From: a bacterium
GTDB taxonomy: Bacteria; Patescibacteriota; Patescibacteriia; HK-STAS-PATE-3
Direction: 5' to 3'
Assembly (NCBI GenBank): GCA_043800725.1
Contig: JAZDMR010000034.1
Coordinates: 4,374-68,373 of the forward strand
DNA: 64,000 bases
Positions 1-64,000 of this stretch are shown here, piece after piece. The notes beneath the pieces were generated by a model that saw nothing but the letters and a program-made list of their open reading frames with translations, was not told where the DNA came from and did not search any database. Each line of letters starts with the position of its first letter. Position 1 is the first letter of the stretch. The position numbers and the translations under genes are program-made.

Positions 1-632
1 GAGACCATCTTGGAAACCGGAGCTTGCCTAATCACTTCCTCCATGCCCGGCTCGGTAATATCCAAGGGCTGCCCCTCAGTCGAGGCGCCTAAATCAGTTT
101 CCGTGTCTTTCAGAGCCTCTTCAACCTCAGCCGATAAGCTTTCGTACTGCCGCAAGATGTATTTAATGCCCGATTCGGAAGCAATATGGTATTTGATTTT
201 CACATTATTTTTTCGAGCAATAAATTCGATCGCTTCTAAGGCCTTGAAGTCAGACGGATTAACCATGGCGACGCTTAGCTCGTCGGCTGATTTCTGAAAA
301 GACACCATGCGATAATTCTGAGCCAGCTCCTGAGGAATAATATTCAGTATTTCAGCTCTGACAATCCGGCCAAACAAGTCCATATAAGGGATGTTATAAA
401 GCTTGCCTTTGGCTTTGACAATATCCTCTTCCCGGATAGTATGAGAATTCAATAAAACAGCCTGCAATGGCTGATGGGCTGCCTTGGCTTTGGCAATTAA
501 TTCATCCAAATCTGCCTGAGTAACGATTTTTTCTTGAATTAGGGTATCAAGCAGCTCCTGAGGCATGCCCAAAACATCAACTGAAGCTGACTGGATAGCG
601 GCAGATGAATGGGCTGGTTTTGCCGGGCTCAC
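1..632 (-). CDS. pilB: Type IV pilus assembly ATPase PilB/GspE, N-terminal (GspII_E_N-like) part. The gene runs off the left edge, so only the N-terminal ~210 aa are present.
   Basis: The minus-strand translation from GTG at 632 (rc of 630-632) reads VSPAKPAHSSAAIQSASVDVLGMPQELLDTLIQEKIVTQADLDELIAKAKAAHQPLQAVLLNSHTIREEDIVKAKGKLYNIPYMDLFGRIVRAEILNIIPQELAQNYRMVSFQKSADELSVAMVNPSD..., the typical N-terminal domain of PilB/GspE secretion ATPases. A GAGGAG Shine-Dalgarno lies 8 nt upstream of the GTG. The GTG overlaps the TGA stop of the upstream ORF (GTGA), and an alternative ATG sits at 566. No stop codon occurs before position 1. The gene follows pilMNO. Confidence 0.6.
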   Translation of the reverse strand, partial: MSPAKPAHSSAAIQSASVDVLGMPQELLDTLIQEKIVTQADLDELIAKAKAAHQPLQAVLLNSHTIREEDIVKAKGKLYNIPYMDLFGRIVRAEILNIIPQELAQNYRMVSFQKSADELSVAMVNPSDFKALEAIEFIARKNNVKIKYHIASESGIKYILRQYESLSAEVEEALKDTETDLGASTEGQPLDITEPGMEEVIRQAPVSKMV

Positions 633-922
633 GGGATTATCTCCTCAAACGGGTTATCTCTGCCTGCATTCCCGATATTCACCGGCAGGTCGCCATAAGG
701 CTGAAGAGAACGATAGCGAGGGTCGTCAAAAAGATCATCGCCAAAATCCTTGATTATAAGCAAATCTCGACGAATAACCGAATCCTCAGTCGTAGTAGAC
801 GTGGTCGAGCTTGGCACCGCAATCCATAAGAAATAAAAGAGACCGCCGCCCACAACTATTATTACCAAGGCGATTATTAAAATAAGCGTGCGCTGACTGT
901 TGCTTTTTTGGACTAAGGCCAT
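629..922 (-). CDS. Small membrane-anchored protein (97 aa) in the pilus operon, PilP-position. Its C-terminus carries the NIGNAGRDNPF motif shared with the giant-protein family.
   Basis: N-terminal hydrophobic helix (LILIIALVIIVVGGGLFYFLWIAV). It sits between pilO and pilB and is translationally coupled to pilB. Its IGNAGRD motif matches 'EIGNAGRDI/LGNAGRDI' in ORFs 13302..16826 and 10790..11611. Confidence 0.5.
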   Translation of the reverse strand: MALVQKSNSQRTLILIIALVIIVVGGGLFYFLWIAVPSSTTSTTTEDSVIRRDLLIIKDFGDDLFDDPRYRSLQPYGDLPVNIGNAGRDNPFEEIIP

Positions 923-925
923 GCT

Positions 926-1606
926 TTATGTTTCCTCCTCAAAATAGAAAGTCCTCATGTTTATGGTGTATGTTTCTTTCTGCTCAGTTAGCTCTCCCGG
1001 ATTCCTGCTAAGAGCCTGGGCCGGATTGAAATTTAACGACTGAACATTGAATATCCGCAAGCTATTTTCGATATTGGTTAAAAATTCCTTAAAATGCTCA
1101 TAGGAGCGCCCTCCGCTCACTGAGATAGAAATATCAAATGATTTAAGTCCGGTATTGAGCAATAACGTATTCTGGCCCGCGGAGGTCGAGCCGGTATTTA
1201 CGCTCTGCTGGGAAGACGCGGCGCCCGGCTGACTCAGGCTGGCCGGAGCAATGGCAATGCTGTTCAGCTGCAAATCACTCTGCTCGACCAAATCATCAAC
1301 AATCACAAACAAATCGGCAATGTCGGACTTTTTGGGCAGTACCTGATCAAGCTCCTCCAAACTTCGCTTATTCAGGTCATCGTATCTATCCAGCATCTCC
1401 TCCACGCGGGTCAAATATTCTCCTCGATCCTCTAATAATTTCTGCTCGGTATTACGGTCGGATAAACCTAATTGCCGAATTTCATTTAACTCCGGTCCGA
1501 TTATAATAACATAACCAACAACCAAAATAATTACCGCCACCGCGATCAGAATGTAGCGGAACTGTTCGAAAATCAGCTTTTTAAAAGATATGCCAAACAG
1601 TTTCAT
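926..1606 (-). CDS. pilO: Type IV pilus assembly protein PilO-like (226 aa).
   Basis: Single N-terminal TM segment, then a coiled-coil region (EQKLLEDRGEYLTRVEEMLDRYDDLNKRSLEELDQ) and a periplasmic domain. Its start overlaps the pilN stop in an ATGA junction. It sits directly downstream of the PilM/PilN genes. Confidence 0.55.
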   Translation of the reverse strand: MKLFGISFKKLIFEQFRYILIAVAVIILVVGYVIIIGPELNEIRQLGLSDRNTEQKLLEDRGEYLTRVEEMLDRYDDLNKRSLEELDQVLPKKSDIADLFVIVDDLVEQSDLQLNSIAIAPASLSQPGAASSQQSVNTGSTSAGQNTLLLNTGLKSFDISISVSGGRSYEHFKEFLTNIENSLRIFNVQSLNFNPAQALSRNPGELTEQKETYTINMRTFYFEEET

Positions 1607-2943
1607 GGATTTGGATTAGTATTGGTAACTGTTGAGGAATTCGTGTTGGGATTTGATTGATTGGTGTTTAATACGGAAGAATTGGTGTTTAGATTGCCGG
1701 ACCTATTCGCGTTTGTCGACGCGTTGGTATTTAAGTTAGTTGAACTGTTCGTGTTGCTGCCGGTATTCTGGGGGAAGGTAAGATTGTATATTTCCGGTTC
1801 AAACCTTCCTCTGGGATAGCTTGCTTCGTCATAATAATAGATGTCCGGCACCAGAGTAGCGCTAATTGTAAAAGCTACTTGCCGGGCTACCACGCTGCCC
1901 GGCGGCAAATTCACATCAGTAACATCGGAGGCGGTCGCCGAATTGATCGAAACATTTGTAACAAAATCATCCGCTTGTTCCAAAAGCAGCAGCTGTCGGG
2001 CCGGCGAGGTAAAAGACCCTCCTAGAGCCGACAAGGTTATTTGTCCGCTCAAGCTACCGCTGAAAGCTCCGGTATAATAAACATCGTCAATAGTATAATC
2101 CTCCAGCTTACTAAAGAACTTTGTCCAATAAATATGCTGGTCAAGCAGCCCGGTAATAATTTGCAGCCTGGAATTTACGGCAATTGCCTCCTTTTGCTTG
2201 GGTTTAAGGTTTTGGATCTGGTCTTCGATGCCGGATCGCTCAGTCCTAAGATTCTGGATATCCTCGATTATCGAGGTGCGATAAATTGTCAGCAGCGCAT
2301 AAGCCCCGCCGATAACAAATATTGTGGCAAATAAAGTGATCCCCAGGCTGATTAATTTTGACTTCGGGTTAATTGATTGCTTGAAATCCGTAGGCAGAAG
2401 ATTTACTAGGAAGGACCGGTCAGTAGGCTTATCCGACTTTGCGGGCTTGGAAGTCAACGGCGGCAGGGGCGGAGTATCTTTTTTCTCCAGTTTAGGCTCT
2501 GGTGATTTTTTCGGCTTATTAATTGAAAAATCAGGTATCGCAGGCGGGGCCTGTTTTGTTAATTTAGGCTTGGATGGTTCTTTTCCTAGCATTGGCGTAT
2601 CAGACATATGAGGCAGGGGCGGGGTATTATCGGGATAAAGCTTTTGTTTATCAAGGCCAGCGAAAATATCTTCTGGATTTGGGGATTTATTCTGTTCAAA
2701 TTTAGGAATAGGCGGAGGTTTTATCGATTTGGGTTTTTGTTCTATCTCTTTTTCAATTTCATCTATCTTCTTTTTGCCACGTAAAGATTTCAGCCATACG
2801 GCAAAGCGCGAGGGTAGTTTTGGCTCTTTTGGGGCGGGTTCAACCTTTTTCGGGTCAGTTAACTTTGGAGCTAAAGGCTCACCGGCCTTTTTGTCCGTCT
2901 TTTCATCATTTTTCGTGTCTTTTAATAGATTTATATCAACCAT
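1603..2943 (-). CDS. pilN: Type IV pilus assembly protein PilN-like (446 aa) with a ~180-aa Lys/Pro/Glu-rich N-terminal extension and an Asn/Thr-rich C-terminal tail.
   Basis: TM segment (LISLGITLFATIFVIGGAYALLTIY) followed by a PilN-like periplasmic region (IEDIQNLRTERSGIEDQIQNLKPKQKEAIAVNSRLQIITGLLDQHIYWTKFF). It lies immediately downstream of pilM. The N-terminal 180 aa and the C-terminal NTN-repeat tail are low complexity. Confidence 0.55.
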   Translation of the reverse strand: MVDINLLKDTKNDEKTDKKAGEPLAPKLTDPKKVEPAPKEPKLPSRFAVWLKSLRGKKKIDEIEKEIEQKPKSIKPPPIPKFEQNKSPNPEDIFAGLDKQKLYPDNTPPLPHMSDTPMLGKEPSKPKLTKQAPPAIPDFSINKPKKSPEPKLEKKDTPPLPPLTSKPAKSDKPTDRSFLVNLLPTDFKQSINPKSKLISLGITLFATIFVIGGAYALLTIYRTSIIEDIQNLRTERSGIEDQIQNLKPKQKEAIAVNSRLQIITGLLDQHIYWTKFFSKLEDYTIDDVYYTGAFSGSLSGQITLSALGGSFTSPARQLLLLEQADDFVTNVSINSATASDVTDVNLPPGSVVARQVAFTISATLVPDIYYYDEASYPRGRFEPEIYNLTFPQNTGSNTNSSTNLNTNASTNANRSGNLNTNSSVLNTNQSNPNTNSSTVTNTNPNP

Positions 2944-2948
2944 GGGTG

Positions 2949-4046
2949 TTATACGATTTCTCTCATGGCCAGGCCGATGGCAACTGAAAACCTCGGGCCC
3001 AACTCATCTAAAACCGGCTTTAATTCAACCGGATAAATTACTCGTGACCAGGGATCGCCAATAAAGCTCTTAAGTTGCACGGTTTTTTCCAAATAATCTG
3101 ACAAGTTAGGTAAAAAAGCAGAGCCTCCGGATAATATGATTTTTTCAATGGGACGTTCTCCCTGGCTTTGGTAAAGCGATAGTATGTAGCGTATTTCATT
3201 TACTATGTTATTCATAACAAACTCAATTACTTTGGGTATCTGGCTGGTGCCGGCCTCGGTCAATACTCCGAAATCGCGCTTAATCTGCTCGGCTCTTTCC
3301 AAGTCGATATTCAGTCCATTGGCAATCGACTTCGTAATAGTGTCCCCTCCTACGTCAATGCTTCGATTAAGAAAAGGGAAACCATCCAAAATAACGCTGA
3401 TCTCGGTGGCGATTGCGCCGATATCAATAATCATAACAGCCGATTGGTCATTGCCTAATAAAGAACGCACTACGGCAAAAGATTCTGTCTCAAGGCTGAC
3501 AATTTCCAGCTCCGCCAGTTTGAATATATCAATATATCTTTTTACCAGATTCTTCGGAGCCGCCGTGATTAGAATCTTCAAGTTTTTCGGGCCTTGAATA
3601 TCACTTTCAATTTTGGGCTTTTTAAACTTTTTTTCTTTCTTTTCATTTTCAATTTCCGAGGGATCACGCAGAACTCGCCAATCCAAGACCATTTCATCAA
3701 TCGACATAGGGACGATTTTTTTTGCCTCCCAGCGGACCGCTGAATAAAGATCCTTTTTGGGCATGACCGGCAGGCTCAAAATCGAATTAAACACAGCAAA
3801 ACTAGGCAAAGCGGAAATGATTTTTTTGCTAGAAACCTTGGCTTTCTTCAGTACAGACTTGATATTCACTACCATCTGTTGAAGCGCCTCATCCGAATCA
3901 CTTTTTATTATCTCCGTCGGCTGTTCAATAAAACCGTAAGTTACTAATTTAGGCCGTCCGCCTTCATCAAACAACTCAACTGCCTTAATACTGGACGTGC
4001 CAATATCAATTCCCACATAACTCTGTTTTTTATTAAATAAAGGCAT
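2949..4046 (-). CDS. pilM: Type IV pilus assembly protein PilM (actin-like ATPase, 365 aa).
   Basis: N-terminus KQSYVGIDIGTSSIKAVEL (actin/FtsA-fold phosphate-1 motif), with further actin-fold motifs (MIIDIGAIATEISV, ILSGGSAFLPNLSDYL). It is the first gene of the pilMNO unit. Confidence 0.8.
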   Translation of the reverse strand: MPLFNKKQSYVGIDIGTSSIKAVELFDEGGRPKLVTYGFIEQPTEIIKSDSDEALQQMVVNIKSVLKKAKVSSKKIISALPSFAVFNSILSLPVMPKKDLYSAVRWEAKKIVPMSIDEMVLDWRVLRDPSEIENEKKEKKFKKPKIESDIQGPKNLKILITAAPKNLVKRYIDIFKLAELEIVSLETESFAVVRSLLGNDQSAVMIIDIGAIATEISVILDGFPFLNRSIDVGGDTITKSIANGLNIDLERAEQIKRDFGVLTEAGTSQIPKVIEFVMNNIVNEIRYILSLYQSQGERPIEKIILSGGSAFLPNLSDYLEKTVQLKSFIGDPWSRVIYPVELKPVLDELGPRFSVAIGLAMREIV

Positions 4047-4100
4047 CCCCTGATTATCTTCCTAATTTCTAATTTATTAAACTTGTAAAATTTCAAAAGA

Positions 4101-4129
4101 ATTATAGCACTTTTTTAAATAATTGGCAA
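4101..4129 (-). promoter_or_regulatory. Sigma70-type promoter for the pilM operon.
   Basis: On the minus strand there is a TTGCCA -35 element (rc of 4124-4129), an exact 17-nt spacer, and a TATAAT -10 element (rc of 4101-4106). An AGGAAG Shine-Dalgarno follows ~11 nt before the pilM ATG. Confidence 0.5.
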
Positions 4130-4134
4130 ACATT

Positions 4135-7100
4135 TTAAAAGGGTATTTCCTCCCTTATCCTGGGCAGGACTTGGGCGAAATCGCTAAATCCGGGGGGCGG
4201 ATTGGCAATTACCCTTCCGTCATAGGTTATTTCTTCGGCGGGCAACGGATCAGTCAAGGTGCCTCGGAAAGTTCTGCCAAATTTATACGAAGGCGAAATC
4301 ATTAAGCCCTGAGCTTGAAATGCCTTTTCATCAAGCGAATTCTCAATTTCAATTCCGTTAGTTTTATTAGTATATCCCGGGTCGCCAAAGGCAATATATG
4401 AACCGACAATCGTGCGCACGTTGCCGGTTATTATAATCGACCCTTTGACAATTATTCCCAAAGAAGCCAGATCGCGGATTTTATCAAAATTTTCCGCTTG
4501 ATAGACAATATTAACGTCAATCGTTAAATCACCCTGGACCACGATTGTGCCTGCCCCGGAAACAGAATTAGGATTGGTAATATCGCGATTATTAATTTTC
4601 CATTCAGTAATATAGCCTTCTCCTGAATCACACCGGCCAATAGTAAAATCATTATTGATATTATAAACAGTATTATCCAAATTAACTCCTATCGCGCATA
4701 AACCCAGCTCTGTTAAATTTTTATCATCACTATTTACTATTTTATTGCCATACTTATTTTTTCCATCGCCGATATCAGTAATTGTCCCATTCAAATCAAT
4801 ACTGCCTAACACATTGGTATAATTGTTTGACTCACTTGGGAAATAGATTGATTCATAGCCTTGCTGGAAATAAGGGCGATCCATATAACCCGTTTCCACT
4901 TCACCAAAACCCTGTCCATAAAGAGTGCAATAATTAGAAATAGTGCCTGCCGCACTGATCACATAAGTAGCGTTGCACTTGTCAGACGGCGCTGAAGGCG
5001 TGTTGGCGCTGCCGATGTCTGCCCGTGCATAAATATCCCCAAACTTGGTCTGGAGCCAGGCCTGGCTGTAATAATTAGTCCTGGAAAAATCAACCCAGCC
5101 CAATTCGCCTTCTTGCTCAGCGCTGTTTCCGCTCCAGCCAAAGCCGGTTACTTTTCCGGTAGCATCATCAATTGACACTCCATAAGAATCGCATGACGCG
5201 CAAGTATCGCAGAATATTGTGCCAAGACAGACCCCGCCATAAGCACTACACGCCATATCACCGTCAGATGCGCACTCCACCGTATGGTTTCCCTTACATC
5301 GACGGGTACATGATCCGCCGTCAGTCGAACACATATTGCATGATATTTTTGTTTCATCCGCACTATCGTAAACATCAGCTGTTGTATTACAAATTTTACA
5401 AACCTCTACTGTGCATGTTCCAGCTTCCGCATCTTCACATTCATTGCCGGAACACTGGATTGAGGTGTCTCCAGAGCAAAATGTGGCGCAGTTTTTACAC
5501 TCTCCAAATGGTGCAATCACGGCTGGGTTCGCGGTTACGTCCTCACCTCTTAATTTGATCCAGCCGCCGTCGTTTGCGTCTTGTTTTAACGATAATAATC
5601 TGCCCCAGCCCACAACTTTTCCCGTACTCGGATCAAACTTTGCTATATAATTCTGATTACCGTCATTAAAGGGCTGAGCAGGCGGAACGCCGGATTCTTC
5701 CTCAAATAATCCAACTGGCGCATATTTGTTAAAAGACAACCAGCCGGTTGACTGGCAAATATTGATGTTTTCAGAGCAGCGGCAATCCGTATCCTCATCA
5801 CATTCTACTAAATCATTTGAATCACATACTCCTTCTTCTTCACCTGCGGGTATATTGCAATCATCTTTAATATAGGCGTTGGGATCAGCATCACCCAGCC
5901 ATATATATCCGGCGATCGCTCCCTGATTGGCGCCGCTTCTTCTAATATTAACGCCATAAGTAAAGCCGGCGCTTTCGCAGTAATCCTGGTTGGCGCAGCT
6001 GCCGCTGCCCCAGCCAATAGAATCCCTGCTGTTATTGTTCGTGCTAGCACCCAGCCAAAGCCAGCCGAAAATATTGCCGGGAGTGCTGGTAATAATATTG
6101 GATTTTTGGCCAACCGCCCGCACCTCGGTTAAACTGGCCGCTGACACGCCATTTAAGTGTTCTCCATCATTATTGGAGTCTTGGCGCTCCCAGATATGGC
6201 CATTGAATTGGAATATGGCGCCGTTTTGTGAATCATTATCAATATTCCCTACAGCATAGGCATTATATAAATCCAGCGCCGGGTTATAAAAAGCGCTAAC
6301 ATCATTTATTTGGATATTTGCCACGGTTGTATGCTGAAGTTCCCAGAAACCCCTATCACTATCATAATCGTAAATTTGCCCCTTTCCTCCTGGAGTATAT
6401 GCTGACGCCCAAGCAAGATAGCGCGTCTCGCTTACTTTTATCGCCTCAATTCCGGTGAAAGACACATTACCTATTTCATAATCCAAGATCCAGGTATTAC
6501 CATTAATATCGCTATTCCGATAGATTTTCCCCTGATCAGTCACGGCCCAGACATGAGTTGGGTCAACTGCTTCAATGCCAAATACTCCTCCTGTCACATT
6601 CGCAGATGAGGAAAACATTAACTTTTCGTTTATTCCGGACAGCTTTCCATGACGAATTTTGCCATCGTTTTCACCTACAAAAACAACAATTTCAGAAGCA
6701 TCGTCTACCGCAGCAACTGCGGTAAGGTTGGCTCCCATAAAAATATCTTTATCAGGACAAGGCGCGACTGGATCGCAAATAATGCTGCTATTGCGCCAGT
6801 ACCAAATTCTGCCATTATTGCCCACGGCCCAAACCAAATATTGTGCTCCTGATTCATAATAAATTGCATCGACATCATTTAATGTCTCAGGATTTGCGCT
6901 CAAGGCATCATCATCGAATACTTCCCAAAAAGACCCATTATAAAACATCACAGTATCTCGGACTGGCTCTTCTGGCCCCTTATATAGCTGATCACCCACT
7001 ATCCAGCCCAAATATTTCCCATCACTGGGATTCTGAACAAACTTTACCGCGTTAAAGTTTGTCTTAACATCCTGATAAATCTTGGGCGCCTTTTGAACCT

Positions 7101-7215
7101 CCCATTCCAGTCCGGCTTGGGACTGATGAGCCAATAATATGCCGAAACCAGCCAAAATCACGGCGCTTAGCCCGCTGATGAAAATTAGCCTTTTTCTTTT
7201 TAAAGCGTAGGACAT
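4135..7215 (-). CDS. Giant secreted protein (1026 aa): N-terminal signal peptide, beta-propeller-like repeats, and a very Cys-rich central region.
   Basis: Signal-peptide-like N-terminus (MSYALKRKRLIFISGLSAVILAGFGILLAHQSQAG). Blade-like repeats (GNNGRIWYW, GENDGKIRHGK, DQGKIYRNSD). A Cys-dense segment (CDSNDLVECDEDTDCRCSENINIC ... CKNCATFCSGDTSIQCSGNECEDAEAGTCTVEVCKICNTT...). It is separated by 2 nt from the upstream gene. Confidence 0.7.
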   Translation of the reverse strand: MSYALKRKRLIFISGLSAVILAGFGILLAHQSQAGLEWEVQKAPKIYQDVKTNFNAVKFVQNPSDGKYLGWIVGDQLYKGPEEPVRDTVMFYNGSFWEVFDDDALSANPETLNDVDAIYYESGAQYLVWAVGNNGRIWYWRNSSIICDPVAPCPDKDIFMGANLTAVAAVDDASEIVVFVGENDGKIRHGKLSGINEKLMFSSSANVTGGVFGIEAVDPTHVWAVTDQGKIYRNSDINGNTWILDYEIGNVSFTGIEAIKVSETRYLAWASAYTPGGKGQIYDYDSDRGFWELQHTTVANIQINDVSAFYNPALDLYNAYAVGNIDNDSQNGAIFQFNGHIWERQDSNNDGEHLNGVSAASLTEVRAVGQKSNIITSTPGNIFGWLWLGASTNNNSRDSIGWGSGSCANQDYCESAGFTYGVNIRRSGANQGAIAGYIWLGDADPNAYIKDDCNIPAGEEEGVCDSNDLVECDEDTDCRCSENINICQSTGWLSFNKYAPVGLFEEESGVPPAQPFNDGNQNYIAKFDPSTGKVVGWGRLLSLKQDANDGGWIKLRGEDVTANPAVIAPFGECKNCATFCSGDTSIQCSGNECEDAEAGTCTVEVCKICNTTADVYDSADETKISCNMCSTDGGSCTRRCKGNHTVECASDGDMACSAYGGVCLGTIFCDTCASCDSYGVSIDDATGKVTGFGWSGNSAEQEGELGWVDFSRTNYYSQAWLQTKFGDIYARADIGSANTPSAPSDKCNATYVISAAGTISNYCTLYGQGFGEVETGYMDRPYFQQGYESIYFPSESNNYTNVLGSIDLNGTITDIGDGKNKYGNKIVNSDDKNLTELGLCAIGVNLDNTVYNINNDFTIGRCDSGEGYITEWKINNRDITNPNSVSGAGTIVVQGDLTIDVNIVYQAENFDKIRDLASLGIIVKGSIIITGNVRTIVGSYIAFGDPGYTNKTNGIEIENSLDEKAFQAQGLMISPSYKFGRTFRGTLTDPLPAEEITYDGRVIANPPPGFSDFAQVLPRIREEIPF

Positions 7216-7217
7216 GG

Positions 7218-10200
7218 TTATAGTTTACAGCAACGGTAAAAAGTCGGGTGTCTGGTGCTTGAATTTCTTCGGAGGCCATTTAGGAATTGTCCGGCCGGAC
7301 AGACAGAACCATCCGCGACACTTACCCAATTGCATTGTTCAGTAACATTCTGATCAGCGATCACGTCTTCGGTAACCTGCACCTCACCGGTAAAGTCGGC
7401 AGATATTGCGTTGGTGGCAAAGCAGTACATTTCCGCGCCCACGGGCTGAGGCAAGCTTGAATCATAAAATGCCTGGTCAATACAGCTTAATCCTGAGTTA
7501 TCAATATGGTGACCGATTGACATTGCTTCTGATCGCGAATCCTGGATATCTGCTCCTCCCGCAGCTAATAGCAAATTGCCCTGTCCATCAATCGCCTGAA
7601 TCTTGCATTCGTCAACATTCGGACCGGTCTCAAAACAATAACTTGCGTAAACCACATCCCCTGCCCCTTTAAAAATCCGATAATCAATATTGCCCACATC
7701 ATCGGCGATTTCCAGATCGCTTGCCCATTTCTTGCTCCCATCTGCGGTATTTATCCTGTTCATAAGCAACCTACCGTCGCTTTCTCTGCGCCAAACAGCC
7801 GTCAGTTCACTATCATCGCTGACCAGCAACTGATGATTGATATCTGATGAATTAACGCTTTTACCAGGACCGAGATTAAGTCCGCCGGCCCAGGGCTGGG
7901 AGCCATCACTGACATTGAGCTTAAAAATCCATAGATCATTATTGGGGAATTGAGCTCTGGCATAGACCGCATTGTTATAATAAATCAAGCCTGCGCCGTT
8001 TAAAGTACTGCCGGTAACGTCCACGGTCCAATCTGCTGTTCCATTATTAAGAATATGGCGAGCTCTTAGGGTGCTGACTCCCGAGGTGTATATGATTACC
8101 AGCCCGCCCTGGCCATCTTCAGTCATGCCCTGTAAAACAGTGCCTGGTTCGGATGCCAGCTCCTTGGCGGTATTTGAACCGACAGTGCAACCTAAATCAG
8201 TGGACCACATCCGAGCGCCGTCGTCTTTATTTATTTTCATGCCGCAAATCTTGCCGCCATTATAAAAAGCAAATAATAAATTGTTAGCATTGGCAGATAG
8301 GCTCATATATTGGCCCGAATCAGCTTGGGATACGCCATAAGCGCTGTTTACGGCAGTATCCCAAATTGTGTTACCACTTGCGTCTACTCTGGCCATAAAA
8401 TGCTCGCGACCAATGCCCGGGCAATTGCTGGCCCAGCCCACATATGCCCCGTCGCCGCCATCCGAAATAAAACCAATATCATGGCCTGGCTGGCCGCAAC
8501 GATCCAGCGATGGGTCAAGAGCATTGCCCTCAGCCATGGTTCCGTCATCATCAACTGAAAACACTCTTGCCTGATTATCGGGATTAGTTCGTATGTAAGC
8601 GTACAGCCGGCTGGTTACAGTATTTTGAACCGGCCCTTGCCCGAACGGACCGGCAAAGACGCTGACTTCTGAAGTAAACGGCGAAGGCGACCACTCAGGA
8701 GTAAAATCATAATTTGAGGAATCCGTGTTTCTGGCAATCAAGGTAGGGTTGTCCGCAGAATTATTGACCGCCGTAACAGCCTGTCCGGCTATTGGATTGG
8801 TGAAATAGCCCGCGTAACAATTTTTTAACAAGCCGCAAGAAATCACCTCTCCGTAAATTCCGCTGCCGCCTGAATTAAAAGCCGCTCCGGCAAAACGACC
8901 GGCAATCCCCGCTCCAATCCAGGGTGAACCGTTTAAGCCCAGTCCGGTCGCTTCCAAGGTCGGCTTGCCGTCAATGCCTCCGGATAAATGCAGCCTTTGG
9001 CGATCAGTCGCTGCTATGCCCTGCAGGAATGAACCTGCTTCCGAAGTGTTTGGCCTAACATATATTGACCCTGAAGACAGCCAATCAATATTTATTTCGG
9101 TCTCAAAAGGATCATCAACTAATTTGCCAATTTCCAAAGAATCTGAATTTGTCACTCTGATGGTGCCATCGTAGATGGTTAATTTTTGCGGATCTGGGGA
9201 GCCAGTAGGATTAACCGTCCACTGGGCACCCGCGTTATTAGTCTGATTCAGCTCGTTAACGCAAGTAGCCGTCAGGGTCCATTGACCTTCTTTATCAATC
9301 ACTCCCGGATATTTCAAGCGAAAGGTTGAACCGGCCGAATTGGAAAAAGACACATTATTATAAATTACACTTGTTGGAGAGGCTAGGGTAAATCGCACAT
9401 CTTTTGTTGATACTGTGCCGGTATTGCAGGTGGTTTGAACGTGGGTAATCAAACCGCCGAATTGGGCATTTATACAGCTGCTGTAATTTAAACCTCCATC
9501 AATGCTGCAAGTCGGACTAGTAACAGTAATCGTCTCATCTGGGGGCAGGCCGGAGTTACCTGCTATCACCAAGACTTTTCCGGGATTTGCTACATCGATA
9601 TTCTGCATTTCCACATAAAGCAAACCATTATAAACCCCCAGCAGGCCTGATGCGTTTGCGGGCAGATCGCTGTTGAAAACCAGGCTGCCGTCTGTGGCGC
9701 TTAAAGCTTTTAATGACGTTCCGTTAATAAATAAATAAACAATTCCATTATCTGACACAATTAATTCAAGCCCTTTTTCAAGCGGGCCAAGGCTGCCGCT
9801 ATCCCAGGCTTCCGATCCATTATTGGCATTGAAAAAGATATATCTGGCCTGCCCGGCTGTTGATTCAAATGTATAGTACAATTTTCCATTCCAATAAGCG
9901 CCGTCCCATACTATTCCGTCATAATCTCCGGCTAATTCATGGTGCCAGTTTTTCACACCATTACTGGCATTATAAGAATTTATCCCGCAGACATTTCCAT
10001 AAACAGCGCCGCTATTATAAATTGGGCTATTATTATTGCTATCACCAGCTCCGCAATTTTCCTCAACAGTCCTCCAAATTAATAAGCCATTATCAGCCTC
10101 AAGAGCCACCATACCATGTACACCACCGTCATGATACTTTACAAATAATTTACTTTCACCGTACGCCGGGGTGGCGATTAACTGGGTATCATCACCTGCC

Positions 10201-10805
10201 GCGTCAAGAATTTCTGTCTGCCATAAAATGTCGCCATTGGCCTTATCAAGAGCATATACGCCTCCCGTAGCGCCCTCCTGCACTGAAATAAAAATTTTAT
10301 CTTCTGCCACCACTACGCCATGAGATACGGAATCAATTGACCAAACACTAAGATCTTTTTGCCATAACAATTTTTCAGTTTCAAGATTATACGCGTATAC
10401 AACAGAATGAGCGCCATCAACAGTAAAATAGCTAACGTCACCAGCTATGGCTGCATTGCTTCCATGACTGGTATCCGCAATTAGTTTTTGCTGCGGTACA
10501 TTGACCTCGTTATATTTATACAAACAGGTATTGCTGCCGTATTGGAAAATCGCCTGACCGCCTCTTATCCGAAAACCCTGGACGTCTTCTGAATCCCCCG
10601 CCACGCAGGGTCCGAGATATCCCGCTTCATTATATTCTGCCGGGCCGTAATCGTTTGAAGACCCTATATTGGCTTCATTTTTTTCTATTTGGTTCCAATT
10701 ATCATAAGCCTGTGTACTCGGAGCTATTAATAATCCAAATACTGCAATAAACAAGCTGATGAAAAATATTTTTTTGAGGTTTTTTATCGTCATAATTCGC
10801 AGCAA
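7218..10805 (-). CDS. Giant secreted protein (1195 aa) with PQQ-like beta-propeller repeats; a PilY1-like adhesin candidate. It contains the shared 'IGxxxDD...IYVRP...CYAGYF' module and ends ...FYRCCKL.
   Basis: Signal peptide (FFISLFIAVFGLLIAPSTQA). PQQ/BamB-like repeats (EKLLWQKDL, GDILWQTEIL, NGLLIWRTVE). The C-terminal half is homologous to the N-terminal half of ORF 13302..16826 (PVQNTVTSRLYAYIRTNPDNQARVFSVDDDGTMAEGNALD vs PLQNTPTSRLYLYEGS...VRVNDDGTSVEGNSFGLD). Confidence 0.7.
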   Translation of the reverse strand: MLRIMTIKNLKKIFFISLFIAVFGLLIAPSTQAYDNWNQIEKNEANIGSSNDYGPAEYNEAGYLGPCVAGDSEDVQGFRIRGGQAIFQYGSNTCLYKYNEVNVPQQKLIADTSHGSNAAIAGDVSYFTVDGAHSVVYAYNLETEKLLWQKDLSVWSIDSVSHGVVVAEDKIFISVQEGATGGVYALDKANGDILWQTEILDAAGDDTQLIATPAYGESKLFVKYHDGGVHGMVALEADNGLLIWRTVEENCGAGDSNNNSPIYNSGAVYGNVCGINSYNASNGVKNWHHELAGDYDGIVWDGAYWNGKLYYTFESTAGQARYIFFNANNGSEAWDSGSLGPLEKGLELIVSDNGIVYLFINGTSLKALSATDGSLVFNSDLPANASGLLGVYNGLLYVEMQNIDVANPGKVLVIAGNSGLPPDETITVTSPTCSIDGGLNYSSCINAQFGGLITHVQTTCNTGTVSTKDVRFTLASPTSVIYNNVSFSNSAGSTFRLKYPGVIDKEGQWTLTATCVNELNQTNNAGAQWTVNPTGSPDPQKLTIYDGTIRVTNSDSLEIGKLVDDPFETEINIDWLSSGSIYVRPNTSEAGSFLQGIAATDRQRLHLSGGIDGKPTLEATGLGLNGSPWIGAGIAGRFAGAAFNSGGSGIYGEVISCGLLKNCYAGYFTNPIAGQAVTAVNNSADNPTLIARNTDSSNYDFTPEWSPSPFTSEVSVFAGPFGQGPVQNTVTSRLYAYIRTNPDNQARVFSVDDDGTMAEGNALDPSLDRCGQPGHDIGFISDGGDGAYVGWASNCPGIGREHFMARVDASGNTIWDTAVNSAYGVSQADSGQYMSLSANANNLLFAFYNGGKICGMKINKDDGARMWSTDLGCTVGSNTAKELASEPGTVLQGMTEDGQGGLVIIYTSGVSTLRARHILNNGTADWTVDVTGSTLNGAGLIYYNNAVYARAQFPNNDLWIFKLNVSDGSQPWAGGLNLGPGKSVNSSDINHQLLVSDDSELTAVWRRESDGRLLMNRINTADGSKKWASDLEIADDVGNIDYRIFKGAGDVVYASYCFETGPNVDECKIQAIDGQGNLLLAAGGADIQDSRSEAMSIGHHIDNSGLSCIDQAFYDSSLPQPVGAEMYCFATNAISADFTGEVQVTEDVIADQNVTEQCNWVSVADGSVCPAGQFLNGLRRNSSTRHPTFYRCCKL

Positions 10806-11611
10806 TATAATTTGAATACCGAGGGGTCGGGTTCGGTATCACTGGCGATTCCGGCCAGCAATCGGTTATTAGAACAGATTAATTCGTCTTCTGCGTTGAA
10901 AAATTCCCATTCACAAGCGCCGCGAGTATTGCCTACGGCCCTGACAGTATCTGCAAGCACTTTACCCTCAAACGATCCGGCAATTCCGTTGGGATTATTA
11001 TTGGATGCTTTCAAGGCAGGCTCTAGAACATCAGAAGTATTGGAAATAGCCTGGACGCCGACATATTTATTGCCGCTGAAATAGCCTGCGTAACAAGTCA
11101 TCAGCGCGCCACAATCAGATACCTCGCCTTTAATCGCGCTGCCTACGGCATCTTCAATTCCTCCGTGAAAATATCCTGTTGAAGCGCCGAGTGTTGAATC
11201 AGTATCGGCAGTACCGGCCCAGGTAGCATCCAAAGTATGCTGGCCAGTGATTCCGCCGGTTAATTCCAAGCGCTGGCCAATCGAATCAGGTGATCCCTCA
11301 ATAAAAGATCCTCGAGAGCTGCCGTCTGGCCGAAGATATATTCTTCCGCCTGATTGGATATCGCGCCCAGCATTTCCCAGACGCAATTGAGCTGTGCTGT
11401 CTATCAACAAACTGCCATCGTAAATAGACAGCCGCTTAATAGGGGTAGATGGTCCGGCTGCTCGTGACAACTGAGACTGGTAGGAAATATTAAAGAAAAC
11501 AATTAAACCTAATCCGCCAATCAATCCAACGGATATTAAAATCCTGACCTGCTTGACAGTTAAAATCTGGAAATATTTGCCGAGTTTTTTCTTGTTTGAC
11601 TTATTAGGCAT
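10790..11611 (-). CDS. Membrane-anchored protein (273 aa) that consists essentially of the shared C-terminal module (LRLGNAGRDI...IYLRP...CYAGYF...KLYCCEL).
   Basis: N-terminal TM segment (ISVGLIGGLGLIVFFNI). The rest aligns with the C-terminal ~200 aa of ORF 13302..16826 and with the mid-region of ORF 7218..10805. It overlaps the upstream gene by 16 nt. Confidence 0.6.
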   Translation of the reverse strand: MPNKSNKKKLGKYFQILTVKQVRILISVGLIGGLGLIVFFNISYQSQLSRAAGPSTPIKRLSIYDGSLLIDSTAQLRLGNAGRDIQSGGRIYLRPDGSSRGSFIEGSPDSIGQRLELTGGITGQHTLDATWAGTADTDSTLGASTGYFHGGIEDAVGSAIKGEVSDCGALMTCYAGYFSGNKYVGVQAISNTSDVLEPALKASNNNPNGIAGSFEGKVLADTVRAVGNTRGACEWEFFNAEDELICSNNRLLAGIASDTEPDPSVFKLYCCEL

Positions 11612-11631
11612 GATAACTTTAATAATCTATC

Positions 11632-13320
11632 TTAGCGAAGACCTCCGGCATCCCCCTTGGCCATAATTGGAGAGCTGCCGCCGCATTCGGCATCTTCACA
11701 AACATTTACGCTTTCGCCACCATGATTTGAAAAAATACAACAGTAATCATATGGCGTATCATTGGCTACGCAAAATGGATCACTGGGACAAAGTAAGTTA
11801 ATGTGAAATCCTCTACTTCTCCACTCAGATTCGTTTCCATTATTATCCAGAGCGGAAATTGAGTAATAATAGTTTTCTCCCTGCGTAAGGGCCGGGTCAT
11901 CGTCTTTATAGCCGCCTATCAGAGATTCGCCAATTTTTACGCTATTGCGATAAATATTAAAATGGCTAAATCCGCTGTTTATACCTTCGGGCAAGTCGGT
12001 TTTCGGATGAGTCCAACCCAAGAGCGTATATTCTTCATCTCCTGGTATGGTGCCGTCGGGCAGATGAAGGTTGATACCAATTTGCGAGGTAATTGGAATA
12101 GGCGGAGTCTCATCAACAACCGACCCCGCTTCTAGGAAATTGTCGCCCGAAAACAGGAAAGTCCCGGATCCCTGGGTAGCGCCCCCGACACGATAGTGAT
12201 AATCTAGCGTTGAATCAATATTATCTACCAAAACCGAGTGGCTTATTCTATAAACTGGATCAGCAAGCTTACTGCCATAGTCCTCTGTCAGGCCATGCTC
12301 TACCACTGAGTACATAGGCCAATTCGAGGTCCAGGTAAATTCAGCACTGGTTGGGGTCTGCCATTCAGCAGTAATCTCGGATATTACCGGACAATCTGCT
12401 GGACAATCGATCGGATTCTCGGTACTTTCGGTACACACGCCATCACCGCAAGTAATTTCCGGAACGTGGCCATTAGGATCTCCTAGGACAGCGCTTAAAA
12501 AATGGCTGGAACCGTAAACAGCCGTGATGCCGGTTTGTAGGGTTGTGGGATATTCAGTCTGCAAAAACAAATAATCATTAACCCCTGAACCTTCGGGCCA
12601 GCTTGTACGGCAGTCACCGGGAGGATCTTCATCTTCCTCAAGCAAACACAGTTGAGACCCGGCAGTAATTTCAACGTTGCCGGTAAAATAGCCAGCATAG
12701 GCATTGGGATTGCCATTGTTGCCGCCAAAAATGCCATAGGCTAAAGCGTCTGATGATACTGACCCAGAATGAGCAGCCACACCCAAAACGCCGTAGCTCA
12801 ACCCCGGTAAGGCAACTACGGAACTAGACAGTCCGTAAAATCCATATGTATCTATAAGGGTTGGAGCGATGGCTCCAGAATGTAGGGCAAAGTTAGCATC
12901 ATCAGCCGCCTGGAAAGTGATTCCGCCTTGGATATGAATAAAATCAGAATCAGCACTAGTTGGAGATAAGTGAAGGATAGTGCCAATGGATCCGCCGGGC
13001 TCCCAGCCATTGATACAGGAATCGCCTAGGCAAAACTGCTCGTCTCCGTTTAACATTACGTTCAAGTTTCCTGAGGTAATAATTTCTCCAAGACTTGTCA
13101 AGCTTCCACTAGTATTCAGCTGACTGGATAATTTGAGAGGACCCCAACGCGTTTGGAGATCCGAGCCACCTGTAAGAATGGGCGCCTGGATATTGCCCTC
13201 CGGCGGATTTAATATTGGTTCATTAAAAGCCTGGGCAGTCCAAGCTAACACCAAGCCCGCTATAAAAAATAAACTGATACTGATGATACTTATGTTTCTA
13301 TTCATGGGTTTCCACAGCAA
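11632..13320 (-). CDS. Secreted protein (562 aa) with a Cys-bracketed N-terminal motif, an FN3 (PAP-N-like) domain and a CGDGxC...DC motif.
   Basis: Signal peptide (ISISLFFIAGLVLAWTAQA). Motifs FCLGDSCINGW and AYAGYFTGNVEITAGSQLCLLEEDEDPPGDCRTSWP. ITCGDGVCTESTENPIDCPADC. FN3-like region AEFTWTSNWPMYSVVEHGLTEDYG...DYHYRV. Confidence 0.65.
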   Translation of the reverse strand: MLWKPMNRNISIISISLFFIAGLVLAWTAQAFNEPILNPPEGNIQAPILTGGSDLQTRWGPLKLSSQLNTSGSLTSLGEIITSGNLNVMLNGDEQFCLGDSCINGWEPGGSIGTILHLSPTSADSDFIHIQGGITFQAADDANFALHSGAIAPTLIDTYGFYGLSSSVVALPGLSYGVLGVAAHSGSVSSDALAYGIFGGNNGNPNAYAGYFTGNVEITAGSQLCLLEEDEDPPGDCRTSWPEGSGVNDYLFLQTEYPTTLQTGITAVYGSSHFLSAVLGDPNGHVPEITCGDGVCTESTENPIDCPADCPVISEITAEWQTPTSAEFTWTSNWPMYSVVEHGLTEDYGSKLADPVYRISHSVLVDNIDSTLDYHYRVGGATQGSGTFLFSGDNFLEAGSVVDETPPIPITSQIGINLHLPDGTIPGDEEYTLLGWTHPKTDLPEGINSGFSHFNIYRNSVKIGESLIGGYKDDDPALTQGENYYYSISALDNNGNESEWRSRGFHINLLCPSDPFCVANDTPYDYCCIFSNHGGESVNVCEDAECGGSSPIMAKGDAGGLR

Positions 13321-16300
13321 TATATTCGATCATTTTCCCCGGGAGGGTTGTTTTCATAGCCGGAAATAAATCCATTATTAGGACAAACCAAATCCGCCCA
13401 AACCAGCGTTTCCCAATGGCACTCGGAAAAAAGCAGCTTTTCTGATTGGATATCCCCATCAGCCACGAAGTTGCCTTCAAATAATGCCGAAACATTATTC
13501 TCGGGACTGGCGCCGGCGCTGTTTTCAACTTTCAGGGCCGGGATGATCGAATCGCTTGATTCTGATAATAATCCTACTTCGTTGTTGCCTGCAAAATAAC
13601 CGGCGGCGCAGCCTCCTGCCGCGGCGCAGCTTACCACTTCGCCGTAAACAGCCGAGCCGCCCGCATTGTTATTGCTACCACTGAAGAAAGAAGCCACGGC
13701 ACTGGCGCCGTTACTGCTATTTTGGGTGCCGCTACCCTGGGCAAGGATTGTCGGCTGACCGGCAATACCGTAAGGAAAATGCAATCTCTGATCAGTCGTG
13801 CTGTCAGTCCCCTCCCAGAAGGCTCCCGCCAATGAATTATTTGGCCTAAGATAAATATTGCCCGTGGAGGCGATATCCCGCCCGGCATTCCCGATCTCCA
13901 GAGTATCACCGCTTGACTGGGCTATCTGAATAACGCCTTGATAGACTGACAGTTTTTGATTGGCAGAAAACGGCCAAGCACCAACGTCCCACTGCGCCTG
14001 ACTGGTGTCTTGCTGGCTGGCGGAATCCTTGCAAATTGCACTGATAGTCCATTGGCCTTCTTCATTTATCAATTTGGGATTATGCAGCGTGTAAGTATTA
14101 CCCACAACGTCACTGGCGATTAAATCTTCATATTTATAGCCAGAAGGAGCATTTAGGGTAAATTGTACCTGGGCAATATCGGCCGCCGCAGCTCCCACCG
14201 GGGAAATATAAACGTCAGTATTGATTCCGTCTTCCTCTTGTCTTTCCCAGACAATATTATTCCCGTTGATATGGGGAGCCGAATCAAAGCGAGGATGATC
14301 AGTTATTTGAATATCTCCGCTGTCATCCGCCGTGCCGAATAAACCGTCCGGCCCCAGGTCATAAACCATGACTTCAAAAAAATCAAAATCAACATCATCA
14401 TATCGCGAAAAAACAATCTTGGTCCCTGACATGCTTGGCAAATAATCAGTCAGTCCGGAAGTTGTCAGGCGGACCGTTCCAATATCATCCGTCGTATCCG
14501 GTGAACCGTCCGGCCCCAGGTCATACATATAGATATCAAAATTACACGTATCACATTCCCGAGCGGTCCACAGTACATATCGGGAATAAATTACCGGCCG
14601 CATCCCGGTAAGCGAATTTCCTTGAGGAAAATCAGATATTTCAAATGCTTCAGCATTGGTTAGATCCACCACAAATATTGAATCGTCTTCCGGGCCGCCT
14701 CCTTGGACACGGACTACGCCGTATCTGCCTCCCAGCTCCCCAGCATCCGCGTCAGTATGGCCAATCGTGTCAAAATCCGTTACTTCCGTGTCTCCCAGAT
14801 CATCACCAGTGCCCAATCTGCCATCAGGGCCCACATCATAAATGAACATATGGCCGTCGGGATTATTTAAAAATCGCTCATACAAAATATATCTGCCGTT
14901 AAAGCCAGCGTCATCAAGCTGATCTACCCGGAGACTGCCCGGATCAGTTTCTCCGGCTGCCCAGTTATACACCCAAATATAATCTTCCGCCCCAACATTC
15001 CCCGCAAAAAAAACATGGTCATCAGTAACATCCTCAACTAGGGCTGAACCTTGAGCGATTATTTCTGCTTCAGTGCCATCGTCCGGGGTGCCGAATAATT
15101 TATCTGCACCTAAATCATAACGGCTAATATAGCCGCTCGCTTCATAAATAACGTACTGATTGGTTAAATAGGGAAATCTCCAAGTCGTATCAGCCACATC
15201 ATTTAGCGCGCCTTCAGAAAATGGCTGGGCAGCGCCCGGGTCACAGCTAACTCGGACATGGCTTAATACGTTGCCATACTGCGCTTCGCTGCATAAGCCG
15301 AAGTCCGCCCCGCCATTGATGCTACAGATGGGATCGGTCACTGTGGGCAAGCTCCCAAGACAGTACTCTTGCACAGCCACTCTTATACCGCCGGGCTCGC
15401 CATAACCATGGCCAATGCACGATAGGCTATCATTTCCAACAATTTTATTATGTATGCCAAATTGCGGTTGTTGGTTATACGCTTCACTGCTTGGATCCAC
15501 AGTAATTCCATTACCGGGGAATATCTTTTGCCCTGCTCCGTCAAATCCTTGTATGGAACAGTCCCACTCATTGCCAATATCTTCACAAATTGCAAAATAT
15601 GAAACGCTCTGGGGTCCGGTAAAGTGATTAACAATACCTTGAAAGGGGGTTCTAACATAAATTAGCTTATCACTGGGCCAGACTTTTGTTCCATCCTCCA
15701 TATTGATTCTGTTGGTATAATTACTGCTATCCGCACTCAGCTCCCATTGTAAAGAAATCGCAGTATTATCAACCTGGACAATACGCGGATTATGAAAAAC
15801 ATTAGATACGTTATACGGTTCAGCCCAAGGCTGAGACCCATCAGCCACCTTTACGCGATCAATAAATAATTCTTTATTTGGCACTATGTCCTCGGTCCAG
15901 ATCATATAAACCGAACCATCGTAATAAAATGCACTGGTAACGCTTACATCAGGATCAGCTGTGAAGTCAACGCTCCATGCTAAATCACCGGCCGAATCAA
16001 TTCTATGCGCGCGCCCGGAACCAGACAGTATAATAATCCCGCCCTGTCCATCAGAAACCACTGTATGGACATACTCTCCCGTGAGTAGCCTACGGCCATC
16101 TTGCCCACCACATACTTGACTAGTCCACATACTTGCACTTGTCGTGCGATTTATTTTTACGCCACAGACATAATTTCCGTCTCTAAAGGTCATTATGGCA
16201 TGGCCATCACTTGCTAAAACTACATGGTTCCAGGCAGGAGATGTGTCTGTACCAAGCTGACCAGGACCTATCTCCCAAATTATGCCTCCATTTCCATTAA

Positions 16301-16826
16301 GCCGGGCAAGATATATATTATCTCCGTCAAATATAATACTCTTAGAAGAGGCGACATAAGCGCCATCTAAACCATCTGATATCATCCCCTTTTTGCGCTC
16401 ACCACCAACGGAAAATAGCTCTCGGTCCAAACCAAACGAATTGCCTTCAACTGAGGTGCCATCATCATTTACTCGCACCGGATGAAAATGATCATCAGGT
16501 CCTGGCTCGGAAACTGAGCCTTCATATAGATATAATCGACTGGTAGGGGTGTTTTGCAGTGGTCCGCTTAACATTCTATCTTGGTCATCGGCAATAGAGG
16601 AAAAATAAAGCGGCGGATCCCACTGCGGCACCAAAGAAAAGTCGGCTCGGGCCACCTCTGTTTTATTAATCACATAAACAACCAGTAACACACTGGCCAT
16701 CATCAAGCTAATGCTAATAATCACGGCCAACCGGATTTTTTTCATTATTGGATTTTTTGCGTAATTATCTGGCATAGGAATAAAATTACCAGCCCCCGCC
16801 GCCTTCCCAGCCGCCGGGATCTTCAT
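13302..16826 (-). CDS. Giant secreted protein (1174 aa) with a beta-propeller-rich N-half and the shared C-terminal module; ends ...DRIYCCGNP.
   Basis: TM/signal segment (LAVIISISLMMASVLLVVYVI). Repeated DGxxDDxGxxxxTD-like segments. C-terminus LEIGNAGRDIASTGNIYLRPNNSLAGAFWEG...VYGEVVSCAAAGGCAAGYFAGN.... The N-half is homologous to the C-half of ORF 7218..10805. Confidence 0.7.
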   Translation of the reverse strand: MKIPAAGKAAGAGNFIPMPDNYAKNPIMKKIRLAVIISISLMMASVLLVVYVINKTEVARADFSLVPQWDPPLYFSSIADDQDRMLSGPLQNTPTSRLYLYEGSVSEPGPDDHFHPVRVNDDGTSVEGNSFGLDRELFSVGGERKKGMISDGLDGAYVASSKSIIFDGDNIYLARLNGNGGIIWEIGPGQLGTDTSPAWNHVVLASDGHAIMTFRDGNYVCGVKINRTTSASMWTSQVCGGQDGRRLLTGEYVHTVVSDGQGGIIILSGSGRAHRIDSAGDLAWSVDFTADPDVSVTSAFYYDGSVYMIWTEDIVPNKELFIDRVKVADGSQPWAEPYNVSNVFHNPRIVQVDNTAISLQWELSADSSNYTNRINMEDGTKVWPSDKLIYVRTPFQGIVNHFTGPQSVSYFAICEDIGNEWDCSIQGFDGAGQKIFPGNGITVDPSSEAYNQQPQFGIHNKIVGNDSLSCIGHGYGEPGGIRVAVQEYCLGSLPTVTDPICSINGGADFGLCSEAQYGNVLSHVRVSCDPGAAQPFSEGALNDVADTTWRFPYLTNQYVIYEASGYISRYDLGADKLFGTPDDGTEAEIIAQGSALVEDVTDDHVFFAGNVGAEDYIWVYNWAAGETDPGSLRVDQLDDAGFNGRYILYERFLNNPDGHMFIYDVGPDGRLGTGDDLGDTEVTDFDTIGHTDADAGELGGRYGVVRVQGGGPEDDSIFVVDLTNAEAFEISDFPQGNSLTGMRPVIYSRYVLWTARECDTCNFDIYMYDLGPDGSPDTTDDIGTVRLTTSGLTDYLPSMSGTKIVFSRYDDVDFDFFEVMVYDLGPDGLFGTADDSGDIQITDHPRFDSAPHINGNNIVWERQEEDGINTDVYISPVGAAAADIAQVQFTLNAPSGYKYEDLIASDVVGNTYTLHNPKLINEEGQWTISAICKDSASQQDTSQAQWDVGAWPFSANQKLSVYQGVIQIAQSSGDTLEIGNAGRDIASTGNIYLRPNNSLAGAFWEGTDSTTDQRLHFPYGIAGQPTILAQGSGTQNSSNGASAVASFFSGSNNNAGGSAVYGEVVSCAAAGGCAAGYFAGNNEVGLLSESSDSIIPALKVENSAGASPENNVSALFEGNFVADGDIQSEKLLFSECHWETLVWADLVCPNNGFISGYENNPPGENDRIYCCGNP

Positions 16827-18468
16827 ATTGTAGATAACTTTCAGGAATTTCTTTTAACACAACAGGTGAACCGCCCGGCAGGGGTTCCCCACAGCCCAGC
16901 TCCCCATAGCACACGGGGTACAAAGGATTGGTGCAGTTTGAATTGCTGACGCAAGCGGTCGGCACATGGATTATTTCTGCATTAGATGGCTCTGACTCAT
17001 TGCCCAGCATATCAACCGCAGTAATCTCATATGAATAGTAGGCATCCTGGTCAACAAAATAATCAATATACCAAGCACTGGTCGTAGTATCGAAGGGAAT
17101 GCCCTCACGGTAAATAACAAAATGCGAAAAACCAGAACCCCCCGGATTATCCTGCAAAGTCTGGTACCAAGCGAGAGGTATCTGATCGGGCTTCGGCGTA
17201 GTGTTATGTAAATTGGCCGGCGGGAAAGGAGGGGTCGTGTCAATTAAAGAAGTAAAATTTAAAACACTTGATGCTCTGTAAGCGCCCGAATCAGCGATTG
17301 ATTGAACCTGATAATAATAAGCGGTCGAATAATTCAGGCTGGACAATAATACCGCGTGATCATAGGCCAGGGTCTCATCAACAATTTCGCTACCCAGGTC
17401 CGGGGTAGTGCCATAATTAACAACCGTAGAAGCAGGCGCGCTGGTTTGCCAGGTGATTACCGCCGTTCCATCCGTAATATTGGTAGGTGATACCTTATAA
17501 ACTGTAAAACAATCAACTTCGCAAGTAAAAATGGTTTCGCCGTTATTGCAGCTGCCGTCTCCGCAGGTAATTCCTATGCCTAAACCGGACGGATCGCCGC
17601 CCAGAATAAGGCTGGTAAAGACTGAGGTCGAGCCAGGACTCAAATCAACATTGCCCTGCTGGTTGGTTTCAGGGTCAAGCTTCACAAAATCGCCCTCCAT
17701 TTCTCCTGTGGGCCATTCATACTTACAATCTCCGGCAAAATCCAGGCAACCGTCAATTTCTACCTTACCCTTGAAATAAGCTGCGTAGGCCGGACCGACT
17801 AATGACGGGGCAGTTCCCCCAACACCTATTGAGAAGGGACTATTTGAACCAGCAACTCCATAAACGCCAGCTGACAAGTGGGCGGGCAGAGTGTCTCCGC
17901 TGCCCGCATACCCCATAATTGCGTGAGAAAGATTGGAACTCGAACGTCCGGCTTTGGCATACAAAGCTATCGGGCTCCCACTTTCATTTATATCGCCTTC
18001 GATAATCATATAACCCTCTTTCTCTTTCGTTGGATCAGGATCGCCCAATCTGATAAAGCCCAAGTCCGGATCAACCGGATTAATATGAACAAAATTACCT
18101 TCTTCAAAATCAAAATTGTTCTTACAAAGTGCTCCATCTCCGGTGTCGTTGATGCAAATTTCCCCGTCGTCATCTGGCAGGTCGGGAGATACTCGAAAAT
18201 TTTCATCTACTGATAACAGATTATTTGTTTGAATGCCCTGATCCAGAACTTCCAAGGTATTTTTAATAGTCAAATCTCCCTGAACGGTTTGAGGTGTTAC
18301 TGAAGTATTCAGAGGCGCTTCAGTGGTCCCCCCCCAAGGAGCCGCGCCAGCCCCGTCATTCCAGACAGGATCAACCCAGGCAGCTCTGACATATGAAATG
18401 CCAATAAATAAACTGACTAAAACAAGACCGGTAATCACAGAGTATTTTATTTTATGCTGAATAGTCAC
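16786..18468 (-). CDS. Secreted protein (560 aa), paralog of 11632..13320 and 18491..19591, with an FN3 (PAP-N-like) domain.
   Basis: Signal peptide (VITGLVLVSLFIGISYVRA). Motifs ICINDTGDGALCKNNF and AYAAYFKGKVEIDGCLDFAGDCKYEWP. ITCGDGSCNNGETIFTCEVDC. FN3-like region TAVITWQTSAPASTVVNYGTTPDLG...YYYQV. Confidence 0.65.
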   Translation of the reverse strand: MTIQHKIKYSVITGLVLVSLFIGISYVRAAWVDPVWNDGAGAAPWGGTTEAPLNTSVTPQTVQGDLTIKNTLEVLDQGIQTNNLLSVDENFRVSPDLPDDDGEICINDTGDGALCKNNFDFEEGNFVHINPVDPDLGFIRLGDPDPTKEKEGYMIIEGDINESGSPIALYAKAGRSSSNLSHAIMGYAGSGDTLPAHLSAGVYGVAGSNSPFSIGVGGTAPSLVGPAYAAYFKGKVEIDGCLDFAGDCKYEWPTGEMEGDFVKLDPETNQQGNVDLSPGSTSVFTSLILGGDPSGLGIGITCGDGSCNNGETIFTCEVDCFTVYKVSPTNITDGTAVITWQTSAPASTVVNYGTTPDLGSEIVDETLAYDHAVLLSSLNYSTAYYYQVQSIADSGAYRASSVLNFTSLIDTTPPFPPANLHNTTPKPDQIPLAWYQTLQDNPGGSGFSHFVIYREGIPFDTTTSAWYIDYFVDQDAYYSYEITAVDMLGNESEPSNAEIIHVPTACVSNSNCTNPLYPVCYGELGCGEPLPGGSPVVLKEIPESYLQYEDPGGWEGGGGW

Positions 18469-18490
18469 AAATTCTTTTTATTAAAAAAAT

Positions 18491-19591
18491 CTAGCGGCAA
18501 TCGACCGGACAAGTGCTATGGCTCTCGCCATTTCCCCCATAATTACATAGTCCGTCGCCGCAGGTTATTGATACTGGAGTAGACGGTAACGGCTCGCCAA
18601 GTACAAATTGCCCGGTTTTGGCCGAGCCTTCCACTTTTACTTCACCGGTTTGAAATACCGGCGTGGGCGAATCTTGGACCTTGACCAAAGAATCATCTGC
18701 TATCGGCCCCCAGTTGCTCGCGTTGCGGCAGTCGCCGTTTAAACAAAGATCTCCTTCAACTCCAACCCGTCCGTCAAATCGTCCTGCCCAAGACACAGGA
18801 TCTTCATTAAACCCACCGTCTGAGCCCCAAACGCCCCGAGTTATATTATTCGGCGTACAAACACCAGGCAGACAAGGGTCAGGATCATCCTCTACCAAAC
18901 AAGAGACATTAGGAGTTGACCCGCCTTGGCAATAAGCCGCATTAGTTGCCAGTCCAGCAATGCCATAGGTAGCAAGGTTGTTATTAGCACATATACCATC
19001 ATTGCAGTCTGAATCTTCATCACAAGGATTGCCATCACTCTCTCCACCAGAACAAAAAAGGCTAGCACTTTCCCCAACAATAGCCGCGGTACGATCTCCG
19101 GTGGGCTGATCAGCAGTGGCTTGTATGCCAAACTGATTGGCTAAAGGAATTATTTTTGAATTACTTTCAGGTCCAGCTGCCAGACTGGTTAAGCTGGGGG
19201 TACCTAAATCAGCCGTACCTGGATTTAAATGCACATAATTACCTGTTAAAGATCCCCAGCTTGAGATACACGCGTCATTTAAGCACAATTGCTTTCCATC
19301 AGCTATTTGTATATCGCTGTTGGTGTTTAATGTTGTTGTGTTTATGGTGTTTTGAATTTCCAGATTCCCCTGGACAATTAATCCGCCTTGTTTGGTTTGA
19401 GCTACATGGGTAGATGCTAAATTCTCATCACCAGCAATGATTGGCTGAGCCGTGGTCGAGTTCGGGGCGGTTTGGTCCGGTTCTGACCAAAAAGCCAAAC
19501 CCTGGCCAATTCCAAAAACCAGAGCTAATAGTAATATAGCGGTTATTAGGCCATATCGCTGGCTTTTAAGATTGAACCGGCGATTAAGCAT
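18491..19591 (-). CDS. Secreted protein (366 aa), smallest member of the paralog family; ends with ITCGDGLCNYGGNGESHSTCPVDCR.
   Basis: Signal peptide (LITAILLLALVFGIGQGLA). Motifs QLCLNDACISSW and WAGRFDGRVGVEGDLCLNGDCRNASNW. It is the first gene after the divergent promoter region. Confidence 0.6.
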   Translation of the reverse strand: MLNRRFNLKSQRYGLITAILLLALVFGIGQGLAFWSEPDQTAPNSTTAQPIIAGDENLASTHVAQTKQGGLIVQGNLEIQNTINTTTLNTNSDIQIADGKQLCLNDACISSWGSLTGNYVHLNPGTADLGTPSLTSLAAGPESNSKIIPLANQFGIQATADQPTGDRTAAIVGESASLFCSGGESDGNPCDEDSDCNDGICANNNLATYGIAGLATNAAYCQGGSTPNVSCLVEDDPDPCLPGVCTPNNITRGVWGSDGGFNEDPVSWAGRFDGRVGVEGDLCLNGDCRNASNWGPIADDSLVKVQDSPTPVFQTGEVKVEGSAKTGQFVLGEPLPSTPVSITCGDGLCNYGGNGESHSTCPVDCR

Positions 19592-19678
19592 TTATTTCGC
19601 ACCCCCGCAATAAATCACGATTTAGAAGATTTAGTTTCTTTATTAATTTTTCTGAGAAATCTATTTAAAAAACTTCTT

Positions 19679-19708
19679 TTGACAATCCCTAAAATACAAA
19701 GGTATAAT
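19679..19708 (+). promoter_or_regulatory. Consensus sigma70 promoter (TTGACA, 18-nt spacer, TATAAT) in the divergent intergenic region.
   Basis: TTGACA at 19679-19684 and TATAAT at 19703-19708. It is oriented toward the plus-strand gene at 19791. Confidence 0.5.
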
Positions 19709-19790
19709 AGCATAAAAGGGAGGAGTCAGTCGAAAGATAAAATACAGATTCTAAGTGACAAAATTCTACCATTTTCACTGACTAGCGTCA

Positions 19791-20309
19791 ATGAACAATA
19801 CATCCAGAAAAAAACTTAATATTAACAAGCTTACCCGTGCCCCGAAAAATGAATCAGACAGCTTAGTATCTGTTATGAAAGGGGTTATCGGCAGTGCTAT
19901 TGTTGTTACTGTTTTTGGCTTATTAATAACGGTTTTTCCGCTGACAAAAACCTCGCAGCGTATTCAGACGGCAAAAGTTACAGGCGGTTCAATTTCAGCT
20001 CTTGATGTTTTAAAAGGCAGTGCCGCTTCAAGCGACACCTCGATTATCGGACTTAGCGGCACTATTAAAGATATTGAAAGCGATCAATTTACCTTAACAT
20101 TGGCTAACGGACAAAACGCAAAAATTCAAACTGATTCCAATACTGAAATTCTCCAGGAATTGAAAATATCCGAAACAGTTTCAACAACTCAAAAAGTGCC
20201 TATCGGGCGATCCGACCTGAAAAAAGGCGCTAATGTGGAAATTCTGGCAAAAACAAACGGCGGCAGCTTACTGCAGGGAGTAGCTCAAAAAATATTGGTT
20301 ACTCAATAA
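19791..20309 (+). CDS. Hypothetical membrane-anchored/secreted protein (172 aa).
   Basis: N-terminal TM segment (VIGSAIVVTVFGLLITVFPL). It lies downstream of the consensus promoter. No recognisable catalytic motif. Confidence 0.5.
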   Translation: MNNTSRKKLNINKLTRAPKNESDSLVSVMKGVIGSAIVVTVFGLLITVFPLTKTSQRIQTAKVTGGSISALDVLKGSAASSDTSIIGLSGTIKDIESDQFTLTLANGQNAKIQTDSNTEILQELKISETVSTTQKVPIGRSDLKKGANVEILAKTNGGSLLQGVAQKILVTQ

Positions 20310-20336
20310 TATTTAATTATTAAACTAAAAAAACTC

Positions 20337-20894
20337 ATGGATACTACGTTATTGGTAATTCTAGGGGTGATAGTCTTAATAGCCTTGTGGTTTTGGACCA
20401 CATATAACGGCTTAATCACTAAGCGAAACCAGGCTGATGAGGCTTGGTCAGATATTGACGTTCAGCTCAAACGGCGCTATAACCTGATTCCAAATTTGGT
20501 GGAAACGGTCAAGGGCTATGCGTCTCATGAACGAGAAACTTTTGAAAAAGTGACTCAGGCTCGCTCACAAGCCATGAACGCGCAGGGCGCCGAAGCCAAG
20601 GCTCAGGCGGAAAATGTCTTGTCCGGCACTTTAAAGTCCTTGTTCGCCCTATCAGAGAACTATCCTCAGCTTCGGGCTTCTGAGAACTTCACTAAGCTGC
20701 AAGACGAGCTTTCGGACACAGAGAATAAGGTCCAGGCCTCAAGGCGCTTCTACAACGGCAATGTCAGGGATTTCAACACCAAGCTGCAGGTCTTCCCCAC
20801 CAATATAATTGCCGGCATGTTCGGCTTCAAGGCCCGCGAGTTTTTCGAAATCGAAGAACCTGGTCAGCGTGAAGCAGTTCAGGTTAAATTTTAA
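20337..20894 (+). CDS. lemA: LemA family protein (185 aa).
   Basis: N-terminal TM segment followed by the LemA-typical region (RNQADEAWSDIDVQLKRRYNLIPNLVETVKGYASHERETFEKVTQARS). It is adjacent to htpX, a commonly conserved pairing. Confidence 0.8.
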   Translation: MDTTLLVILGVIVLIALWFWTTYNGLITKRNQADEAWSDIDVQLKRRYNLIPNLVETVKGYASHERETFEKVTQARSQAMNAQGAEAKAQAENVLSGTLKSLFALSENYPQLRASENFTKLQDELSDTENKVQASRRFYNGNVRDFNTKLQVFPTNIIAGMFGFKAREFFEIEEPGQREAVQVKF

Positions 20895-20917
20895 AAGATC
20901 CAGTAAGCAATTCGTGA

Positions 20918-21814
20918 ATGGCCACAACTTATTCTCATATTGCTGCGAATAAAAGAAAGTCGGTAATATTACTGGCTTTCTTTGTTTTGATAATTGCGGC
21001 TTTGGGCTGGCTGGTGGATTACGTCGGCGGTTCGGGGACTAATATCTTGATATTAGCCGTCTTTATCTCATTGATTATGAGCCTGGCGGGCTATTTCCAG
21101 GGAGATAAAATTGCTCTTTGGTCGGCCGGAGCCAAGCCAAGCCAAAAACAGGACAACCCCTACCTTTATCGAATGATTGAAAATTTAGCTATTACCTCCG
21201 GTCTGCCCATGCCTAAAGTTTATTTAATCCCCGACCCCGCGCTAAACGCTTTTGCTACCGGCCGAAACCCCCAGCGAGCTTCAATAGCCGTTACCCAGGG
21301 CTTGGTCGACAATTTAGAGAATGAGGAGCTCGAAGGTGTCTTAGCTCATGAAATGTCCCATATAGGCAACTATGATATTCGTTTTATGATGCTAGTGGCC
21401 GTTTTGGTCGGAATAATTGTGATTTTTTCAGATATTTTTCTCAGAGCTACGCTTTGGGGTGGCATGAGCAATCGCCGCGATCGATCTTCTGTCAGCTCAA
21501 TTTTTGCGGTTATGGGTTTGGTCTTAATCATCCTTTCCCCGATCGTTGCCCAATTTATTAAACTGGCTGCTTCGCGCAAACGTGAATACCTGGCTGATGC
21601 CTCAGGCGCTTTGTTAACTCGCTACCCGGAGGGGCTGGCTACTGCCTTGGAAAAAATCAGCACTTCCCGGCCCATGCTTAAAAAATCAAACGCCACGGCT
21701 CACCTGTACATCTCAAACCCGTTTGGCAGGTCAGCTAAGGGCCTATCTAGGCTTTTTTCAACGCACCCGCCCATTGAAGAACGCATTAAAATATTAAGGC
21801 AAATGTCACACTAG
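20918..21814 (+). CDS. htpX: M48 zinc metalloprotease HtpX (298 aa).
   Basis: HEXXH motif (HEMSHIGNYD), multiple TM segments, and a C-terminus typical of HtpX (LFSTHPPIEERIKIL). Confidence 0.85.
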   Translation: MATTYSHIAANKRKSVILLAFFVLIIAALGWLVDYVGGSGTNILILAVFISLIMSLAGYFQGDKIALWSAGAKPSQKQDNPYLYRMIENLAITSGLPMPKVYLIPDPALNAFATGRNPQRASIAVTQGLVDNLENEELEGVLAHEMSHIGNYDIRFMMLVAVLVGIIVIFSDIFLRATLWGGMSNRRDRSSVSSIFAVMGLVLIILSPIVAQFIKLAASRKREYLADASGALLTRYPEGLATALEKISTSRPMLKKSNATAHLYISNPFGRSAKGLSRLFSTHPPIEERIKILRQMSH

Positions 21815-21816
21815 AT

Positions 21817-22512
21817 ATGACTGAAAACACGGCAAATCTTTATTCTTTTCGTAAGCTGCTCATTCTGGCCTGGAACAGGTATTGGCAATACTTCGGCAGC
21901 CTGGTAAGTGTTTTCTCAATTGTTTTTCTGTTGTCTCTGGGCCTTTATTTTTCAATATACGGAGCCGATGGCTTCAGGGCACTGCTTAATCTGCCTGTTA
22001 CCAATGAGTTCCCTATTTTAAATCAATCAAATTTTCTTAACATTCTGCCTGTTACTCTGGTCGATGCTTTATTCACCTCATTGGGCACGGGACTGATAAT
22101 CTTGATTATCAGCCAGCGCGCAAAAAATCTCCCCGATAGCTTAAATAAAATCCGGCCCCGATTAATGCCTTTTATTTTGGCTTGCTTATTGATGGGCGCA
22201 ATCATCATGGCCGGATTTATAGTCTTAATAATACCCGGATTTATCTTCGGACTGTGGTTTATTTTTACCGAATACTGCGTATTATTGGAGAACAAATCAC
22301 CCGTCTTAGCGCTAAGAGCCAGCCGAGAATTATGCCGAGGTGTTTTCTTTCCGGTTTTCTGGAGAGTTGCTGGATTCTACATTTTATTTTTTATTATTGC
22401 GGGAATAATCAATTCCGTTTCAGTGGCGGGGCCTTTGGCAGTATCGATAATTATGTCACCATTCGCTATAGTGTATCTGTATGAACTCTACCAAAACCTC
22501 AGCCGGAAATAA
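21817..22512 (+). CDS. Polytopic membrane protein (231 aa), function unknown.
   Basis: Five or six hydrophobic helices. It starts 3 nt after the htpX stop. Confidence 0.5.
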   Translation: MTENTANLYSFRKLLILAWNRYWQYFGSLVSVFSIVFLLSLGLYFSIYGADGFRALLNLPVTNEFPILNQSNFLNILPVTLVDALFTSLGTGLIILIISQRAKNLPDSLNKIRPRLMPFILACLLMGAIIMAGFIVLIIPGFIFGLWFIFTEYCVLLENKSPVLALRASRELCRGVFFPVFWRVAGFYILFFIIAGIINSVSVAGPLAVSIIMSPFAIVYLYELYQNLSRK

Positions 22513-23329
22513 TCAGCCCGCTCAGCCGGCTGCTGCTCCAGCCAATCCCCATATTGCTCCCACCAGGCTATTTCGTAATTGGTGGCTGGTTGATATTCGA
22601 AAAACTTGGCCGGCCTTGTTAATGATTTCCGTCATAGGCATCGGAGTTAACGCCCTAATCTTCACAGTAGCTTTGGTTTACCTGCCGAATTTATTTGATC
22701 TTTTTTTCGCCAGATCATTGTCTGGCTTATTTCAAGCCGGTCTTAATATCATCGGCAGCCCATGGCTTTGTTTGATATTGATTTTTATTCTAGCAATAGT
22801 TAATGTCTCGCTTATCGGCTGGATTACCGTGGCTCTATATAATAAAATTACTGAACCTGGCTCCGGATCGGGCCAAGCCAAGAATAAATTGCTCAAACTC
22901 TTTTATGTCGCGGCAATCGCCTTGATAATTTTATTGGCTATTAGCGTAATCGGCACAGCCCTGGCTTACGGCTTTAGCCGCTGGTATTTTGGTGTGGTTA
23001 TTCCTTTGCTCTTATTAACGGCTCTGTTGCTTTTAGTCTTCTCGGTTTGGTTTTCTTTTTTGCCATTTATCGTTATCTGGGAAGGAATATCAGGGACTCC
23101 GGCGCTGTCTCTGAGTCGGCAGCGAGCGCGCAAATCAGCAGGCCGAATAATTTTAATAACCCTAGTCACGCTCCTTATTCCTTTTTTCCTTTATTTTGAA
23201 TTAAACGGATTGCCTGTTTGGCTTAAACTTGCCCTTCTCGCCCTAATAATCCCCGTATACGCGTCATTGCTGGCCTCCCTCTATTCTGAGGCACGCAGTC
23301 GTGGTTTAATTATTAATAAAACCAACTAA
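22481..23329 (+). CDS. Polytopic membrane protein (282 aa), function unknown; likely paralogous in architecture to the preceding gene.
   Basis: Multiple TM helices. It overlaps the upstream gene by 32 nt. Confidence 0.5.
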   Translation: MNSTKTSAGNNQPAQPAAAPANPHIAPTRLFRNWWLVDIRKTWPALLMISVIGIGVNALIFTVALVYLPNLFDLFFARSLSGLFQAGLNIIGSPWLCLILIFILAIVNVSLIGWITVALYNKITEPGSGSGQAKNKLLKLFYVAAIALIILLAISVIGTALAYGFSRWYFGVVIPLLLLTALLLLVFSVWFSFLPFIVIWEGISGTPALSLSRQRARKSAGRIILITLVTLLIPFFLYFELNGLPVWLKLALLALIIPVYASLLASLYSEARSRGLIINKTN

Positions 23330-23334
23330 AAAAC

Positions 23335-23363
23335 CATTGACAAATACCGGGTGCTTTGGTATT
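23335..23363 (+). promoter_or_regulatory. Possible promoter for the clpC-like gene (TTGACA-17-TATTTT).
   Basis: TTGACA at 23335-23340, a 17-nt spacer, then TATTTT. If used, translation would start at the ATG at 23382 with a very short leader. Confidence 0.3.
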
Positions 23364-25898
23364 TTTGGTGATACTTTTTCCATGGAAAGCAATAAACCCA
23401 ACATTCTGAATAAATTTACTACCCATCTAAAGAAGACGCTGGAACAAGCTTCTGGTCTGGGTTTTGAATTGCGTCATGCTTTTGTAAATCCTGAGCATAT
23501 TTTATACGGATTATCCGAAAGCCGGGGCGGAATTGCCGCAGAAATACTATCCAAGGCCGGAGTAGATTCGGAAAAATTAAAAACATTCATCATTTCCCGC
23601 AATGAGCCCCTGACCGAGGATATCTCTTTTATCCCTGACCAGCTAAAATTATCCTTGCCGTCCAAAAAAGCCCTTGAAAAAGCCGGTCTGGTAGCTAATG
23701 AATACGCTCATAAATATGTTGGCACGGAACATTTGCTTTTTGGTCTCTTGGAATTAAATGATCCGACTTTGGAGAGATATTTTTCCGAACAGCAAATAAA
23801 GGTTAAAGAGGTTCGTCAGCATTTGATAGTAGTTTTAAAGAGCACTACCAAATTTCCAGACCTGACCGGCTTTTTTGATGTTTCAAAAGACAGCGAGGTG
23901 ATTGAGGAGGGTTTTATTAGCGACAAGGGGGGTAAAAATCCGGCCCTGGATTTCTTTACTAGCGATTTAACTGAGCCAAGCCTGCAAAAAACTATTGATC
24001 CGGTTATCGGTCGAATTAAAGAAATTGACCGGGTTATGCATATTTTATCCCGTAGAACAAAGAATAATCCGGTATTAATCGGTGATCCGGGTGTGGGTAA
24101 GACTGCTATCGTCGAAGGATTAGCAAAAAATATCACCGAGGGCAACGTGCCTGATGCCCTGAGAAATAAGCGCCTGCTTAATTTAGATATGAGCCTTTTG
24201 GTGGCCGGTACCATGTATCGCGGTGAATTTGAAAGCCGCCTGCGTCAAGTTATTGAGGAAATCAAATCCGATCCAAATATCATACTATTTATTGATGAGC
24301 TTCATACCATAGTGGGAACCGGCTCGGCCTCCGGCTCAATGGATGCGGCAAATATTCTCAAGCCGGCCCTGGCTAAAGGACAAATTAGATGTATTGGCGC
24401 TACTACCATTGATGAGTATCGTAAGCATATCGAAGCTGATGCTGCTTTGGAAAGGCGCTTTCAGCCGATTATGGTAGAAGAGCCCAGCCCAGAAGAAACT
24501 TTAACAATTTTAAAGGGAATCAAGCAAAACTATGAGCAGTTCCACCGCGTCTCAATTTCAGATGATGCTCTAGACTCAGCCGTTCAACTGAGCGTCAGGT
24601 ATATCCAAGATAAATTTTTGCCGGATAAAGCAATTGATCTTCTGGATGAAGCTTCTTCAAAACGAAAAATCAATCGTAAAAAAAGCCCTCTGGTAAAGCA
24701 ATATGAACAAATAGAAGAAATCATTTCCGAACTAGTTAGTCAAAAGCAAGCCGCTGTTAAAGAAGAAAACTTTGACCGGGCGATAACGATAAAACAGCAG
24801 GAAATGCTAGCTCGGCGCAAGCAACAAAAAATCAGAGAGAAAATGCTCAAAGAAGAACAGCGATTTGAGGGCACTATCACAGATCAAGATATTGCTGATG
24901 TCGTGGCCCGAACGACCGGAATTCCGGTCGAGGATCTGCTTAAAGAAGAAAAGCAAAAGCTGCTTAAACTGGAACAGTCATTAAACAGCCAAATTATCGG
25001 ACAAAATGAAGCTATTGAAAAAATCGCTAATTTTATCAGGCGCTCCCGGGTAGGCTTAAGCCATCCTAACAAGCCAATTGCTTCTTTTATATTCCTGGGC
25101 CCGTCCGGGGTAGGAAAAACTGAAACTGCAAAAAAAATCGCTGAAACTATTTTTGAGAATTCCAAATCGCTGATTAGAATTGATATGTCGGAATTTAGCG
25201 AAAGTTTCACCTCTTCTAAGCTGATCGGCGCCCCGGCTGGTTACGTGGGCTACAAAGACCAGAATTCTCTGACCGATCTGGTCAAAAGAAAGCCTTACTC
25301 GGTAATATTGTTAGACGAAATTGAAAAAGCTCATCCGGATATTTTTAATATTTTTTTGCAAGTGCTTGACGAAGGACAGCTGACTGACGGAGGCGGCCGG
25401 ACTGTGAATTTTAAAAACACCCTTATAATTATGACTTCCAACGTTGGGGTAGCTGAGCTTAATAATACAGCCAGGATGGGCTTTTCTGCTCCAGACGATT
25501 ACGCCGATAGCAACCTGGAGACCGAATATCAAAGAGTCAAAGAGCAGGTTCTCAAGGATCTGGAAAAAAAATTCCGACCGGAGTTTCTAAACCGTTTGGA
25601 CGAAATAATCGTTTTCCGGCCTCTCACTCAATCAGACGTTATCAAAATCGTCCGTTTGCAGATTGCTGAGCTGCAGGAGCGCCTAAAAGATCAAGAAATA
25701 GCTATCTCTGTCACACCGGCTGCTGAAAAGCTGATTGCCAAACAAGGATTTAAGCCGGAATACGGCGCTCGTGCAGTCCGTCGGGTAATCCAAAGCTCCA
25801 TTGAAAATCCTTTGGCTGGAAAACTGCTTGATAACGCCAATAATCAAGGACGCAAGATTGTAGTTGACGCTGAACAGGATAAAGTTATACTAAAATAA
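23337..25898 (+). CDS. clpC: ClpC/ClpB-family AAA+ chaperone ATPase (Clp N-domain repeats + two AAA modules). The probable true start is the ATG at 23382 (MESNKP...).
   Basis: Walker A motifs GDPGVGKT and GPSGVGKT. Walker B motifs ILFIDELH and [10 protein letters not shown]. Clp-N repeat region ([25 protein letters not shown]). Confidence 0.85.
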
Positions 25899-25937
25899 CC
25901 AGATAAAAAGCAAGGTGGCGATCAGTCAGCTTGTTTT

Positions 25938-26642
25938 ATGCATCAATTGAATAATATATCTCAAGCGCTCCTTGATCTGATCTTTCCGATCACCTGCTTG
26001 GGTTGTCAAAAAGAAGGCCCTTGGCTGTGCGCTGACTGCTGCGCTAAGCTGCCCCGAACCAAGAACCAATGTCCTTTTTGCAATCAGCCCAATAATAATT
26101 CACAAACCTGCCCTCGCTGCGCCGCAAAGAATTCTTTATCAGGGGCTCTCTCTTGCTTTGCTTACCAGCATCCTTTGGTCAAATCTTTGATTCATGGCGC
26201 TAAATATCGCTATTGGAAATCCATCCTGCCTCAACTTGCCCAACAAATGGCTAAAAAAGTCGAGCAAAATAATAAAATTATCAACATTAAAAATTCCTGG
26301 GTAATCACCCCGGTTCCTTTACATAGATCCAAACACAAAATAAGGGGGTATAATCAATCACTGTTATTAGCGCAAGGTATTTCTGCTTACTTGGACGCTC
26401 CCCTTTCTAGGGATTTGGTTCGATCAACCAATACTCAAGCACAAGCCAAGCTTGGTAAACAGGCAAGATTTGCCAATGTGAATGGGGTATTTTCATTAAA
26501 ATCGAATATTGATTTTTCAAGCAAATCTGTTATAATCATCGATGATGTGTTCACTACAGGAGCTACCCTGGATTCAGCAGCTCGGATCTGCCAAGAGCAC
26601 GGCGCCAAAAAGGTTTGGGGACTTACTTTTGCCCATGGATAG
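25938..26642 (+). CDS. comF: ComF-family phosphoribosyltransferase (competence protein ComFC-like, 234 aa).
   Basis: N-terminal double zinc-ribbon (CLGCQKEGPWLCADCC...CPFCNQ...CPRC) and a C-terminal PRTase motif (VIIIDDVFTTGATL). Confidence 0.75.
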   Translation: MHQLNNISQALLDLIFPITCLGCQKEGPWLCADCCAKLPRTKNQCPFCNQPNNNSQTCPRCAAKNSLSGALSCFAYQHPLVKSLIHGAKYRYWKSILPQLAQQMAKKVEQNNKIINIKNSWVITPVPLHRSKHKIRGYNQSLLLAQGISAYLDAPLSRDLVRSTNTQAQAKLGKQARFANVNGVFSLKSNIDFSSKSVIIIDDVFTTGATLDSAARICQEHGAKKVWGLTFAHG

Positions 26643-26649
26643 TAATACC

Positions 26650-26667
26650 AATACCAGGAGAGGTGCG
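26650..26667 (+). repeat. 18-nt exact copy of the 5' flank plus 5' acceptor region of tRNA-Ser(GCT) (AATACCAGGAGAGGTGCG); the second copy is at 26976..26993.
   Basis: Direct sequence comparison. This copy lies at the base of an imperfect hairpin (GGAGA-GGTGCG-TGTCC-AGACG-GGACA-TCTCC). Confidence 0.6.
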
Positions 26668-26982
26668 TGTCCAGACGGGACATCTCCCGCAGGCATGACT
26701 AAACCAAAACACTCATGTTCTACGTGTACTTTTTAAAAAAAAGTCAGCGGAATGGCGATTTATATATCGGATCTTGCGAGGATTTAACCATTCGCGATAA
26801 AAGGCATAATCTTGGTTTTGTACGGTCCATAAAAACAAATCAAACCTGGAAAACTAGTAGGCTATGAGAAGCATTCTACCTGCGGCGATGCGGTTCAACG
26901 TGAACGCTTTGTGAGCGCTTTCTTAAAACCGGTCAACAAAAAGAACAGGTAAAAAAAAGAGATTTGATAAATACTAATACCA

Positions 26983-27073
26983 GGAGAGGTGCGCCGAATG
27001 GTAAGGCAGCGGTTTGCTAAACCGTAACGGTCTTTAAAGCCGTTTGTGGGTTCGACTCCCACCCTCTCCGCCA
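26983..27073 (+). tRNA. tRNA-Ser (anticodon GCT), type II with a long variable arm and an encoded CCA.
   Basis: Acceptor GGAGAGG/CCTCTCC. Anticodon stem GCGGT/ACCGT with loop TTGCTAA. Long variable arm AACGGTCTTTAAAGCCGTT. T arm GTGGG-TTCGACT-CCCAC. Discriminator G followed by CCA. Confidence 0.8.
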
Positions 27074-27196
27074 CACTTCGCAAAAAGCTTCGTATGGCTC
27101 GAAGCTACATAATCCGACATTTAATACAATAAGCTAGGACGACATAAATAGTAAAACGAAGTGTGTAACCCGGAATAAAAGTGAAGGGTTACCAAA

Positions 27197-27436
27197 ATGA
27201 ATAATATGCATACGGTATATTTACTAAAATTATCTAATAATAAAATATACACTTGCTCAACTCCGAATATTCAACGAAGAATACAAGAGAACAATAAAGG
27301 ACTTTCTCAAGCAACTCGAAAATATACTCCCGTAAAACTACTCTGGTATTGAGTCTTCCCTAATAGACTAACTGCTCGTAGATTTGAGCGCTACCTAAAA
27401 ATGGCTCTGGACAAGCATTCCGGACTAAACGTCTAA
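27197..27436 (+). pseudogene. GIY-YIG nuclease-superfamily small ORF (YhbQ/UPF0213-like, ~79 aa) interrupted by an in-frame TGA at 27350-27352.
   Basis: Translation MNNMHTVYLLKLSNNKIYTCSTPNIQRRIQENNKGLSQATRKYTPVKLLWY-[TGA]-VFPNRLTARRFERYLKMALDKHSGLNV. The GIY-YIG pattern (VYLL...KIY.G.T.N...R...H) spans both sides of the stop in a single frame. Neither half is 60 aa, so the ORF track misses it. Confidence 0.5.
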
Positions 27437-27585
27437 TAACTCAGAGTTTATTTAATCCTAACACTCAATGATAACATTAAGGGTGGGCTGGCTGAGTGGT
27501 CTTCACCGCCAAGCGGGATCCCGCCTTCTATATTATAAATATCCAGCGAGGCGGGAAAAGCGACGGTCTTGTCCCGCAGCATGGT

Positions 27586-27675
27586 GGAGGCGTGACAGAG
27601 TGGACGATTGTACCGGTCTTGAAAACCGGAGTGCCTGAAAGGGCACCGGAGGTTCGAATCCTCCCGCCTCCGCCA
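27586..27675 (+). tRNA. tRNA-Ser (anticodon TGA), type II, with an encoded CCA.
   Basis: Acceptor GGAGGCG/CGCCTCC. D stem ACAG/TTGT. Anticodon stem CCGGT/ACCGG with loop CTTGAAA. Long variable arm AGTGCCTGAAAGGGCACC. T arm GGAGG-TTCGAAT-CCTCC. Discriminator G followed by CCA. Confidence 0.8.
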
Positions 27676-27688
27676 TGCTGCGGGAGAA

Positions 27689-27703
27689 TCCACCCTCTCC
27701 GCC
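27689..27703 (+). repeat. Degenerate copy of the 3' end of tRNA-Ser(GCT) (TCCACCCTCTCCGCC; the tRNA has CCCACCCTCTCCGCC at 27059..27073).
   Basis: Direct sequence comparison: 14/15 identity to the T-arm and acceptor 3' strand of the tRNA at 26983..27073. Confidence 0.5.
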
Positions 27704-27766
27704 TTCTTACGGAATAATGATGCTTCTCCCATCGCCAATTAAATAATTTTTTAACGAAATAAACAT

Positions 27767-28258
27767 ATGCCCGAAGAAAACAACGATTTCGGAAAAGTGC
27801 TAATGTCCTGGGAATTCCCCTCGCACATCAAACAAAAAAGAAATCGACGCTGGTACACTATTGCCGGAATAATCGGTGGATTAAGCTTTGCTTTCGCGGT
27901 AATCACCCTGAACTTTCTGTTTGCTTTCATCCTGATCATGATCGTACTTATTATGGTTATGCAGAATCGACAAGAACCGAGTAAGATTATCTGCAACATT
28001 ACCGAGGATGGCATAAAGATGGCTGATGATTTTTTTAAGTATGATGATCTGAAGGAGTTTTGGATTGCCTATAAACCGCCTGAGGTGAAAAAATTGTATC
28101 TTATCTTTAGAAGCTCGCTGAGACCCATGCTAATCATCCCGCTTGAGGAACAGAATCCTTTAAAAATACGCAAAGTTTTACTGGTTTATTTGGATGAAAA
28201 CTTGTCTCAAGAAGATGAAACAACCACTGAAGCCCTGGGTCGTTTACTTAAATTCTAA
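27767..28258 (+). CDS. Hypothetical membrane protein (163 aa).
   Basis: Two hydrophobic helices (IAGIIGGLSFAFAVITLNFLFAFILIMIVLIMV). No recognisable motif. Confidence 0.5.
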   Translation: MPEENNDFGKVLMSWEFPSHIKQKRNRRWYTIAGIIGGLSFAFAVITLNFLFAFILIMIVLIMVMQNRQEPSKIICNITEDGIKMADDFFKYDDLKEFWIAYKPPEVKKLYLIFRSSLRPMLIIPLEEQNPLKIRKVLLVYLDENLSQEDETTTEALGRLLKF

Positions 28259-28280
28259 TTTTAAAGATACCAGCGCCAAA

Positions 28281-28351
28281 GGTGGATCAGCCTATAGCTG
28301 AGGATAGAGCACAGGCTTGCTCTCGCCTTTCGGCGGTATAAACTCCGCCTT
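28281..28351 (+). other. Degenerate tRNA-Arg-like fragment (pseudo-tRNA) immediately upstream of the intact tRNA-Arg.
   Basis: TATAGCTGAGGATAGAGCACAGGCTTGC closely matches the D-arm and anticodon-arm region of the downstream tRNA (TAGCTCAGTTGGATAGAGCGCAGGCTTGC), but the acceptor and T arms cannot be folded. Confidence 0.3.
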
Positions 28352-28367
28352 TAACATTCATGATATG

Positions 28368-28444
28368 CGCCCGTAGCTCAGTTGGATAGAGCGCAGGCTT
28401 GCGGAGCCTGAGGTCGTAGGTTCGATCCCTGCCGGGCGCACCAG
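28368..28444 (+). tRNA. tRNA-Arg (anticodon GCG as read) with an encoded CCA.
   Basis: Acceptor GCGCCCG/CGGGCGC. D arm GCTC-AGTTGGATA-GAGC. Anticodon stem CAGGC/GCCTG with loop TTGCGGA. T arm GTAGG-TTCGATC-CCTGC. Discriminator A followed by CCA. Confidence 0.8.
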
Positions 28445-28472
28445 AAATATTTAAATCAAACAATAATTTCAC

Positions 28473-29429
28473 ATGATACAGGCGATTATCCTACTCATTC
28501 TCGGACTCGGTTTACTCATCGGCGGCGCTGAAGCGCTGGTCCGAGGTTCTGCCTCGCTAGCCCGTCGATGGGGTATTACGCCGCTGGTTATCGGACTGAC
28601 AGTGGTGGCTTTTGGCACCTCTGCTCCAGAAATGATTGTTAACTTGTTTTCGGCCATCAGGGGGTCGGGAGACATTGCCCTGGGCAACATCTTGGGCAGT
28701 AATACAGCCAACATATTGCTGATTTTAGGAATCGCTGCCTTCCTGCGTCCCATGATGGTTAAGCACAGCACTACTTGGAAAGAAATTCCGTTCGCTTTTT
28801 TAGCAGTCGTGCTTCTGTTGGTTCTAGGAAATGATATTTTCTTTGACGGTTTTTCAAGAAACTACATTTCCCGTACTGACGGACTGGTCTTGATAGCCAT
28901 TTTCGCAATATTTATTTATTACTCATTAAGTACTGCCCGAGTTCAAGGCGATCCTGGTGAAAAAATTACGGTATACCATAAATCTAACTCTCTTATCCTT
29001 GTTATTACCGGATTAATCGGTCTATTCATTGGCGGTAAATTACTGGTAGACAACGCTGTTATTCTGGCCACCTTGGCCGGGATATCAGAATCGTTAATTG
29101 GCTTAACTATTATCGCTGTCGGCACTTCTTTGCCTGAATTGGCTACTTCAGTGATTGCTGTTTTACGCGGGCACAATGATATCGCCATCGGTAATGTGGT
29201 TGGCTCGAATATCTTCAACGTATTCTGGGTACTGGGCGGTACGGCCATTATCGCTCCTCTGTCTTACAACTCGGTGATTAATATTGACGTCATAGTGGCT
29301 ATTGCCGCGACTATCCTGCTATTTATAGCAATCTTTGTCGGCAAAAAACATGTTTTGGCCCGCGGTGAAGGTATTGCTTTTATATTGCTTTATCTCATCT
29401 ATATCGGCTACTTAATCGCTCGGGGCTAA
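28473..29429 (+). CDS. CaCA-family sodium/calcium exchanger (YrbG-like, 318 aa).
   Basis: Two alpha-repeat signatures ([12 protein letters not shown] and [11 protein letters not shown]), the motifs FGTSAPEM and VGTSLPEL, and ~10 TM helices. Confidence 0.8.
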
Positions 29430-29531
29430 ACTATCATCTTTAAGAGTGAGGGATTTTTTAGGATAGATCAAAAGTAACGCCCTTTCCTTAAAAATAATTA
29501 TTTCCCATAAAAACAGTAGCCAGAATAAGGG

Positions 29532-29549
29532 CTGGTTTTCGAAAACCAG
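29532..29549 (+). promoter_or_regulatory. Perfect 18-nt palindrome (CTGGTTTTCGAAAACCAG) 22 nt upstream of the recG GTG start; candidate operator or terminator stem.
   Basis: Read directly; the two 9-nt halves are exact reverse complements. Confidence 0.3.
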
Positions 29550-29570
29550 AGTTATTGGTAGACTGATTGG

Positions 29571-31628
29571 GTGATTCAATTTAATACTCCAGTCCAATCT
29601 CTGGCCCGAGTCGGTCTAAAAATCGCCTCCGCCTTAAACCGTTTGGAAATATTTACAGCGGCTGACTTGCTTAATCATTTTCCGTTTCGTTATGACGATT
29701 TTACGAAAATAGTGCCGATTGCCCGCCTAAAATCTGAAACGGTTGCTACGGTCCAAGGCAAAATAGAGCTAATCGGCAGTCGCCGTAGTTTTCGCAAGCG
29801 AATGGTAGTGACTGAAGCCGCTATCCGAGACGATACTGGTTATCTTAAAATTGTCTGGTTTAATCAGCCATATTTAAAAAAAATCCTCAAGCCCGGAGAC
29901 GATATTATGGTCAGCGGCAAAGTTAGCCTGCAATACGGCAGTCCCCAGATGCTTAGCCCTTCTTACGAAAAAATACAGGCTGAGCAAACTCACGTCGGCC
30001 GGATTGTGCCAGTCTATGGGGTGACTGAAGGTATAACGCCTAAATATTTCCGATCATTGATTAAACAAGTCCTGCCGCTGGCTAATAAAATTAGCGAGCC
30101 CCTGCCTGGGGCAATAATTAAACAAGAAAAATTATTATTCCAAAGCAGAGCAATTTCAGCTATCCATTTCCCTAAAACCAGCCAAGAGCTAGATAAGGCT
30201 CAGTATCGCTTGGCTTTCAACGAGCTCCTGCGCCTGCAATTAGAAAGCCGGCAAACAAAAAATCTCTTAAAAACCAGTCCGGCTAGTCAAATAACTTTTC
30301 AAAAGGAAAAGACTAAAAAATTTGTGGATCAGCTGCCGTTTCAGCTAACCAAAGCCCAGAAAAAATCAGCCTGGGAAATAATAAAAGACTTAGGCAGCCT
30401 CCACCCCATGAATCGCCTACTACAGGGTGATGTTGGCTCTGGAAAGACCGTGGTAGCCGTACTAGCCATGCTTAATGCCCATTGGAATAATTTCCAAGCA
30501 GTCTTTATGGCGCCTACGGAAATATTGGCTGAACAGCATTTTCAAACTATAACTAAGCTGCTTGGCCAGAATATAAACCTTGGCCTGCTTACCGGCTCAC
30601 AATCGAAAACCAGCCAACAGCCTGTTATTTCCAAGCAAGATTTAAAAGACCAACTGAAGCAGGGAAAGTTGCCTATTGTATTCGGCACTCATGCTTTAAT
30701 AGAGCAGGATGTTGAATTCAAATCTCTTGGCCTAGTAATCATTGATGAGCAACATCGCTTCGGGGTAAATCAAAGACAGACCCTAAAAGATAAGAGTTCA
30801 AAGCAAAACCAAGCCATGCCTCATTTCCTGTCTATGACCGCCACGCCCATCCCCCGCACTTTGGCTTTGACCCTCTATAGTGATCTGGATATTTCAACAA
30901 TTGACGAGCTGCCAAAAAACCGCTTGCCTATAATCACTAAACTGGTACCGCCGGATAAGCGCAATGAAACGTACGGGTTTATCCGCAAGCAGATTGATAA
31001 GGGTTTTCAAATCTTTATCATCACGGCTTTAATAGACGAATCTGATTCGCTGGGCATAAAAGCAGCCACCAAAGAGCATGTTCGGCTGTCTGAACAGATT
31101 TTTCCTGACTTAAATATCGGCTTATTGCATGGACGTTTGCCCGGTAAAACCAAAGAACAAATAATGAGGGACTTCGCTGATAATAAATTTAATATCCTAG
31201 TATCTACAGCAGTGGTGGAGGTGGGCGTGGATATTCCTAACGCAACAGTAATGGTAATAGAAGATGCCGAACGTTTTGGTTTGGCGCAGCTGCATCAATT
31301 CCGCGGCCGGGTCGGCCGTAGCAAGGCACAATCGTATTGCTTCCTATTTACCGAATCGACCGGCAAAAATGCCCGGCTGGACACCATGACCAAGATAACC
31401 GACGGCTTCGCAATTGCCGAAGCTGATTTGAAATTACGGGGCCCGGGCGAGCTACGGCGCGGCAAGCAGTCCGGCCTGCCGGATTTTGCCATGAGTTCGT
31501 TGCATGACATTGAGCTAATAAAAAAGACTCGCGATATAGCACGACAGATTCTAGAACAGGACCCGGAACTAACTAATTCCCCTCTCCTAAAACACTCCTT
31601 GTCCGATACTAGCATTCACTGGGAATAG
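29571..31628 (+). CDS. recG: ATP-dependent DNA helicase RecG (685 aa, GTG start).
   Basis: Wedge-domain N-terminus, helicase motifs GDVGSGKT and IIDEQHRFGV, and QLHQFRGRVGRS. Confidence 0.9.
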   Translation: MIQFNTPVQSLARVGLKIASALNRLEIFTAADLLNHFPFRYDDFTKIVPIARLKSETVATVQGKIELIGSRRSFRKRMVVTEAAIRDDTGYLKIVWFNQPYLKKILKPGDDIMVSGKVSLQYGSPQMLSPSYEKIQAEQTHVGRIVPVYGVTEGITPKYFRSLIKQVLPLANKISEPLPGAIIKQEKLLFQSRAISAIHFPKTSQELDKAQYRLAFNELLRLQLESRQTKNLLKTSPASQITFQKEKTKKFVDQLPFQLTKAQKKSAWEIIKDLGSLHPMNRLLQGDVGSGKTVVAVLAMLNAHWNNFQAVFMAPTEILAEQHFQTITKLLGQNINLGLLTGSQSKTSQQPVISKQDLKDQLKQGKLPIVFGTHALIEQDVEFKSLGLVIIDEQHRFGVNQRQTLKDKSSKQNQAMPHFLSMTATPIPRTLALTLYSDLDISTIDELPKNRLPIITKLVPPDKRNETYGFIRKQIDKGFQIFIITALIDESDSLGIKAATKEHVRLSEQIFPDLNIGLLHGRLPGKTKEQIMRDFADNKFNILVSTAVVEVGVDIPNATVMVIEDAERFGLAQLHQFRGRVGRSKAQSYCFLFTESTGKNARLDTMTKITDGFAIAEADLKLRGPGELRRGKQSGLPDFAMSSLHDIELIKKTRDIARQILEQDPELTNSPLLKHSLSDTSIHWE

Positions 31629-31711
31629 ATTTAATTCCTAATTATCAGTTACGAAATACTATTTGATTATTGTTTTTTGATATTTGATTATTTTTAATAT
31701 ATACTATTACT

Positions 31712-32305
31712 ATGGATATTAAAAGAGACCTTGAATTCTTGTTTGAAATCGGTATGCTTCGTTTTGTTCCTAGGACTTGGGAGCAGTTTTTACACGAAGA
31801 TGTGCAGAATGTTAGTGAGCATAATTACCGGGTTACATGGATTGCGTTAATAATTGCCAAGCATGAACATGTAGAAAATCACGAAAAAATCATGAGGATG
31901 GCCATGGTTCATGACGTGCCGGAATCCAGAACCGGTGACGTGCATTATATCTCTCGCATCTATACCCAGAGAAATGAACACGGGGCAATTAAAGACCAGC
32001 TTAAAAACACTCAACTGGAAAAAGAGTTTATCGGATTATTTGAGGAATATGAAAAGCGAGAATCAATAGAAGCTAAAATAGTCAAAGACGCCGATATAAT
32101 CGACCAGGAACTTGAGCTCCAAGAACAAAAATATAAAGGCAATAAAATAAAAGACGTTTTTGATGAAAAGCGGCAAGCCATCTTGCCTAACAAGCTGTTT
32201 ACTAAAACTGCTCAACAGTTATGGCAGGAAATTCAAAGTTCCAATCCCCATGACTGGCATATAAAAGGCCGAAATCGTTTTACTGACGGTGACTGGCAGT
32301 CTTAG
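31712..32305 (+). CDS. HD-domain phosphohydrolase (YfbR-like 5'-deoxynucleotidase family, 197 aa).
   Basis: HD-domain His...HD...D motif (H...MAMVHDVPESRTGD...D) within an all-alpha protein of typical size. Confidence 0.7.
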   Translation: MDIKRDLEFLFEIGMLRFVPRTWEQFLHEDVQNVSEHNYRVTWIALIIAKHEHVENHEKIMRMAMVHDVPESRTGDVHYISRIYTQRNEHGAIKDQLKNTQLEKEFIGLFEEYEKRESIEAKIVKDADIIDQELELQEQKYKGNKIKDVFDEKRQAILPNKLFTKTAQQLWQEIQSSNPHDWHIKGRNRFTDGDWQS

Positions 32306-32446
32306 CACTTTCTGAGGATAGATAAATAATTGGTCATAAATAAACCAACCCGACTAAAGTCGGTTAGAAGGTAGCTTGTCCGTCTACTATCACTATAGGG
32401 CGGGAAAACCAGTTAGAACGATATTCTTCAGGGGTACAAAATGCCT

Positions 32447-32479
32447 TCCCAAGCCACTTCAGTGGCGTAGGGCTTTTTT
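32447..32479 (+). terminator. Rho-independent terminator candidate downstream of the HD hydrolase gene.
   Basis: Hairpin CCC..GCCAC-TTCA-GTGGC..GGG followed by TTTTTT at 32474-32479. Confidence 0.4.
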
Positions 32480-32657
32480 AACCAACCTGACTACCACTAC
32501 TTAGGGCAGTCATCGCCATATAATTATATCTTTTTTGGGAGGGTGGAGTAACGCTAAATCGGGAGTTCCCGCCTTCCTTAAATTTGAAAAACTATGTGAC
32601 TGGAAAGCCGGTTAGAATACCTAATCCTAACCATCAATAAAAATTAGTAACTCGTAA

Positions 32658-34001
32658 TTAGTAATTAATTATTATTTTCAAGGCTTCGCGAACTGTTTTT
32701 ACTTTTACTAAATTAATCTTACCTGCTTTCACTTGGCTGTTATGGCTCAATACAACGCGATTAAATCCCAGCTTCGTAAGTTCGACAATTCGCTTATCAA
32801 TATTTGAAACGCTTCTTAACTCGCCGCCCAAGCCCACCTCGCTAATCATGGCAGTTTTCGGATCCACTGACTTGTCTTTCAGGGCAGACGCAATTGCCGT
32901 GGCAACGGCCAAATCAGCAGCCGGTTCTTTGACTGATAGCCCCCCCACTACATTTAAATAAACATCTTGGGCTCCCAGCTTTAAACCAACACGTCGGCTT
33001 AGAACTGCCATAATCAATTGCAGCCTTTGAGCGTCTACTCCCATGGCGGTCCGCCGAGGCATACCGAAAACAGTGGGATTTACCAAGGCTTGCAGTTCAA
33101 CCAGCCAGGCCCTGCTCCCCTCAACTGTGGCAGTCACCACCGTACCGCTGCCTGGCTGGCGTTCTGATAAAAACATTTCCGAAGGATTGGGCACTTCCAC
33201 TAGACCGGTTTTATTCATGGAAAAAATACCAATCTCGTTGGTCGAGCCAAAGCGATTCTTAGCCGAGCGCAGCAATCGATACTGATGCTTATTATCTCCT
33301 TCTAAATACAAAACCGTATCAACCAAGTGTTCCAATGTTTTGGGGCCCGCTACGCTGCCTTCTTTTGTTACATGACCGATAATCAATACTGCACAGGTTT
33401 GCTTTTTGGCGAATTGAAGCAGCTGATTCGTCACTGTCCTTACTTGGGCTATGGTCCCCGCCTCAGACGGCAATAATGATGAGGTCATGGTTTGGATTGA
33501 GTCAACAATCAAGAAATCCGGCTTATTTGATTCAGCTGCGGCAATAATACTCTCGACTTCTGTCTCCCCCAAAAAGTCCATCATTTCGCCGGACAGTTTC
33601 AAACGATCTAAGCGAAGCTTTATCTGCTCTCCTGATTCTTCGCCCGAGACGTAAAGCGTTTTCTTTTTTTGCTCAGCCAGGCCGCTGGCAATTTGTACCA
33701 CCAAAGTCGACTTGCCAATACCCGGAGCGCCGCCCAATAAGCTAAGCGAACCAGGCACTATGCCTCCGCCCAATACGTGATCAAGTTCATTGATGCCGGT
33801 CACCAAGCGTGCCACGCCTTTTCCCTGAATTTCAGTAAACGAAGTGACATTGGGAGCTTTAACTTTTTCTAAGTTATTTTTCGTCTGGGATATTTGCGGC
33901 TCCAAAGTGCCCCAGGCCGAACACTCTGGACAGCGCCCTTGCCAGACAGGAAACTGATTATCGCATTTTGAGCACAGGAAGATGGTCTTACTTTTTGGCA
34001 T
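32658..34001 (-). CDS. radA: DNA repair protein RadA/Sms (447 aa).
   Basis: N-terminal zinc finger (CSKCDNQFPVWQGRCPECSAW), Walker A motif GGAPGIGKST, the KNRFG motif, and a Lon-like C-terminal domain. Confidence 0.9.
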   Translation of the reverse strand: MPKSKTIFLCSKCDNQFPVWQGRCPECSAWGTLEPQISQTKNNLEKVKAPNVTSFTEIQGKGVARLVTGINELDHVLGGGIVPGSLSLLGGAPGIGKSTLVVQIASGLAEQKKKTLYVSGEESGEQIKLRLDRLKLSGEMMDFLGETEVESIIAAAESNKPDFLIVDSIQTMTSSLLPSEAGTIAQVRTVTNQLLQFAKKQTCAVLIIGHVTKEGSVAGPKTLEHLVDTVLYLEGDNKHQYRLLRSAKNRFGSTNEIGIFSMNKTGLVEVPNPSEMFLSERQPGSGTVVTATVEGSRAWLVELQALVNPTVFGMPRRTAMGVDAQRLQLIMAVLSRRVGLKLGAQDVYLNVVGGLSVKEPAADLAVATAIASALKDKSVDPKTAMISEVGLGGELRSVSNIDKRIVELTKLGFNRVVLSHNSQVKAGKINLVKVKTVREALKIIINY

Positions 34002-34095
34002 GATAGCAAATAAACAATTCTATTATAATTTCAAACAAATATAAAATTACTAGCGTATAATAAATACAAATAATTCATAATCAGTAATTTAATAA

Positions 34096-35292
34096 TTATT
34101 CATTACTCCAGCCCCAACTCTGAGCTCTCTGATACATAGCTTCTACGGTAGGCACGTAAACGCGAGTCTCAGCATAACCGGGATTTTCCGAGCATTCCCA
34201 CCAGGTTAAGCCTTTGACATCACCACTTGGCGGACAAGAAATGGAGGAGCAATTGGCTGATAGACCGCCATTATAGGCGGCGATCATATAATGCCAGTTA
34301 TTAGTACAATTAGTATATTCCGGCTTACATTGAACGGTCTGACCGCTCTTATACGTAGCACGATCAGGACAAGCATTGCTTTTTAATTTTTTTAATAATG
34401 CTACGCCAGCCCTGATATTCTGCTCAGCAGTGGCTTCTCCTTTCAGGCAATTTCCGCCTGAGTTATACGGCATCACTTGCATTAGCCCGCAAGCTCCGGC
34501 TGGGGAAACCGCGTCTGGATTGCCTCGCGATTCAATCATCATTACAGCTTTGACATAAAAACCATCCAAATCGTTGGCCGCCGATATTTCTTTTATCAGG
34601 CTGTCCCATTTAGTTACATTCTGAATCGTGGAAACATCTCCGCCTTGAGGAAACGGGCTGGCCGGCGAGCCCTTTTCACTAGTCATCATATTTTCATCTA
34701 AAATAATAGCCGGCACTTGAAAAATCGATAAATCACGAAAGCTAACCAAGGAAGGATTAATCGTCCTTAAAATTACAAAAGAGCCCAAGGTCAAAAGTAA
34801 TCCGATCACGGCGCCATTCATGGTTGACTTGGCATTGGTAATTTTTGATGCGTCGCCCGCCGCGGTAATCCATTGTATGCCGGCGTATATTGTCATAACC
34901 GCGGCTAAAATCCCCACCACCCAGACAAAATAGACATAAAAAGATCTGATGTACCTACTGAGCAAGCTGCCATCAACCAGCTGCTTCCCTTCAAATACCC
35001 CGGGAATAGGCGCATTGGGCGTAAAATAAATCTCATCAGAAGTTTCCACTAGTATATCAATATCAGGCATGTCCCCAGGGCAGTCTGAGTCCAGTCCAGA
35101 CCATTGATATCCGCCCATTACTTCCTGGCAGCTGCTACCAGGATTGATATTTACACGGCTACACATTTCTTGTCCAAAAAATACATTACAGCAACACGTC
35201 TCATAGGCCTGTGCTGGACTGGGAATAAACAGCATCCAGGTAAGAAAAATCCCGAGTACCAAGAATAGACTAATTTTTAAAGTTAGGTTCAT
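34096..35292 (-). CDS. Secreted/membrane protein (398 aa) with a C-terminal lytic transglycosylase (SLT, VirB1-like) domain and an internal VirB2/TrbC-like two-helix hydrophobic segment.
   Basis: Signal peptide. SLT motif MMIESRGNPDAVSPAGACGLMQVMPY. Hydrophobic hairpin FYVYFVWVVGILAAVMTIYAGIQWITAAGDASKITNAKSTMNGAVIGLLLTLGSFVIL, shared almost identically with ORF 37234..38367. Confidence 0.65.
   Translation of the reverse strand: MNLTLKISLFLVLGIFLTWMLFIPSPAQAYETCCCNVFFGQEMCSRVNINPGSSCQEVMGGYQWSGLDSDCPGDMPDIDILVETSDEIYFTPNAPIPGVFEGKQLVDGSLLSRYIRSFYVYFVWVVGILAAVMTIYAGIQWITAAGDASKITNAKSTMNGAVIGLLLTLGSFVILRTINPSLVSFRDLSIFQVPAIILDENMMTSEKGSPASPFPQGGDVSTIQNVTKWDSLIKEISAANDLDGFYVKAVMMIESRGNPDAVSPAGACGLMQVMPYNSGGNCLKGEATAEQNIRAGVALLKKLKSNACPDRATYKSGQTVQCKPEYTNCTNNWHYMIAAYNGGLSANCSSISCPPSGDVKGLTWWECSENPGYAETRVYVPTVEAMYQRAQSWGWSNE
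34817..34944. repeat. ~128-nt near-identical DNA repeat (copy 1), shared between the two VirB2-like genes; copy 2 is at 37970..38095.
   Basis: Direct comparison: about 6 mismatches over ~126 aligned nt. It encodes the conserved two-helix hydrophobic hairpin. Confidence 0.7.
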
Positions 35293-35927
35293 GTTGACAA
35301 GAGTCCAGCAATTAGATTATCCATGAATTCAAAAGTCGGCGCTTCTTTGATAAGAAACCGGTCAATAAAAATGGTAGGCGTGGTATTTATCCCAAAGGCC
35401 AGCCCGCTCTGAACGCTTGACTCAACCAAATTCCTGGACACTAAACCACCCTGGCAATTAGTAAATTCTTCCACGTCCAAATTCAAATCTGCGGCAATAC
35501 GAGTATATGTTTCCGGCCCTAAACTTTCTTGATTTTGGTACAATGCATCATGGTATTCCCAGAAAGAATATTGTTGCTGGGCGCAGCGAGCCGCCACGGC
35601 AGCCTCTTTCGCTTTTGCGCGAATGCTCTCAACGGGAAAATCTTTCCAGACCAATCTGATTTGTGAACCGTATTTTACAGATAATAACTGATACACTTCA
35701 TGCCACTGTTTGCAGAATTCGCATTGAAAATCGCTGTATTCTATTATTGTCACAGCAGCCTTTTCCGAGCCGCGAACGGGATCAGTCAATTCTATTTCAG
35801 GCAACTTGCTTGATAGATTCGGCGAGCTAGGTATTCTAATCGCCCACCAGGTAAAGCCAGCCAATACCAAAATACTGGCGATATAAAGCCAAGTAACAGA
35901 TTTATTTGATTTGGTTTCTTGGTTCAT
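35289..35927 (-). CDS. DsbA-family thiol-disulfide oxidoreductase (thioredoxin fold, membrane-anchored, 212 aa).
   Basis: N-terminal TM segment, CxxC active site (DFQCEFCKQWH), and a DsbA-like length and layout. Confidence 0.7.
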   Translation of the reverse strand: MNQETKSNKSVTWLYIASILVLAGFTWWAIRIPSSPNLSSKLPEIELTDPVRGSEKAAVTIIEYSDFQCEFCKQWHEVYQLLSVKYGSQIRLVWKDFPVESIRAKAKEAAVAARCAQQQYSFWEYHDALYQNQESLGPETYTRIAADLNLDVEEFTNCQGGLVSRNLVESSVQSGLAFGINTTPTIFIDRFLIKEAPTFEFMDNLIAGLLST

Positions 35928-37177
35928 TATTTAAGCTTTATGGTTCTGATTAAGCCCTGGCCATCGCTAAAATACAGCTGATCGCCCTGGGCCGATAAAA
36001 ACACCTTATCAACCGAATATTGCGCCGTACCGCTTGTATCAGTCGGCTGAGCCAGTAATTGCTTGCTGCCCGAGGCAATATCAATCTGGTAGAATTCATA
36101 CGGCAGTGAATCGCTCAACTCAGGATATAACCCGCTGCCTCGAGGCAGGCCGATCGGCACGGCACAATAAACAGTGTTTGTATTTGAGCCAAAAGAGCAT
36201 TTATCAGGCCAAGTATTTACTCCCAAGTGTTGATTGTTTCGCCCGAGACTGTTGCCCTGTGACTGCACGATATAAAGCTCCGGATTATAAGAGGTAGCGG
36301 AGTTATAGACGCTGTAAAGAAGCCTGGCTCCACTCTGGTCATACATACCCTCAAAGCCCCGGCCATTTGTTTCAATAGATTTGAAGTTTTCACCCTGAAG
36401 GCCCAGCGGGATGATTTCCTGCCTTTCCGCGTTAATGGATTGCTGGTATGTTGCCACAATCTGAGAATTTGGCGACCAGTTGACAGTCACCTGACTGGCC
36501 TTTTCTCCCAGCGGCTCGATAACCTGCGCTTCGGAACCATCAGAATTAATAATCGCCAGCCAGTTATCTCCGGGAGTAGGGCCGATAAACTTTGCCGCCA
36601 GCTTGGTCGAATCAGGCGAAAAAGAAAATTCCTCCAGCTCTGTGGGCAGGGTTGCCTGCTTTTTGGTACGGAAATCATAGGTAATATTGGCGCCGTCTTG
36701 AAAGCCCAGAACTGCCACATCCTTGTTGGGAGCCCAGGTGACATCTTCAACCCCTTTAAAAATCTGGTCCGTCATGATAGTTCTTTGGGCGCCGGTTCGA
36801 TCCAGCTTATAAAACTTGCCTGTCAGAGGATCATAATACTGCATATCCACGCCGTTGCCTGCCAAGCTCAAGAATTTGGATTGGGTGTCCACTACTGCCG
36901 GAGCAATCGTTTTTCCCCCGTTAGCCACATCGGTGGGAGCCGGCAAACTGATATTGGTAAGCTGGACTGCCTGGCCTGTATTGGCATTTGTATCAACTGT
37001 GCGATTAATGTCACCGTTGACATTTGGCAACTGTCCGTTTGACAGTTCATTGCTGTTTTCATCCTCAGTCGGCGCCGGCGCAATAAAAGCCATATACAAA
37101 AGTAGGCCGATAATAAATACGGCGATTAAAAAGGCAGCTATGTAAATAATTTTTCTCCAGGGTATTGATTCGAACAT
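35927..37177 (-). CDS. Secreted beta-propeller protein, TolB/PD40-like (416 aa).
   Basis: N-terminal TM/signal segment. PD40-like blade motifs (FSFSPDSTKLAAKF, WSPNSQIVATY, GDQLYFSDGQG). Confidence 0.6.
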   Translation of the reverse strand: MFESIPWRKIIYIAAFLIAVFIIGLLLYMAFIAPAPTEDENSNELSNGQLPNVNGDINRTVDTNANTGQAVQLTNISLPAPTDVANGGKTIAPAVVDTQSKFLSLAGNGVDMQYYDPLTGKFYKLDRTGAQRTIMTDQIFKGVEDVTWAPNKDVAVLGFQDGANITYDFRTKKQATLPTELEEFSFSPDSTKLAAKFIGPTPGDNWLAIINSDGSEAQVIEPLGEKASQVTVNWSPNSQIVATYQQSINAERQEIIPLGLQGENFKSIETNGRGFEGMYDQSGARLLYSVYNSATSYNPELYIVQSQGNSLGRNNQHLGVNTWPDKCSFGSNTNTVYCAVPIGLPRGSGLYPELSDSLPYEFYQIDIASGSKQLLAQPTDTSGTAQYSVDKVFLSAQGDQLYFSDGQGLIRTIKLK

Positions 37178-37233
37178 GAGTCTAGTTTTTTAGTAGTAAT
37201 TAATACAAATTCGAAATTGCGATAATAAAATCA

Positions 37234-38367
37234 CTAAGAGCACGGCATACCACATCTATTCCATATTTTTTGGAAATCAAAGTTAAACTCTTTTGTAGCC
37301 GGACCGCCGGGAGTAATAGGTATTTCAAAAATAAAGCAGTTTGATTCATTTTCTGGATCAGCTTGCTTACAGAGAGTGTGGAAGTAGGGGGTCCCAGATT
37401 CAAAATAAACATCCAGCCAAAACTGAGTCAGTGGTACTGGGTCTTGACTTTCTGATTTCAGAATAAAGCTTTTATTTAATTCAAAATTTTCCTCACCTTC
37501 CAATGTTCCGACCTTATGTTTATCATTATCACAATCCGGACAAGTGCGCCAAAGTTCAATTCTATTTAGTTTTTTTCCGTCAACCACGCTGACAACTTTC
37601 CCTCTGATTTCTATGAAGTTATCATAATAGCCGCACTGATAGCCACCTCCGGTACATGAGTCATACGGATCATGTTCTCCTTTACAGGGTAAGCAGGATT
37701 GAGTATTATAGGGGCAAGACTGGCTCAGGCAGAACAGGTCACCTTTTTCTTTCTTAGAATCTTCATAATGATAAACATCTCCGCAATAAACCTCTGCACC
37801 GGTCGCATATTTTTGGTAATCTATCCCATCTAGGGTCCGACAGAAATCACCAGCAAATTTTGGTTTTACTCCGATAACGGACGGCACTCTTAATTTCACT
37901 AAATCAGGGTTTATCGCGGCTAACAGCACATACGAGGTAAGAACGAGTATTAGGCCTATGACTGCTCCGTTCATGGTTGACTTGGCATTGGTAATTTTTG
38001 ATGCGTCGCCCGCCGCGGTAAGCCACTGTATGCCGGCGTACATTGTCATAACCGCGGCTAAAATCCCCACCACCCAGACAAAATATACGTAAAAACCCTT
38101 GATATAAGTTGATATTGCCGCGCTGCCGTCTCCGCCAATAAAATTGTGAGTTTGTATCCCGCCCGTGGTTTTGATACACTTAAGCGTTTCAGTAACGCCT
38201 GGCAAGGGAATATTCAAATGCACCTTGCCTGTGACTTGGCTGATAAAATTTGCGTCATCACATCTAAGCAAGACTCCTTCTTGGGCATAAGTTAATACGG
38301 GCATCAGGGCAAATAAAAAACCTGCCCCCATAATGCAAATTATAATTTTTTTTGTTTTGCTCGGCAT
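37234..38367 (-). CDS. Secreted/membrane protein (377 aa) with the VirB2/TrbC-like hydrophobic hairpin and a Cys-rich C-terminal domain; paralog of 34096..35292.
   Basis: Signal peptide. Shared segment FYVYFVWVVGILAAVMTMYAGIQWLTAAGDASKITNAKSTMNGAVIGLILVL. Cys-rich C-terminal region (CLSQSCPYNTQSCLPCKGEHDPYDSCTGGGYQCGYY...CPDCDNDKH). Confidence 0.55.
   Translation of the reverse strand: MPSKTKKIIICIMGAGFLFALMPVLTYAQEGVLLRCDDANFISQVTGKVHLNIPLPGVTETLKCIKTTGGIQTHNFIGGDGSAAISTYIKGFYVYFVWVVGILAAVMTMYAGIQWLTAAGDASKITNAKSTMNGAVIGLILVLTSYVLLAAINPDLVKLRVPSVIGVKPKFAGDFCRTLDGIDYQKYATGAEVYCGDVYHYEDSKKEKGDLFCLSQSCPYNTQSCLPCKGEHDPYDSCTGGGYQCGYYDNFIEIRGKVVSVVDGKKLNRIELWRTCPDCDNDKHKVGTLEGEENFELNKSFILKSESQDPVPLTQFWLDVYFESGTPYFHTLCKQADPENESNCFIFEIPITPGGPATKEFNFDFQKIWNRCGMPCS
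37970..38095. repeat. Copy 2 of the ~128-nt near-identical repeat (see 34817..34944).
   Basis: Direct comparison. Confidence 0.7.
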
Positions 38368-38386
38368 TCGGTGTTTGAGTAGTTTT

Positions 38387-39220
38387 TTATAAATTTATTA
38401 CTTCTGCTAGCTTGTCCAAAATAAGATTCCAAAGTATCTCTTTATAATTCTGAAACACATAAACAATTGCAAAGAGAATAAATAACCAGACCAGAGTAAG
38501 TACTACAAAAATAAGTGCTTTGGCGCCCCGCACTACCAGTTCAGGCGGCGTCATCGAAGGTACTAGCGCTAATTCGAAACCTTTGACATTAATCGTAAAC
38601 ATTTTACCCAATAAATTTCCGATAAACAGCCGTACCCCAAACAAGGCTAAGGGGATGATTGATAAAAATGGCACCCAGAAGTAGACAAGAGCTGCTTCTT
38701 CTAGGGCTTCATGGGCAATTTTCCATACCGCTCTCTGCGCCTGTACTGCTAATTGCTCGCCGACGGCTATAATTTGTTCTTTTGCGACCGACATGCCGAT
38801 TGCCTGTTTCTGGCCGCCGATTGCTTGTCGCGCCCTGCGAAGAGCGGCCATCGGGCTTCTTGAGAGGGTTTCGGAAGATTCGGTTTTACTGGAGGATTTA
38901 TCAGATATTATTAGATTGTTTTGCTTTGTTTGTGCTTGTTTATCAGTTCGCCTCTCCTGCTGAAGCCGTCTTCTCCGGTCATCTGAACTGACAGGCTGCT
39001 CTTGGGCCATTAACTGATTGTCTTCCTGATAATCTTCCTCCTGATCAGTTCCGTTTTCTGGCATTTGTTCTGGTTGTAAAGAGCTAGAAGATCCCGGAAG
39101 TTTTATCTTCGATTGGCTAGTCTTGGGCCTTACCAGCCGCCGTTCAGCTCGATAACTGCGCCGATGCTGACGCTCGATCCCAGGCACTGGCTGCGTAGTT
39201 GTTGCTTCATTAGCCACCAT
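38387..39220 (-). CDS. Membrane protein (277 aa) with a charged, low-complexity N-terminal half and ~4 C-terminal TM helices.
   Basis: Hydrophobic C-terminus (VYFWVPFLSIIPLALFGVRLFIGNLL...ALIFVVLTLVWLFILFAIVYVF). It overlaps the downstream gene by 11 nt. Confidence 0.5.
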   Translation of the reverse strand: MVANEATTTQPVPGIERQHRRSYRAERRLVRPKTSQSKIKLPGSSSSLQPEQMPENGTDQEEDYQEDNQLMAQEQPVSSDDRRRRLQQERRTDKQAQTKQNNLIISDKSSSKTESSETLSRSPMAALRRARQAIGGQKQAIGMSVAKEQIIAVGEQLAVQAQRAVWKIAHEALEEAALVYFWVPFLSIIPLALFGVRLFIGNLLGKMFTINVKGFELALVPSMTPPELVVRGAKALIFVVLTLVWLFILFAIVYVFQNYKEILWNLILDKLAEVINL

Positions 39221-39803
39221 TTCCTCCCGGCTGGATGCTGGACGGCTTCCATTCTGCTCCGTCGACTAGCCAGCGACCTCCCTGAAAAATAAAGGTTAAA
39301 GACAGTGTTTCATAGTACTCAACGTCTGGCGCGCCAACTCGCTTCTCCGTCCGGACGACCGAGACATCAACCTTGGCTTGAGTTTGCGCTTGCCAATTTT
39401 TTATCAGGGTAGACAAGCTGTGACTGGCGATTGAGCTGAGCGACTCAGCGGCTTCTACCGACTCATGGGTCGACCTCATAACGCTCGAATATGCGGTGGT
39501 CAGCCAGGGCTTCAATTCCAGCAAGTACTCAGAGAGCGACCCCGATGACCAGCTGCCGTATCGTTCGGCAAAGCTTCTGGCAATTCCCAGTAGCTCAGCC
39601 TGTTCAGTTACTTCGATTGTCTGGATCACCGCGCTATTGGTGCCGCTATTTATAGTCACTGTCTGATTGGCATTGGCGACCACTACATTGCTGTTATTGA
39701 TATTGGCTTGATCATCAGTATCTCGCCCTAAAAGCAAGGCAATAACCGCGGCGACCGTCAGAACCACGGCAATGATCATTATGATAATAAATATTCGGCG
39801 CAT
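39210..39803 (-). CDS. Membrane-anchored periplasmic protein (197 aa); VirB8-position protein, function unknown.
   Basis: Single N-terminal TM segment (IFIIIMIIAVVLTVAAVIALLL). It lies between the VirB4-like gene and a membrane-protein gene. Confidence 0.45.
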   Translation of the reverse strand: MRRIFIIIMIIAVVLTVAAVIALLLGRDTDDQANINNSNVVVANANQTVTINSGTNSAVIQTIEVTEQAELLGIARSFAERYGSWSSGSLSEYLLELKPWLTTAYSSVMRSTHESVEAAESLSSIASHSLSTLIKNWQAQTQAKVDVSVVRTEKRVGAPDVEYYETLSLTFIFQGGRWLVDGAEWKPSSIQPGGNGG

Positions 39804-39823
39804 AAGAATAGTTTGTTAATAAA

Positions 39824-41836
39824 TTAGCCTAAGCCCTCGGTCTGACTGATTGACCTAGTGGCGGTTGTGGTTTCTTGTCCTGGGGTTTGTTCTTGTATTC
39901 CGCGAGCAACTTCTTCGGGGTTCTGACCGGAGGCTAATGCATCATCAAACTCTTCTTTGGCTTGCTCGATTTCCAGCAGTTGTCTGGGGTCAGAAGTAAT
40001 AATTTGATCTTCAGTATAACTGGCCACAACTTTAATGGCCGCGTGTTTGGCTCCGGCAAAAAATATGCCTTCTCCCACATTACACTCCAGCAATAAATAC
40101 TTTTCCCCTTGAGTGAGCAGAAAAGTCTTTTGGACTATGTCGATTCCGGCTGAAGACTGTTTCATTAGCAGCTGCAAAGCCGAGTTATTGACAATGGCCT
40201 GGCCATAAGGCGAGCGCAGAAAATCGTTAACGTCCTGGGTAATGGTGGTCACGCCCAAATAATACTTGCGGCACCTTTTAACCAGGGCGTAAATAAACTT
40301 GGCCGAATCCTCATGCTGCATTAACCACCAAGCTTCATCAATCACTAGAATCCGTTTTTTCATCTGAGAACGGACTATATTCCAGATATATGTCACGATA
40401 GTCGAGATGCCCACCGGCCGTAATTCATCTTCTAAATCACGAACGGAAAAAACCACCAGCTGATTATCTAATTCAATATTAGTGGCGCTATTGAAAAGAC
40501 CAGCAAAAGTCCCTTCGGTAAATTTTTTCAGGCGCTCGACCAGGTCTTTGGTACCGACCATGTCGGTAAGAACCTCTTCCAAATCCTTCATCAGGGGCGA
40601 TTCGACATTGGATAAATCTGAATCAGGGGTAATGTCTTTCTTGGCATAGGTCTCCAGCAGAGCTCGGTCAATCAGTGAATCCTCCTCATGAGTCAGCTCG
40701 CCTAGCATTAGGCGGAACAGCGATTTAAGGGTAATCACCGCGGAGCGGATAACATCGGCGGTTTTTTCTTCGCTGTGCTTCGGTTTGGGCAGATCAAAAG
40801 GATTTATCTTGGAATCTGCATTCAATGAAATATTTATATAAGTACCGCCCACTGCATCAGATAAATGCTTATATTCCATTTCCGGATCAATAACAATCAC
40901 GTCTGTGCCCAGCATCAGGCTGCGCAATATTTCCAGCTTAATAGCATAGCTCTTACCTGCGCCGGCAGTAGCAAAAACCACAAAATTGGCATTTTGCAGG
41001 CTGAACCTGTCAAATAAAATCAAGCTGTTGTTGTGGCGGTTAATTCCATAAAGTATGCCATTATCTGAAGTCAGATCCGAAGAAATAAAGGGGAAAGACG
41101 AGGCAATCGGCGACGAACTCATATTATAAGTAACCTGCAATTCATCATTGCCCAGAGGAATTGTAGAATTAAATCCTTGCTCAGCTTGGAAAAATGACCG
41201 TTTAGAATAAATTAAACGGCCGCCAAGCATTGACTCGATCTTTTCGGTAAGCAAATCAAGATAGTCTTTCCGGGTCGAATAAAGGGTAACGTACAGGGCG
41301 AATTGGAAAAACTTCTCTGTCCCCTGGGTTAAATCATCTCTTAACTTTTCAATATCTCGCAGGGCGGTCTCACGCACCGGATCACGAGGCGCTCCTTTTT
41401 CCGCATCGGAAATTATCTGAGCCTCCAAAACACCCACTTTATTCCTCAGCTGCTTGAGAATTACCGAGGATTCAATAGGATAAAAAAACATGCTGATATC
41501 CAGAGGAATATTAAAATTTATTATTGGCGCAAACCAACCTACAGAAATATACCGGGGGTAGGAAACAATGAATAAAGTGCGCACGTATTGGCTGCCTAAG
41601 CGAATAAAATCAGCTTCTACCTTCATGGCCGCGGGAGCAATTAAATCTCTGACCGTGACTACCCCGGCCCGATAGATTCTTTCTGACTCGAGTAATTCTC
41701 TTTCTTTTTCCGCTTGCTCGTGTTCCGACTGCTCTTTTTCGGATTCGCTAATTTTCTTCTTCATGGGAGCTGGGGGCTCTGTTCTGCCGGTAGCTTTGGC
41801 TAAATCAATTTCTGGCATATTCGCCTCCTTCAACAT
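39824..41836 (-). CDS. VirB4/TraC/TrbE-family type IV secretion ATPase (670 aa).
   Basis: Walker A motif FATAGAGKSYAIK, the DEAW Walker B motif (RILVIDEAWWLM), and a family-typical C-terminal region. Confidence 0.8.
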   Translation of the reverse strand: MLKEANMPEIDLAKATGRTEPPAPMKKKISESEKEQSEHEQAEKERELLESERIYRAGVVTVRDLIAPAAMKVEADFIRLGSQYVRTLFIVSYPRYISVGWFAPIINFNIPLDISMFFYPIESSVILKQLRNKVGVLEAQIISDAEKGAPRDPVRETALRDIEKLRDDLTQGTEKFFQFALYVTLYSTRKDYLDLLTEKIESMLGGRLIYSKRSFFQAEQGFNSTIPLGNDELQVTYNMSSSPIASSFPFISSDLTSDNGILYGINRHNNSLILFDRFSLQNANFVVFATAGAGKSYAIKLEILRSLMLGTDVIVIDPEMEYKHLSDAVGGTYINISLNADSKINPFDLPKPKHSEEKTADVIRSAVITLKSLFRLMLGELTHEEDSLIDRALLETYAKKDITPDSDLSNVESPLMKDLEEVLTDMVGTKDLVERLKKFTEGTFAGLFNSATNIELDNQLVVFSVRDLEDELRPVGISTIVTYIWNIVRSQMKKRILVIDEAWWLMQHEDSAKFIYALVKRCRKYYLGVTTITQDVNDFLRSPYGQAIVNNSALQLLMKQSSAGIDIVQKTFLLTQGEKYLLLECNVGEGIFFAGAKHAAIKVVASYTEDQIITSDPRQLLEIEQAKEEFDDALASGQNPEEVARGIQEQTPGQETTTATRSISQTEGLG

Positions 41837-42503
41837 TTACTTTTGATAAATCAGCGAACTTTTGTTGTCCTACGGATTCTGGATTGTAAGTGTTGTAATA
41901 AAGCTCTATCAGGCTCTGAGTGTCTAGCATTATGGACTTCAATCCGCTGGCGCTCAATCCATCAATCACGTAATCAGCCCGCTTGAGCAGCTCTTCCCGG
42001 TAAATCATGAATTGCCGTTGTTTAAGATGAATAACCGTCGAGGGCGATAACGCTTCTAGAATCCTATTGAAAAATCTTTTTGGCTTGTCCGAATGCGGCA
42101 TAAAAGGAATAACCACATAAAATCGCTTGGACATTAAATCGGCAATCTGAATCAGCTCGCTGACATACTCCCGATATTCCCTGGTTTGCATTCTGAGCAG
42201 CTCATTGCGCTGGCCTAGTTCGCTTTCTTTCAAGCGCTCTAAATAATTATCAATATTCAGCTTGCGAGATTGAATAACAATCTGAATGGAAAAATCCAAA
42301 GAGTTTAAAAACTGCGTATAGCTGGCAATAACCGCGTTCTGCTCTTCTTCTGACTTGAGTGAAAAATTGATTGATGAAACTAATAATACGGCGCGGATAG
42401 TGCCGTCTTTCAAAACAACGATATCGTCCTTGATCTCGAGAATATCAATATACCGCTGAGTCGGTATTACGTTTCGTTTTTGTTTTGCCGGTTTATTCGC
42501 CAT
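41805..42503 (-). CDS. VirB4 N-terminal-domain-like protein (232 aa) encoded separately; together with 39824..41836 it suggests a split VirB4.
   Basis: Pattern QRYIDILEIKDDIVVLKDGTIRAVLLVSSINFSLKSEEEQNAVIASYTQFLNSL, resembling VirB4/TraC N-domains. It overlaps the ATPase gene by 32 nt. Confidence 0.45.
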   Translation of the reverse strand: MANKPAKQKRNVIPTQRYIDILEIKDDIVVLKDGTIRAVLLVSSINFSLKSEEEQNAVIASYTQFLNSLDFSIQIVIQSRKLNIDNYLERLKESELGQRNELLRMQTREYREYVSELIQIADLMSKRFYVVIPFMPHSDKPKRFFNRILEALSPSTVIHLKQRQFMIYREELLKRADYVIDGLSASGLKSIMLDTQSLIELYYNTYNPESVGQQKFADLSKVNVEGGEYARN

Positions 42504-42999
42504 TATTGTTATCCGATAATTTTTCAGACTGTCGTTGAATCTTAATATCGGGGGTTAATTCTCCCTCATCGGGAGCATGGTAAGCCCCTCCAGTATCAAC
42601 CACTAAAGAAAGAGCAGCCAATCTGGATTTGGTTAAAACCTTTTTTTTGATATCCGGCGTAGTAATAGTGATATCCAAATCTTTTTTCCTTAATTCTGAA
42701 GTGCTGACCTGTTTATTCCAGATGCGCAGTCTCGGTTCGCGAATTGTAATTATCAAGTTCAATAGAAAAAGATGAAAAGGGCGCCCGTTTACTCTGACAA
42801 AGGCCAAAACAATAGTAATGACCGCTAAAATAATTGCGCTGAATAGAAAAAACCAAAAGTTGTTATTCAACCGATAAATCAATTCATAGCTGAAAAAAAT
42901 CAAGCCTACTCCGGATAAAAGAATTACAAACTGCCGAACGGAGATCGGGCCGATTACCTTATCTTCCACGTCAATGAATTGTGGTACTACAAATTGCAT
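42493..42999 (-). CDS. Small two-TM membrane protein (168 aa); VirB3/PrgI-like candidate.
   Basis: Two hydrophobic helices. Its position immediately upstream of the VirB4 genes matches the conserved VirB3-VirB4 order. Confidence 0.4.
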   Translation of the reverse strand: MQFVVPQFIDVEDKVIGPISVRQFVILLSGVGLIFFSYELIYRLNNNFWFFLFSAIILAVITIVLAFVRVNGRPFHLFLLNLIITIREPRLRIWNKQVSTSELRKKDLDITITTPDIKKKVLTKSRLAALSLVVDTGGAYHAPDEGELTPDIKIQRQSEKLSDNNNGE

Positions 43000-43005
43000 A
43001 TTTTT

Positions 43006-44385
43006 TTAAAAACGCAGCTTTCTATTTAAATCCACGATAGCGTGGTATTCAGCTTCTGTTAAGAGGGGCTGAGAAGCGATTTCCCTTGCTTTAACTACCT
43101 CCTTGATGTCCAGGCCTTGCTCCAGGCTCTCGCGGCTCATTGATAAGTACAGCTTATGAGTCGGACTTTGCCGCCAAGCCTGTATGCCCTCGATCCGCTT
43201 GCTAAAAGATTCCTGCCCGAGCAATGTTATCTTTTCATACACTTTTCGCACTTGACTTCCAGAATCTTCCCCTAACTTGCGAAATCCCTCAATCGACAAG
43301 CTTCCTAATTCTTCTACGGGTCCGACTAATCGACGCGGTCTGTCTGGAGCCTTGATATCTTCAACTATCGGCCGATCTGATTGTGTGGCTAATCGTATCG
43401 GAATGACCGGCCGATTTGTAGCTTGATATTTTGGAACGGGGGCAGGAGTATTTTCAGCTTTTACTGGCACCTGGCTTGATCCAGCTTCGGAGCCAAGAGC
43501 CGCAGCGGCTTTGCTGGCAGGTTGAAGATTTTTTTTCGACAGGAAGGGCTCGGGAATTTTTGGAGGTTTGGGAATCGGTGCCTCTAGCCGGACCGCTGCT
43601 GGGCTTGGATGAACTGACGGCAATTCATCGCGGACTTTATCAGACGCTTTATTAAAATCTTCGGCAACTGCTTGAGCTTGATTCTGCTCTAAGCCTAAGC
43701 CTCCGATCTTGGGTGTTCGAGTTAATAATTCCCGCGTCTCTCTGGAGCTTCTAATCTCTTTTAATCGCGCGGTGCCAATAGCGAAAAATCTTTTTTTTAT
43801 CAGATCGCTGTCCAAAATAAGATGATTTTTTTCAGCTATCCTTTCCAAAAGAGAATCAATGTCATGACCATCCTCAAGATCAAAGCTGGACAGGCGATTG
43901 GTATTCCGGCGTATTTCTTCTTCATCCTCTGGTGATTCATATGAAACGGGCACTGGTTTATGAGCCGAACTGGACTCTAGTTTAGCCTGAAAAGCGCCTA
44001 CCGACTTGGGCAATTCCCCAAAAGATGCCGCTGGCTTGCTCTTTTTGAAAACGGAAGGAGGTTGATCAACAAAATGGCCTAATTGAAAAAACTTAATTTC
44101 TCCCGAGACATTCCGTACCGGCACCCTGGCCTCGCCAGGCTGGCTAATCTTGCTTTTTATCAGGGAAACCGGGGTTGTCTGAGCCAGCAAATCCAGGAGC
44201 GGTGAATACCTCTGAGTAATCGGATTATTGGGATCACTGGGCAATAAGCGCTTAAGATACGAAAGCAGGGTGTTGGCTTTATTGGCATCACCGCTGTTAT
44301 TTATAACGCCTACTTCTTCCTTAATTATGGCTAAAGTAGCTGGTTGATTAATTGTACTGCCATTGATCGTTGATAGATCTAGCAT
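43006..44385 (-). CDS. Hypothetical Pro-rich protein (459 aa).
   Basis: ORF with coding periodicity and tight spacing inside the cluster. No recognisable motif. Confidence 0.5.
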   Translation of the reverse strand: MLDLSTINGSTINQPATLAIIKEEVGVINNSGDANKANTLLSYLKRLLPSDPNNPITQRYSPLLDLLAQTTPVSLIKSKISQPGEARVPVRNVSGEIKFFQLGHFVDQPPSVFKKSKPAASFGELPKSVGAFQAKLESSSAHKPVPVSYESPEDEEEIRRNTNRLSSFDLEDGHDIDSLLERIAEKNHLILDSDLIKKRFFAIGTARLKEIRSSRETRELLTRTPKIGGLGLEQNQAQAVAEDFNKASDKVRDELPSVHPSPAAVRLEAPIPKPPKIPEPFLSKKNLQPASKAAAALGSEAGSSQVPVKAENTPAPVPKYQATNRPVIPIRLATQSDRPIVEDIKAPDRPRRLVGPVEELGSLSIEGFRKLGEDSGSQVRKVYEKITLLGQESFSKRIEGIQAWRQSPTHKLYLSMSRESLEQGLDIKEVVKAREIASQPLLTEAEYHAIVDLNRKLRF

Positions 44386-44509
44386 GTTTCTGCTTTGTCT
44401 TTTTAGATTCGCCCCTTATATTTACGCTCAAGAAGCGCTGTTCTCAACGCTAATTTTTTATGGAAAAAATCAATAAAAGTATAACATATACTGACTGTTT
44501 CAGCAATCT

Positions 44510-44836
44510 CTACTTTTCACGTTCTGCTGCTTTATTTTGGCCGATTAAAAAAACAATTCTGCTTGCTTCCGCCTCAACTGTTGGGCCGTCATATTCTCCG
44601 GCATGAGCCGCTGTCCCCTGATAACTGGGTTTTTTCATATCCAAATGAAGGTTTAACACTAGTTCCTGAGGATTATCCTTATGCAGGTACATATGGAAGC
44701 GCGGATAAACATAGCCGCCCATCCTTCGCGAAAAACTCATTTGTGACTGCGACCTGCTCCGATCCGGGCTATAACCTAGCTTTCTGAGCAGAGTGAGAAT
44801 ATTAACTTGTCGAGGAAAATTAAATTCAAGTCGCAT
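44510..44836 (-). CDS. Hypothetical small protein (108 aa).
   Basis: ORF in the cluster, flanked by ~120-nt and ~30-nt gaps. Confidence 0.4.
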   Translation of the reverse strand: MRLEFNFPRQVNILTLLRKLGYSPDRSRSQSQMSFSRRMGGYVYPRFHMYLHKDNPQELVLNLHLDMKKPSYQGTAAHAGEYDGPTVEAEASRIVFLIGQNKAAEREK

Positions 44837-44865
44837 TAATAAGTAACAGGCGTTATCAGATTGAG

Positions 44866-46245
44866 TTAAACTATTTTTGACGACATTAGCCCGTCTTCAG
44901 GTCGAATATCCGTTTTAGCCCAGCGATATCCTTCAGCACCCAGATCAAAATAAGCAAAAGTCGCTTCTGGGCCCACTTTTCCTTCCGGCATTAAGCTTGC
45001 CAAATGGACCATTAATCGCGCAGCATCGTTTTCCGATCCGGCTGCCTTATTAAATAGCAGTCTTAGAAATTCTTTAAGCATAATTAATCGATTGGTCGGC
45101 AAATCGACCGCCCGGCTGGCAATCTCAGACGACAGCTGAAAAGCCGACTGGAGATACGGCAAAACCGCTGATCGCATAACCCGGATCATGCTTGCTTCCG
45201 TTAATATCGGCTCCATCCCGAGCTCACGCACTATCTGGAAAAAGCCGGCCACCGCTCGCCCTGAATCCCCTTTTGCTAATGCTTGGTCTGCCAAAGTCGC
45301 CAGCTGCGCCACGCTGGATTTCTGCAGAGCAGGCAGCTCTTTTTCAATCGTTTCAAAGTGTCTGATTAAATTCTGGCTGTTGGTTAAGCTGGCTTGGACA
45401 ATCTGTTCCTCAGTTTTACTTGGCTGGCTGGGAATATTATCCGGAGCCGGGATGGCGGGTTTGCCGGCTGGGCTAAACTGATTGCTATACAGCTTATTAA
45501 TCGGCCTAACAAAACCATCGGGGACTTGGTTAACAGGAGTGATTTTTTCTTCGCCCTGCACAGATAATACCGGACCTTCTTCAAACCTAAGGATATTAAA
45601 CCAATTAAATAATTTATTAAGAAGCTGTATTTCTTCTTCTGGTAGATCTTGCACATTAGGACTTTTAGCGATATATTCAGCGATCATTACATTACCGCTG
45701 GATGGATGGTTAGTGGCAAATTTTTCATAGTCGTCAATCCAGTTTCCAATCGTCGGGTCAACTGTAGCGCCAGTATAAATCTTAATACGCTTTGTGCTGA
45801 TTAATTCGGTCGCTGTCCTTAGTCCATTTGTCAAAGCATCCAGCCACCTTATAATATAGTCGGGTAATACTTCTTTTGACAGCAAGAGCATGGTTATGAC
45901 CTTATTTATTTCGGTATATTCCGATTCAAAAATAGGCAAGGCATGTGCGCTGATAAAAGATTTAACTTGTTCCGGAGACCAGGAACTAATCTGCCAAAAT
46001 TGACCAATCGCCCTAATCGCTTCAATCTCAGTCTTTATCTCCTTGGAAAACGTCATTCCGGGAACGCTTTTTATTTTCTGATCTAGGATTTCAAGAAAAC
46101 TGCCTGCCGCGCCGGATTTTTCCCGATAATACGGGTGATCAATTGATTTGCGAATAAGGCGCAGGGCTTCTACGCTGTTTAATTCGTCCGCTTCAATCAG
46201 AGACAATTCAGCGGGGTATATTGGATCGAGGTCTGGAATTGGCAT
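44866..46245 (-). CDS. Hypothetical protein (459 aa).
   Basis: ORF 15 nt downstream of the VirB6-like gene. No recognisable motif. Confidence 0.5.
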   Translation of the reverse strand: MPIPDLDPIYPAELSLIEADELNSVEALRLIRKSIDHPYYREKSGAAGSFLEILDQKIKSVPGMTFSKEIKTEIEAIRAIGQFWQISSWSPEQVKSFISAHALPIFESEYTEINKVITMLLLSKEVLPDYIIRWLDALTNGLRTATELISTKRIKIYTGATVDPTIGNWIDDYEKFATNHPSSGNVMIAEYIAKSPNVQDLPEEEIQLLNKLFNWFNILRFEEGPVLSVQGEEKITPVNQVPDGFVRPINKLYSNQFSPAGKPAIPAPDNIPSQPSKTEEQIVQASLTNSQNLIRHFETIEKELPALQKSSVAQLATLADQALAKGDSGRAVAGFFQIVRELGMEPILTEASMIRVMRSAVLPYLQSAFQLSSEIASRAVDLPTNRLIMLKEFLRLLFNKAAGSENDAARLMVHLASLMPEGKVGPEATFAYFDLGAEGYRWAKTDIRPEDGLMSSKIV

Positions 46246-46259
46246 TGTAAATATTAATA

Positions 46260-49200
46260 TTATTTCTTATCAGGGCCTGCTCCACTGTCCGGTTTCGGTT
46301 TTTTTTCATCTTCTTTGTCGCCCTTTGCTTTCTCCCCAATTTTTGAAGTGGGTTCGACGGTGGATTCCTGAACCGCGCTTACTAGCTTTCTCAAGAGCAT
46401 ACCGGATTCACGGAAATAATTCTTTTGCGATTGTTCCCCGCCGCCATAAAATTCCCGTCGATTACTTACGGACTGCTTGTTTTTCTTTATTTCTTCGGCC
46501 AGGGATTCAAGTTCTTCTTTTATTTTTGGCTCTTTCATTGACTTAGACAAATCTTCTATACTGTTTGCTATGGAATCCATCTGCCCGCTTACCTGATGCA
46601 GGGCGTTAGTAAGACCTTCTTCGTTCTTGGGCAATGAATCTGAAACTTTTTCTGACTCATCAGCCACTGTCGTTGCTTCGTTAATTATTTTATTATGGAC
46701 TTCAGTCCGCTCTACCTTATGCTCCTCTGGAACCGTAAACTCTGCCTTAACAGCGCCAATCCTTTCGCCCATATGAGCGGAAGATTTTGCCATTTGAACA
46801 TTTTTTACCACCCATTCTTGAGTGCCTTCTTCTTTATTTTTAGGATCTGGCACTAGGTAATCGGCACGATCGGCATTGCCGTGGAATTTATTTCGATACC
46901 ATTTTTGATATGCTATTGGACTAATTTCTTCTAACGCGGTAGCTCGATCGCGTGATTGCGCCTCTCTTATATCACTGGCTTCGTCTAGGGTGATATCATC
47001 GCCGGTTTTAAGCTTGTGCTCTTTTTGAATCCTTTCATGTTCCGCTTTATCCCCTCTATAAAAAGAACCAAATTTCGTAAATACGGCTTCATCATTAGTT
47101 ATATCCCCTTCAACTCCGAGCGTCTGATTTTTAATTCTGACTGCGGTACGGCTGAGTATACGCTCGGTCGCATCTTCTGCCATACTTAACTTCATTCGTC
47201 CAAGAACCGACATATTTTTATAGTCAGTGCTTATCTTGACTTCGCCATCGGTCAAAGAATTATACCTCGGTACTTCGGAGTGCGGGCTGGATTTCTCATA
47301 TACATGCTGAGCGCCCTGTTTTCTGAGTAATGTCATGGATGAAGCGGCAGCTTCGGGCTCGCTCATCACATAAGCAAAGGCTTCTTCTTCGTCATATTTG
47401 CCCCAGCGCTGTTCCACGTGGCCTCCGTTCTCAAGCGATAGCTCTCCCTGTGTTTCTAATTGCATGAGCTTGAACCTATCTTCAGTCCCGGCTTTTCTGG
47501 CATTGTCTCTGGTAGTCTCATTGGCTTTCTTAATGATCGGATCGATTATTGCCAGAGCCTTTTGCTCTTTATCAACATACGCTCTGACAAGCAAATCGTC
47601 CCAATCCTCTTCGGGGTGGATTTTTTTTAGCTCTCTCTGGGCCAATAGGTCGGGATCATATTTTTCTCGATCCAACTTTAAATAATCCATCAGCATAACT
47701 TTCATGTGGTGACCTGTTTCTTCATTATAATGCCGGTGGTCTTCTACGTCCGGATCAAAGCCATGTTGTTCCATAAGCCGTATTATTTCTTCTTCCGTTG
47801 CTTTTTTGTCTTTACCTTTTTTCGTAGCTTTAATCTCTCTTTTGATTTTATCTTGATTCCAGTCGTCAAAATTGCCATGCTTGACCCCGCTGATAAGTCT
47901 TCCTCCGCGATCTTCGATACCCTCATTACCGCCGGTTTTTTCAGCGGCATTCAATGCTTGGACAATTTTTTCCGTAGTCGGGTTCGACCCGAGAATTTTT
48001 TCACTTTCAGCATGATTGGTCATAAGCAAGTTCCTTCGGAATATTTCTTCATAGTCGGTGACCGAGCTTTTAGGTAAGTGGCCGAGGAACCGCTTATGAA
48101 AAGCGTCAATCCTTGTGCGTCCTTTAGCTTTCATCCAATCTTTAGTAATTTGTCCTCGTTCTTCGCCTCTGGCTTTTACTCCGCCCCAGAATTCCTTGGT
48201 CAGGTAGCTTAGCGGCATGGATTTGCCAATTTTAATTCCTTCCACGGCTTTTCGTCCGATAGCCCCGCCAGCCATTTTGACTCCGCCCCGAGCCGCACGC
48301 ATAGCCAGACGCGCTCCGGCCACGCCGCTCAATACGCCCGCGGCAGTTAACCCGCCGGTGCGGATCTTTTGCGACCAGTCGCCGGCGATCTTGCTGCCGG
48401 CCACGCCCAACTGCTGAGCCGCCTGAAGCGAGCCTAAGAGCAAGCCGATGGTAATCATATAGGTTAATAAGCGATCGGATTCACTAATCTTGCTTATGGC
48501 GGCTGACATGTTCATTGCGGTACCGCCGCCTGTGCCATAAACTTGCCCGATCACGGCTGAACCCTCGCGCTTACTTACCTCTTTGAACTCATACCTGGCA
48601 TCTGCCCCGGTAACTGAAATAATCGTCATTGACAGCCATAAAAAGAAAGCCATAACCGGACCGACCATAATATATTTATTAAATTCCCCCCACCACTGAT
48701 CTGAATACTTGGCCGTATTGGGAAAAACTCTGGTTAAAAAAGCTAAAGGCGAAAAAACAATTAACAGCCAAAGCATTATTACTCGGAAAATTAATGTTAT
48801 GGTCATAATCACGACCACAATCACGGCAATCATCAGCAGGGCGATCGCCAGCAGTACGGCAATGTATATCCCTGTTCCACTTACATCGCCGACTGAAGGA
48901 TTATCGGCCAAAGTAAGCATATTAGACATGCCTAAACCGGAAGCCAGGTTGCCGGCCGCCGCATCTTTGAAGCCGTTAACAAAAGTCAGCATGATCACCT
49001 GGCCTATATCAATCCAGAATCCGGCAATAAATTTGGAAAAGTTGATTAAAAAAGCGTAAATAATCAGCTTGCCCAGCAAGCGATTGTAGCGGTACTGCTC
49101 CAGCTTAAAAATCGTGCCAAAAGCGATAATCAGCAAAAACACAATAAAGAACATATTGCATAAGTCGCGAACAATCACCCAGCCTTTGACCACGGCAACG

Positions 49201-49457
49201 GCATTTATAAAATCATTATATTGAGCAACGGCAATCAGAATATTAACAATTATTATAAACAAATTGGCTAACATTTGGACTATCGGGTAGAGTATTCCAT
49301 TGATAAACCAATTCGTAACTGTATCCCCTGGCCCTGCCAAAACACTGCTCTGAGGAAACAGCAGCATACAGACAGCCAAACCGCAGGCCATAATCAGGCC
49401 AACCTGGGTAGGACGATGTTTTTTTATTAATTTTCCAATTCTTGCGAAGTTCTGCAT
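46260..49457 (-). CDS. VirB6/TrbL-like polytopic membrane protein (1065 aa) with a ~650-aa charged, coiled-coil-rich C-terminal extension.
   Basis: N-terminal ~400 aa carry 6-8 TM helices with TrbL/VirB6-like spacing. The remainder is strongly K/E/D-rich. Confidence 0.55.
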   Translation of the reverse strand: MQNFARIGKLIKKHRPTQVGLIMACGLAVCMLLFPQSSVLAGPGDTVTNWFINGILYPIVQMLANLFIIIVNILIAVAQYNDFINAVAVVKGWVIVRDLCNMFFIVFLLIIAFGTIFKLEQYRYNRLLGKLIIYAFLINFSKFIAGFWIDIGQVIMLTFVNGFKDAAAGNLASGLGMSNMLTLADNPSVGDVSGTGIYIAVLLAIALLMIAVIVVVIMTITLIFRVIMLWLLIVFSPLAFLTRVFPNTAKYSDQWWGEFNKYIMVGPVMAFFLWLSMTIISVTGADARYEFKEVSKREGSAVIGQVYGTGGGTAMNMSAAISKISESDRLLTYMITIGLLLGSLQAAQQLGVAGSKIAGDWSQKIRTGGLTAAGVLSGVAGARLAMRAARGGVKMAGGAIGRKAVEGIKIGKSMPLSYLTKEFWGGVKARGEERGQITKDWMKAKGRTRIDAFHKRFLGHLPKSSVTDYEEIFRRNLLMTNHAESEKILGSNPTTEKIVQALNAAEKTGGNEGIEDRGGRLISGVKHGNFDDWNQDKIKREIKATKKGKDKKATEEEIIRLMEQHGFDPDVEDHRHYNEETGHHMKVMLMDYLKLDREKYDPDLLAQRELKKIHPEEDWDDLLVRAYVDKEQKALAIIDPIIKKANETTRDNARKAGTEDRFKLMQLETQGELSLENGGHVEQRWGKYDEEEAFAYVMSEPEAAASSMTLLRKQGAQHVYEKSSPHSEVPRYNSLTDGEVKISTDYKNMSVLGRMKLSMAEDATERILSRTAVRIKNQTLGVEGDITNDEAVFTKFGSFYRGDKAEHERIQKEHKLKTGDDITLDEASDIREAQSRDRATALEEISPIAYQKWYRNKFHGNADRADYLVPDPKNKEEGTQEWVVKNVQMAKSSAHMGERIGAVKAEFTVPEEHKVERTEVHNKIINEATTVADESEKVSDSLPKNEEGLTNALHQVSGQMDSIANSIEDLSKSMKEPKIKEELESLAEEIKKNKQSVSNRREFYGGGEQSQKNYFRESGMLLRKLVSAVQESTVEPTSKIGEKAKGDKEDEKKPKPDSGAGPDKK

Positions 49458-49466
49458 TATTATTTA

Positions 49467-52400
49467 TTAGGTGCCTAAAGGCTGTACTCTGACCTCAATG
49501 GGCGATCGGTAGTCAGAATTTTTCCAAGAAGGCGGGAAAGCCTGTAAACCGGCTCCGCAGTTAAAGTTTGAATAAATATCCGAATCAACACAAATACTAA
49601 ACCTGGGCTCGCACACCTGGCCAATCGGACAAGCATCTGACGTGCAATCCGCGCCTGATTCAAATGCGTCCGGTACTGCGTTGCACCAGCCCCAATTGTC
49701 CTCTACCACTATTCTGGGCTGGAACACGCAGGTATCGGTACTGACATCACGACATGGATAGCTCCGATCTGCGGGTATGGTTGAACATGTACCACCCGGG
49801 CAATCATCTTGAGACGTACAAACGTTTCCATTATTTGTTCCATTTTTGCAAAGCGTTTTACAAAAAGCAAGATCATCCCGGTAGCTGGTGTTGCAGAAAT
49901 AGCGATGGCTTAAGACATGGGGCGAGGCTGGATCGGCTTTTGGCGCATAGGGAAAGTAGATTGATTGCTGGTCTGTTTCATCCCAATTAATTAGAATTGA
50001 ACTCAACGGCTGCTGCTCCGTATCGGCCGTGGTATTGAACTTAAGCGTTACCCAGCTGCCATCTCGAATATCAGCTGTTTGCTGATCATTAACAGCTATG
50101 CCAAAAACATTGGGCCGGACTCCGCAATAGTCGGCTTCTGCCGCATTTGTATTGCGACTGCCGCGCTGATGTTCGATAGCGCATGAATCGCCGCTGCAAT
50201 TTCCACTTACAATGCAGGCCATGTTTGAGGTCTGGCAAGTTTTACACATAATATCCGGCGGTTCCCAATTATTAGTCCCGCTTACTTCATTGGTACTTAT
50301 AGGCTGGGACTGGTATTTTCCCAGCTCTGGATTCCATGTCCAGAAACCATAGCTCTGGGCAAACAGCCTTTGTACGTTATCCACTCCGATGCCCAAATCG
50401 TCATACCCTGCAGTGATACCTCCGCCACATTTATCTCCCTCAATATAAGTGCCGCATAACAGATCGCCCGTGTCTTCATCGCCACAATCCCCATCATCAC
50501 TGCAGTAGCACCAGGCTCCGGATATCTCACACTGCCACTTGTCGCGATAATTGTATACTTGAGCGCCTTTATTGCTGAGAGCCCCGCCAATACAAATGTC
50601 ATCCGGATTGGTAGCTGAACAGCAATCTTCAATGTTGCCGGTCGGACATGTATTAGCAGTAAAGTCATAATTTGCCGAACAGCCTTTCAACGAAATAGAA
50701 CAGGTCCCAACACCGCTACACACGCCTTGCTGGCCGTCTGAAGACTTGCAATCACTGGCTAAGCGACATATTTTGCCGTCTTTGACTCCCCCGCCAATAC
50801 AAATCCTTTCAGAGCAATCTCCTTTGCAGGCTGCTGGCAACCCTGCTCGCGTTTGATAGGGAAAAGTGAATAATTCATTGTCGCGCGGCGCTTCGATAAA
50901 CAGCAGCTCGTTCCAAGTGTCTGTATCGCTTGATAGGGTAACCGAACCGCCAAACGGCGACAGGTCAGAGGTCCTTGTATAGTTTGATACTCTGGTCTGA
51001 TATCCGCTACCGATTGATAAGCGTCCGGACCAGGCTTTGTTAGTTCCGTCATCGTTAACAACTTTAACTATCTTATTGCATCTTTCTCTTAATACATACT
51101 CAACTCGAGCCACCATTCCACCATTGGCACCTGATTCATCGCAGCCGTATAATTGATAGCCTTGAAGAATTCCATTGGCATTAAAATCAGCCCTGACATC
51201 AAATTCATTATTACCATAAGCAAACGTAGCAGAGTTATGCCAGCCATTTGATTCATCCAGGACAATGGGACCGAATTCCCAGTCACCATGAGTCCATTCT
51301 ATGGCTCTTATTACTATCATAGATATTTCATTTTTCTCATATTGATCTGCTATCTCAACCGGATAATAACCATCATCATTTGGTCCGCCAAAGGGACCGT
51401 CACCATTACATGAACCAAACAAAGCATTTTCATTACACCCATATATTAAACTTTCTGATCTGCCTTCCGCGCTGGCGTCATAACCGTAAATCAAGCAACA
51501 TCCTGGTTCATTCTGGATATACCCCTCCATGGTAGTTCTGCCCAATTTAACTCCTTCAACTTCAAATGAATACTGTTCCCATTCACAAGGCGTACAACGG
51601 TTTTGATTAAGATCGGCTTTACATCGATATCGAGCGGTGTCCACTTGATCGCCTCCCATTACCCCTTCAGCCTCCATACAGAAATACAAAGGCGTCCGGT
51701 CGTTATAACCCGCTTGGACTTCCGATCCGAAGGTGCCGAAAATATCCGTTTCTCCGCCGATAATGTCAACCGGCCACCAGGAAATGCATCGATCAGTGAA
51801 CTTGGAATCTTTTTCCAGGCAGTATCCGTACCAGCCTTTGTATTGAATGCCGGATTCATCTCGGTATTCGCACAACAAAGAGTCTTCTCGGGGAAATAGC
51901 CGGCAGGACCGGTTTACATATTCGACAATCGGATTTTCATTGGATCCGCCTATTCTTTGAACTCCTAAAACGATTCTGATAGACACGTCATCAATAAAGA
52001 ACGGCTCCGTACTGCCACCGGTTCTGACAAACTGCAAGCTAGCCGTACCGCCCGAAGCTTTGATTGGCTTGGTTATTACGGTCTGCCAGCCGGTAGTCAG
52101 TATTAAATTTTTATCATAATATTGAGAGCCATCCGGTGAGAATAAGCGGGGCCGGACTTCCTGGTTGTCAGGAGTTGATGATTTTATTTTAAATGAAAGA
52201 TAATACTTGGCATTTTCCAGGGTAGAAAAGGATACCAGGGGAGCTTGCGCTCCAGAATAGGCGTCCAACAAGCAAGTGCCTCCTCCTAAACAGGCGGCGT
52301 TGCTGCTACATAAATCGCCTGAATTGGTGCCTCCCTCGCAAACCGGCTGTGAATCAGTCGGATCTATCTTTAAAATATGATTCGGGCTGTTTTGATTTGA

Positions 52401-54113
52401 GGGATCCTCGGCAATCACCATTATTACCGGAGAGGTATTGTCTGATCCGCGCCGTCCAATTGCTTTCCAGGGTTTAGCGGTATATTCAGTTCTGGTCTTC
52501 TGAGTACCGTCCTCGTTAACAGTGGTAATCGCTTCCCTCTGCTCAAAATTTTCATTGCCAATGTTCACGACTGAACCTTCCTGGGGCATATAAAACCAAG
52601 GGAAGTTGCCTTCATAAGAGCCGCTTGGCCATAAATCATTGGGGATATGGCCGGTAGTCCAAGTCAAGCCGACATTAATCGCACCGCTTAAGTAGCGGAT
52701 CTTCTGGATATCATCAGGCGTCTGATAAGTAACATTGGGCGGATAAAAATTAACGCAGGTGCCTAAATCGGGCGCGCATTGATCATTATTGGTACACGGT
52801 TTAAAATCAAATATTCCATCATCTTCTTCCGGGGAACTGCACCACTTACCCGATGTGGGATAGCAAAGCGGGACATCGCAATCAGCTCCGCTTTCGCAGA
52901 AGCGCAAAGGATCGCCGGCGCAATATTTGCCAAACAGCGGCTTGGAGCAGTTGCCGTCAGGACCCAGGGCGGCACAGGCCGACATGTCATAGCATAGTGA
53001 TTCAGTCTGCTTGGTTACCGGATTTTTCACTTCTGTTTGGGTGCGGCAGGTCATCCATTTATTGCAGACGCGGTCTTTTTGGACTTTCAGTACAGTGTTA
53101 GCGTTGCACTTGATCCAGCTCACATAGCAGCCCGGACCGGCCGGCTCCATAAACACTCCGTCTTCATTATAGCAGCTGGGGGGATTGCACTGATAAGCGC
53201 TTATGCCTGAAGTCGGATCGTCTGTACAGGCCCCGCCGTTCCGGCAAGTCTCACCTACCTGGCATTCATAGCCGCATAATTCACAATTCAGCGTTAATCC
53301 TCCGGGCCCGCAATAATAGCCATACTCATTGCATTGATTTATGGGCGTACCGTCTTCTAGGCATACGCCAGGAGTAAAAGTATGATCTTCAAAAGTATTT
53401 CCAGTCTTGAAAGACAGAGGACCATAACTGGCCAAGTTGTTCTCAATGTCAGTCAGCTCAATGGTATAGCCATAAATACTGGAGGCTTGTAAGGACGGCG
53501 CGCCCGGACCAAAGTCAGCCGGATATGGGACACTAAAAGACTGGCCGAAAACTTCGCCCGAATCCGCAGAAAAACCGTCTCCGAGCAAGCCTGGCGCAAC
53601 GATTGTGATAACATATTTGGCATCTTCATTGGTGGCAAAGTTAAACATAGCTGAACAGCAGTTATTATTTACACTCAAATCAATGATCCTGGGCGGATTA
53701 TCATCAGAACCCCCTCCGGCTGGCGTCCAAAACTGAAGTACCGGCCCCCAAGTGCGTTCTGATTCGTCCTCTGAATCCAGCTTGGAACCTACCCGGTATT
53801 CATAGGGCGTGTTGGGGATAAGGGGCTCCATGGGCAGACTATGATTTATCACTAAATCAATTGATGATACGACTTCATTCAAACCAAAACCCAAAATACC
53901 ATAGCGGACCTTGGAGTCAGCGGCTTGGTCCGTGGTCCAGGCAGTAACAGCCCTCTCCGAGGTCCTCTCGATAATTCTGATATCCGAAAGATTGACCACG
54001 CCAGCCAAGGCCTGTTGCCCGCCGCTGATCAAAATAACCGCCACAGCAACCGCAAACAAGCTGGCTAATTTCCAGTTTTTTTTCTTCCGTATTGTCCGCT
54101 TTTTTTTCTTCAT
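49467..54113 (-). CDS. Giant secreted Cys-rich protein (1548 aa) with an N-terminal FN3 (PAP-N-like) domain.
   Basis: Signal peptide (LASLFAVAVAVILISGGQQALA). FN3 pattern VTAWTTDQAADSKVRYG...PYEYRV. Dozens of Cys residues in CxxC and CxxxxC arrangements. It starts 10 nt before the VirB6-like gene. Confidence 0.7.
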   Translation of the reverse strand: MKKKKRTIRKKKNWKLASLFAVAVAVILISGGQQALAGVVNLSDIRIIERTSERAVTAWTTDQAADSKVRYGILGFGLNEVVSSIDLVINHSLPMEPLIPNTPYEYRVGSKLDSEDESERTWGPVLQFWTPAGGGSDDNPPRIIDLSVNNNCCSAMFNFATNEDAKYVITIVAPGLLGDGFSADSGEVFGQSFSVPYPADFGPGAPSLQASSIYGYTIELTDIENNLASYGPLSFKTGNTFEDHTFTPGVCLEDGTPINQCNEYGYYCGPGGLTLNCELCGYECQVGETCRNGGACTDDPTSGISAYQCNPPSCYNEDGVFMEPAGPGCYVSWIKCNANTVLKVQKDRVCNKWMTCRTQTEVKNPVTKQTESLCYDMSACAALGPDGNCSKPLFGKYCAGDPLRFCESGADCDVPLCYPTSGKWCSSPEEDDGIFDFKPCTNNDQCAPDLGTCVNFYPPNVTYQTPDDIQKIRYLSGAINVGLTWTTGHIPNDLWPSGSYEGNFPWFYMPQEGSVVNIGNENFEQREAITTVNEDGTQKTRTEYTAKPWKAIGRRGSDNTSPVIMVIAEDPSNQNSPNHILKIDPTDSQPVCEGGTNSGDLCSSNAACLGGGTCLLDAYSGAQAPLVSFSTLENAKYYLSFKIKSSTPDNQEVRPRLFSPDGSQYYDKNLILTTGWQTVITKPIKASGGTASLQFVRTGGSTEPFFIDDVSIRIVLGVQRIGGSNENPIVEYVNRSCRLFPREDSLLCEYRDESGIQYKGWYGYCLEKDSKFTDRCISWWPVDIIGGETDIFGTFGSEVQAGYNDRTPLYFCMEAEGVMGGDQVDTARYRCKADLNQNRCTPCEWEQYSFEVEGVKLGRTTMEGYIQNEPGCCLIYGYDASAEGRSESLIYGCNENALFGSCNGDGPFGGPNDDGYYPVEIADQYEKNEISMIVIRAIEWTHGDWEFGPIVLDESNGWHNSATFAYGNNEFDVRADFNANGILQGYQLYGCDESGANGGMVARVEYVLRERCNKIVKVVNDDGTNKAWSGRLSIGSGYQTRVSNYTRTSDLSPFGGSVTLSSDTDTWNELLFIEAPRDNELFTFPYQTRAGLPAACKGDCSERICIGGGVKDGKICRLASDCKSSDGQQGVCSGVGTCSISLKGCSANYDFTANTCPTGNIEDCCSATNPDDICIGGALSNKGAQVYNYRDKWQCEISGAWCYCSDDGDCGDEDTGDLLCGTYIEGDKCGGGITAGYDDLGIGVDNVQRLFAQSYGFWTWNPELGKYQSQPISTNEVSGTNNWEPPDIMCKTCQTSNMACIVSGNCSGDSCAIEHQRGSRNTNAAEADYCGVRPNVFGIAVNDQQTADIRDGSWVTLKFNTTADTEQQPLSSILINWDETDQQSIYFPYAPKADPASPHVLSHRYFCNTSYRDDLAFCKTLCKNGTNNGNVCTSQDDCPGGTCSTIPADRSYPCRDVSTDTCVFQPRIVVEDNWGWCNAVPDAFESGADCTSDACPIGQVCEPRFSICVDSDIYSNFNCGAGLQAFPPSWKNSDYRSPIEVRVQPLGT

Positions 54114-54198
54114 AACTGACTAATAATTATACCTTATTTATCACCCAACCAATAACTTTTTAATTTTTAATTCGTGATTACTATTGGGCAGTTATTTC

Positions 54199-57100
54199 CT
54201 AGCCCCCGCACTGTCCGCAGTTCAAGCCCGCATCACACGACTCGGCCATGAAATGGTAGGTCTGGCCGGATTCTAGAGGATCATCAGAACCACCGATAGT
54301 GATCGCGTGCTCAGTTACGGGCGTGTTTTCAATCTTCGCCTGGCAGTAGTAGCACAGGGGACCCATCTGGCCGTTGGCGCAGTAGCCGTTGCCAATACAT
54401 TTGCCACAGGTACCGAGCGCAGTGCCTTCATAGCAATAGTAAATCCTGGAATCAGACGCTTCATTGGTCGCCCAGGTCATAGTGGCCCAGTTACTGCCCC
54501 ACTGATACTCCAATCCGGTACAGATCGGGGCGGTCGAGTCGTTCAGGACATTAATGGTAATGCTGTCTTGGCCTGGGTTTTGAGAGGTATCTTTGGCAAT
54601 GGCGGTTAAAGTGTGGTTGCCGTTGCTGACCGAGCTGGTGTTCCAGCTCTGTTCGCAATAATAAGGCGCGCAGCCGGGCGGATTGGTATCGGTGCTGATG
54701 GAAGTGCCGTCAACCAGGAATTGGACATCGACAATGCCCACGTTATCAAAAGCTGTTACTTTGAGAGGAATGGTGCCGGAAACTGTTTGTCCGTCAGTGG
54801 GGTCAAACCAGCTGACTTCCGGAAACTCATTGTCGTCAAATGACTCGGTATGACAGACGCCCGGGGGTATGGGAAAGCGGCCGGTGCAATTACCTGATTG
54901 GTCGCAAGACTCTACCTGGTAATAGTAGTCTGCGCCTTCTTGCAGTCCGGACTTGGTAACCAAGTGGTTAATTATATACCCATCTCCTTCGACCTCGGTG
55001 CTGCCGGGAGGCGAAGTTGTGCCATAGTAGAGAGTGCCGTCAGCCGGCTCATCCGTGGTCCAGTTTACTGTGATACTGCCTACGCCGGGCAAGCAAACTA
55101 CTGAGGCCGGATCAATGACTGGCGGATCATTGTCAGTGTCACAGCCTACGACTTTGAAATTTATTTGAGCTTCGCGGTAGTCGTCCGGAGGACCGACAAC
55201 CTGGTCATCCCGCCCTTTGGCGTCAGCTTCGTATTGCTTACACTCGGCAGATCCGCCTGCCAAGACAACCACATTAACGTCAACCGTGCCATCCGGCGGC
55301 GGAGTAACGGTAATTATATCCGAATCATTATCAACAAACCACACGATCACTCCTTGCCACTCATTAGGATAATTCGGAAACATATCTTCGATCGTCATGC
55401 GCACCGGTTCATTAAAGCCATTAATCGAACGGACTTGAACGTCCCAAATACGGCTGCCGCCCTGACTTATATTATAGTATATCCAATCACTGTCAGAGTG
55501 GAATACTTCAAAATCCGGCTGCGGCTCTTCTTCTATTATCAATTCAACAGTGGCAAAATGCGTTTGAGTTAATGGGAGGTCAGTTCCCACGCCTTTAAAG
55601 GTTAGAGTGTAAGTATCCGGCGGCGCGTCTGCAGAAATATTAATAGTCACAACCCGATCAGTTCCGGGATTTGGACTGGGTGTGATATTATTGGGCAGAC
55701 TGGCCGTGGTAATTTTATCTGACTGGTCGCCTTCATCGTCTCCCCAGACTTGGTCTAAGGTTACGTTCACGGGCCAGTTATAAACCGGGATTGTTTCACG
55801 CAAAGTAAGGGTATAATCGACCGAGCCGCCCAGCTCGCCTTCTTGAGAAAGCGGATTTGCCAGAATTTCATAATCAGGGGAATCGCCAACCACCAGCGTA
55901 AGATTAATATAGCGGGTTCGATTCCAGCTCCCGTCCTGGCCCGAGGCCTTCACTTGTATGGTATAGGTGCCTATGGCCAAGCTGGCATTAGTGGTAACTG
56001 TCAGGGTCGAATCGCCCGAACCGTAAGGCGACGCTTTCAGGCTGGCTGTAGAAAAATTTAAGCTGGTGATATTGCCGCCATGATTCGGAATGATTGAATT
56101 GATGGACAGATTAATGTCGAAATTGTACACAGGAGTCGTTTCCTGGAGATGAAGCGGATAAGTTGCGCCACTGCCCGGCTGAATTGTTTCCTGTGAATCA
56201 GCTGAACTGATCGCGAAATCCGGCCCATCAGCAACAATCAATTGAAAGTAAACCACTTGATAAGTACTGGTTCCGATCTTATTGGCGCGCGCGCTTAAAT
56301 CATAGGTATCGCTGACCAGATTGGCCGTATTGATATTCAATGTCAGATTCTGTCCTGGTGCGGACGGAGGAACAAACTGATTGTCGTCTGCCCAGCTAAA
56401 ACGAGTCGCTGGAATGTTGTCACGAGCATACCGTTCGGCCAATACTTCAGAGCTCCAATTATTAAACCCTGTCAGGTTAAACGTGAATTGTGCTTGTTCT
56501 CCTTCATATACAGTCAGGGGCGAATCAGACACTAAAGAAAACTCATAGTAAGGCGCCTCATATATTAGAGTAATGGCATCATAACCATAAAGCCCAATAT
56601 TATCTTTTGCTCGTGCTTCAATAATATTTTCTCCGGGCTGAAGAGGTATTGATGGTCTTGACCAGGTAGCAGTACCCGAAGCTAATAACCAAGTTCCATT
56701 ATTCACGCGAACGTGAACCTGTGAAATACTGCCGTCCGGATCCGAAGCCGTGCCCGAGATTGTAACACTGTCGTTATCCACGATCTCTCCGTCTTCATGG
56801 GAGGTAATATTAATGGTAGGCGGCTGGCCCCGATTGACCACAATCTGCTTAAAGCCCACAAAGCCCGTGGCATCCTCCGCCTCGACCCGGATAGTATTCC
56901 CGCCCACATCCAAAGAAATGGTTTTTGGCCCCCAGCCGACGTTCTGGCTCGAGGTAATATCAATAGGTTGCCAGGCTCCGCCATTAACCTGAACCCGCAT
57001 AGGGTTGTCGATATTATTGTCAGCATCCGTGGCCGTACCGCTCAGATTGATGGTATCCGTATCCACTTGCTGGCCGTTGGTATGGCTGATGATATTCACG

Positions 57101-58773
57101 ACCGGCGGAGCGCCTCGATAAACATTAATAGAAGTAACGGTTGATTGGGAATCGTTATCTGTGGCCTTGGCTTGCAACTGATACGATCCGTAAGAAGAGA
57201 ATGTTTGGCTTTTATCCCAATTATCAAAAGCCCAGGCGCCGCCTCGGTTGGTGGCATTGCTATAAGCTTGGTTTGTGCAAGTGCCCAGACAGGCGCGCAC
57301 TCCGACAGTATCAACGTGTCCGTCATTATCCCCGGCTCGTCCGACGACCAAATACGGACTGGTCGTAATTAATCCGTTATTTACCGGATCAGTAATGGAA
57401 ATATAGGGCGGTACTAATGCGGTGGTGGTAAAAACTTTATCCCCGGAATCAACGCAGACAAAACCATTGCATGACCTCACCTTGTAGTGATAAGTAGTAT
57501 TGGGATTCAGTCCGGTTAACACTCTGCTGTGATCCGGAGACATTGTCGCGCTGCTAACGTGTGTTCCGTAAGCAGTGGTTGGCCCATAATAAACATGGGT
57601 ATCTGAATCCGTATTTGTAGTCCAGCTGATAGTGGCGCTCCGCGGCCCGATCGGATTGGCAGTCGGACCGGAAGTGATGGCTAAATTTGCTTCGTCAGCA
57701 AAGTCATACTTGGTTACCTGCCCGGACGAATTCCGATGAGTTACCCAGATAGAGTCTCCTACTAATTCCAAGCGCATAGGAGGGCCGGCGGCAGAAGTAT
57801 CCGCAATTCCTGTTTGTACGCGCTCGTATGTTTCAGTATTCCATCGCCGGACAACAACTGTATTATTATTATATTCAACTAAATCATAGATACTTTCTTC
57901 TTCATCATAAACAGCATCGCGAATAGTGGCTGAGGCTTGCTCAAAATAGACCGTGGTGAGTAAATCTGCCGGGTCATATACGCGTATATCAAAATAATTA
58001 TGTCCGAAAATCCATACTTTTTCACCGTCCCATATGCTGACTCCCGGATAATCAACATTGACATAATTAAACGAAGTGGAACGGGAATCAATCAATTCAA
58101 GAGTTTGTAGATTGAGAGTTTGTCTTACAAGTTTATATTGATAATTTGATGGCTGTCCGGGAATATGGGTGGTAGCGGCAACAAACAGCGTATTATTATC
58201 GATTGCGTGTACGCCAAATGGATCATAATATAAAGTAGCAGAAGGATACTGATATTCATCCAATAGATTACCTGACTGATCTATCTTATATATTTCACCA
58301 GCGGGCTGCGTTCCGGATTTCCCATAATATCGATTAGACATCTTGCGACTGAATTCATCCGCGTCATATTCAGGAGATGAGCTTCCTGTCTCTCCTCCTC
58401 CAGGATAATATTGGACATCGTCTCCTAAAATACGGATTATCGCGGAAGAATTATTCCCGCTCATTTTTCGCACCCAGATGTATGATCCATCCCAGTGAAT
58501 CGGCCCGGGTACGAAATCCGCCGGCGGATTAATTGTCTTGGTAACGCTGCCATTAGAAGGATTAACCCGCTTAATAACATGATCTTGAGCGCTTGAAAAC
58601 CAAACCGAAGAATTATCATAGGCCACATACGCCTGCTCGACGCCCAGATTATAAACCGTTTTTGTCAGGGCCTGAGCCGGCGCAGTCCACCCCAGTACGC
58701 TAACAACAACCAATATAGCCACGGCGCAAATAAATGACGCGCTGGTAAGTTTGAAAATTTGTGGCTTGGTCAT
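54199..58773 (-). CDS. Giant secreted protein (1524 aa) with at least three FN3 (PAP-N-like) domains and Ig-like repeats.
   Basis: Signal peptide (FICAVAILVVVSVLGWTAPAQA). FN3 motifs ATISWTTNTDSDTHVYYGPTTAYG...YHYKV, ITVNWTTDEPADGTLYYGTT...YYYQV and ATMTWATNEASDSRIYY. Repeated ~90-aa Ig-like segments (NIISHTNGQQVDTDTINLSGTATDADNNI and NITSHEDGEIVDNDSVTISGTASDPDGSI). Confidence 0.7.
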   Translation of the reverse strand: MTKPQIFKLTSASFICAVAILVVVSVLGWTAPAQALTKTVYNLGVEQAYVAYDNSSVWFSSAQDHVIKRVNPSNGSVTKTINPPADFVPGPIHWDGSYIWVRKMSGNNSSAIIRILGDDVQYYPGGGETGSSSPEYDADEFSRKMSNRYYGKSGTQPAGEIYKIDQSGNLLDEYQYPSATLYYDPFGVHAIDNNTLFVAATTHIPGQPSNYQYKLVRQTLNLQTLELIDSRSTSFNYVNVDYPGVSIWDGEKVWIFGHNYFDIRVYDPADLLTTVYFEQASATIRDAVYDEEESIYDLVEYNNNTVVVRRWNTETYERVQTGIADTSAAGPPMRLELVGDSIWVTHRNSSGQVTKYDFADEANLAITSGPTANPIGPRSATISWTTNTDSDTHVYYGPTTAYGTHVSSATMSPDHSRVLTGLNPNTTYHYKVRSCNGFVCVDSGDKVFTTTALVPPYISITDPVNNGLITTSPYLVVGRAGDNDGHVDTVGVRACLGTCTNQAYSNATNRGGAWAFDNWDKSQTFSSYGSYQLQAKATDNDSQSTVTSINVYRGAPPVVNIISHTNGQQVDTDTINLSGTATDADNNIDNPMRVQVNGGAWQPIDITSSQNVGWGPKTISLDVGGNTIRVEAEDATGFVGFKQIVVNRGQPPTINITSHEDGEIVDNDSVTISGTASDPDGSISQVHVRVNNGTWLLASGTATWSRPSIPLQPGENIIEARAKDNIGLYGYDAITLIYEAPYYEFSLVSDSPLTVYEGEQAQFTFNLTGFNNWSSEVLAERYARDNIPATRFSWADDNQFVPPSAPGQNLTLNINTANLVSDTYDLSARANKIGTSTYQVVYFQLIVADGPDFAISSADSQETIQPGSGATYPLHLQETTPVYNFDINLSINSIIPNHGGNITSLNFSTASLKASPYGSGDSTLTVTTNASLAIGTYTIQVKASGQDGSWNRTRYINLTLVVGDSPDYEILANPLSQEGELGGSVDYTLTLRETIPVYNWPVNVTLDQVWGDDEGDQSDKITTASLPNNITPSPNPGTDRVVTINISADAPPDTYTLTFKGVGTDLPLTQTHFATVELIIEEEPQPDFEVFHSDSDWIYYNISQGGSRIWDVQVRSINGFNEPVRMTIEDMFPNYPNEWQGVIVWFVDNDSDIITVTPPPDGTVDVNVVVLAGGSAECKQYEADAKGRDDQVVGPPDDYREAQINFKVVGCDTDNDPPVIDPASVVCLPGVGSITVNWTTDEPADGTLYYGTTSPPGSTEVEGDGYIINHLVTKSGLQEGADYYYQVESCDQSGNCTGRFPIPPGVCHTESFDDNEFPEVSWFDPTDGQTVSGTIPLKVTAFDNVGIVDVQFLVDGTSISTDTNPPGCAPYYCEQSWNTSSVSNGNHTLTAIAKDTSQNPGQDSITINVLNDSTAPICTGLEYQWGSNWATMTWATNEASDSRIYYCYEGTALGTCGKCIGNGYCANGQMGPLCYYCQAKIENTPVTEHAITIGGSDDPLESGQTYHFMAESCDAGLNCGQCGG

Positions 58774-59034
58774 GGTGGTGATGTTAGTTGATGATTGGTA
58801 ACTAGTAGTTACGAATTATTTAGTTACTTATTTAATGTATATTAATTATGTTACTTTCTTACTGACTTTTCCGCCTGAGGCGGATGCGCCTATGGCGCAA
58901 GTCAGGTTGTTAATTAATGCGCCTACGCTGCTCCCTACTGCACTCGCCTGACAGCAAAGTTGTTGGCGGGCAGGAAAGTGATTTTGAAGCTACTAGTAAT
59001 TGCTATTTATTAATTAATAATTGATAACTTTTTA

Positions 59035-62000
59035 TTAGCCTCCAATAAAATTAGTAATTGGATTAGCTGTATCGTAAAAGGGCTGACAGCCGATTTCAAA
59101 GTCGATCAGCGAACCGCATTCGGATACCTGGCTTGTTAAACTCTGCCTAAGAATGTAATAAGGCTGACAGCCGGGCCGGCCCGCATCGCTCGTGCCATAA
59201 GGCTGGCACTCAGGGCCGATTTCCAGATAGTTGCCTTTTTCATCCAAATGCAAAGTACAGTCAATATTACAGCCTTCAGAATAACGAGGCTGTTTGGGCG
59301 GATCTAGCGGGTCTCTAAACTCGGTACATCCCGCTGCTCCGGCATTGCACTGGCCTACCCAATAATTCGAGCAAGTAGCCACCGGGTCTCCGCAATCAGC
59401 GACCTCACAACAGTCATCATCAGTTCGGCAAGCGTAACCATCAAGAGGTCCGCCCGCACAAGTAACACTCGGTCGGCCAACTGATGGTACGGCTACGCAG
59501 ACTCCATTATTTTCCGGAACCGAAATCAAATTATGACAGTTGTTTTGATCGGTATTAATCGATCCTGAATGACGTCCGTCGCAATATGGCCGTGCTCCGC
59601 CATCGCCGCACTTACCCACGCTGCAGACCCCTCCCCCTAGTTCACAGTCCTGATCACTGTCATTTATAAGGCAGCTCTGGCCATTTTCCGGACCGCCCTG
59701 ACAAATATTGCCGCAATCTCCGTTATTCAAACACTGCTTGCTTTGATCAGCGCCGCCGTTGCAGGTGCCGGCGCAAACTAAACTGACTTCTTTTTCCTCG
59801 CCATCATAAGGATAGGCAATACAGTATCCTCCGGAAATCAAGCAGGCTTTTTGTTCTTCTACGGTCCGGCATAATTCACCGGCCAAGGCTCCGCCTCGGC
59901 AGGTCAGAGAAACTGTAGGACAGGGGTCATTGGTCCCGCTTATAAACCAACCGTCAACCAGCAGGCCTGATTGGGCTGCCCCGGTTCGATATTCACACGT
60001 ACGATTCCCAGGATCTCTGAAATACGACTGTGCTCCGGTAATCTCCTCGGTATATTCCGCACACCATAGTTCATCCGGATGACAAGCGCTGAAACTGTAG
60101 GTATCCGGATCATTGATCAAGTTAGCTGCTGACCAGTCTTGGACTTGATTATCCTTATCTATGACCGGCAAGCCAAATTCTTGGCAGCCTTGATCGTCGG
60201 CCCGGCAGCTGTATTTTGGTGAATTAACAAAACCGAGGGTGGTATCGCCGGGAACCAGGAATTCGGGATCCTCGTGTATCTTCTGAACAAAAGGATAATC
60301 TGAATTTTGGGTATAGGTGAAAGCCTCGCAGCCTACTGCGCGATCAGCGCACAGGTTGCTAAATGAAGTTATGGCAATAGGCTTATTATTTCGATCAATA
60401 TAAAGCGAGCAACCGGCATAGGCCGCTTCACAGCTGGTCTGGGTTCCTTTAATTTTAAAGATGCTGTCTATCGACTCAATAATGCTAATATTATCAATCC
60501 ATCCGCCCGGCAAAGTGCTGGTAACCGGAGTAGTGAATTCAAAAGTAAACACTGATGACGGCGGATCTGCGAGAAAATTCAAATAAACCGGCCCTAATTC
60601 ATATTCAGCCCATTCTGAAGTTACTGTTACGACCTGGCTGGGAACCTCGTTGCCAAACTCATCACTGATCCGAAAAGCCAACTGTCCGCCCGGATCACGG
60701 GGCTTGTACCAGAATTTAACGCCGTAGCTGTTGCCGTTGGAAATTGATTCAGACAGATCTATGCTGAATATCGTATCCTTAGTCGTGCGCATCGAGTGTC
60801 CGCCGGCATTGACTGACTCGTTGGAATAGCTGACACCGCCGACCCAGTCGCCGATGGTCCCGTTTTCAAAAGTATCCGAATAAATTGACCTGGTACTGCC
60901 GGCGGTCGTGCCTTTGTATTGCCGGCAACCGGCGGCTGATTCAGAACATCGAACGGCCTGGCTGGGAATTATCTGATAAATGTTATCAATCCCGGCTTGA
61001 GCGTCAATCGTATTGCGATACGGGTGGCAATCGTCAGACACAAAAATAGTCCTGGATTTCAATCGATAGAAAACTTCTCCATTATCGCCAAAGTACTCCG
61101 TACAGTCAGGATTAATGCCGATATCGGTGATTAAACAGGTCGCGATATTTGCTGGATCATCTTCGCAAACAGGATCCGTGATAGTGCTGCCGACTGATAG
61201 ATTGGTACACGGAGCCGTGCCTGTTTCCGGAAGCAGCGGACCCCCCTCGTCTGGGTCAAATGCCGTATTGACCAGATTGCTTTTTAGTAATTTGAAAGCC
61301 CGGAGCTGATAGCCGCTGTCCTCACTGCCTTCCCAAGTATAGAAATTGGCCGCATTGGGATCCGACGGCTTGACGCACTGCCGAATCTTAAGGAAGTACT
61401 CTTTTTCTTCGCCGCCCGAGCCCTCTATATCCAGATTGGTATATTCTTCGCAGCCTACCTGTGAAACACTGCATTGATTGCCAGATGACTCAATGAAATA
61501 AACCGGATCAATGACGGGCCGATCGGGAACTCTTTCGATGGGCATTTCCCTAAACTGCCGGCAGCCGACTTGGCTGTTGGGGCAGATATCCGAAGGAAGG
61601 ACAATTCCGCTAACCGATGATCCCAGGCCGATCGGGCGATATCTTTCACAGCCCACCTCGCCTTTGGTGCAGATAAGCGGACTTTCGGTAACCTTGAGAT
61701 TATCGCACCAGATACTGCCCGAGCCGTCAGCCTGAATGCCTCCGATATCAGAAGCCACGTTGTAGCAAAGAATTTTCACAAAACCGATATCCGGATTATT
61801 GGCCGTGATATTGAATCGTACTGGGGTCCAGTCTTGCGCGCCCAGGACAGCGAACTGATTATCCCCGTCTTCCACGGACGGCCTGATGTGGGTTTCAAAG
61901 TTGGCCAGCAAGCACTCGCTCGGCTCATCAGCCGGTGGGAAGAAAACATCATAAGCATCCGGCTGGTCTGGGCCGTAAACGCACTCGGTGACGATGGCGC

Positions 62001-64000
62001 CGAATGGCTTATCGCCCCCATTCGCGTCTAAATTCGTCTTAATCATGCCGCTGACCTCATAAGTCTTGCCGAATTCGACCGGAACCAGCTGCTCCGCGTA
62101 CAGGCGATTATTCGCCGTCGTAAGCTTTAAGGAAGTGGAATCAAAATAACCCAGGGTTTTATCAATCTCGGATATTCCGCCGGCTCCGAGCGCCCAGCCG
62201 TCAGGAATCAAATCATCAGCCGAAGAATTATCTTGGTCAGCTGGCGCGGGATATGAGAAAAAGTCAGTACCGTCGTCCAGGCTAAAGTCGCCGTTGGACA
62301 TCAGGGTGGTTTGATCGATTTTCAAAGATACCTCGTTAACAGTCTGATAATCAGTATAGCCGGTTAGCGTGTCGCCTATCTCAAGCTTGGCGCTGTCAAC
62401 AAGGGCGGAACATCCGGGAGGAGTATTGATATAAGCTATGATCCTTGAGTCTGTATAAACAAGTTCTGGAATATTGAAAGTCGCACTTAACCTTTGCCAA
62501 TCATCAGTATAATTGGCTGGCGGTTCATCAGCCACGCCCAGAGTAAATACTGTATCAAAGCTTTGCAGCCCAAAGCTGCTGTTACATGCGCCGCCAGTGC
62601 TTTTTCCATAATAAGAAAAAGTGACTGATAACCCGGACAAACTCCGATAAGTATCAAAAATATGTTCAATTCTTGTGCCGCTGGCACCTGATAACTGCAG
62701 TGAAGTGGAGTTGGGTGAGCCCACGCCGCTGGTATCTGTACTGATGGCCAATGTCTCAACTAAATTGCTGGAAGCCCGCCAGCCATCACAAACATAGGGT
62801 GAACCGCCACAATCAGCATTGGTCAAGCAGGCATTGCCATTCTGGCTGCAATATCCGAAGGTATCAGCCACAGCATCATCAGCCTCTCCGGAATAATATT
62901 CAAATCCGGCATTTTTCAGAACATTGGAGCCGTTTGAAGTGCGAACCAATTCTGTGCAGTCCACGGCGCTATCATTGCAGGACCGTACGTCACGGTCAAA
63001 GAAAAATTTATCACCGCTGTCTTCTCGGCAGTTCCAACTATTATTTACGTCATTATAACCATAATCAGAGCAATACCATTTACAACCGGCGTTTTCGGGA
63101 CTGCAGTCCCCTGAATCCAGGGTATCTTTCAGATAATAATTTTTAACGCCCAAAGCGTCAACATAAGTCCGGCAAGACGAATAATAACCAGGGCATTCTT
63201 CTCCGCCGAATCGCCAGATGGGCTTTTCTTCAAAGCAATAACCAAAAGCCAGACAATTGCCCCGTTCGTCTTCCTTTATGCAATTGGGCTCATCCACGCA
63301 AACTTCCGGATTGCGGGCGATTGTCCAGCTGCCGATATCGCCGCCGCCAATATCACTGGGACTGCAGTTATTCTTGCCGTCGCCATTGGTATCCTGATCA
63401 CAGTTAAATTGCCGGCTGATAATTTCATCGCCCGCGCCCTGCCTGCGGCAATAAGTCTCCGGAGCCTTCAATACCCAGGCAGGATCAATCAAGCCGCAGA
63501 AAGGCGAGGCTAAGAAATTATCAGGATTGAAAGGATCTACTATGCCGTGCTGAGCATCTTGTCCGCACCAGTCATATAAATCAATCAGTTCCTGCAAACC
63601 ATAAGCTTGCTGATCAGCATCTCGGATATGAATCGCGGCCAGCTCCCAGCCTACCGGGACGACGCGGTATTTGCGCAAATAAACAATGCTCCGATAGGGT
63701 ATGCCGGTCTCTGCTTCAACATTTGACTCATCAAAACCAAATGTCTTATTGCCGTTAATCAGGCCGTTTTCAATGGCTTCGCGTAATGTCATCTTATCGT
63801 CAATCGCCTGCCTGAATCCTGAATCAATAATGCCCGTAGATACCAGACGGTCGCTTACCGCTATGGTCGATTTGGCCGGATCGCCGGTACGATAGTCCAC
63901 TCTGGCCAAGCTAGAAAACTGCAAGCGGGCCGCGGCAATGCCCCTGGGCGCATTGGACCCGAATAAAAGACCTCCTAAGCGCGACTCGGTAGCTGACGGT
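59035..64000 (-). CDS. Giant Cys-rich protein (>1650 aa); its N-terminus lies beyond the right window edge.
   Basis: The reading frame stays open to position 64000; the ORF track begins at an internal TTG at 63924. Extremely Cys-rich C-terminal third (CAGTCNGGADQSKQCLNNGDCGNICQGG...CELGGGVCSVGKCGDGGARPYCDG). Confidence 0.7.
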   Translation of the reverse strand, partial: PSATESRLGGLLFGSNAPRGIAAARLQFSSLARVDYRTGDPAKSTIAVSDRLVSTGIIDSGFRQAIDDKMTLREAIENGLINGNKTFGFDESNVEAETGIPYRSIVYLRKYRVVPVGWELAAIHIRDADQQAYGLQELIDLYDWCGQDAQHGIVDPFNPDNFLASPFCGLIDPAWVLKAPETYCRRQGAGDEIISRQFNCDQDTNGDGKNNCSPSDIGGGDIGSWTIARNPEVCVDEPNCIKEDERGNCLAFGYCFEEKPIWRFGGEECPGYYSSCRTYVDALGVKNYYLKDTLDSGDCSPENAGCKWYCSDYGYNDVNNSWNCREDSGDKFFFDRDVRSCNDSAVDCTELVRTSNGSNVLKNAGFEYYSGEADDAVADTFGYCSQNGNACLTNADCGGSPYVCDGWRASSNLVETLAISTDTSGVGSPNSTSLQLSGASGTRIEHIFDTYRSLSGLSVTFSYYGKSTGGACNSSFGLQSFDTVFTLGVADEPPANYTDDWQRLSATFNIPELVYTDSRIIAYINTPPGCSALVDSAKLEIGDTLTGYTDYQTVNEVSLKIDQTTLMSNGDFSLDDGTDFFSYPAPADQDNSSADDLIPDGWALGAGGISEIDKTLGYFDSTSLKLTTANNRLYAEQLVPVEFGKTYEVSGMIKTNLDANGGDKPFGAIVTECVYGPDQPDAYDVFFPPADEPSECLLANFETHIRPSVEDGDNQFAVLGAQDWTPVRFNITANNPDIGFVKILCYNVASDIGGIQADGSGSIWCDNLKVTESPLICTKGEVGCERYRPIGLGSSVSGIVLPSDICPNSQVGCRQFREMPIERVPDRPVIDPVYFIESSGNQCSVSQVGCEEYTNLDIEGSGGEEKEYFLKIRQCVKPSDPNAANFYTWEGSEDSGYQLRAFKLLKSNLVNTAFDPDEGGPLLPETGTAPCTNLSVGSTITDPVCEDDPANIATCLITDIGINPDCTEYFGDNGEVFYRLKSRTIFVSDDCHPYRNTIDAQAGIDNIYQIIPSQAVRCSESAAGCRQYKGTTAGSTRSIYSDTFENGTIGDWVGGVSYSNESVNAGGHSMRTTKDTIFSIDLSESISNGNSYGVKFWYKPRDPGGQLAFRISDEFGNEVPSQVVTVTSEWAEYELGPVYLNFLADPPSSVFTFEFTTPVTSTLPGGWIDNISIIESIDSIFKIKGTQTSCEAAYAGCSLYIDRNNKPIAITSFSNLCADRAVGCEAFTYTQNSDYPFVQKIHEDPEFLVPGDTTLGFVNSPKYSCRADDQGCQEFGLPVIDKDNQVQDWSAANLINDPDTYSFSACHPDELWCAEYTEEITGAQSYFRDPGNRTCEYRTGAAQSGLLVDGWFISGTNDPCPTVSLTCRGGALAGELCRTVEEQKACLISGGYCIAYPYDGEEKEVSLVCAGTCNGGADQSKQCLNNGDCGNICQGGPENGQSCLINDSDQDCELGGGVCSVGKCGDGGARPYCDGRHSGSINTDQNNCHNLISVPENNGVCVAVPSVGRPSVTCAGGPLDGYACRTDDDCCEVADCGDPVATCSNYWVGQCNAGAAGCTEFRDPLDPPKQPRYSEGCNIDCTLHLDEKGNYLEIGPECQPYGTSDAGRPGCQPYYILRQSLTSQVSECGSLIDFEIGCQPFYDTANPITNFIGG

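Follow-up and report, generated by a model that had tools for sequence, protein, structure and literature searches.

Among the systems closest to the locus described here, PilY1/PilC proteins bear a C-terminal propeller domain, which we take to be Neisseria_PilC (PF05567), and PilP carries an RDPF-like motif and a domain that is presumably PF04351, while tail fibres offer a further point of comparison through motif likeness of the AGYFxGxV type. In Saccharibacteria, large pilus proteins that carry accessory domains and lack PilD-type signal peptides have been proposed as tip adhesins (PMC11623550). Two of the proteins described there, PilX1 and PilX2, have a jelly-roll and a 7-bladed propeller as accessory domains and are proposed host-binding tip adhesins (PMC11623550). 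The locus analysed here belongs to an ultra-small Patescibacteria (CPR) bacterium close to Kerfeldbacteria-like lineages. Part of a 64-kb window (the whole stretch of DNA that was analysed), it is read with modest confidence as a lineage-specific type IV pilus locus in which a conserved accessory giant protein, called G, is accompanied by variable adhesin-like partners, the functions of both being putative.

All the genes concerned lie on the minus strand, in the order A-B-C-D-E-F-G followed by pilM-pilN-pilO-ORF97-pilB. The original prediction was right to place the pil genes and the cassette on one strand, but the cassette does not come after pilB, since the minus orientation puts the seven secreted-protein genes upstream of pilM; the ORF coordinates given at that stage hold and the genes are real. 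The cassette runs from A (18491-19591) down to G (4135-7215) and encodes proteins of 366, 560, 1174, 562, 273, 1195 and 1026 aa, with junctions that are either overlaps (ATGA type) or gaps of at most 22 nt. The gap between G and pilM is longer (88 nt) and contains, on the minus strand at 4101..4129, the promoter-like site TTGCCA-17-(TG)TATAAT, with 11 of 12 consensus matches and an extended -10; it stands as a match to the consensus and no more, such sites being no more numerous in the region than in shuffled sequence. Lying between G and pilM, the site makes separate transcription possible. The 64-kb window also holds a DsbA-like gene.

The pilus genes themselves were correctly recognised as a pilM-pilN-pilO-ORF97-pilB set. 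The pilM product (2949..4046, minus strand, 365 aa) matches PilM_2 (PF11104; E=4e-45, 154.7 bits) and shares 45-76% identity with its counterparts in 80 Patescibacteria loci, and that of pilO (926..1606, minus strand, 226 aa) matches PilO (PF04350) at E=3.5e-6 and 27.7 bits, against a cutoff of 22. Between them lies the pilN-like gene (1603..2943, minus strand), whose 446-aa product begins with the PilN-type N-terminus MVDINLL, has one TM segment and contains low-complexity K/P-rich and N/T-rich regions; it gave no match to any Pfam family, PilN included (Pfam scan, E<=0.1), and its slot between pilM and pilO is conserved across the surveyed loci. Downstream of ORF97 (629..922), the 5' part of pilB (1..632, minus strand) encodes a PilB N-terminus before leaving the window, with a likely GTG start at 632, overlapping the stop codon of ORF97. 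In related loci, the pilB orthologues have MshEN and T2SSE domains, and a response regulator gene, pilT and pilC come next.

As predicted, signal peptides or TM anchors are present on all seven cassette proteins, in the form of N-terminal hydrophobic segments, most of them followed by AxA-like sites (judged by eye); each protein contains 6-32 Cys. By motif search and inspection, these N-termini look Sec-type and do not have the class III prepilin signal. The prepilin motif G[FMYWIL][ST][LIV][IVLM]E is absent from all ORFs of at least 40 aa in the 64-kb window, so that no pilin or minor-pilin gene is seen there. Sec-type instead of prepilin signals, together with the possible separate promoter before pilM, speak for a somewhat unlikely alternative in which A-F, and possibly G, would be general surface or envelope proteins (fibres, S-layer-associated proteins or adhesins) outside the pilus, their place in the locus reflecting inherited gene order or shared regulation.

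The gene closest to pilM encodes G (4135..7215, minus strand, 1026 aa), a protein with a signal peptide, a propeller-like N-terminal region, a middle part with three GWxW...GWxxF repeats and Cys-rich spacers, and a conserved C-terminal domain of ~400 aa (aa 618-1025, nt 4141-5364) ending in PAExxxYDGRxxANPPPGxxDxxxxLP. Of the 76 Patescibacteria loci with enough upstream sequence (PilM 45-76% identical), 61 have a gene for this domain at most 450 nt ahead of pilM, and in a further 4 the distance is ~1-4.5 kb. The domain has no Pfam match, its profile finds no PDB sequence match (E<=1), and weak DUF7305 matches occur in 3 of 23 members. It is a conserved, uncharacterised and previously unnamed family found beside pilM in most related genomes. 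The fixed position directly before pilM and the conserved C-terminal domain are also consistent with G being a structural part of the pilus machine, spanning the envelope or anchoring in the wall, that would substitute for missing PilP/PilQ/TsaP-type parts in the CPR envelope; no secretin or PilP-family gene is listed in the surveyed loci. This reading is nevertheless improbable, since family members range from ~500 to >3300 aa with a hypervariable N-terminal part of about 0.1 to 3 kaa, as adhesins typically do and machine parts do not, and since G has, apart from its signal peptide, no TM segment or wall-binding domain.

The other six proteins form two families. All seven had been taken for paralogues, which stands for A, B and D on the one hand and C, E and F on the other, but not as a single family, G being alone. 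Members of the first are related by blastp (A~D E=3e-17; A~B E=4e-15; B~D E=5e-38) and share an N-terminal domain with the pattern WxEP...QTKxGxL...AGxFxGRV...TCGDGxC. The shortest, A (18491..19591, minus strand, 366 aa, 16 Cys), is secreted, consists of this N-domain only and has no Pfam, NCBIfam or PHROG match. In B (16786..18468, minus strand, 560 aa) the N-domain is joined to FN3-like domains, with a Pfam match to Pur_ac_phosph_N (E=5e-8, aa 325-406), and to a Cys-rich tail; D (11632..13320, minus strand, 562 aa) has the N-domain and FN3-like domains. Weak PHROG tail matches are found in both B and D.

The second family is defined by a module of ~215 aa with the pattern KLSxYxG...LExG(loop)...IY[LIF]RP...QRL...GxV.SC....C.[AG]G.F...C.W...C...xCC. 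It had been attributed to four proteins, of which three are confirmed by the module HMM (C 1.5e-96, E 2e-99, F 2e-66), with no match in A, B, D or G; the fourth, D, is excluded by blastp and by the HMM, having in common with the module only AYAGYF (aa 207-212) and the YCC of YDYCC (aa 524-528), and hhalign aligned D with the module over 14 columns at AYAGYF with a probability of 8%. The impression that the module resembles no recognised signature was accurate, as nothing in Pfam, NCBIfam, PHROG or PDB matches it. A search of 1.84 billion representative proteins gives 131 matches (E<=1e-3), of which only 17 (E<=1e-30) cover the module from end to end, and the structure predictions for it are of low confidence (pLDDT 39.8 and 55.6). 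By its sequence, the module is a genuine, rare and unrecognised family.

The simplest member is E (10790..11611, minus strand, 273 aa), in which the module follows a TM/signal segment and shows the motifs KRLSIY, LGNAGRDI, IYLRP and GEVSDCGALMTCYAGYF and a C-terminal C..W..C..YCCEL. In C (13302..16826, minus strand, 1174 aa), which blastp relates to both F and E, a signal/TM segment is followed by a domain X (aa 54-492), a propeller-like region of YDLGPDG repeats and the module (aa 941-1173, nt 13305-14006), with IGNAGRD at nt 13875-13895. In F (7218..10805, minus strand, 1195 aa) a signal peptide, a PQQ_2/BamB-like propeller (~aa 130-420) and an Ig-like region accompany a split module. Its N-terminal and central part (HMM 10-174 at aa 525-698, nt 8712-9233), which lacks GNAGRD, is separated from the C-terminal 4-Cys mini-domain (HMM 171-236 at aa 1130-1195, nt 7221-7418) by an insertion of ~435 aa. 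This insertion is the repeat-rich domain X (aa 686-1131), related to residues 54-492 of C (blastp, E=8e-46); in the F orthologue of locus L001 (751 aa), the module is unsplit. Two PQQ-like propellers had been expected, in C and F: that of F is supported by a Pfam match to PQQ_2 (PF13360, E=8e-26), while C has no PQQ Pfam match and reaches 35.8 bits for the TIGR04275 repeat, below the cutoff of 85.

In related genomes, the cassette does lie beside pil genes, as had been anticipated: all seven genes and pilMNO-97-pilB are syntenic in CP060223.1 (L001) and GCA_040960315 (L009), although the full A-F set is limited to a narrow clade, where a recent common ancestor could account for the conserved order. 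Of 55 loci compared more widely, 10 have genes for module or module-N-domain proteins ahead of G in the same orientation, and 19 have A/B/D-type genes there. The array they form, situated between G and a conserved divergent p172-LemA-M48-ClpB flank, consists of lineage-variable secreted, Cys-rich and beta-rich proteins of the A/B/D and C/E/F-module families, with propeller, Ig/FN3 and other domains shuffled in and out and the N-terminal sub-domain of the module commoner than the whole. The same arrangement (ClpB-M48-LemA, then array, G and pilM) is found in two loci retrieved through GNAGRDIA and not with PilM as query (L095, L096).

Some of this evidence bears on the view of A-G as general surface proteins. 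Two module-N-domain proteins are encoded apart from pilM (P0009 and P0010, the latter beside a sortase gene), the window also holds an unrelated T4SS-like cluster that comes after a comparable group of giant secreted proteins, and the short tail-fibre-like motifs (AYAGYFxGxV) and weak PHROG tail matches point the same way. Against that view, G stays next to pilM even in loci whose PilM is as little as 45% identical and whose other neighbours have changed, which would be difficult to account for if the two were not functionally coupled, and module-N-domain and A/B/D genes recur at the same position and not at random sites. Because G adjoins pilM and cassette arrays recur, a link of the giant proteins to the pilus, as originally proposed, is supported over their being random surface proteins, with no need for the IGNAGRD motif; pilus membership of the cassette proteins remains putative.

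That motif had been the main argument of the original prediction. ORF97, a single-TM protein encoded on the minus strand in the pilP position of other operons, indeed ends in ...NIGNAGRDNPFEEIIP, with IGNAGRD at aa 83-89 (nt 656-676) identical to aa 978-984 of C, and GNAGRD is present in E. Docking of the module proteins onto the pilus machinery, with ORF97 as partner or mimic, would draw on this exact 7-mer with C and 6-mer with E, on its place within locally conserved segments of both proteins, and on the rarity of such sharing when ORF97 is shuffled (a 7-mer in common with the cassette in only 0.16% of shuffles). It is very improbable, however, and already largely refuted. ORF97 gives nothing beyond noise in Pfam (E<=1), and the conserved motif of its family is LPVxxGxxG[RKN]xNPF: across 28 aligned members (near-)invariance is confined to G87, N90, P91 and F92; within IGNAGRD the N, A and D vary, and the modules have no NPF. 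No co-conservation is seen, as L001 and L009 keep the full cassette with LGNAGRDI and yet have DLGDVGRTNPF and DRGAIGRSNPF, respectively, in ORF97, and F-type modules have longer, variable loops in place of GNAGRD. Nor does profile-profile comparison give the extended similarity that had been looked for (hhalign probability 0.25%, the best alignment lying away from the motif), and three chance 7-mers turn up among 693 unrelated protein pairs of this window. The identity between ORF97 and C is thus probably coincidental, with two unrelated conserved patterns overlaid, GxxG[RK]xNPF in ORF97 and what would be a beta-hairpin loop, LGNAGRDI, in some modules.

In the preferred reading, a pilus locus with G and variable partners, G would be an accessory pilus component anchored to the pilus or its machine through the conserved C-terminal domain and presenting a binding surface with its variable N-terminal region. 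It may be functionally analogous, not homologous, to PilY1 or PilX-type tip adhesins, and A-F would be co-expressed, exchangeable adhesin or fibre proteins acting with G in host or surface recognition. A bolder extension, rather unlikely at present, is that the G family and the exchangeable A/B/D- and module-type proteins form a Patescibacteria-specific, non-pilin, Sec-exported tip/host-recognition complex, which would replace the PilY1/minor-pilin priming complex and set the host specificity of episymbionts by rapid domain shuffling in the cassette. If so, the G-cassette complex would determine which hosts Patescibacteria episymbionts recognise.

Comparison with known systems gives partial likenesses throughout. 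ORF97 recalls PilP as a small, membrane-anchored protein encoded directly after pilO, with a short conserved peptide containing P and F; it differs in having no Pfam PilP match (E<=1), an N-terminus (MALVQK plus a TM helix) without a lipobox Cys and a length of ~97 aa, too short for the beta-sandwich domain of PilP. The xAYAGYFxGxV of the A/B/D family and the module, and GSGLDADxLDG-type motifs in distant relatives at other loci, recall fibrous or tail-fibre-like proteins secreted by CPR and other bacteria, a likeness at motif level only, with no family-level match in any library. No known adhesin homology was found for the cassette proteins, and the label 'PilY1-like' cannot be kept, as the Pfam scan (E<=0.1) detected no PilY1/PilC-type family among the seven. 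What they share with PilY1/PilC of Pseudomonas, Neisseria and Myxococcus type IVa pili is large size, Sec export and non-pilin character within pilus clusters, along with a conserved C-terminal domain, a variable N-terminal region and a possible beta-propeller. Unlike those proteins, G is encoded upstream of pilMNO and not in a fimU-pilVWXY1E minor-pilin operon, shows no minor-pilin linkage (the window ORFs lacking the prepilin motif) and has a conserved domain without Pfam or PDB match; the propellers here (PQQ_2/BamB-like in F) occupy variable accessory positions and not the conserved part. PilX1 and PilX2 of TM7x differ in their pilin-like 'lollipop' N-terminal helices and their location among pilin genes (PMC11623550), whereas A-G have ordinary, cleavable-looking signal peptides, the two sets being compared by description and not by sequence. 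Like PilX1 and PilX2, the proteins of the present locus are large, occur at a pilus locus of Patescibacteria and combine accessory domains with non-PilD signals (PMC11623550).

Every open reading frame between positions 629 and 19591 of the window lies on the minus strand, so the seven secreted-protein genes (A to G, the 'cassette') are upstream of the type IV pilus (pil) genes, whereas the original prediction had them following. Transcription runs from A (18491–19591, 366 aa) through B (16786–18468, 560 aa), C (13302–16826, 1174 aa), D (11632–13320, 562 aa), E (10790–11611, 273 aa), F (7218–10805, 1195 aa) and G (4135–7215, 1026 aa) to pilM (2949–4046, 365 aa; Pfam PilM_2, E = 4e-45), a pilN-like gene (1603–2943, 446 aa), pilO (926–1606, 226 aa; Pfam PilO, E = 3.5e-6), the gene for the single-TM protein ORF97 (629–922, 97 aa) and a partial pilB, which starts at about 632 and runs off the window. 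The pilN-like product has the PilN-type N-terminus MVDINLL, and its gene invariably stands between pilM and pilO across related loci; the pilB fragment corresponds to the MshEN+T2SSE genes of orthologous loci, where a response regulator, pilT and pilC come next. Cassette genes overlap (ATGA being one form of junction) or are at most 22 nt apart. Between G and pilM is a gap of 88 nt, and since a near-consensus promoter-like site with an extended −10 element, TTGCCA-17-(TG)TATAAT, is present in it at 4101–4129 (minus strand), transcription of pilMNO-ORF97-pilB may be separate from that of the cassette. Divergent from the cassette on the plus strand is a block encoding p172, LemA, an M48 peptidase, two unknown proteins and ClpB (19791–25898), which in many related loci (L001, L009, L015–L021, L095 and L096) is conserved as the left flank of a variable cassette. 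DNA-uptake and recombination genes are also found near the pilus locus, within 25938–34001, namely ComFC-like (DZR_2+Pribosyltran, 25938–26642), RecG (29571–31628) and RadA-like (32658–34001).

Species-representative genomes searched with an alignment of PilM gave 80 Patescibacteria loci (Kerfeldbacteria and relatives), with PilM 45–76% identical; 76 of these extend far enough upstream of pilM to be assessed. The conserved ~400-aa end of G (aa 618–1025), characterized by the motif ...GLxxAxxFxFxR...PAExxxYDGRxxANPPPGLxDxxxxLP (alignment A5), is encoded within 450 nt upstream of pilM in 61 of the 76, and ~1–4.5 kb upstream in four more. G-family proteins range from about 500 to >3300 aa and all have Sec-type N-termini. 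Each carries the repeat G[WF]xW...(I/L)GW(I/V)xF, which matches no known family, follows directly after the signal peptide in the shortest members and occurs three times in G (aa 367–459, 464–555 and 618–700, with Cys-rich spacers). The sole database lead is DUF7305, which 3 of 23 G homologues match weakly and of which no mention was found in the literature. With such a position beside pilM, G might itself be a component of the machine or of the envelope; given the variable size of the family, we consider this improbable.

The survey of related genomes bears out the proposed proximity of cassette and pil genes. Synteny of the complete A to G cassette is seen in CP060223.1 (L001) and GCA_040960315 (L009). 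In more distant loci A/B/D-type genes (19 of 55 loci, in variable number) and genes with the N-terminal sub-domain of the C/E/F module described below (10 of 55) lie on the same strand between the LemA-M48-ClpB flank and G. Two metagenomic loci retrieved with the peptide GNAGRDIA, independently of PilM (L095 and L096), have the same layout. The broad suggestion of a pilus association thus receives independent support from a conserved gene neighbourhood rather than from the IGNAGRD heptapeptide. General surface proteins sharing with the pil genes nothing but their location would be an alternative, one that the possible separate promoter leaves room for; set against the recurrent placement of G, it is the less probable reading, though a serious one.

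All-against-all blastp divides the cassette proteins into two families, A/B/D and C/E/F, and a singleton, G, which matches none of the other six. The N-terminal ~310 aa of A, B and D form a common domain (alignment A8). C, E and F have in common the ~215-aa module, which makes up nearly all of E (alignments A1 and A4), occupies aa 941–1173 of C and is split in F (aa 525–698 and 1130–1195) by insertion of a ~435-aa domain homologous to C aa 54–492 (E = 8e-46); an F orthologue of 751 aa in a related genome has the module unsplit. Of the four module proteins first proposed, C, E and F are retained and D is not, as it has no module HMM match and aligns by hhalign over only 14 columns round AYAGYF (probability 8%). 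Remote homology among G, the module and A/B/D was likewise rejected (hhalign probabilities of 0.4% and 8%). PQQ-like propellers had been assigned to two proteins; F has a clear PQQ_2/BamB-like one (E = 8e-26), and in C there is only a sub-threshold Methanosarcina-type propeller repeat together with the repeat-rich domain it has in common with F. The description of these proteins as PilY1-like found no support, as none of the cassette proteins matched a PilY1/PilC-type family in the Pfam scan.

That the module is unrecognized was confirmed by searches of Pfam, NCBIfam, PHROGs and PDB sequence profiles, which returned nothing for it and no informative match for A/B/D, G or ORF97. A full HMMER profile search, run against 1.84 billion representative proteins, gave 131 matches to the module at E ≤ 0.001, of which only 17 span it entirely (E ≤ 1e-30); about 100 match only the N-terminal ~80 residues, KLxVYxGV...LE[LI]GNAGRDIASTGxIYxRP, and a few only the C-terminal four-Cys mini-domain. 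From these partial matches, the module is by its sequence a composite of sub-domains in a small uncharacterized family. Word-indexed homologue searches brought in very few relatives (4, 3 and 6 proteins). A metagenome scan with alignment A2 gave 230 pattern matches of which 0 were confirmed, and one with the N-domain alignment A6 gave only 4 loci. AlphaFold2 models from 6 sequences (pLDDT 39.8) and 19 sequences (pLDDT 55.6, pTM 0.28) were too poor for use, and the Foldseek search of such a low-confidence model against the PDB, with nothing below E = 3, is uninformative. Two distant proteins with the N-terminal sub-domain, P0009 and P0010 (loci L011 and L012), are encoded away from pilM; the P0010 gene directly follows a sortase gene, a hint at wall anchoring in part of the family.

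The original prediction linked cassette and pilus through IGNAGRD, which is identical in ORF97 (aa 83–89) and C (aa 978–984), and suggested, as one example, that the giant proteins dock through the module containing it. ORF97 belongs to a family of small ORFs after pilO in about 55 loci, conserving LP[VI]xxGxxG[RKN]xNPF; in the 28 aligned (A7), only G87, N90, P91 and F92 are (near-)invariant, while IGNAGRD varies freely at its N, A and D. In L001 and L009, the ORF97 proteins have DLGDVGRTNPF and DRGAIGRSNPF, although the full cassette is present with LGNAGRDI in its modules. In the modules GNAGRD is a loop, replaced in F-type modules by longer, unrelated loops (A4). No extended similarity emerged either, hhalign of ORF97 against module family profiles giving a probability of 0.25% and a best alignment away from IGNAGRD. 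A 7-mer match has a frequency of 0.16% for shuffled ORF97; however, the 693 unrelated protein pairs of the window include three exact 7-mer matches, so that one somewhere is expected. This background of chance matches is visible in VQGDLTI (B aa ~62–68 and G aa ~880) and NLAITSG (p298 and a 1524-aa ORF). We conclude from these comparisons that the heptapeptide is coincidental, which makes motif docking highly improbable. In place of the GNAGRD loop, F has IGKLVDDPFE (aa 559–568; 9102–9131, minus strand), an echo of DNPFE in ORF97 that is probably also chance, since F orthologues do not conserve it (GALSGDANID in L001, GDLGGGSYLD in L007/P0008). An exact heptapeptide common to neighbouring proteins can, as a caution, be coincidence. 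The source label 'flagellar basal body-associated protein FliL' of the ORF97 homologue P0007 (JGI 3300048072), a small single-TM protein, is likely spurious.

By inspection, all seven cassette proteins have an N-terminal hydrophobic segment, with an AxA-like site after it in most of them, and they contain 6–32 cysteines each. A motif search of the 64-kb window detected no prepilin-type motif; because of this absence and the cleavable-looking signal peptides, A to G were rejected as non-canonical pilins. A second case of giant secreted proteins ahead of a surface machine is seen in the window, where four giant ORFs (1065, 1548, 1524 and 1629 aa; 46260–63924, minus strand) lie directly upstream of a Gram-positive/CPR-type T4SS-like cluster (34096–46245, minus strand). 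The 1524-aa ORF has Big_7 and FN3/Pur_ac_phosph_N domains resembling those in B and D. The cluster encodes SLT+T4SS_pilin (34096–35292), DsbA-like thioredoxin (35289–35927), a second T4SS_pilin protein (37234–38367), a VirB4-like TraG P-loop/AAA_10 ATPase (39824–41836) and PrgI (42493–42999).

Patescibacteria are mostly uncultured episymbionts in which type IV pili are almost universal, and host binding by these pili has been demonstrated in Saccharibacteria; to our knowledge, the source of pilus specificity in the phylum is largely unknown. The present locus is a Patescibacteria type IV pilus locus in which a giant secreted protein, G, is a conserved and unannotated partner, accompanied by a variable array of domain-shuffled, Cys-rich secreted proteins that belong to two families, likewise unannotated. 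In the mechanism we infer, G would be an accessory protein of the pilus, anchored by its conserved C-terminal part and binding targets with its variable N-terminal part, and A to F would be exchangeable adhesin or fibre proteins working with it. G and its shuffled partners are concrete, testable candidates for host-recognition hardware. Three unannotated families are defined as targets for annotation: that of the G C-terminal domain, that of the module and its N-sub-domain, and the ORF97 family (peptide GxxG[RK]xNPF). The locus is of use to specialists in type IV pili and CPR biology, with protein functions that are inferred only. A literature search for a PilY1-like or cassette system in Patescibacteria found only the Saccharibacteria PilX1/PilX2 work. 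The proposed arrangement of G and cassette resembles PilY1 in logic but not in sequence, and by description it stands beside the PilX1/PilX2 proposals (PMC11623550), to which it is likewise similar in logic.

Follow-up and report, generated by a model that had tools for sequence, protein, structure and literature searches.

Beta-propellers nested in a Cys-rich module of putative surface proteins encoded beside type IV pilus genes in a Patescibacterium

Three proteins of an ultra-small bacterium (Patescibacteria), designated B, C and E, are likely to be old paralogs that share a constant Cys-rich module, M+Ct, to which beta-propellers appear to have been added, replaced and nested over time, without programmed switching. 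In B, a propeller termed P2 sits inside the module itself, while in E the related propeller directly follows the signal peptide. Their genes belong to a set of seven, comprising three of M+Ct type, three of D/F/G type and A, which is a conserved unit directly upstream of pilMNO-pilB. The stretch of DNA examined, called the window here, is 64,000 nt long and comes from a metagenome-assembled genome (GCA_043800725.1 JAZDMR010000034.1:4374-68373). Its features are as follows.

3..4046, (-): type IV pilus genes, with pilM at 2949-4046, a pilN-like gene at 1603-2943, pilO at 926-1606, a 97-aa ORF at 632-922 and the start of pilB at 3-605
4135..7215, (-): A, a secreted protein of 1026 aa, rich in Cys and better conserved than the other six
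7218..10805, (-): B, 1195 aa (1191 aa in the NCBI call), with a signal, a PQQ-like propeller, XY, and M and Ct separated by the P2 propeller
9546..10688, (-): PQQ-like (BamB-type) beta-propeller of B, residues 40-420 (Pfam PF13360 PQQ_2, E=8e-26)
9201..9545, (-): XY domain of B, residues 421-535, uninterrupted in this protein, divided by INS in E
8727..9200, (-): Ma+Mb of B, residues 536-693, the first part of the shared module, with CYAGYF
7404..8726, (-): P2 beta-propeller of B, residues 694-1134, nested in a loop of M+Ct
7221..7403, (-): Ct of B, residues 1135-1195, the Cys-rich end of the module (CNW...CPAG...YRCCKL), which resumes past the insert
10790..11611, (-): C, 273 aa, an N-terminal TM helix followed by M+Ct alone
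11632..13320, (-): D, a 562-aa D/F/G-family protein
13302..16826, (-): E, 1174 aa, with a signal/TM segment, the P2 propeller, X and Y separated by INS (presumably a propeller), M and Ct
15351..16667, (-): P2 beta-propeller of E, residues 54-492, directly after the signal peptide (8-sequence collinear alignment A5)
14178..15242, (-): INS of E, residues 529-883, a 355-aa repeat-rich domain inside XY
13305..14006, (-): M+Ct module of E, residues 941-1174 (EIGNAGRDI ... CAAGYF ... CHW ... YCCGNP; alignments A1 and A2)
16786..18468, (-): F, 560 aa, a member of the D/F/G family that has FN3-like domains and ends in a Cys-rich C-terminus
18491..19591, (-): G, a 366-aa secreted protein, the shortest D/F/G member, with the N-terminal domain of about 310 aa only

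The M+Ct module, about 230 residues long, is common to B, C and E and contains six conserved Cys (alignments A1 and A2), which would pair as three disulfides. In BLASTP comparisons of the ORF translations, C 45-271 matches E 943-1171 (38%, E=3e-33), B 540-695 matches C 59-206 (38%, E=7e-22), B 470-657 matches E 887-1067 (40%, E=5e-35) and B 1132-1193 matches E 1110-1171 (27%, E=0.002). Within XY, B 427-463 matches E 495-531 (46%, E=7e-8) and B 470-523 aligns to the Y segment of E. A sequence-only reading of the same DNA had described C as a TM helix with the module alone, which is what is found, and had equated the C-terminal block of B with the N-terminal block of E; that similarity is real, since B 686-1131 and E 54-492 align in a single collinear HSP of 468 columns (30.3%, E=2e-46). 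Every string it quoted is present in the translations; however, its CSIDGG/CSINGG example lies outside the B/E block of about 450 aa and is part of the separate small domain XY. The module is indeed C-terminal in E, but in B it is not simply mid-protein, because the last 61 residues (Ct) follow P2. Of the shared signature IGNAGRD/CYAGYF, B has the second element but no literal copy of the first, reading EIGKLVDD...INIDW.

The relation between B and E fits the description of a nested domain insertion better than that of the C-half of one protein matching the N-half of the other, the geometry first proposed. The apparent match of halves arises because P2 is inserted into the M+Ct of B. The insert is 441 residues long, and four B-clade relatives are contiguous at this site, with break points that agree within 5 residues. 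Residues 693 and 1135, which flank the insert, correspond to 688 and 694 in P0012, 194 and 199 in P0010, 733 and 738 in P0011, and 641 and 646 in P0014. Thus B 5-693 aligns with residues 1-688 of B', the counterpart in L002, and B 1135-1195 with residues 694-751 of the same protein; the Ct of B is 47% identical to P0010 199-259. In alignment A4, 12 of the 12 M+Ct rows are gapped across the insert. The junction DNA of B has neither microhomology nor direct repeats, and the insert does not stand out in GC or GC3.

P2 on its own gives a confident AF2 model (pLDDT 81.3, pTM 0.83) that is all-beta with 32 strands. Grouped by us into blades, these strands make P2 an eight-bladed beta-propeller in the model, where the pattern fits eight blades closed by the N-terminal strand 8-10 with the strands at 403-436. 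Foldseek with this model finds beta-propellers, including Photorhabdus lectins of the PLL/PHL type. The propeller at the N-terminal end of B is of another kind: this region passes the PF13360 gathering cut-off (91.5 bits against 27.6), whereas P2 falls below it, and the P2 HMM matches the PQQ region of B only at i-E=0.04. Outside its parent, P2 is the domain with which every mature E-type protein begins (alignment A5 and the related loci). The parent is contiguous in homologues and the insert is an autonomous unit also found elsewhere, as expected of a nested domain.

Two further nestings are seen in the same family. E 31-528 aligns with P0003 18-499 and E 884-1172 with P0003 505-796, such that E 528 and 884 correspond to P0003 499 and 505; the 355-aa INS domain is hence absent from this L004 orthologue. 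The XY domain, about 105 aa in E and interrupted there by INS, is contiguous in B too. INS carries the motifs YDLGPDG..GT.DD and a blade-like DNA repeat (14316-14379 and 14478-14541), and its fold is presumably also a propeller. In P0008, a relative of C, a 340-aa insertion relative to C lies inside Ct and is a Kelch-like propeller.

A module search returned only 75 hits among 1.84 billion representatives; the M module has no match in Pfam or PHROG, and M+Ct has no accepted match in the PDB. A PDB profile match of M+Ct to a triple-cerebellin (C1q) fusion (E=0.002) was rejected as chance, because its score adds up three 5-bit matches with an i-E of 110 apiece. The AF2 model of M+Ct is unreliable (mean pLDDT 49.6, with only Ct near 80), and Foldseek with it finds nothing (best E=2.3). 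Since this model of the parent is unreliable, the fold of M and the exact loop character of the insertion site, which coincides with the most indel-rich stretch of alignment A2, are drawn solely from alignment gaps. Ma-type modules are present in many proteins, and the wider Ma family has G/A-rich motifs such as AxYAEQ..GYAGYFxGxVxI. A homologue search with full-length B returned B alone and one with a 16-sequence module alignment five proteins, the word index being too insensitive for this purpose. Searches of genome and metagenome collections for related loci gave none with the module alignments and two short contigs only with protein A.

Although all seven proteins had been taken for paralogs, B, C and E form one family and D, F and G, with pairwise identities of 29%, 25% and 23%, form another; A is related to none of these six. 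By BLASTP, F is 29% identical to D over 543 columns (E=5e-39), and G is 25.6% identical to D (E=1e-15) and 23.5% to F (E=2e-10). F has Pfam Pur_ac_phosph_N/fn3 matches, and the A6 profile of this family, which includes G, matches FN3 proteins in the PDB. A comparison of M+Ct with D/F/G by hhalign yields only a 21-column motif match at a probability of 12%, so no homology between the two families is demonstrable. Outside this locus, P0040, P0058 and P0031 each combine D/F/G-type and Ma-type modules in one polypeptide. A has only a single-repeat Hyd_WA match in Pfam (residues 128-139, 23.4 bits against a cut-off of 21) and no match in the PDB; it is 51% identical to A' of L002 and 46% to A of L006.

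The complete related loci show the same gene order, G-F-E-D-C-B-A-pilMNO, and in two of them it extends into pilB. It is kept in L002 (a complete Ca. Nomurabacteria genome), L004, L005, L006, L008 and L009; orthologues of G, and of C with 255-270 aa, occur in L002, L004 and L006. The propeller complement at the E, C and B positions differs from locus to locus. Genomes that share 76% identity in PilM have propellers of 21-35% identity, and between the window and L002 the stalk modules of orthologues are 54-66% identical and the propellers 27-35%. In an NJ tree, M+Ct modules form clades by gene position, not by genome (bootstrap 82.5% for E, 58.5% for C and 61% for B). The P2 of B is closer to the E of L002 than to E of its own genome, and in L004 the P2 of B is found at the N-terminus, a different place from that in the window.

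The pilus genes were identified by Pfam (PilM_2, E=4e-45; PilO) and by tblastn with L002 proteins. The propellers are thus encoded in a type IV pilus cluster, with pilMNO and pilB directly downstream, an adjacency found in three genomes (the window, L002 and L006). The called C/B and E/D gene pairs have 4-nt overlaps, which usually point to translational coupling, and each of B, C and E is full-length and lies close to its neighbours or overlaps them. Read directly, the N-termini of the seven proteins have no PilD prepilin signal and no G/FTLIE-type motif, and none of the seven matches a PilY1/PilC or pilin family in Pfam. Close spacing with 4-nt overlaps, the adjacency to pilMNO-pilB, the fusions of D/F/G and Ma modules and the precedent of PilX2 lead to a functional reading in which a surface structure is probably assembled or docked by the conserved modules, and the fast-evolving propellers probably serve as interchangeable heads that bind ligands or hosts, a role proposed for PilX2. 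The lack of prepilin signals and of PilY1 matches weighs against this reading.

It is possible, if doubtful, that the seven-gene unit is instead an autonomous surface fibre or S-layer-associated adhesin set, functionally unconnected to the adjoining pilus genes. The leaders are of Sec type rather than prepilin type, Ma-type modules occur in many proteins of unassigned context, and a distant SAG, L011, has a different fibre-like protein gene upstream of A. The transcription of pilMNO could be separate, since the gap between A and pilM holds a strong promoter-like site (11 of 12 matches plus TG); promoter and terminator scans overall were no better than shuffles. Against such independence, no terminator-like site was found in this 88-nt gap, and adjacency and orientation to pilMNO are kept in the window, L002 and L006 despite 37-54% protein divergence.

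For the family history, the preferred and likely reading is that B, C and E are three old paralogs, secreted or membrane-anchored surface proteins defined by a C-terminal M+Ct, on which autonomous beta-propellers were repeatedly gained, replaced and nested. In the window, a copy of P2, usually the mature N-terminus of E-type proteins, would have entered a variable loop of the M+Ct of B; a different propeller would have become nested in the small XY domain of E, and a Kelch-like one in the Ct of a relative of C. These were probably old events of duplication and illegitimate recombination, followed by rapid divergence. It is parsimony across roughly six B-clade sequences that favours a gain of P2 in B over its loss elsewhere. 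The reverse course, in which P2 within the module is ancestral at the B position, is retained in the window and was precisely deleted in other lineages, would fit the roughly equal distances among P2 domains (21-35%) and the fact that several E-type P2 domains have the P2 of B as their best match, which suits an old origin. It is nevertheless improbable, since the other B-clade modules (L002, L004, L006, L009, P0013 and the outlier P0016) and all C- and E-clade modules are contiguous at the site, so that several independent residue-precise deletions would be needed, and the N-terminal P2 in the B of L004 points to independent acquisitions.

The sequence-only reading had attributed the mosaic to recombination or cassette switching. 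The shuffling of domains that it described holds up with solid statistics, and it is reasonable to see in these proteins a surface or adhesin family undergoing diversification, but ongoing switching is unsupported. Tandem paralogs with shared modules, highly divergent variable parts and a plausible surface localisation might suggest that B, C and E swap segments by homologous recombination or gene conversion within the population. This is very improbable. The best DNA similarity among B, C and E is 67 nt at 72% (word-7 blastn and repeat finder over 4000-19700, and whole-window self-blastn), which offers no identity for homologous recombination, while the same search recovers a 141-nt conversion tract at 93% in T4SS pilin paralogs elsewhere in the window; the shared blocks are merely 30-40% identical even as protein. 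Direct repeats, which had been proposed as something to look for at domain boundaries, were not found. Concerted evolution is not seen, as the modules group by position. No silent, promoter-less or truncated donor cassettes are present, B, C and E being complete ORFs with an N-terminal signal or TM segment, tightly spaced or overlapping by 4 nt. A Pfam scan of 34 window ORFs (leaving out 39210-39803, 41805-42503, 42493-42999 and those below length cut-offs) revealed no recombinase or reverse transcriptase; since the scanned ORFs contain no RT domain, and B, C and E with their surroundings lack any pair of near-identical repeats, there is no sign of a diversity-generating retroelement. B (1191 aa) and E (1174 aa) are identical in a 131-kb NCBI contig and a separate Logan assembly, which may both share one sample. 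The lack of DNA similarity between paralogs, the position clades and the absence of a recombinase or RT from the scanned ORFs together argue for ancient domain accretion in a pilus-linked protein set that evolves fast and is probably adhesive. That B is a chimera of misjoined reads from E-like genes of co-occurring strains is scarcely credible, even though the source is a metagenome-assembled genome and a related contig, L010, is labelled Gammaproteobacteria, so that binning or labelling errors do occur in such data: beyond the two identical assemblies, the reading frame is intact at both junctions, the insert limits are the exact limits of P2 with Ct resuming in register, and at only 30% identity the P2 domains of B and E are no repeat able to mislead an assembler.

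The two termini of a beta-propeller meet in a single blade, which makes this fold a classic insertable unit. As in other nested-domain proteins, a complete autonomous domain, also free-standing in a paralog, breaks up a parent that homologues have in one piece; the difference is that three independent nestings, of three propellers in three loops (M/Ct, XY and Ct), occur in one small family and one conserved operon. Gene-conversion systems of surface variation, such as Neisseria pilE/pilS, Borrelia vlsE and Mycoplasma MgPa, likewise have clustered paralogs coding variable surface-protein segments, but the present locus lacks their silent cassettes, shared DNA tracts and concerted evolution. Mosaic receptor-binding fibres with exchangeable tips, such as phage tail fibres and Bdellovibrio MAT fibres, share the plan of a shaft or anchor that is conserved and bears binding domains that evolve fast and can be exchanged, and the Ma family has G/A-rich motifs; in contrast, the M module has no PHROG or Pfam tail-fibre match and the variable domains are propellers, N-terminal or nested, rather than C-terminal tips.

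The closest functional parallel is PilX2 of Nanosynbacter lyticus TM7x (Saccharibacteria), a propeller-bearing, type IV pilus-linked protein for which host binding has been proposed (PMC11623550); PilY1 of Pseudomonas and Myxococcus is also propeller-bearing and pilus-linked (PMC11623550). PilX2 and the present proteins have in common propellers in a type IV pilus cluster of a Patescibacterium, the lack of a PilD-type signal and structural matches to Photorhabdus PLL/PHL-type lectins. The propeller of PilX2 is seven-bladed with RCC1 repeats (PMC11623550), whereas P2 is modelled with eight blades. The present proteins also differ from PilX2 and PilY1 in having no recognised pilin-like lollipop domain and no Pfam PilY1 match, and it is an unrelated Cys-rich module that carries their propellers, as attachments or as nested domains. 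A more specific model, speculative and fairly unlikely, is a '3+3+1' surface machine of fixed stoichiometry tied to the type IV pilus. E, C and B would hetero-oligomerise through the Cys-rich module, with C as the membrane-anchored base and E and B presenting interchangeable or nested propellers as host-recognition heads, and D, F and G would form the second set of three paralogs.

To our knowledge, most Patescibacteria are uncultured, and how they find and hold their hosts is essentially unknown outside Saccharibacteria. The locus is a conserved pilus-adjacent set in which the constant parts define an unannotated protein module, while the variable parts are fast-evolving propellers that differ between related genomes, a pattern expected of specificity determinants. 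With three propellers in three loops of one family, it is a compact natural case of repeated nested insertion, useful to protein evolution and engineering, and it illustrates that a 'permuted paralog' signal can reflect the evolution of old architecture rather than switching. If the 3+3+1 model were true, the seven genes would encode a previously undescribed host-attachment organelle of Parcubacteria-type Patescibacteria, and the propeller repertoire would be a readable determinant of host range.

Seven genes (A to G) form a closely spaced string in the window.

Genes of the closely spaced string
18491-19591, minus strand: G
16786-18468, minus strand: F
13302-16826, minus strand: E
11632-13320, minus strand: D
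10790-11611, minus strand: C
7218-10805, minus strand: B
4135-7215, minus strand: A

After A come pilM (PilM_2, E=4e-45), a pilN-like gene and pilO and, further downstream, a 97-aa ORF and the start of pilB, located by tblastn with proteins of L002, the locus of a complete Nomurabacteria genome. The source organism is a Patescibacterium; among complete genomes, the nearest relative found is CP060223.1, with proteins labelled Candidatus Nomurabacteria bacterium. As called in public assemblies (Logan locus), C and B, like E and D, are genes with a 4-nt overlap, and B and D have 1191 and 557 aa; the TTG starts of the longest ORFs of B (10790-10805) and D (13302-13320) are probably not the real ones. 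Read directly, the N-termini of all seven proteins show either a Sec-type signal or one TM helix but no prepilin motif.

Although the sequence-only reading had spoken of seven giant paralogs, the proteins fall into two families, B/C/E and D/F/G, and a singleton, A, which matches neither. D, F and G are pairwise 29%, 25% and 23% identical (alignment A6) and have in common an N-terminal domain of ~310 aa with the motifs W-x-E-P..PP.G...P, Q-x-K/R-x-G-x-L, LCLNG..CI..W, AYAGYF.GRV.I and TCGDG.CN..E...CP.DC. Pfam lacks a family for this domain, whose central 'YAGYF' segment also has matches in many proteins containing Ma, part of the module shared by B, C and E. In P0040, P0058 and P0031, D/F/G-type N-terminal regions are fused to Ma-type modules in single proteins, which speaks for the two paralog sets being functionally linked. 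With D and F, the giant ORFs at 46-64 kb have only FN3-like segments in common. Conservation among the seven is highest in A (1026 aa; 46-54% to L002 and L006), whose central region is very Cys-rich and whose C-terminus, '...PPPGF.DF..VLP.IRE.IPF', is conserved. It matches nothing in the PDB, and the one Pfam match that passes the curated cut-off is a lone Hyd_WA propeller repeat (residues 128-139, 23.4 bits vs 21).

The long collinear similarity claimed for B and E is real: in all-against-all BLASTP, B 686-1131 matches E 54-492 in a single 468-column HSP (30.3% identity, E=2e-46), far beyond chance. Further matches, none of the B/C/E set being low-complexity, join B 470-657 to E 887-1067 (40%, E=5e-35), B 427-463 to E 495-531 (46%), B 1132-1193 to E 1110-1171 (E=0.002), C 45-271 to E 943-1171 (38%, E=3e-33) and B 540-695 to C 59-206 (38%). 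The proteins were split into modules, of which Ma, Mb and Ct make up the ~230-aa Cys-rich M+Ct.

Modules of B, C and E
P2: ~440-aa propeller
XY: ~105-aa Cys-containing domain
Ma and Mb: IGNAGRD and CYAGYF parts
Ct: pattern CxW...CP.G...YCC-x-L

C has the layout TM-Ma-Mb-Ct, E signal-P2-X-[355 aa]-Y-Ma-Mb-Ct, and B signal-PQQ propeller-XY-Ma-Mb-[P2]-Ct. In B, the whole of P2 directly follows '...NPTLIARNTDSSNYD' and the module picks up again at 'ISADFTGEVQV...CNW...CCKL', in register with C and E, so the shared module has been interrupted rather than moved. The earlier statement that the C-half of one protein equals the N-half of another misses that P2 is nested inside the shared module of B. 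In the Nomurabacteria orthologue B' (751 aa), the blocks that align to B 5-693 and 1135-1195 lie only five residues apart, and the two proteins differ in length by 444 aa (1195-751), roughly one P2. Alignments of B to P0010, P0011 and P0014, relatives from the B clade, break just as cleanly at this site. The insert starts at the residue where mature E starts ('DFTPEW' vs 'ADFSLVPQW') and ends, as in E, at a 'YC' motif. In P0003, the E-type protein of locus L004, the segments equivalent to E 31-528 (18-499) and E 884-1172 (505-796) adjoin, so E 529-883 is an insertion inside XY, a domain uninterrupted in B and in the E-type proteins of L004 and L005. This insert is repeat-rich, with motifs YDLGPDG..GT.DD, and is presumably another propeller; a 64-nt direct repeat within it (73% identity, 14316-14379 / 14478-14541) reflects neighbouring units (blades) with that motif. 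In P0008, at the C position of L005, a Kelch/DUF5122-like propeller of 340 aa separates the first Cys of Ct from the second. Nested propeller insertion is the best description of the B/E pattern. Propellers with meeting ends are the classic insertable domains.

The AF2 model of P2 from B (8-sequence alignment; pLDDT 81.3, pTM 0.83) has 32 beta-strands, a pattern that suggests eight four-stranded blades, the last completed by the N-terminal strand 8-10 (Velcro closure). Foldseek against the PDB returned nothing but beta-propellers (E ~1e-9 to 1e-7, TM ~0.5), among them prolyl-oligopeptidase propellers, tetrathionate hydrolase, Photorhabdus PHL/PLL lectins and a YVTN S-layer propeller. The model of M+Ct (pLDDT 49.6, only Ct reaching ~80) gives no usable fold, and the module has no relatives in Pfam, PHROG or PDB. 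Six cysteines, invariant or nearly so in the alignment, suggest three extracellular disulfides. Searched exhaustively with HMMER and the module profile, 1.84 billion cluster representatives yielded only 75 proteins at E<1e-3, 16 of them at E<1e-30. Strong matches have the complete module, while weaker ones have only Ma, usually just after an N-terminal TM helix and followed by diverse G/A-rich or Cys-rich regions.

Exact-sequence look-ups of the strong matches led to syntenic loci, and their architectures were mapped by local BLAST and HMMs.

Architectures of the M+Ct proteins (braces, inserted domain; ?, gene absent from recovered contig)
Window: E, P2-X{INS}Y-M-Ct; C, TM-M-Ct; B, PQQ-XY-M{P2}Ct (1195 aa)
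L002: E, P2-X{INS}Y-M-Ct; C, TM-M-Ct; B, PQQ-XY-M-Ct (751 aa)
L006: E, P2-X{INS}Y-M-Ct; C, TM-M-Ct; B, TM-M-Ct only (259 aa)
L008: E, P2-X{INS}Y-M-Ct; C, ?; B, ?
L004: E, P2-XY-M-Ct; C, TM-M-Ct; B, P2-XY-M-Ct (797 aa)
L005: E, P2-PQQ-XY-M-Ct; C, TM-M-Ct{Kelch-like}; B, FG-GAP-XY-... (cut)
L009: E, ?; C, ...{Kelch-like} (fragment); B, FG-GAP-XY-M-Ct (705 aa)

The order G-F-E-D-C-B-A is unchanged wherever the contig is long enough, pilMNO-pilB continue the string in L002 and L006, and the complete loci all contain exactly three M+Ct genes, three D/F/G genes and A. Parsimony favours a gain of P2 in the B lineage of the window; in B of L004, P2 lies at the N-terminus, which indicates a separate acquisition. 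L011, from a Patescibacteria single-cell genome that is more distant (A 38% identical), has a different, fibre-like protein upstream of A (75-1724, 549 aa, not B-type), with Gly-rich repeats that by eye resemble those of tail fibres and YadA-type heads; the slot adjoining A seems to accept various adhesin-like genes. The assembly holding L010 (CAZWTD010000028.1) and L008 (CAZWTD010000023.1) is titled 'uncultured Gammaproteobacteria bacterium' although the operon is Patescibacteria-type; the title probably reflects an error in binning or labelling, or possibly the co-binning of an epibiont and its host.

B, C and E show no DNA similarity by word-7 blastn and a repeat finder (best match 67 nt at 72%). 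The only strong repeat in the whole-window self-comparison, 141 nt at 93% between two T4SS-pilin paralogs, is a positive control, showing that recent conversion would be picked up. The junctions of the insert in B have neither direct repeats nor microhomology; the GC and GC3 of the insert are ordinary, and the ORFs scanned include no recombinase or reverse transcriptase. In an NJ tree of M+Ct with inserts spliced out, clades follow gene position (bootstrap E 82.5, C 58.5, B 61), so the triplication is older than these genomes and there was no concerted evolution. The P2 domains are mutually 17-35% identical, that of B being closer to E of L002 (34.5%, 256 bits) than to the neighbouring E (30%, 169 bits). 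Orthologues in the window and L002 share 76% identity in PilM and 80% in LemA, 51% in A, 54% in C, 46% in D, 47% in F and 45% in G, against just 37% in both E and B; in these last two, conservation is far higher in the stalk parts (Ma 54-66%) than in the propellers (27-35%). Taken as a whole, the results point to rare architectural events long ago, after which the propellers diverged rapidly, and not to programmed switching. Of the mosaic, recombining adhesin family proposed earlier, mosaic evolution in a likely adhesin set stands, and evidence for cassette switching is absent.

The pilin paralogs belong to a patescibacterial type IV secretion-like cluster (32658-63924, minus strand; compare PMC12102498).

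Members of the T4SS-like cluster
34096-35292, minus strand: T4SS_pilin-domain protein, also with SLT domain
35289-35927, minus strand: DsbA-like thioredoxin
37234-38367, minus strand: T4SS_pilin-domain protein
39824-41836, minus strand: TraG/VirB4-like ATPase
46260-49457, minus strand: 1065-aa protein, TrbL/VirB6-like match below threshold (18.2 bits vs cut-off 25.9)

Three giant proteins (1548, 1524 and 1629 aa) with Big_7, FN3 and CBM_4_9 domains follow. The 141-nt tract (34802-34942 and 37955-38095) lies within the T4SS_pilin domains of paralogs otherwise 54% identical in protein and looks like a recent gene-conversion tract; it does not look DGR-like, the mismatches having no A-bias.

The constant three M+Ct genes, three D/F/G genes and A prompt the idea of possible hetero-oligomeric assemblies; the failed monomer prediction for M+Ct is compatible with this, and equally with a shallow alignment. 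The seven genes could also be without a direct tie to the pilus: the leaders of A to G are Sec-type, and the 88-nt gap between A and pilM has a near-consensus sigma-70-like promoter (4101-4129, minus strand; TTGCCA-17-TATAAT with an upstream TG), a site with an extended -10 that matches at 11 of 12 positions, in a scan whose overall result did not exceed that of shuffles, so that pilMNO may have a promoter of its own. Both the M+Ct module and the seven-gene pilus-adjacent unit appear to be undescribed, although the principles involved are already known. Published precedent for a propeller protein in pilus-linked host binding is PilX2 of TM7x, a PLL-lectin-like protein that bears a beta-propeller, lacks a PilD signal and is needed for efficient host binding (PMC11623550). 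The conserved place of the genes directly upstream of pilMNO-pilB, the extracellular features and the fast-evolving propellers would fit a pilus-linked role in adhesion or host recognition.

Follow-up and report, generated by a model that had tools for sequence, protein, structure and literature searches.

Three genes, here called A, B and C, lie on the minus strand of a 64-kb stretch of DNA (the window, analysed at its full length), interspersed with and followed by further genes of a shared cluster and by genes of a type IV pilus operon (Table 1). All three open reading frames of the original prediction are present and match deposited gene calls; C is 100% identical to P0012, deposited as "MAG: hypothetical protein V1853_05095". 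BLASTP aligns A with B at 29% identity over 544 aa (E 7e-40), A with C at 26% identity (E 9e-17) and B with C at 23% identity (E 1e-11), and a three-way alignment contains 52 invariant columns. Judged by these alignments, A, B and C are true paralogs, as had been predicted, within an ultrasmall bacterium of the Patescibacteria (CPR). Every motif that the prediction listed is found in each of the three and in the same order, which runs from a signal-like segment through two CL…C…W hairpins and an AYAGYFxGxV motif to one CGDG block.

Table 1. Features of the A/B/C locus and the adjoining pilus genes (positions counted from the first nucleotide of the window)
Feature	Position	Strand	Size or sequence	Remarks
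Gene A	11632..13320	-	562 aa	Deposited call P0013 is 557 aa, start at aa 6, 5 codons downstream; architecture as B
Gene B	16786..18468	-	560 aa	Deposited call P0001 is 550 aa, start at aa 11
Gene C	18491..19591	-	366 aa	Signal-like N-terminus, core, CGDG block at C-terminus
First Cys hairpin of A	13015..13035	-	FCLGDSC	With flank FCLGDSCINGW; motif scan
First Cys hairpin of B	18124..18159	-	ICINDTGDGALC	Motif form ICINDTGDGALCKNNF; longer loop, F in place of W
First Cys hairpin of C	19268..19288	-	LCLNDAC	Then ISSW (LCLNDACISSW)
YAGYF motif of A	12685..12699	-	AYAGYFTGNVEI…CL…GDCRTSW	Second hairpin CL…GDC…W comes after
YAAYF motif of B	17773..17787	-	AYAAYFKGKVEIDGCLDFAGDCKYEW	Second hairpin CLDFAGDC…W comes after
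WAGRF (AGYF-type) motif of C	18776..18790	-	WAGRFDGRVGVEGDLCLNGDCRNASNW	Second hairpin CLNGDC…W comes after
CGDG block of A	12391..12450	-	CGDGVCTESTENPIDCPADC	Aligned motif ITCGDGVCTESTENPIDCPADC; pattern scan
CGDG block of B	17509..17565	-	CGDGSCNNGETIFTCEVDC	Canonical 19-mer; aligned motif ITCGDGSCNNGETIFTCEVDC; pattern scan
CGDG block of C	18497..18562	-	CGDGLCNYGGNGESHSTCPVDC	Aligned motif ITCGDGLCNYGGNGESHSTCPVDC; pattern scan
Two FN3-like domains of A	11806..12384	-	aa ~313-505, approximate	Weak PF16656, alignment with B
Two tandem FN3 domains of B	16966..17502	-	aa ~323-501	PF16656, AlphaFold2 strands, Foldseek
Neighbour between A and B	13302..16826	-	1174 aa	C-terminal ~290 aa is a group 2 module (GNAGRD…IYLRP…AAGYF…YCC end)
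Group 2 protein	10790..11611	-	273 aa	
Propeller protein	7218..10805	-	1195 aa	PQQ-type beta-propeller (PF13360, E 8e-26) and group 2 elements
Cys-rich protein	4135..7215	-	1026 aa, 32 Cys	Last cluster gene before pilM; counterpart kept in L001, L007 and L009
pilM	2949..4046	-		PF11104, E 4e-45
Gene in pilN position	1603..2943	-	446 aa	No family match; role from position only
pilO	926..1606	-		PF04350

From N- to C-terminus, B consists of the core, the CGDG block, two FN3 domains, a Cys-rich tail and a GGSPxxLK…GGGGW end. C is without an FN3 domain, stops after the block, and has an extra Cys-rich insertion at aa ~180-245. The idea that the position of the block varies did not hold: in all three proteins the block directly follows the core, at which point C ends and A and B carry an extension.

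The N-termini of A, B and C are signal-like, as predicted: by inspection, a basic stretch is followed by a hydrophobic one and then by AxA, with putative SPase I sites between AQA and F in A, VRA and A in B, and GLA and F in C, and with the family consensus …AQALA before the putative site and AW.EP after it. Judged by eye, these segments have the features of Sec/SPase I export signals, for which a basic n-region, a hydrophobic h-region of 12–20 residues and small residues at positions -3 and -1 are expected. The N-terminal helix in the AlphaFold2 model of B comprises aa 9-22 only. Export is further supported because the number of Cys residues is even, in seven of seven cluster proteins and in 86 of 89 family members (binomial p ~2e-22); two of the three exceptions have a HINT domain, which holds a free catalytic Cys. 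CPR genomes are enriched in MdbA-like oxidoreductases and VKOR for disulfide formation in secreted proteins (PMC6744442).

The core is modelled with low confidence: in B, pLDDT for aa 28–295 is 40–70 even with an alignment of 89 sequences, and the model of C reaches pLDDT 38 overall with a 12-sequence alignment. In the alignment of 89 family members, conservation reaches 90% or more in both Cys columns of the first hairpin. Pfam, NCBIfam, PHROG and PDB sequence searches gave no match to the core, and a deeper core profile matched FN3 sequences only in the PDB. A PDB search with the core profile also returned the designed 'Cake' and 'Bagel' propellers (E ~1e-6); we rejected these as an artefact because the score is summed from eight repeats, each of which is insignificant (i-Evalue ~100).

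The FN3/PAP-N-like domain predicted for all but the shortest protein was borne out. In B, PF16656 scores 33.7 bits against a cutoff of 30 bits, AlphaFold2 builds two FN3 beta-sandwiches at pLDDT >90 (aa ~300-530), and Foldseek matches the model to tandem FN3 structures in the PDB (E 4e-10) and to no other kind of structure. In A, PF16656 is sub-threshold at 18 bits, and A aligns with B over the same region. The PHROGs scan matched the FN3 part only, with an FN3-like match in A at aa 448-502. A metallophosphatase or other catalytic domain was not found in A, B or C with Pfam or NCBIfam.

The CGDG four-cysteine block

When all six frames of the entire 64-kb window were scanned with the full block pattern, exactly three matches resulted, all in frame in A, B and C. 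The block consensus, C-G-[DN]-G-x-C-x3-E-[TS]-x3-C-x2-D-C, spans 19 residues, ends in DC and has the Cys spacing C-x4-C-x8-C-x3-C. All 109 canonical 19-mers (109/109) read C-G-[DN]-G-x-C-x3-E-x4-C-x2-D-C, and CDDGN occurs in none. D3, E10 and D18 are the invariant acidic residues of the block; E10, which the search pattern did not demand, is invariant across the 109 canonical 19-mers. In the AlphaFold2 model of B, the block has a pLDDT of 81–94.

Reuse of the block as a module, which the original prediction had suggested from the three genes, is real and occurs on a larger scale than claimed. Lipoproteins and secreted proteins unrelated to A/B/C contain the block in tandem, with 6–13 copies that repeat every ~24 aa; P0161, P0029, P0119 and P0099 are among the carriers, and Myxococcus WP_284664586.1 is an example of such an array. 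P0161 is a hypothetical lipoprotein of Myxococcus spp. with six copies, and P0029, from a Deltaproteobacteria MAG, has arrays alongside beta-helix and weak FN3-like matches. The block had no match in Pfam, NCBIfam or PHROG scans, a block profile had none among PDB sequences at E ≤ 10, P0161 had no meaningful match among PDB sequences, and a tandem-block protein had none in plasmids by tblastn. Literature searches yielded nothing relevant on the CGDG block or TIGR02232; a 2026 preprint on cysteine-rich repeats covers different, fungal repeats. On this sequence evidence, the block is a widespread, uncatalogued 19-residue four-cysteine module, and a free-standing one that extends beyond the A/B/C family and that other bacteria array between Ig/FN3-type domains. 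It is common enough to merit a domain model, being arrayed in tandem in Myxococcota as well as in other bacteria and present singly in the A/B/C family. Absent as it is from Pfam, NCBIfam and the PDB, its definition would improve the annotation of many 'hypothetical' secreted proteins.

Because C1 and C3 are lost jointly, with C2 and C4 retained, in three relatives from two lineages (P0018, P0069 and P0139), the pattern suggests that the disulfides of the block are paired C1–C3 and C2–C4; this co-loss was read by manual inspection, hmmalign tabulation being unreliable as loop lengths vary. The original prediction of a knottin-like, disulfide-knotted block has to be abandoned: four Cys form at most two disulfides, making a three-disulfide cystine knot impossible. 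Binding of Ca2+ by the block is pure speculation.

An unnamed family and a gene cluster beside type IV pilus genes

Profile searches assign A/B/C to a protein family that has no name; those members whose source is named are from Patescibacteria. The core profile of ~300 positions was built from A/B/C, whose own membership is thus true by construction, and includes WxEP, QTKxGxL, the two CL…C…W hairpins, AGYFxGxV and the terminal CGDG block. An exhaustive search with this profile returned 895 representative clusters at E ≤ 1e-3, of which 124 reach E ≤ 1e-10, and the whole core is present in ~89 of the best 150 hits listed; word-index homolog searches under-reported the family, with 11, 7 and 11 matches. 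The absence of a named family for both core and block in Pfam, NCBIfam, PHROGs and PDB sequence searches agrees with the original prediction. Family members differ in their C-terminal modules (FN3, InlB B-repeats, HINT), with FN3/PAP_N in 11, Flg_new_2 in 6, HINT in 3 and none in most; the named sources of relatives are Candidatus Nomurabacteria, Candidatus Kerfeldbacteria and the Patescibacteria group. A scan of viral contigs gave no relative of the family, and the idea of a phage tail fibre was dropped on this ground and because PHROGs matched the FN3 part only.

A, B and C lie within a conserved cluster of seven tightly spaced genes, of which three are A/B/C-like (group 1), three belong to a second family (group 2) and one encodes a giant protein. 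An hhalign comparison of the A/B/C core with the second family, represented by the 273-aa protein and its like, gave a probability of 7.7%, with the AGxFxGxV motif alone aligned. We found the cluster at five Patescibacteria loci, i.e., in the window and at four others; the genome and metagenome locus scans yielded three and two loci, respectively. In CP060223 (L001), L007 and L009, a divergent LemA/M48 pair is followed by three group 1 genes, three group 2 genes and the giant gene, while L006 holds the start of the cluster only, its contig stopping inside the third group 1 (A-like) gene. Protein identity between cluster lineages, e.g., Nomurabacteria versus Kerfeldbacteria, is only ~25–30%. 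Genes for LemA, an M48 protease and ClpB are housekeeping genes in the same conserved neighbourhood.

At both loci where adjacency could be checked, the window and L007, pilM directly follows the cluster. Past the window, the contig continues after pilO with pilB, a response regulator, pilT, pilC and a canonical pilin (GFTLIE). This pilin, downstream of pilC, is the sole regex match to the class III signal/pilin pattern, which has no match within the window, and PF07963 (N_methyl) had no match in A/B/C. The 88-nt gap that precedes pilM contains a strong promoter-like site (11/12 plus TG), for which reason the pilus genes may form a separate transcription unit; the promoter/terminator scan overall was at chance level, with 38 promoter-like sites versus 37 expected. 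Giant FN3/Ig/CBM surface proteins are encoded elsewhere in the window, away from the pilus genes.

Possible roles at the cell surface

Patescibacteria account for a large share of bacterial diversity. As far as we know, every member in culture is found attached to another microbe, by mechanisms of host recognition and binding that are poorly understood. Type IV pili are the sole conserved surface machine so far implicated in host attachment by CPR bacteria (PMC6744442, PMC12206443). The exported, disulfide-rich proteins encoded beside pilus genes, a conserved set that lacks annotation, are therefore candidates for missing attachment or accessory components. We consider it probable, at roughly 0.6, that A, B and C are Sec-exported, disulfide-stabilised, modular cell-surface proteins that possibly work with the pilus, a function that we infer.

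In the scheme that we propose, Sec would export each protein, probably with cleavage after an AxA-type site, which would bare a conserved mature N-terminus, (A)W/F-x-E/D-P … QTKxGxL. The Gly/Ser/Thr-rich, beta-type core of ~270-290 aa would be stapled by the two short-range disulfide hairpins, with the AYAGYFxGxV motif preceding the second of them, and would be followed by a single 19-residue four-Cys module that probably forms a rigid connector with two disulfides (C1–C3, C2–C4). Beyond this point the C-terminal modules vary, with none in C and two FN3 spacers and a Cys-rich tail in A and B. Because the conserved cluster adjoins pilM and the pilus genes, the products may be part of a surface contact or attachment apparatus that acts alongside the type IV pilus of episymbiotic bacteria. 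This link rests on synteny at five loci of related small genomes, whose shared gene order may reflect inheritance and not selection. In Saccharibacteria, work on type IV pili has described a candidate adhesin, linked to the pilus, that has a beta-propeller and a noncanonical signal peptide (PMC12206443), and large Cys-rich extracellular proteins of CPR bacteria have been proposed to act in attachment (PMC4736985).

A closer bond with the pilus, which we consider unlikely, is that the A/B/C-like, group 2 and giant/propeller proteins are non-canonical pilus subunits or a tip complex that replaces the missing minor pilins and PilY1, and would assemble at either the tip or the base of the pilus, perhaps with the three paralogs as a heterotrimeric fibre. 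The failure of the monomer AlphaFold2 model of the core would fit this idea, as such models often fail for intertwined oligomeric fibres, and so would the conserved 3 + 3 + 1 composition of the cluster, its place immediately before pilM in the window and L007, and the adjoining pilus operon, which has one canonical pilin only and is without minor pilins. Like PilY1, the 1195-aa protein contains a beta-propeller, and so does TM7x PilX2, whose signal peptide is noncanonical (PMC12206443). However, A, B and C are without a class III signal peptide (cleaved between G and FTLIE) and without an N_methyl match; instead of a long hydrophobic alpha-1 helix with a globular head, they have AxA and a Pro-rich stretch after the hydrophobic segment, and the possible separate promoter before pilM also argues against a common complex. 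If, on the other hand, A/B/C were generic structural proteins of the surface or cell wall (envelope or S-layer-like adhesins), functionally unlinked to the pilus and kept beside it by inherited gene order, then the company of LemA, M48 protease and ClpB, the large size of the family, C-terminal modules typical of adhesins and the presence of giant FN3/Ig/CBM surface proteins away from the pilus genes would all be expected. We find this quite unlikely given that the cluster composition is kept between Nomurabacteria and Kerfeldbacteria at such low protein identity and that the pilM adjacency recurs in the similarly divergent L007.

That the proteins are enzymes or toxins, i.e., purple-acid-phosphatase-like hydrolases or polymorphic toxins, is highly improbable and, for A/B/C, essentially refuted by the domain scans. 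PF16656 describes the domain found at the N-terminus of purple acid phosphatases, and three relatives have a pretoxin-HINT domain; however, only the FN3-like accessory domain of these phosphatases is present and A/B/C are without a catalytic domain, while HINT is lacking in A/B/C and in the relatives lies at or a few residues from the C-terminus with no toxin domain beyond. A, B and C are neither pilins nor enzymes. Returning to modular surface proteins that work with the pilus, a bolder and doubtful extension is that the cluster encodes an unrecognised type IV pilus accessory complex without a pilin signal and that the block founds a new domain family with two disulfides, widely distributed and possibly Ca2+-binding. 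Such a complex may, for example, be a fibre or tip, heterotrimeric and stapled by disulfides, that replaces minor pilins and PilY1 in host attachment.

Comparison with known systems

The Myxococcus cysteine-rich repeat (TIGR02232 / PF13948, DUF4215) and the block are both short, secreted and Cys-rich, start with CGDG, have a conserved Glu ~9–10 residues further on and are used in tandem in surface proteins, and the block itself is also found in Myxococcus proteins. However, the C-x4-C-x8-C-x3-C spacing of the block, ending in DC, differs from the pattern of the Myxococcus repeat, CGDG-x5-6-E-x-CDDGN…C…C, and the Pfam and NCBIfam models of this repeat gave no match at E ≤ 1 in A/B/C or in eight proteins, P0161 among them, that have 6–13 blocks in tandem. 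Dockerins have paired Ca-binding DxDxDG loops without cysteines, whereas four Cys define the block, and PF00404 had no Pfam match in A/B/C or in the tandem-block proteins. Thus, the motifs did not turn out to be a known myxococcal repeat or dockerin, the outcome that the original prediction had named as its refutation: the models miss the block even in the six-copy Myxococcus protein. Knottins, or inhibitor cystine knots, have six Cys and three disulfides in a knotted topology; by contrast, the block has exactly four conserved Cys, and some relatives retain only two. The LDL-receptor class A and EGF-like Ca-binding modules, which have known folds with six Cys, are detected by Pfam. The block resembles them in being tiny, in combining conserved Cys with invariant acidic residues and in occurring in tandem between beta-sandwich domains, and differs from them in having four Cys and no Pfam match.

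Among whole proteins, A and B share two genuine FN3 domains with FN3 surface proteins and glycosidase accessory modules (PF00041/PF16656); in A and B, however, these are C-terminal spacers only, and the core and Cys block that define the family lie outside any FN3 family. Modular minor pilins and PilY1-type adhesins (TM7x PilX2, P. aeruginosa PilY1) are, like A/B/C, encoded beside the type IV pilus machinery and combine an N-terminal hydrophobic segment with grafted extracellular modules, the propeller being here in a neighbouring gene. In contrast to minor pilins, A/B/C have no prepilin-peptidase site, pilin fold signature or N_methyl match. [quoted passage not shown] 2016, PMC4736985).

A large, unnamed family of modular Cys-rich proteins

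Genes A, B, and C encode members of a large and unnamed protein family. All three open reading frames are present on the minus strand and coincide with deposited gene calls, and BLASTP bears out the original prediction that they are paralogs, with A and B sharing 29% identity over 544 aa (E 7e-40) and C matching A at E 9e-17 and B at E 1e-11. The three-way alignment contains 52 invariant columns, and all of the predicted motifs were recovered, in collinear order, in A, B, and C. Because the deposited calls start later, the true starts of A and B probably lie 15–30 nt downstream of those first proposed. The longest ORFs overlap where B ends and a 1174-aa gene starts (16786-16826) and where the latter ends and A starts (13302-13320).

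Each protein contains a core of ∼290-300 aa followed by a four-Cys block, canonically of 19 residues. In a six-frame regular-expression scan of the whole window, the complete CGDGxC…E…C..DC pattern had exactly three matches, each in frame within A, B, or C. The block had been described as varying in position; instead, it directly follows the ∼290-aa core in all three proteins. C ends at the block, and A and B go on with two FN3 domains, a Cys-rich tail, and a GGSPxxLK…GGGGW end. The predicted FN3/PAP-N-like domain is genuine: B matches PF16656 (33.7 bits vs. a 30-bit cutoff), the two beta-sandwiches of its AlphaFold2 model (pLDDT >90) match tandem FN3 structures in Foldseek (E 4e-10), and A is alignable with B across the entire FN3 region. 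The insertion in C (aa ∼180-245) holds two copies of an extra four-Cys unit, C.GG…C….DC…C, with weak similarity to DUF7107 (E 0.39); the unit occurs once in C orthologs and is absent from A and B.

When 1.84 billion representatives were searched exhaustively with the core profile, 895 clusters matched at E ≤ 1e-3, of which 124 also passed E ≤ 1e-10; word-index searches returned only a handful of orthologs. Upon re-mapping, about 89 of the best 150 of the 895 clusters have the whole core; the others of these 150 carry sub-modules only, e.g., ∼110 residues from the N terminus or a ∼90-residue Gly-rich/AGYF segment in one to three copies. Thus, the core is itself modular. It has no match in Pfam, NCBIfam, PHROGs, the PDB (by sequence), or viral contigs, placing the A/B/C combination outside any named family, as originally suspected. 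Most of the 89 members have no recognizable C-terminal addition; the remainder carry FN3/PAP_N (11/89), InlB-type B-repeats (6/89), or HINT at or near the C terminus (3/89). In the HINT-bearing database proteins P0136, P0140, and P0151, the Hint/pretoxin-HINT domain lies at the very C terminus or only a few residues before it, with no toxin domain behind it, which suggests autoprocessing or covalent attachment of a surface protein.

Named sources of the family are Candidatus Nomurabacteria, Candidatus Kerfeldbacteria, and “Patescibacteria group” MAGs. One contig deposited as “uncultured Gammaproteobacteria bacterium” (CAZWTD010000023.1) has a LemA/M48 pair followed by the first C/B/1174/A cluster genes, with counterparts of A, B, and C at 44–50% identity, and ends within the third A/B/C-like gene. 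Because it carries the same cluster, it is probably a mis-binned Patescibacteria contig.

The block, probable export, and predicted disulfide bonds

Across 109 canonical instances, the block consensus is C-G-[DN]-G-x-C-x3-E-[TS]-x3-C-x2-D-C, with the Glu invariant although the search pattern left it free. The blocks of A and C are among the longer-loop variants, and in some relatives the loop holds additional Cys pairs. The anticipated modular reuse is evident from an exhaustive profile search that uncovered tandem arrays, usually with a period of ∼24 residues, of 13 copies (P0119), 10 (P0120 and P0029, the latter from a Deltaproteobacteria MAG), 9 (P0109), 8 (P0095 and P0099), and 6 (P0161, a “hypothetical protein” of several Myxococcus species, WP_284664586.1). 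An array is often preceded by a signal peptide, either ordinary or of the lipoprotein type, and some arrays lie between other domains. The block could have turned out to be a myxococcal or dockerin repeat; however, no Pfam-A or NCBIfam model of the TIGR02232/PF13948 Myxococcus repeat, dockerin, or other repeat families matches even the multi-copy proteins at E ≤ 1, and a block profile built from 66 sequences finds no PDB chain at E ≤ 10. The block is, thus, an independent, uncatalogued repeat unit.

With only four Cys residues, the block cannot be a cystine knot, contrary to the knottin-like fold first envisaged. In three relatives from two lineages (P0018; P0069 with P0139), its first and third Cys are replaced together while the second and fourth are kept. 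Disulfides joining C1–C3 and C2–C4 would be expected to leave such a pattern, and we predict this pairing. The AlphaFold2 model of B positions the block against the first FN3 domain with confidence (pLDDT 81–94); the core is modeled with low confidence (pLDDT 38 for C and 40–70 for B with 89 sequences).

Positions kept at ≥90% in the 89-member alignment (B numbering) are P34 in an (A)W-x-E/D-P motif right behind the hydrophobic N terminus; Q60, G64, and L66 (QTKxGxL); C105 and C115 of a first CL…C…W hairpin; A229, F232, and G234 (AYAGYFxG); C241, C248, and W252 of a second hairpin; G290; and C302, G303, D304, C307, E311, C316, D319, and C320 of the block. By inspection, a basic segment, a hydrophobic segment, and AxA follow one another at the N termini (AQA|F in A, VRA|A in B, GLA|F in C), which are probably Sec signals cleaved by SPase I. 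Even Cys counts occur in 7/7 cluster proteins and in 86/89 members of the family (binomial p about 2e-22); of the three exceptions, P0140 and P0151 contain a HINT domain, the catalytic Cys of which is unpaired. These even counts strongly support an oxidized, extracytoplasmic state. CPR genomes are enriched in MdbA-like oxidoreductase and VKOR for disulfides of secreted proteins (PMC6744442). The sequence features of A, B, and C, therefore, fit export and disulfide bonding. The core and the block both merit formal domain definitions.

A conserved cluster beside pilus genes

The minus-strand gene order is C, B, 1174-aa, A, 273-aa, 1195-aa, 1026-aa, pilM, a 446-aa gene in the pilN position, and pilO. 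Past the window start, as read from the 131-kb MAG contig JBDRPK010000004.1 that contains the window, follow a 97-aa protein, pilB, a response regulator, pilT, pilC, and one canonical pilin (MKKGFTLIELL…). Genes overlap or are separated by ≤22 nt, except for 88 nt before pilM. The 1195-aa protein contains a PQQ-type beta-propeller and the 1026-aa protein 32 Cys residues. The cluster is conserved: a divergent LemA/M48 pair, three A/B/C-like genes, three group 2 genes, and a giant protein recur in a complete Nomurabacteria genome (CP060223), a distant Patescibacteria MAG, and a Kerfeldbacteria MAG, with identities to the window proteins dropping to about 25–30%.

Group 2, a second paralog family, comprises the 273-aa protein, the C terminus of the 1174-aa protein, and parts of the 1195-aa protein, and also occurs three times in the Nomurabacteria genome and in the Kerfeldbacteria MAG. 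Its C-terminal pattern, LSxYxG…LGNAGRDI…IYLRP…CYAGYF…C.W…C…YCC, has only the short AGxFxGxV motif in common with A, B, and C (hhalign probability 7.7%). Two Kerfeldbacteria members (301-aa and 647-aa genes) also have a CL…GDC…W hairpin. The C terminus of the 97-aa protein encoded between pilO and pilB reads …NIGNAGRDNPF; the GNAGRD hexapeptide that this protein shares with group 2 may be coincidence or a shared interaction motif.

Coordinates of features in the window and of one gene just past its start (L004, the locus extending beyond it)
Feature	Position	Strand	Remarks
Gene A	11632..13320	minus	562 aa; deposited call P0013, start slightly later
Gene B	16786..18468	minus	560 aa; deposited call P0001, start slightly later
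Gene C	18491..19591	minus	366 aa; 100% identical to P0012, “MAG: hypothetical protein V1853_05095”
Insertion in C	18845-19054	minus	
Group 2, 273-aa protein	10790-11611	minus	shared sequence pattern
Group 2, C terminus of 1174-aa protein	13302-14180	minus	shared sequence pattern
Group 2, 1195-aa protein	7218-10805	minus	shared sequence pattern
97-aa protein	L004 10685-10978		
Promoter-like site before pilM	4101-4129	minus	TTGCCA-17-TATAAT with TG
Promoter-like site upstream of C	19763-19791	minus	divergent intergenic region; 10/12 with TG
Conjugative, type IV secretion-like cluster	32658-44385	minus	
KaiC/RadA-like ATPase	32658..34001	minus	type IV secretion-like cluster
T4SS_pilin-domain protein fused to SLT lytic transglycosylase	34096..35292	minus	type IV secretion-like cluster
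T4SS_pilin-domain protein	37234..38367	minus	type IV secretion-like cluster
VirB4/TraG-type ATPase	39824..41836	minus	type IV secretion-like cluster
PrgI-family protein	42493..42999	minus	type IV secretion-like cluster
Four consecutive giant proteins	46260-63924	minus	1065, 1548, 1524, 1629 aa
Three tRNA genes	26983..27070, 27586..27672, 28367..28440	plus	downstream of clpB and ComF-like phosphoribosyltransferase

Elsewhere in the window, the four giant proteins contain FN3/PAP_N, Big_7, Y_Y_Y, Glucodextran_B, and CBM_4_9 domains and look like a second set of large surface proteins distant from the pilus locus; a window-wide scan found the CGDG block in none of them.

Function and relation to known systems

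We suggest that A, B, and C would act as rigid surface or attachment proteins in cooperation with the type IV pilus; synteny and precedent are the basis for linking them to the pilus. TM7x PilX2, a candidate pilus adhesin, bears a propeller and has a noncanonical signal peptide (PMC12206443), and large Cys-rich extracellular proteins of CPR have been proposed to function in attachment (PMC4736985). pilM directly follows the giant protein in the window and in the distant Patescibacteria MAG, the two loci that could be checked. A closer association, in which the proteins form a pilus tip or priming complex that has no pilin signal, we consider unlikely; a class III (prepilin) signal is absent from all cluster proteins and the whole window. 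Against strict coupling to the pilus are the strong promoter-like site just before pilM (11/12 plus TG), in a window where such sites occur at chance level overall, and the unrelated housekeeping genes conserved in the same neighborhood. That the proteins are generic envelope components unrelated to the pilus is, in our judgment, about as unlikely. Enzyme or toxin roles are essentially excluded because no catalytic domain was found. As putative attachment proteins encoded beside pilus genes, without canonical minor pilins nearby, the cluster products are testable candidates for the CPR attachment apparatus.

A, B, and C do not belong to the Myxococcus repeat, dockerin, knottin, pilin, or purple acid phosphatase families; FN3 is the only family to which any of them, namely A and B, could be assigned. 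The block and the Myxococcus Cys-rich repeat have a CGDG…E start in common but differ in Cys spacing, and the models of the repeat miss the block. We, therefore, place A, B, and C among a known kind, exported Cys-rich modular surface proteins assembled from small disulfide repeats, and the findings do not overturn expectations for CPR surface proteins. Among their nearest named relatives in kind are the Cys-rich extracellular proteins of Peregrinibacteria, modular minor pilins together with PilY1-type adhesins, and FN3 spacers.
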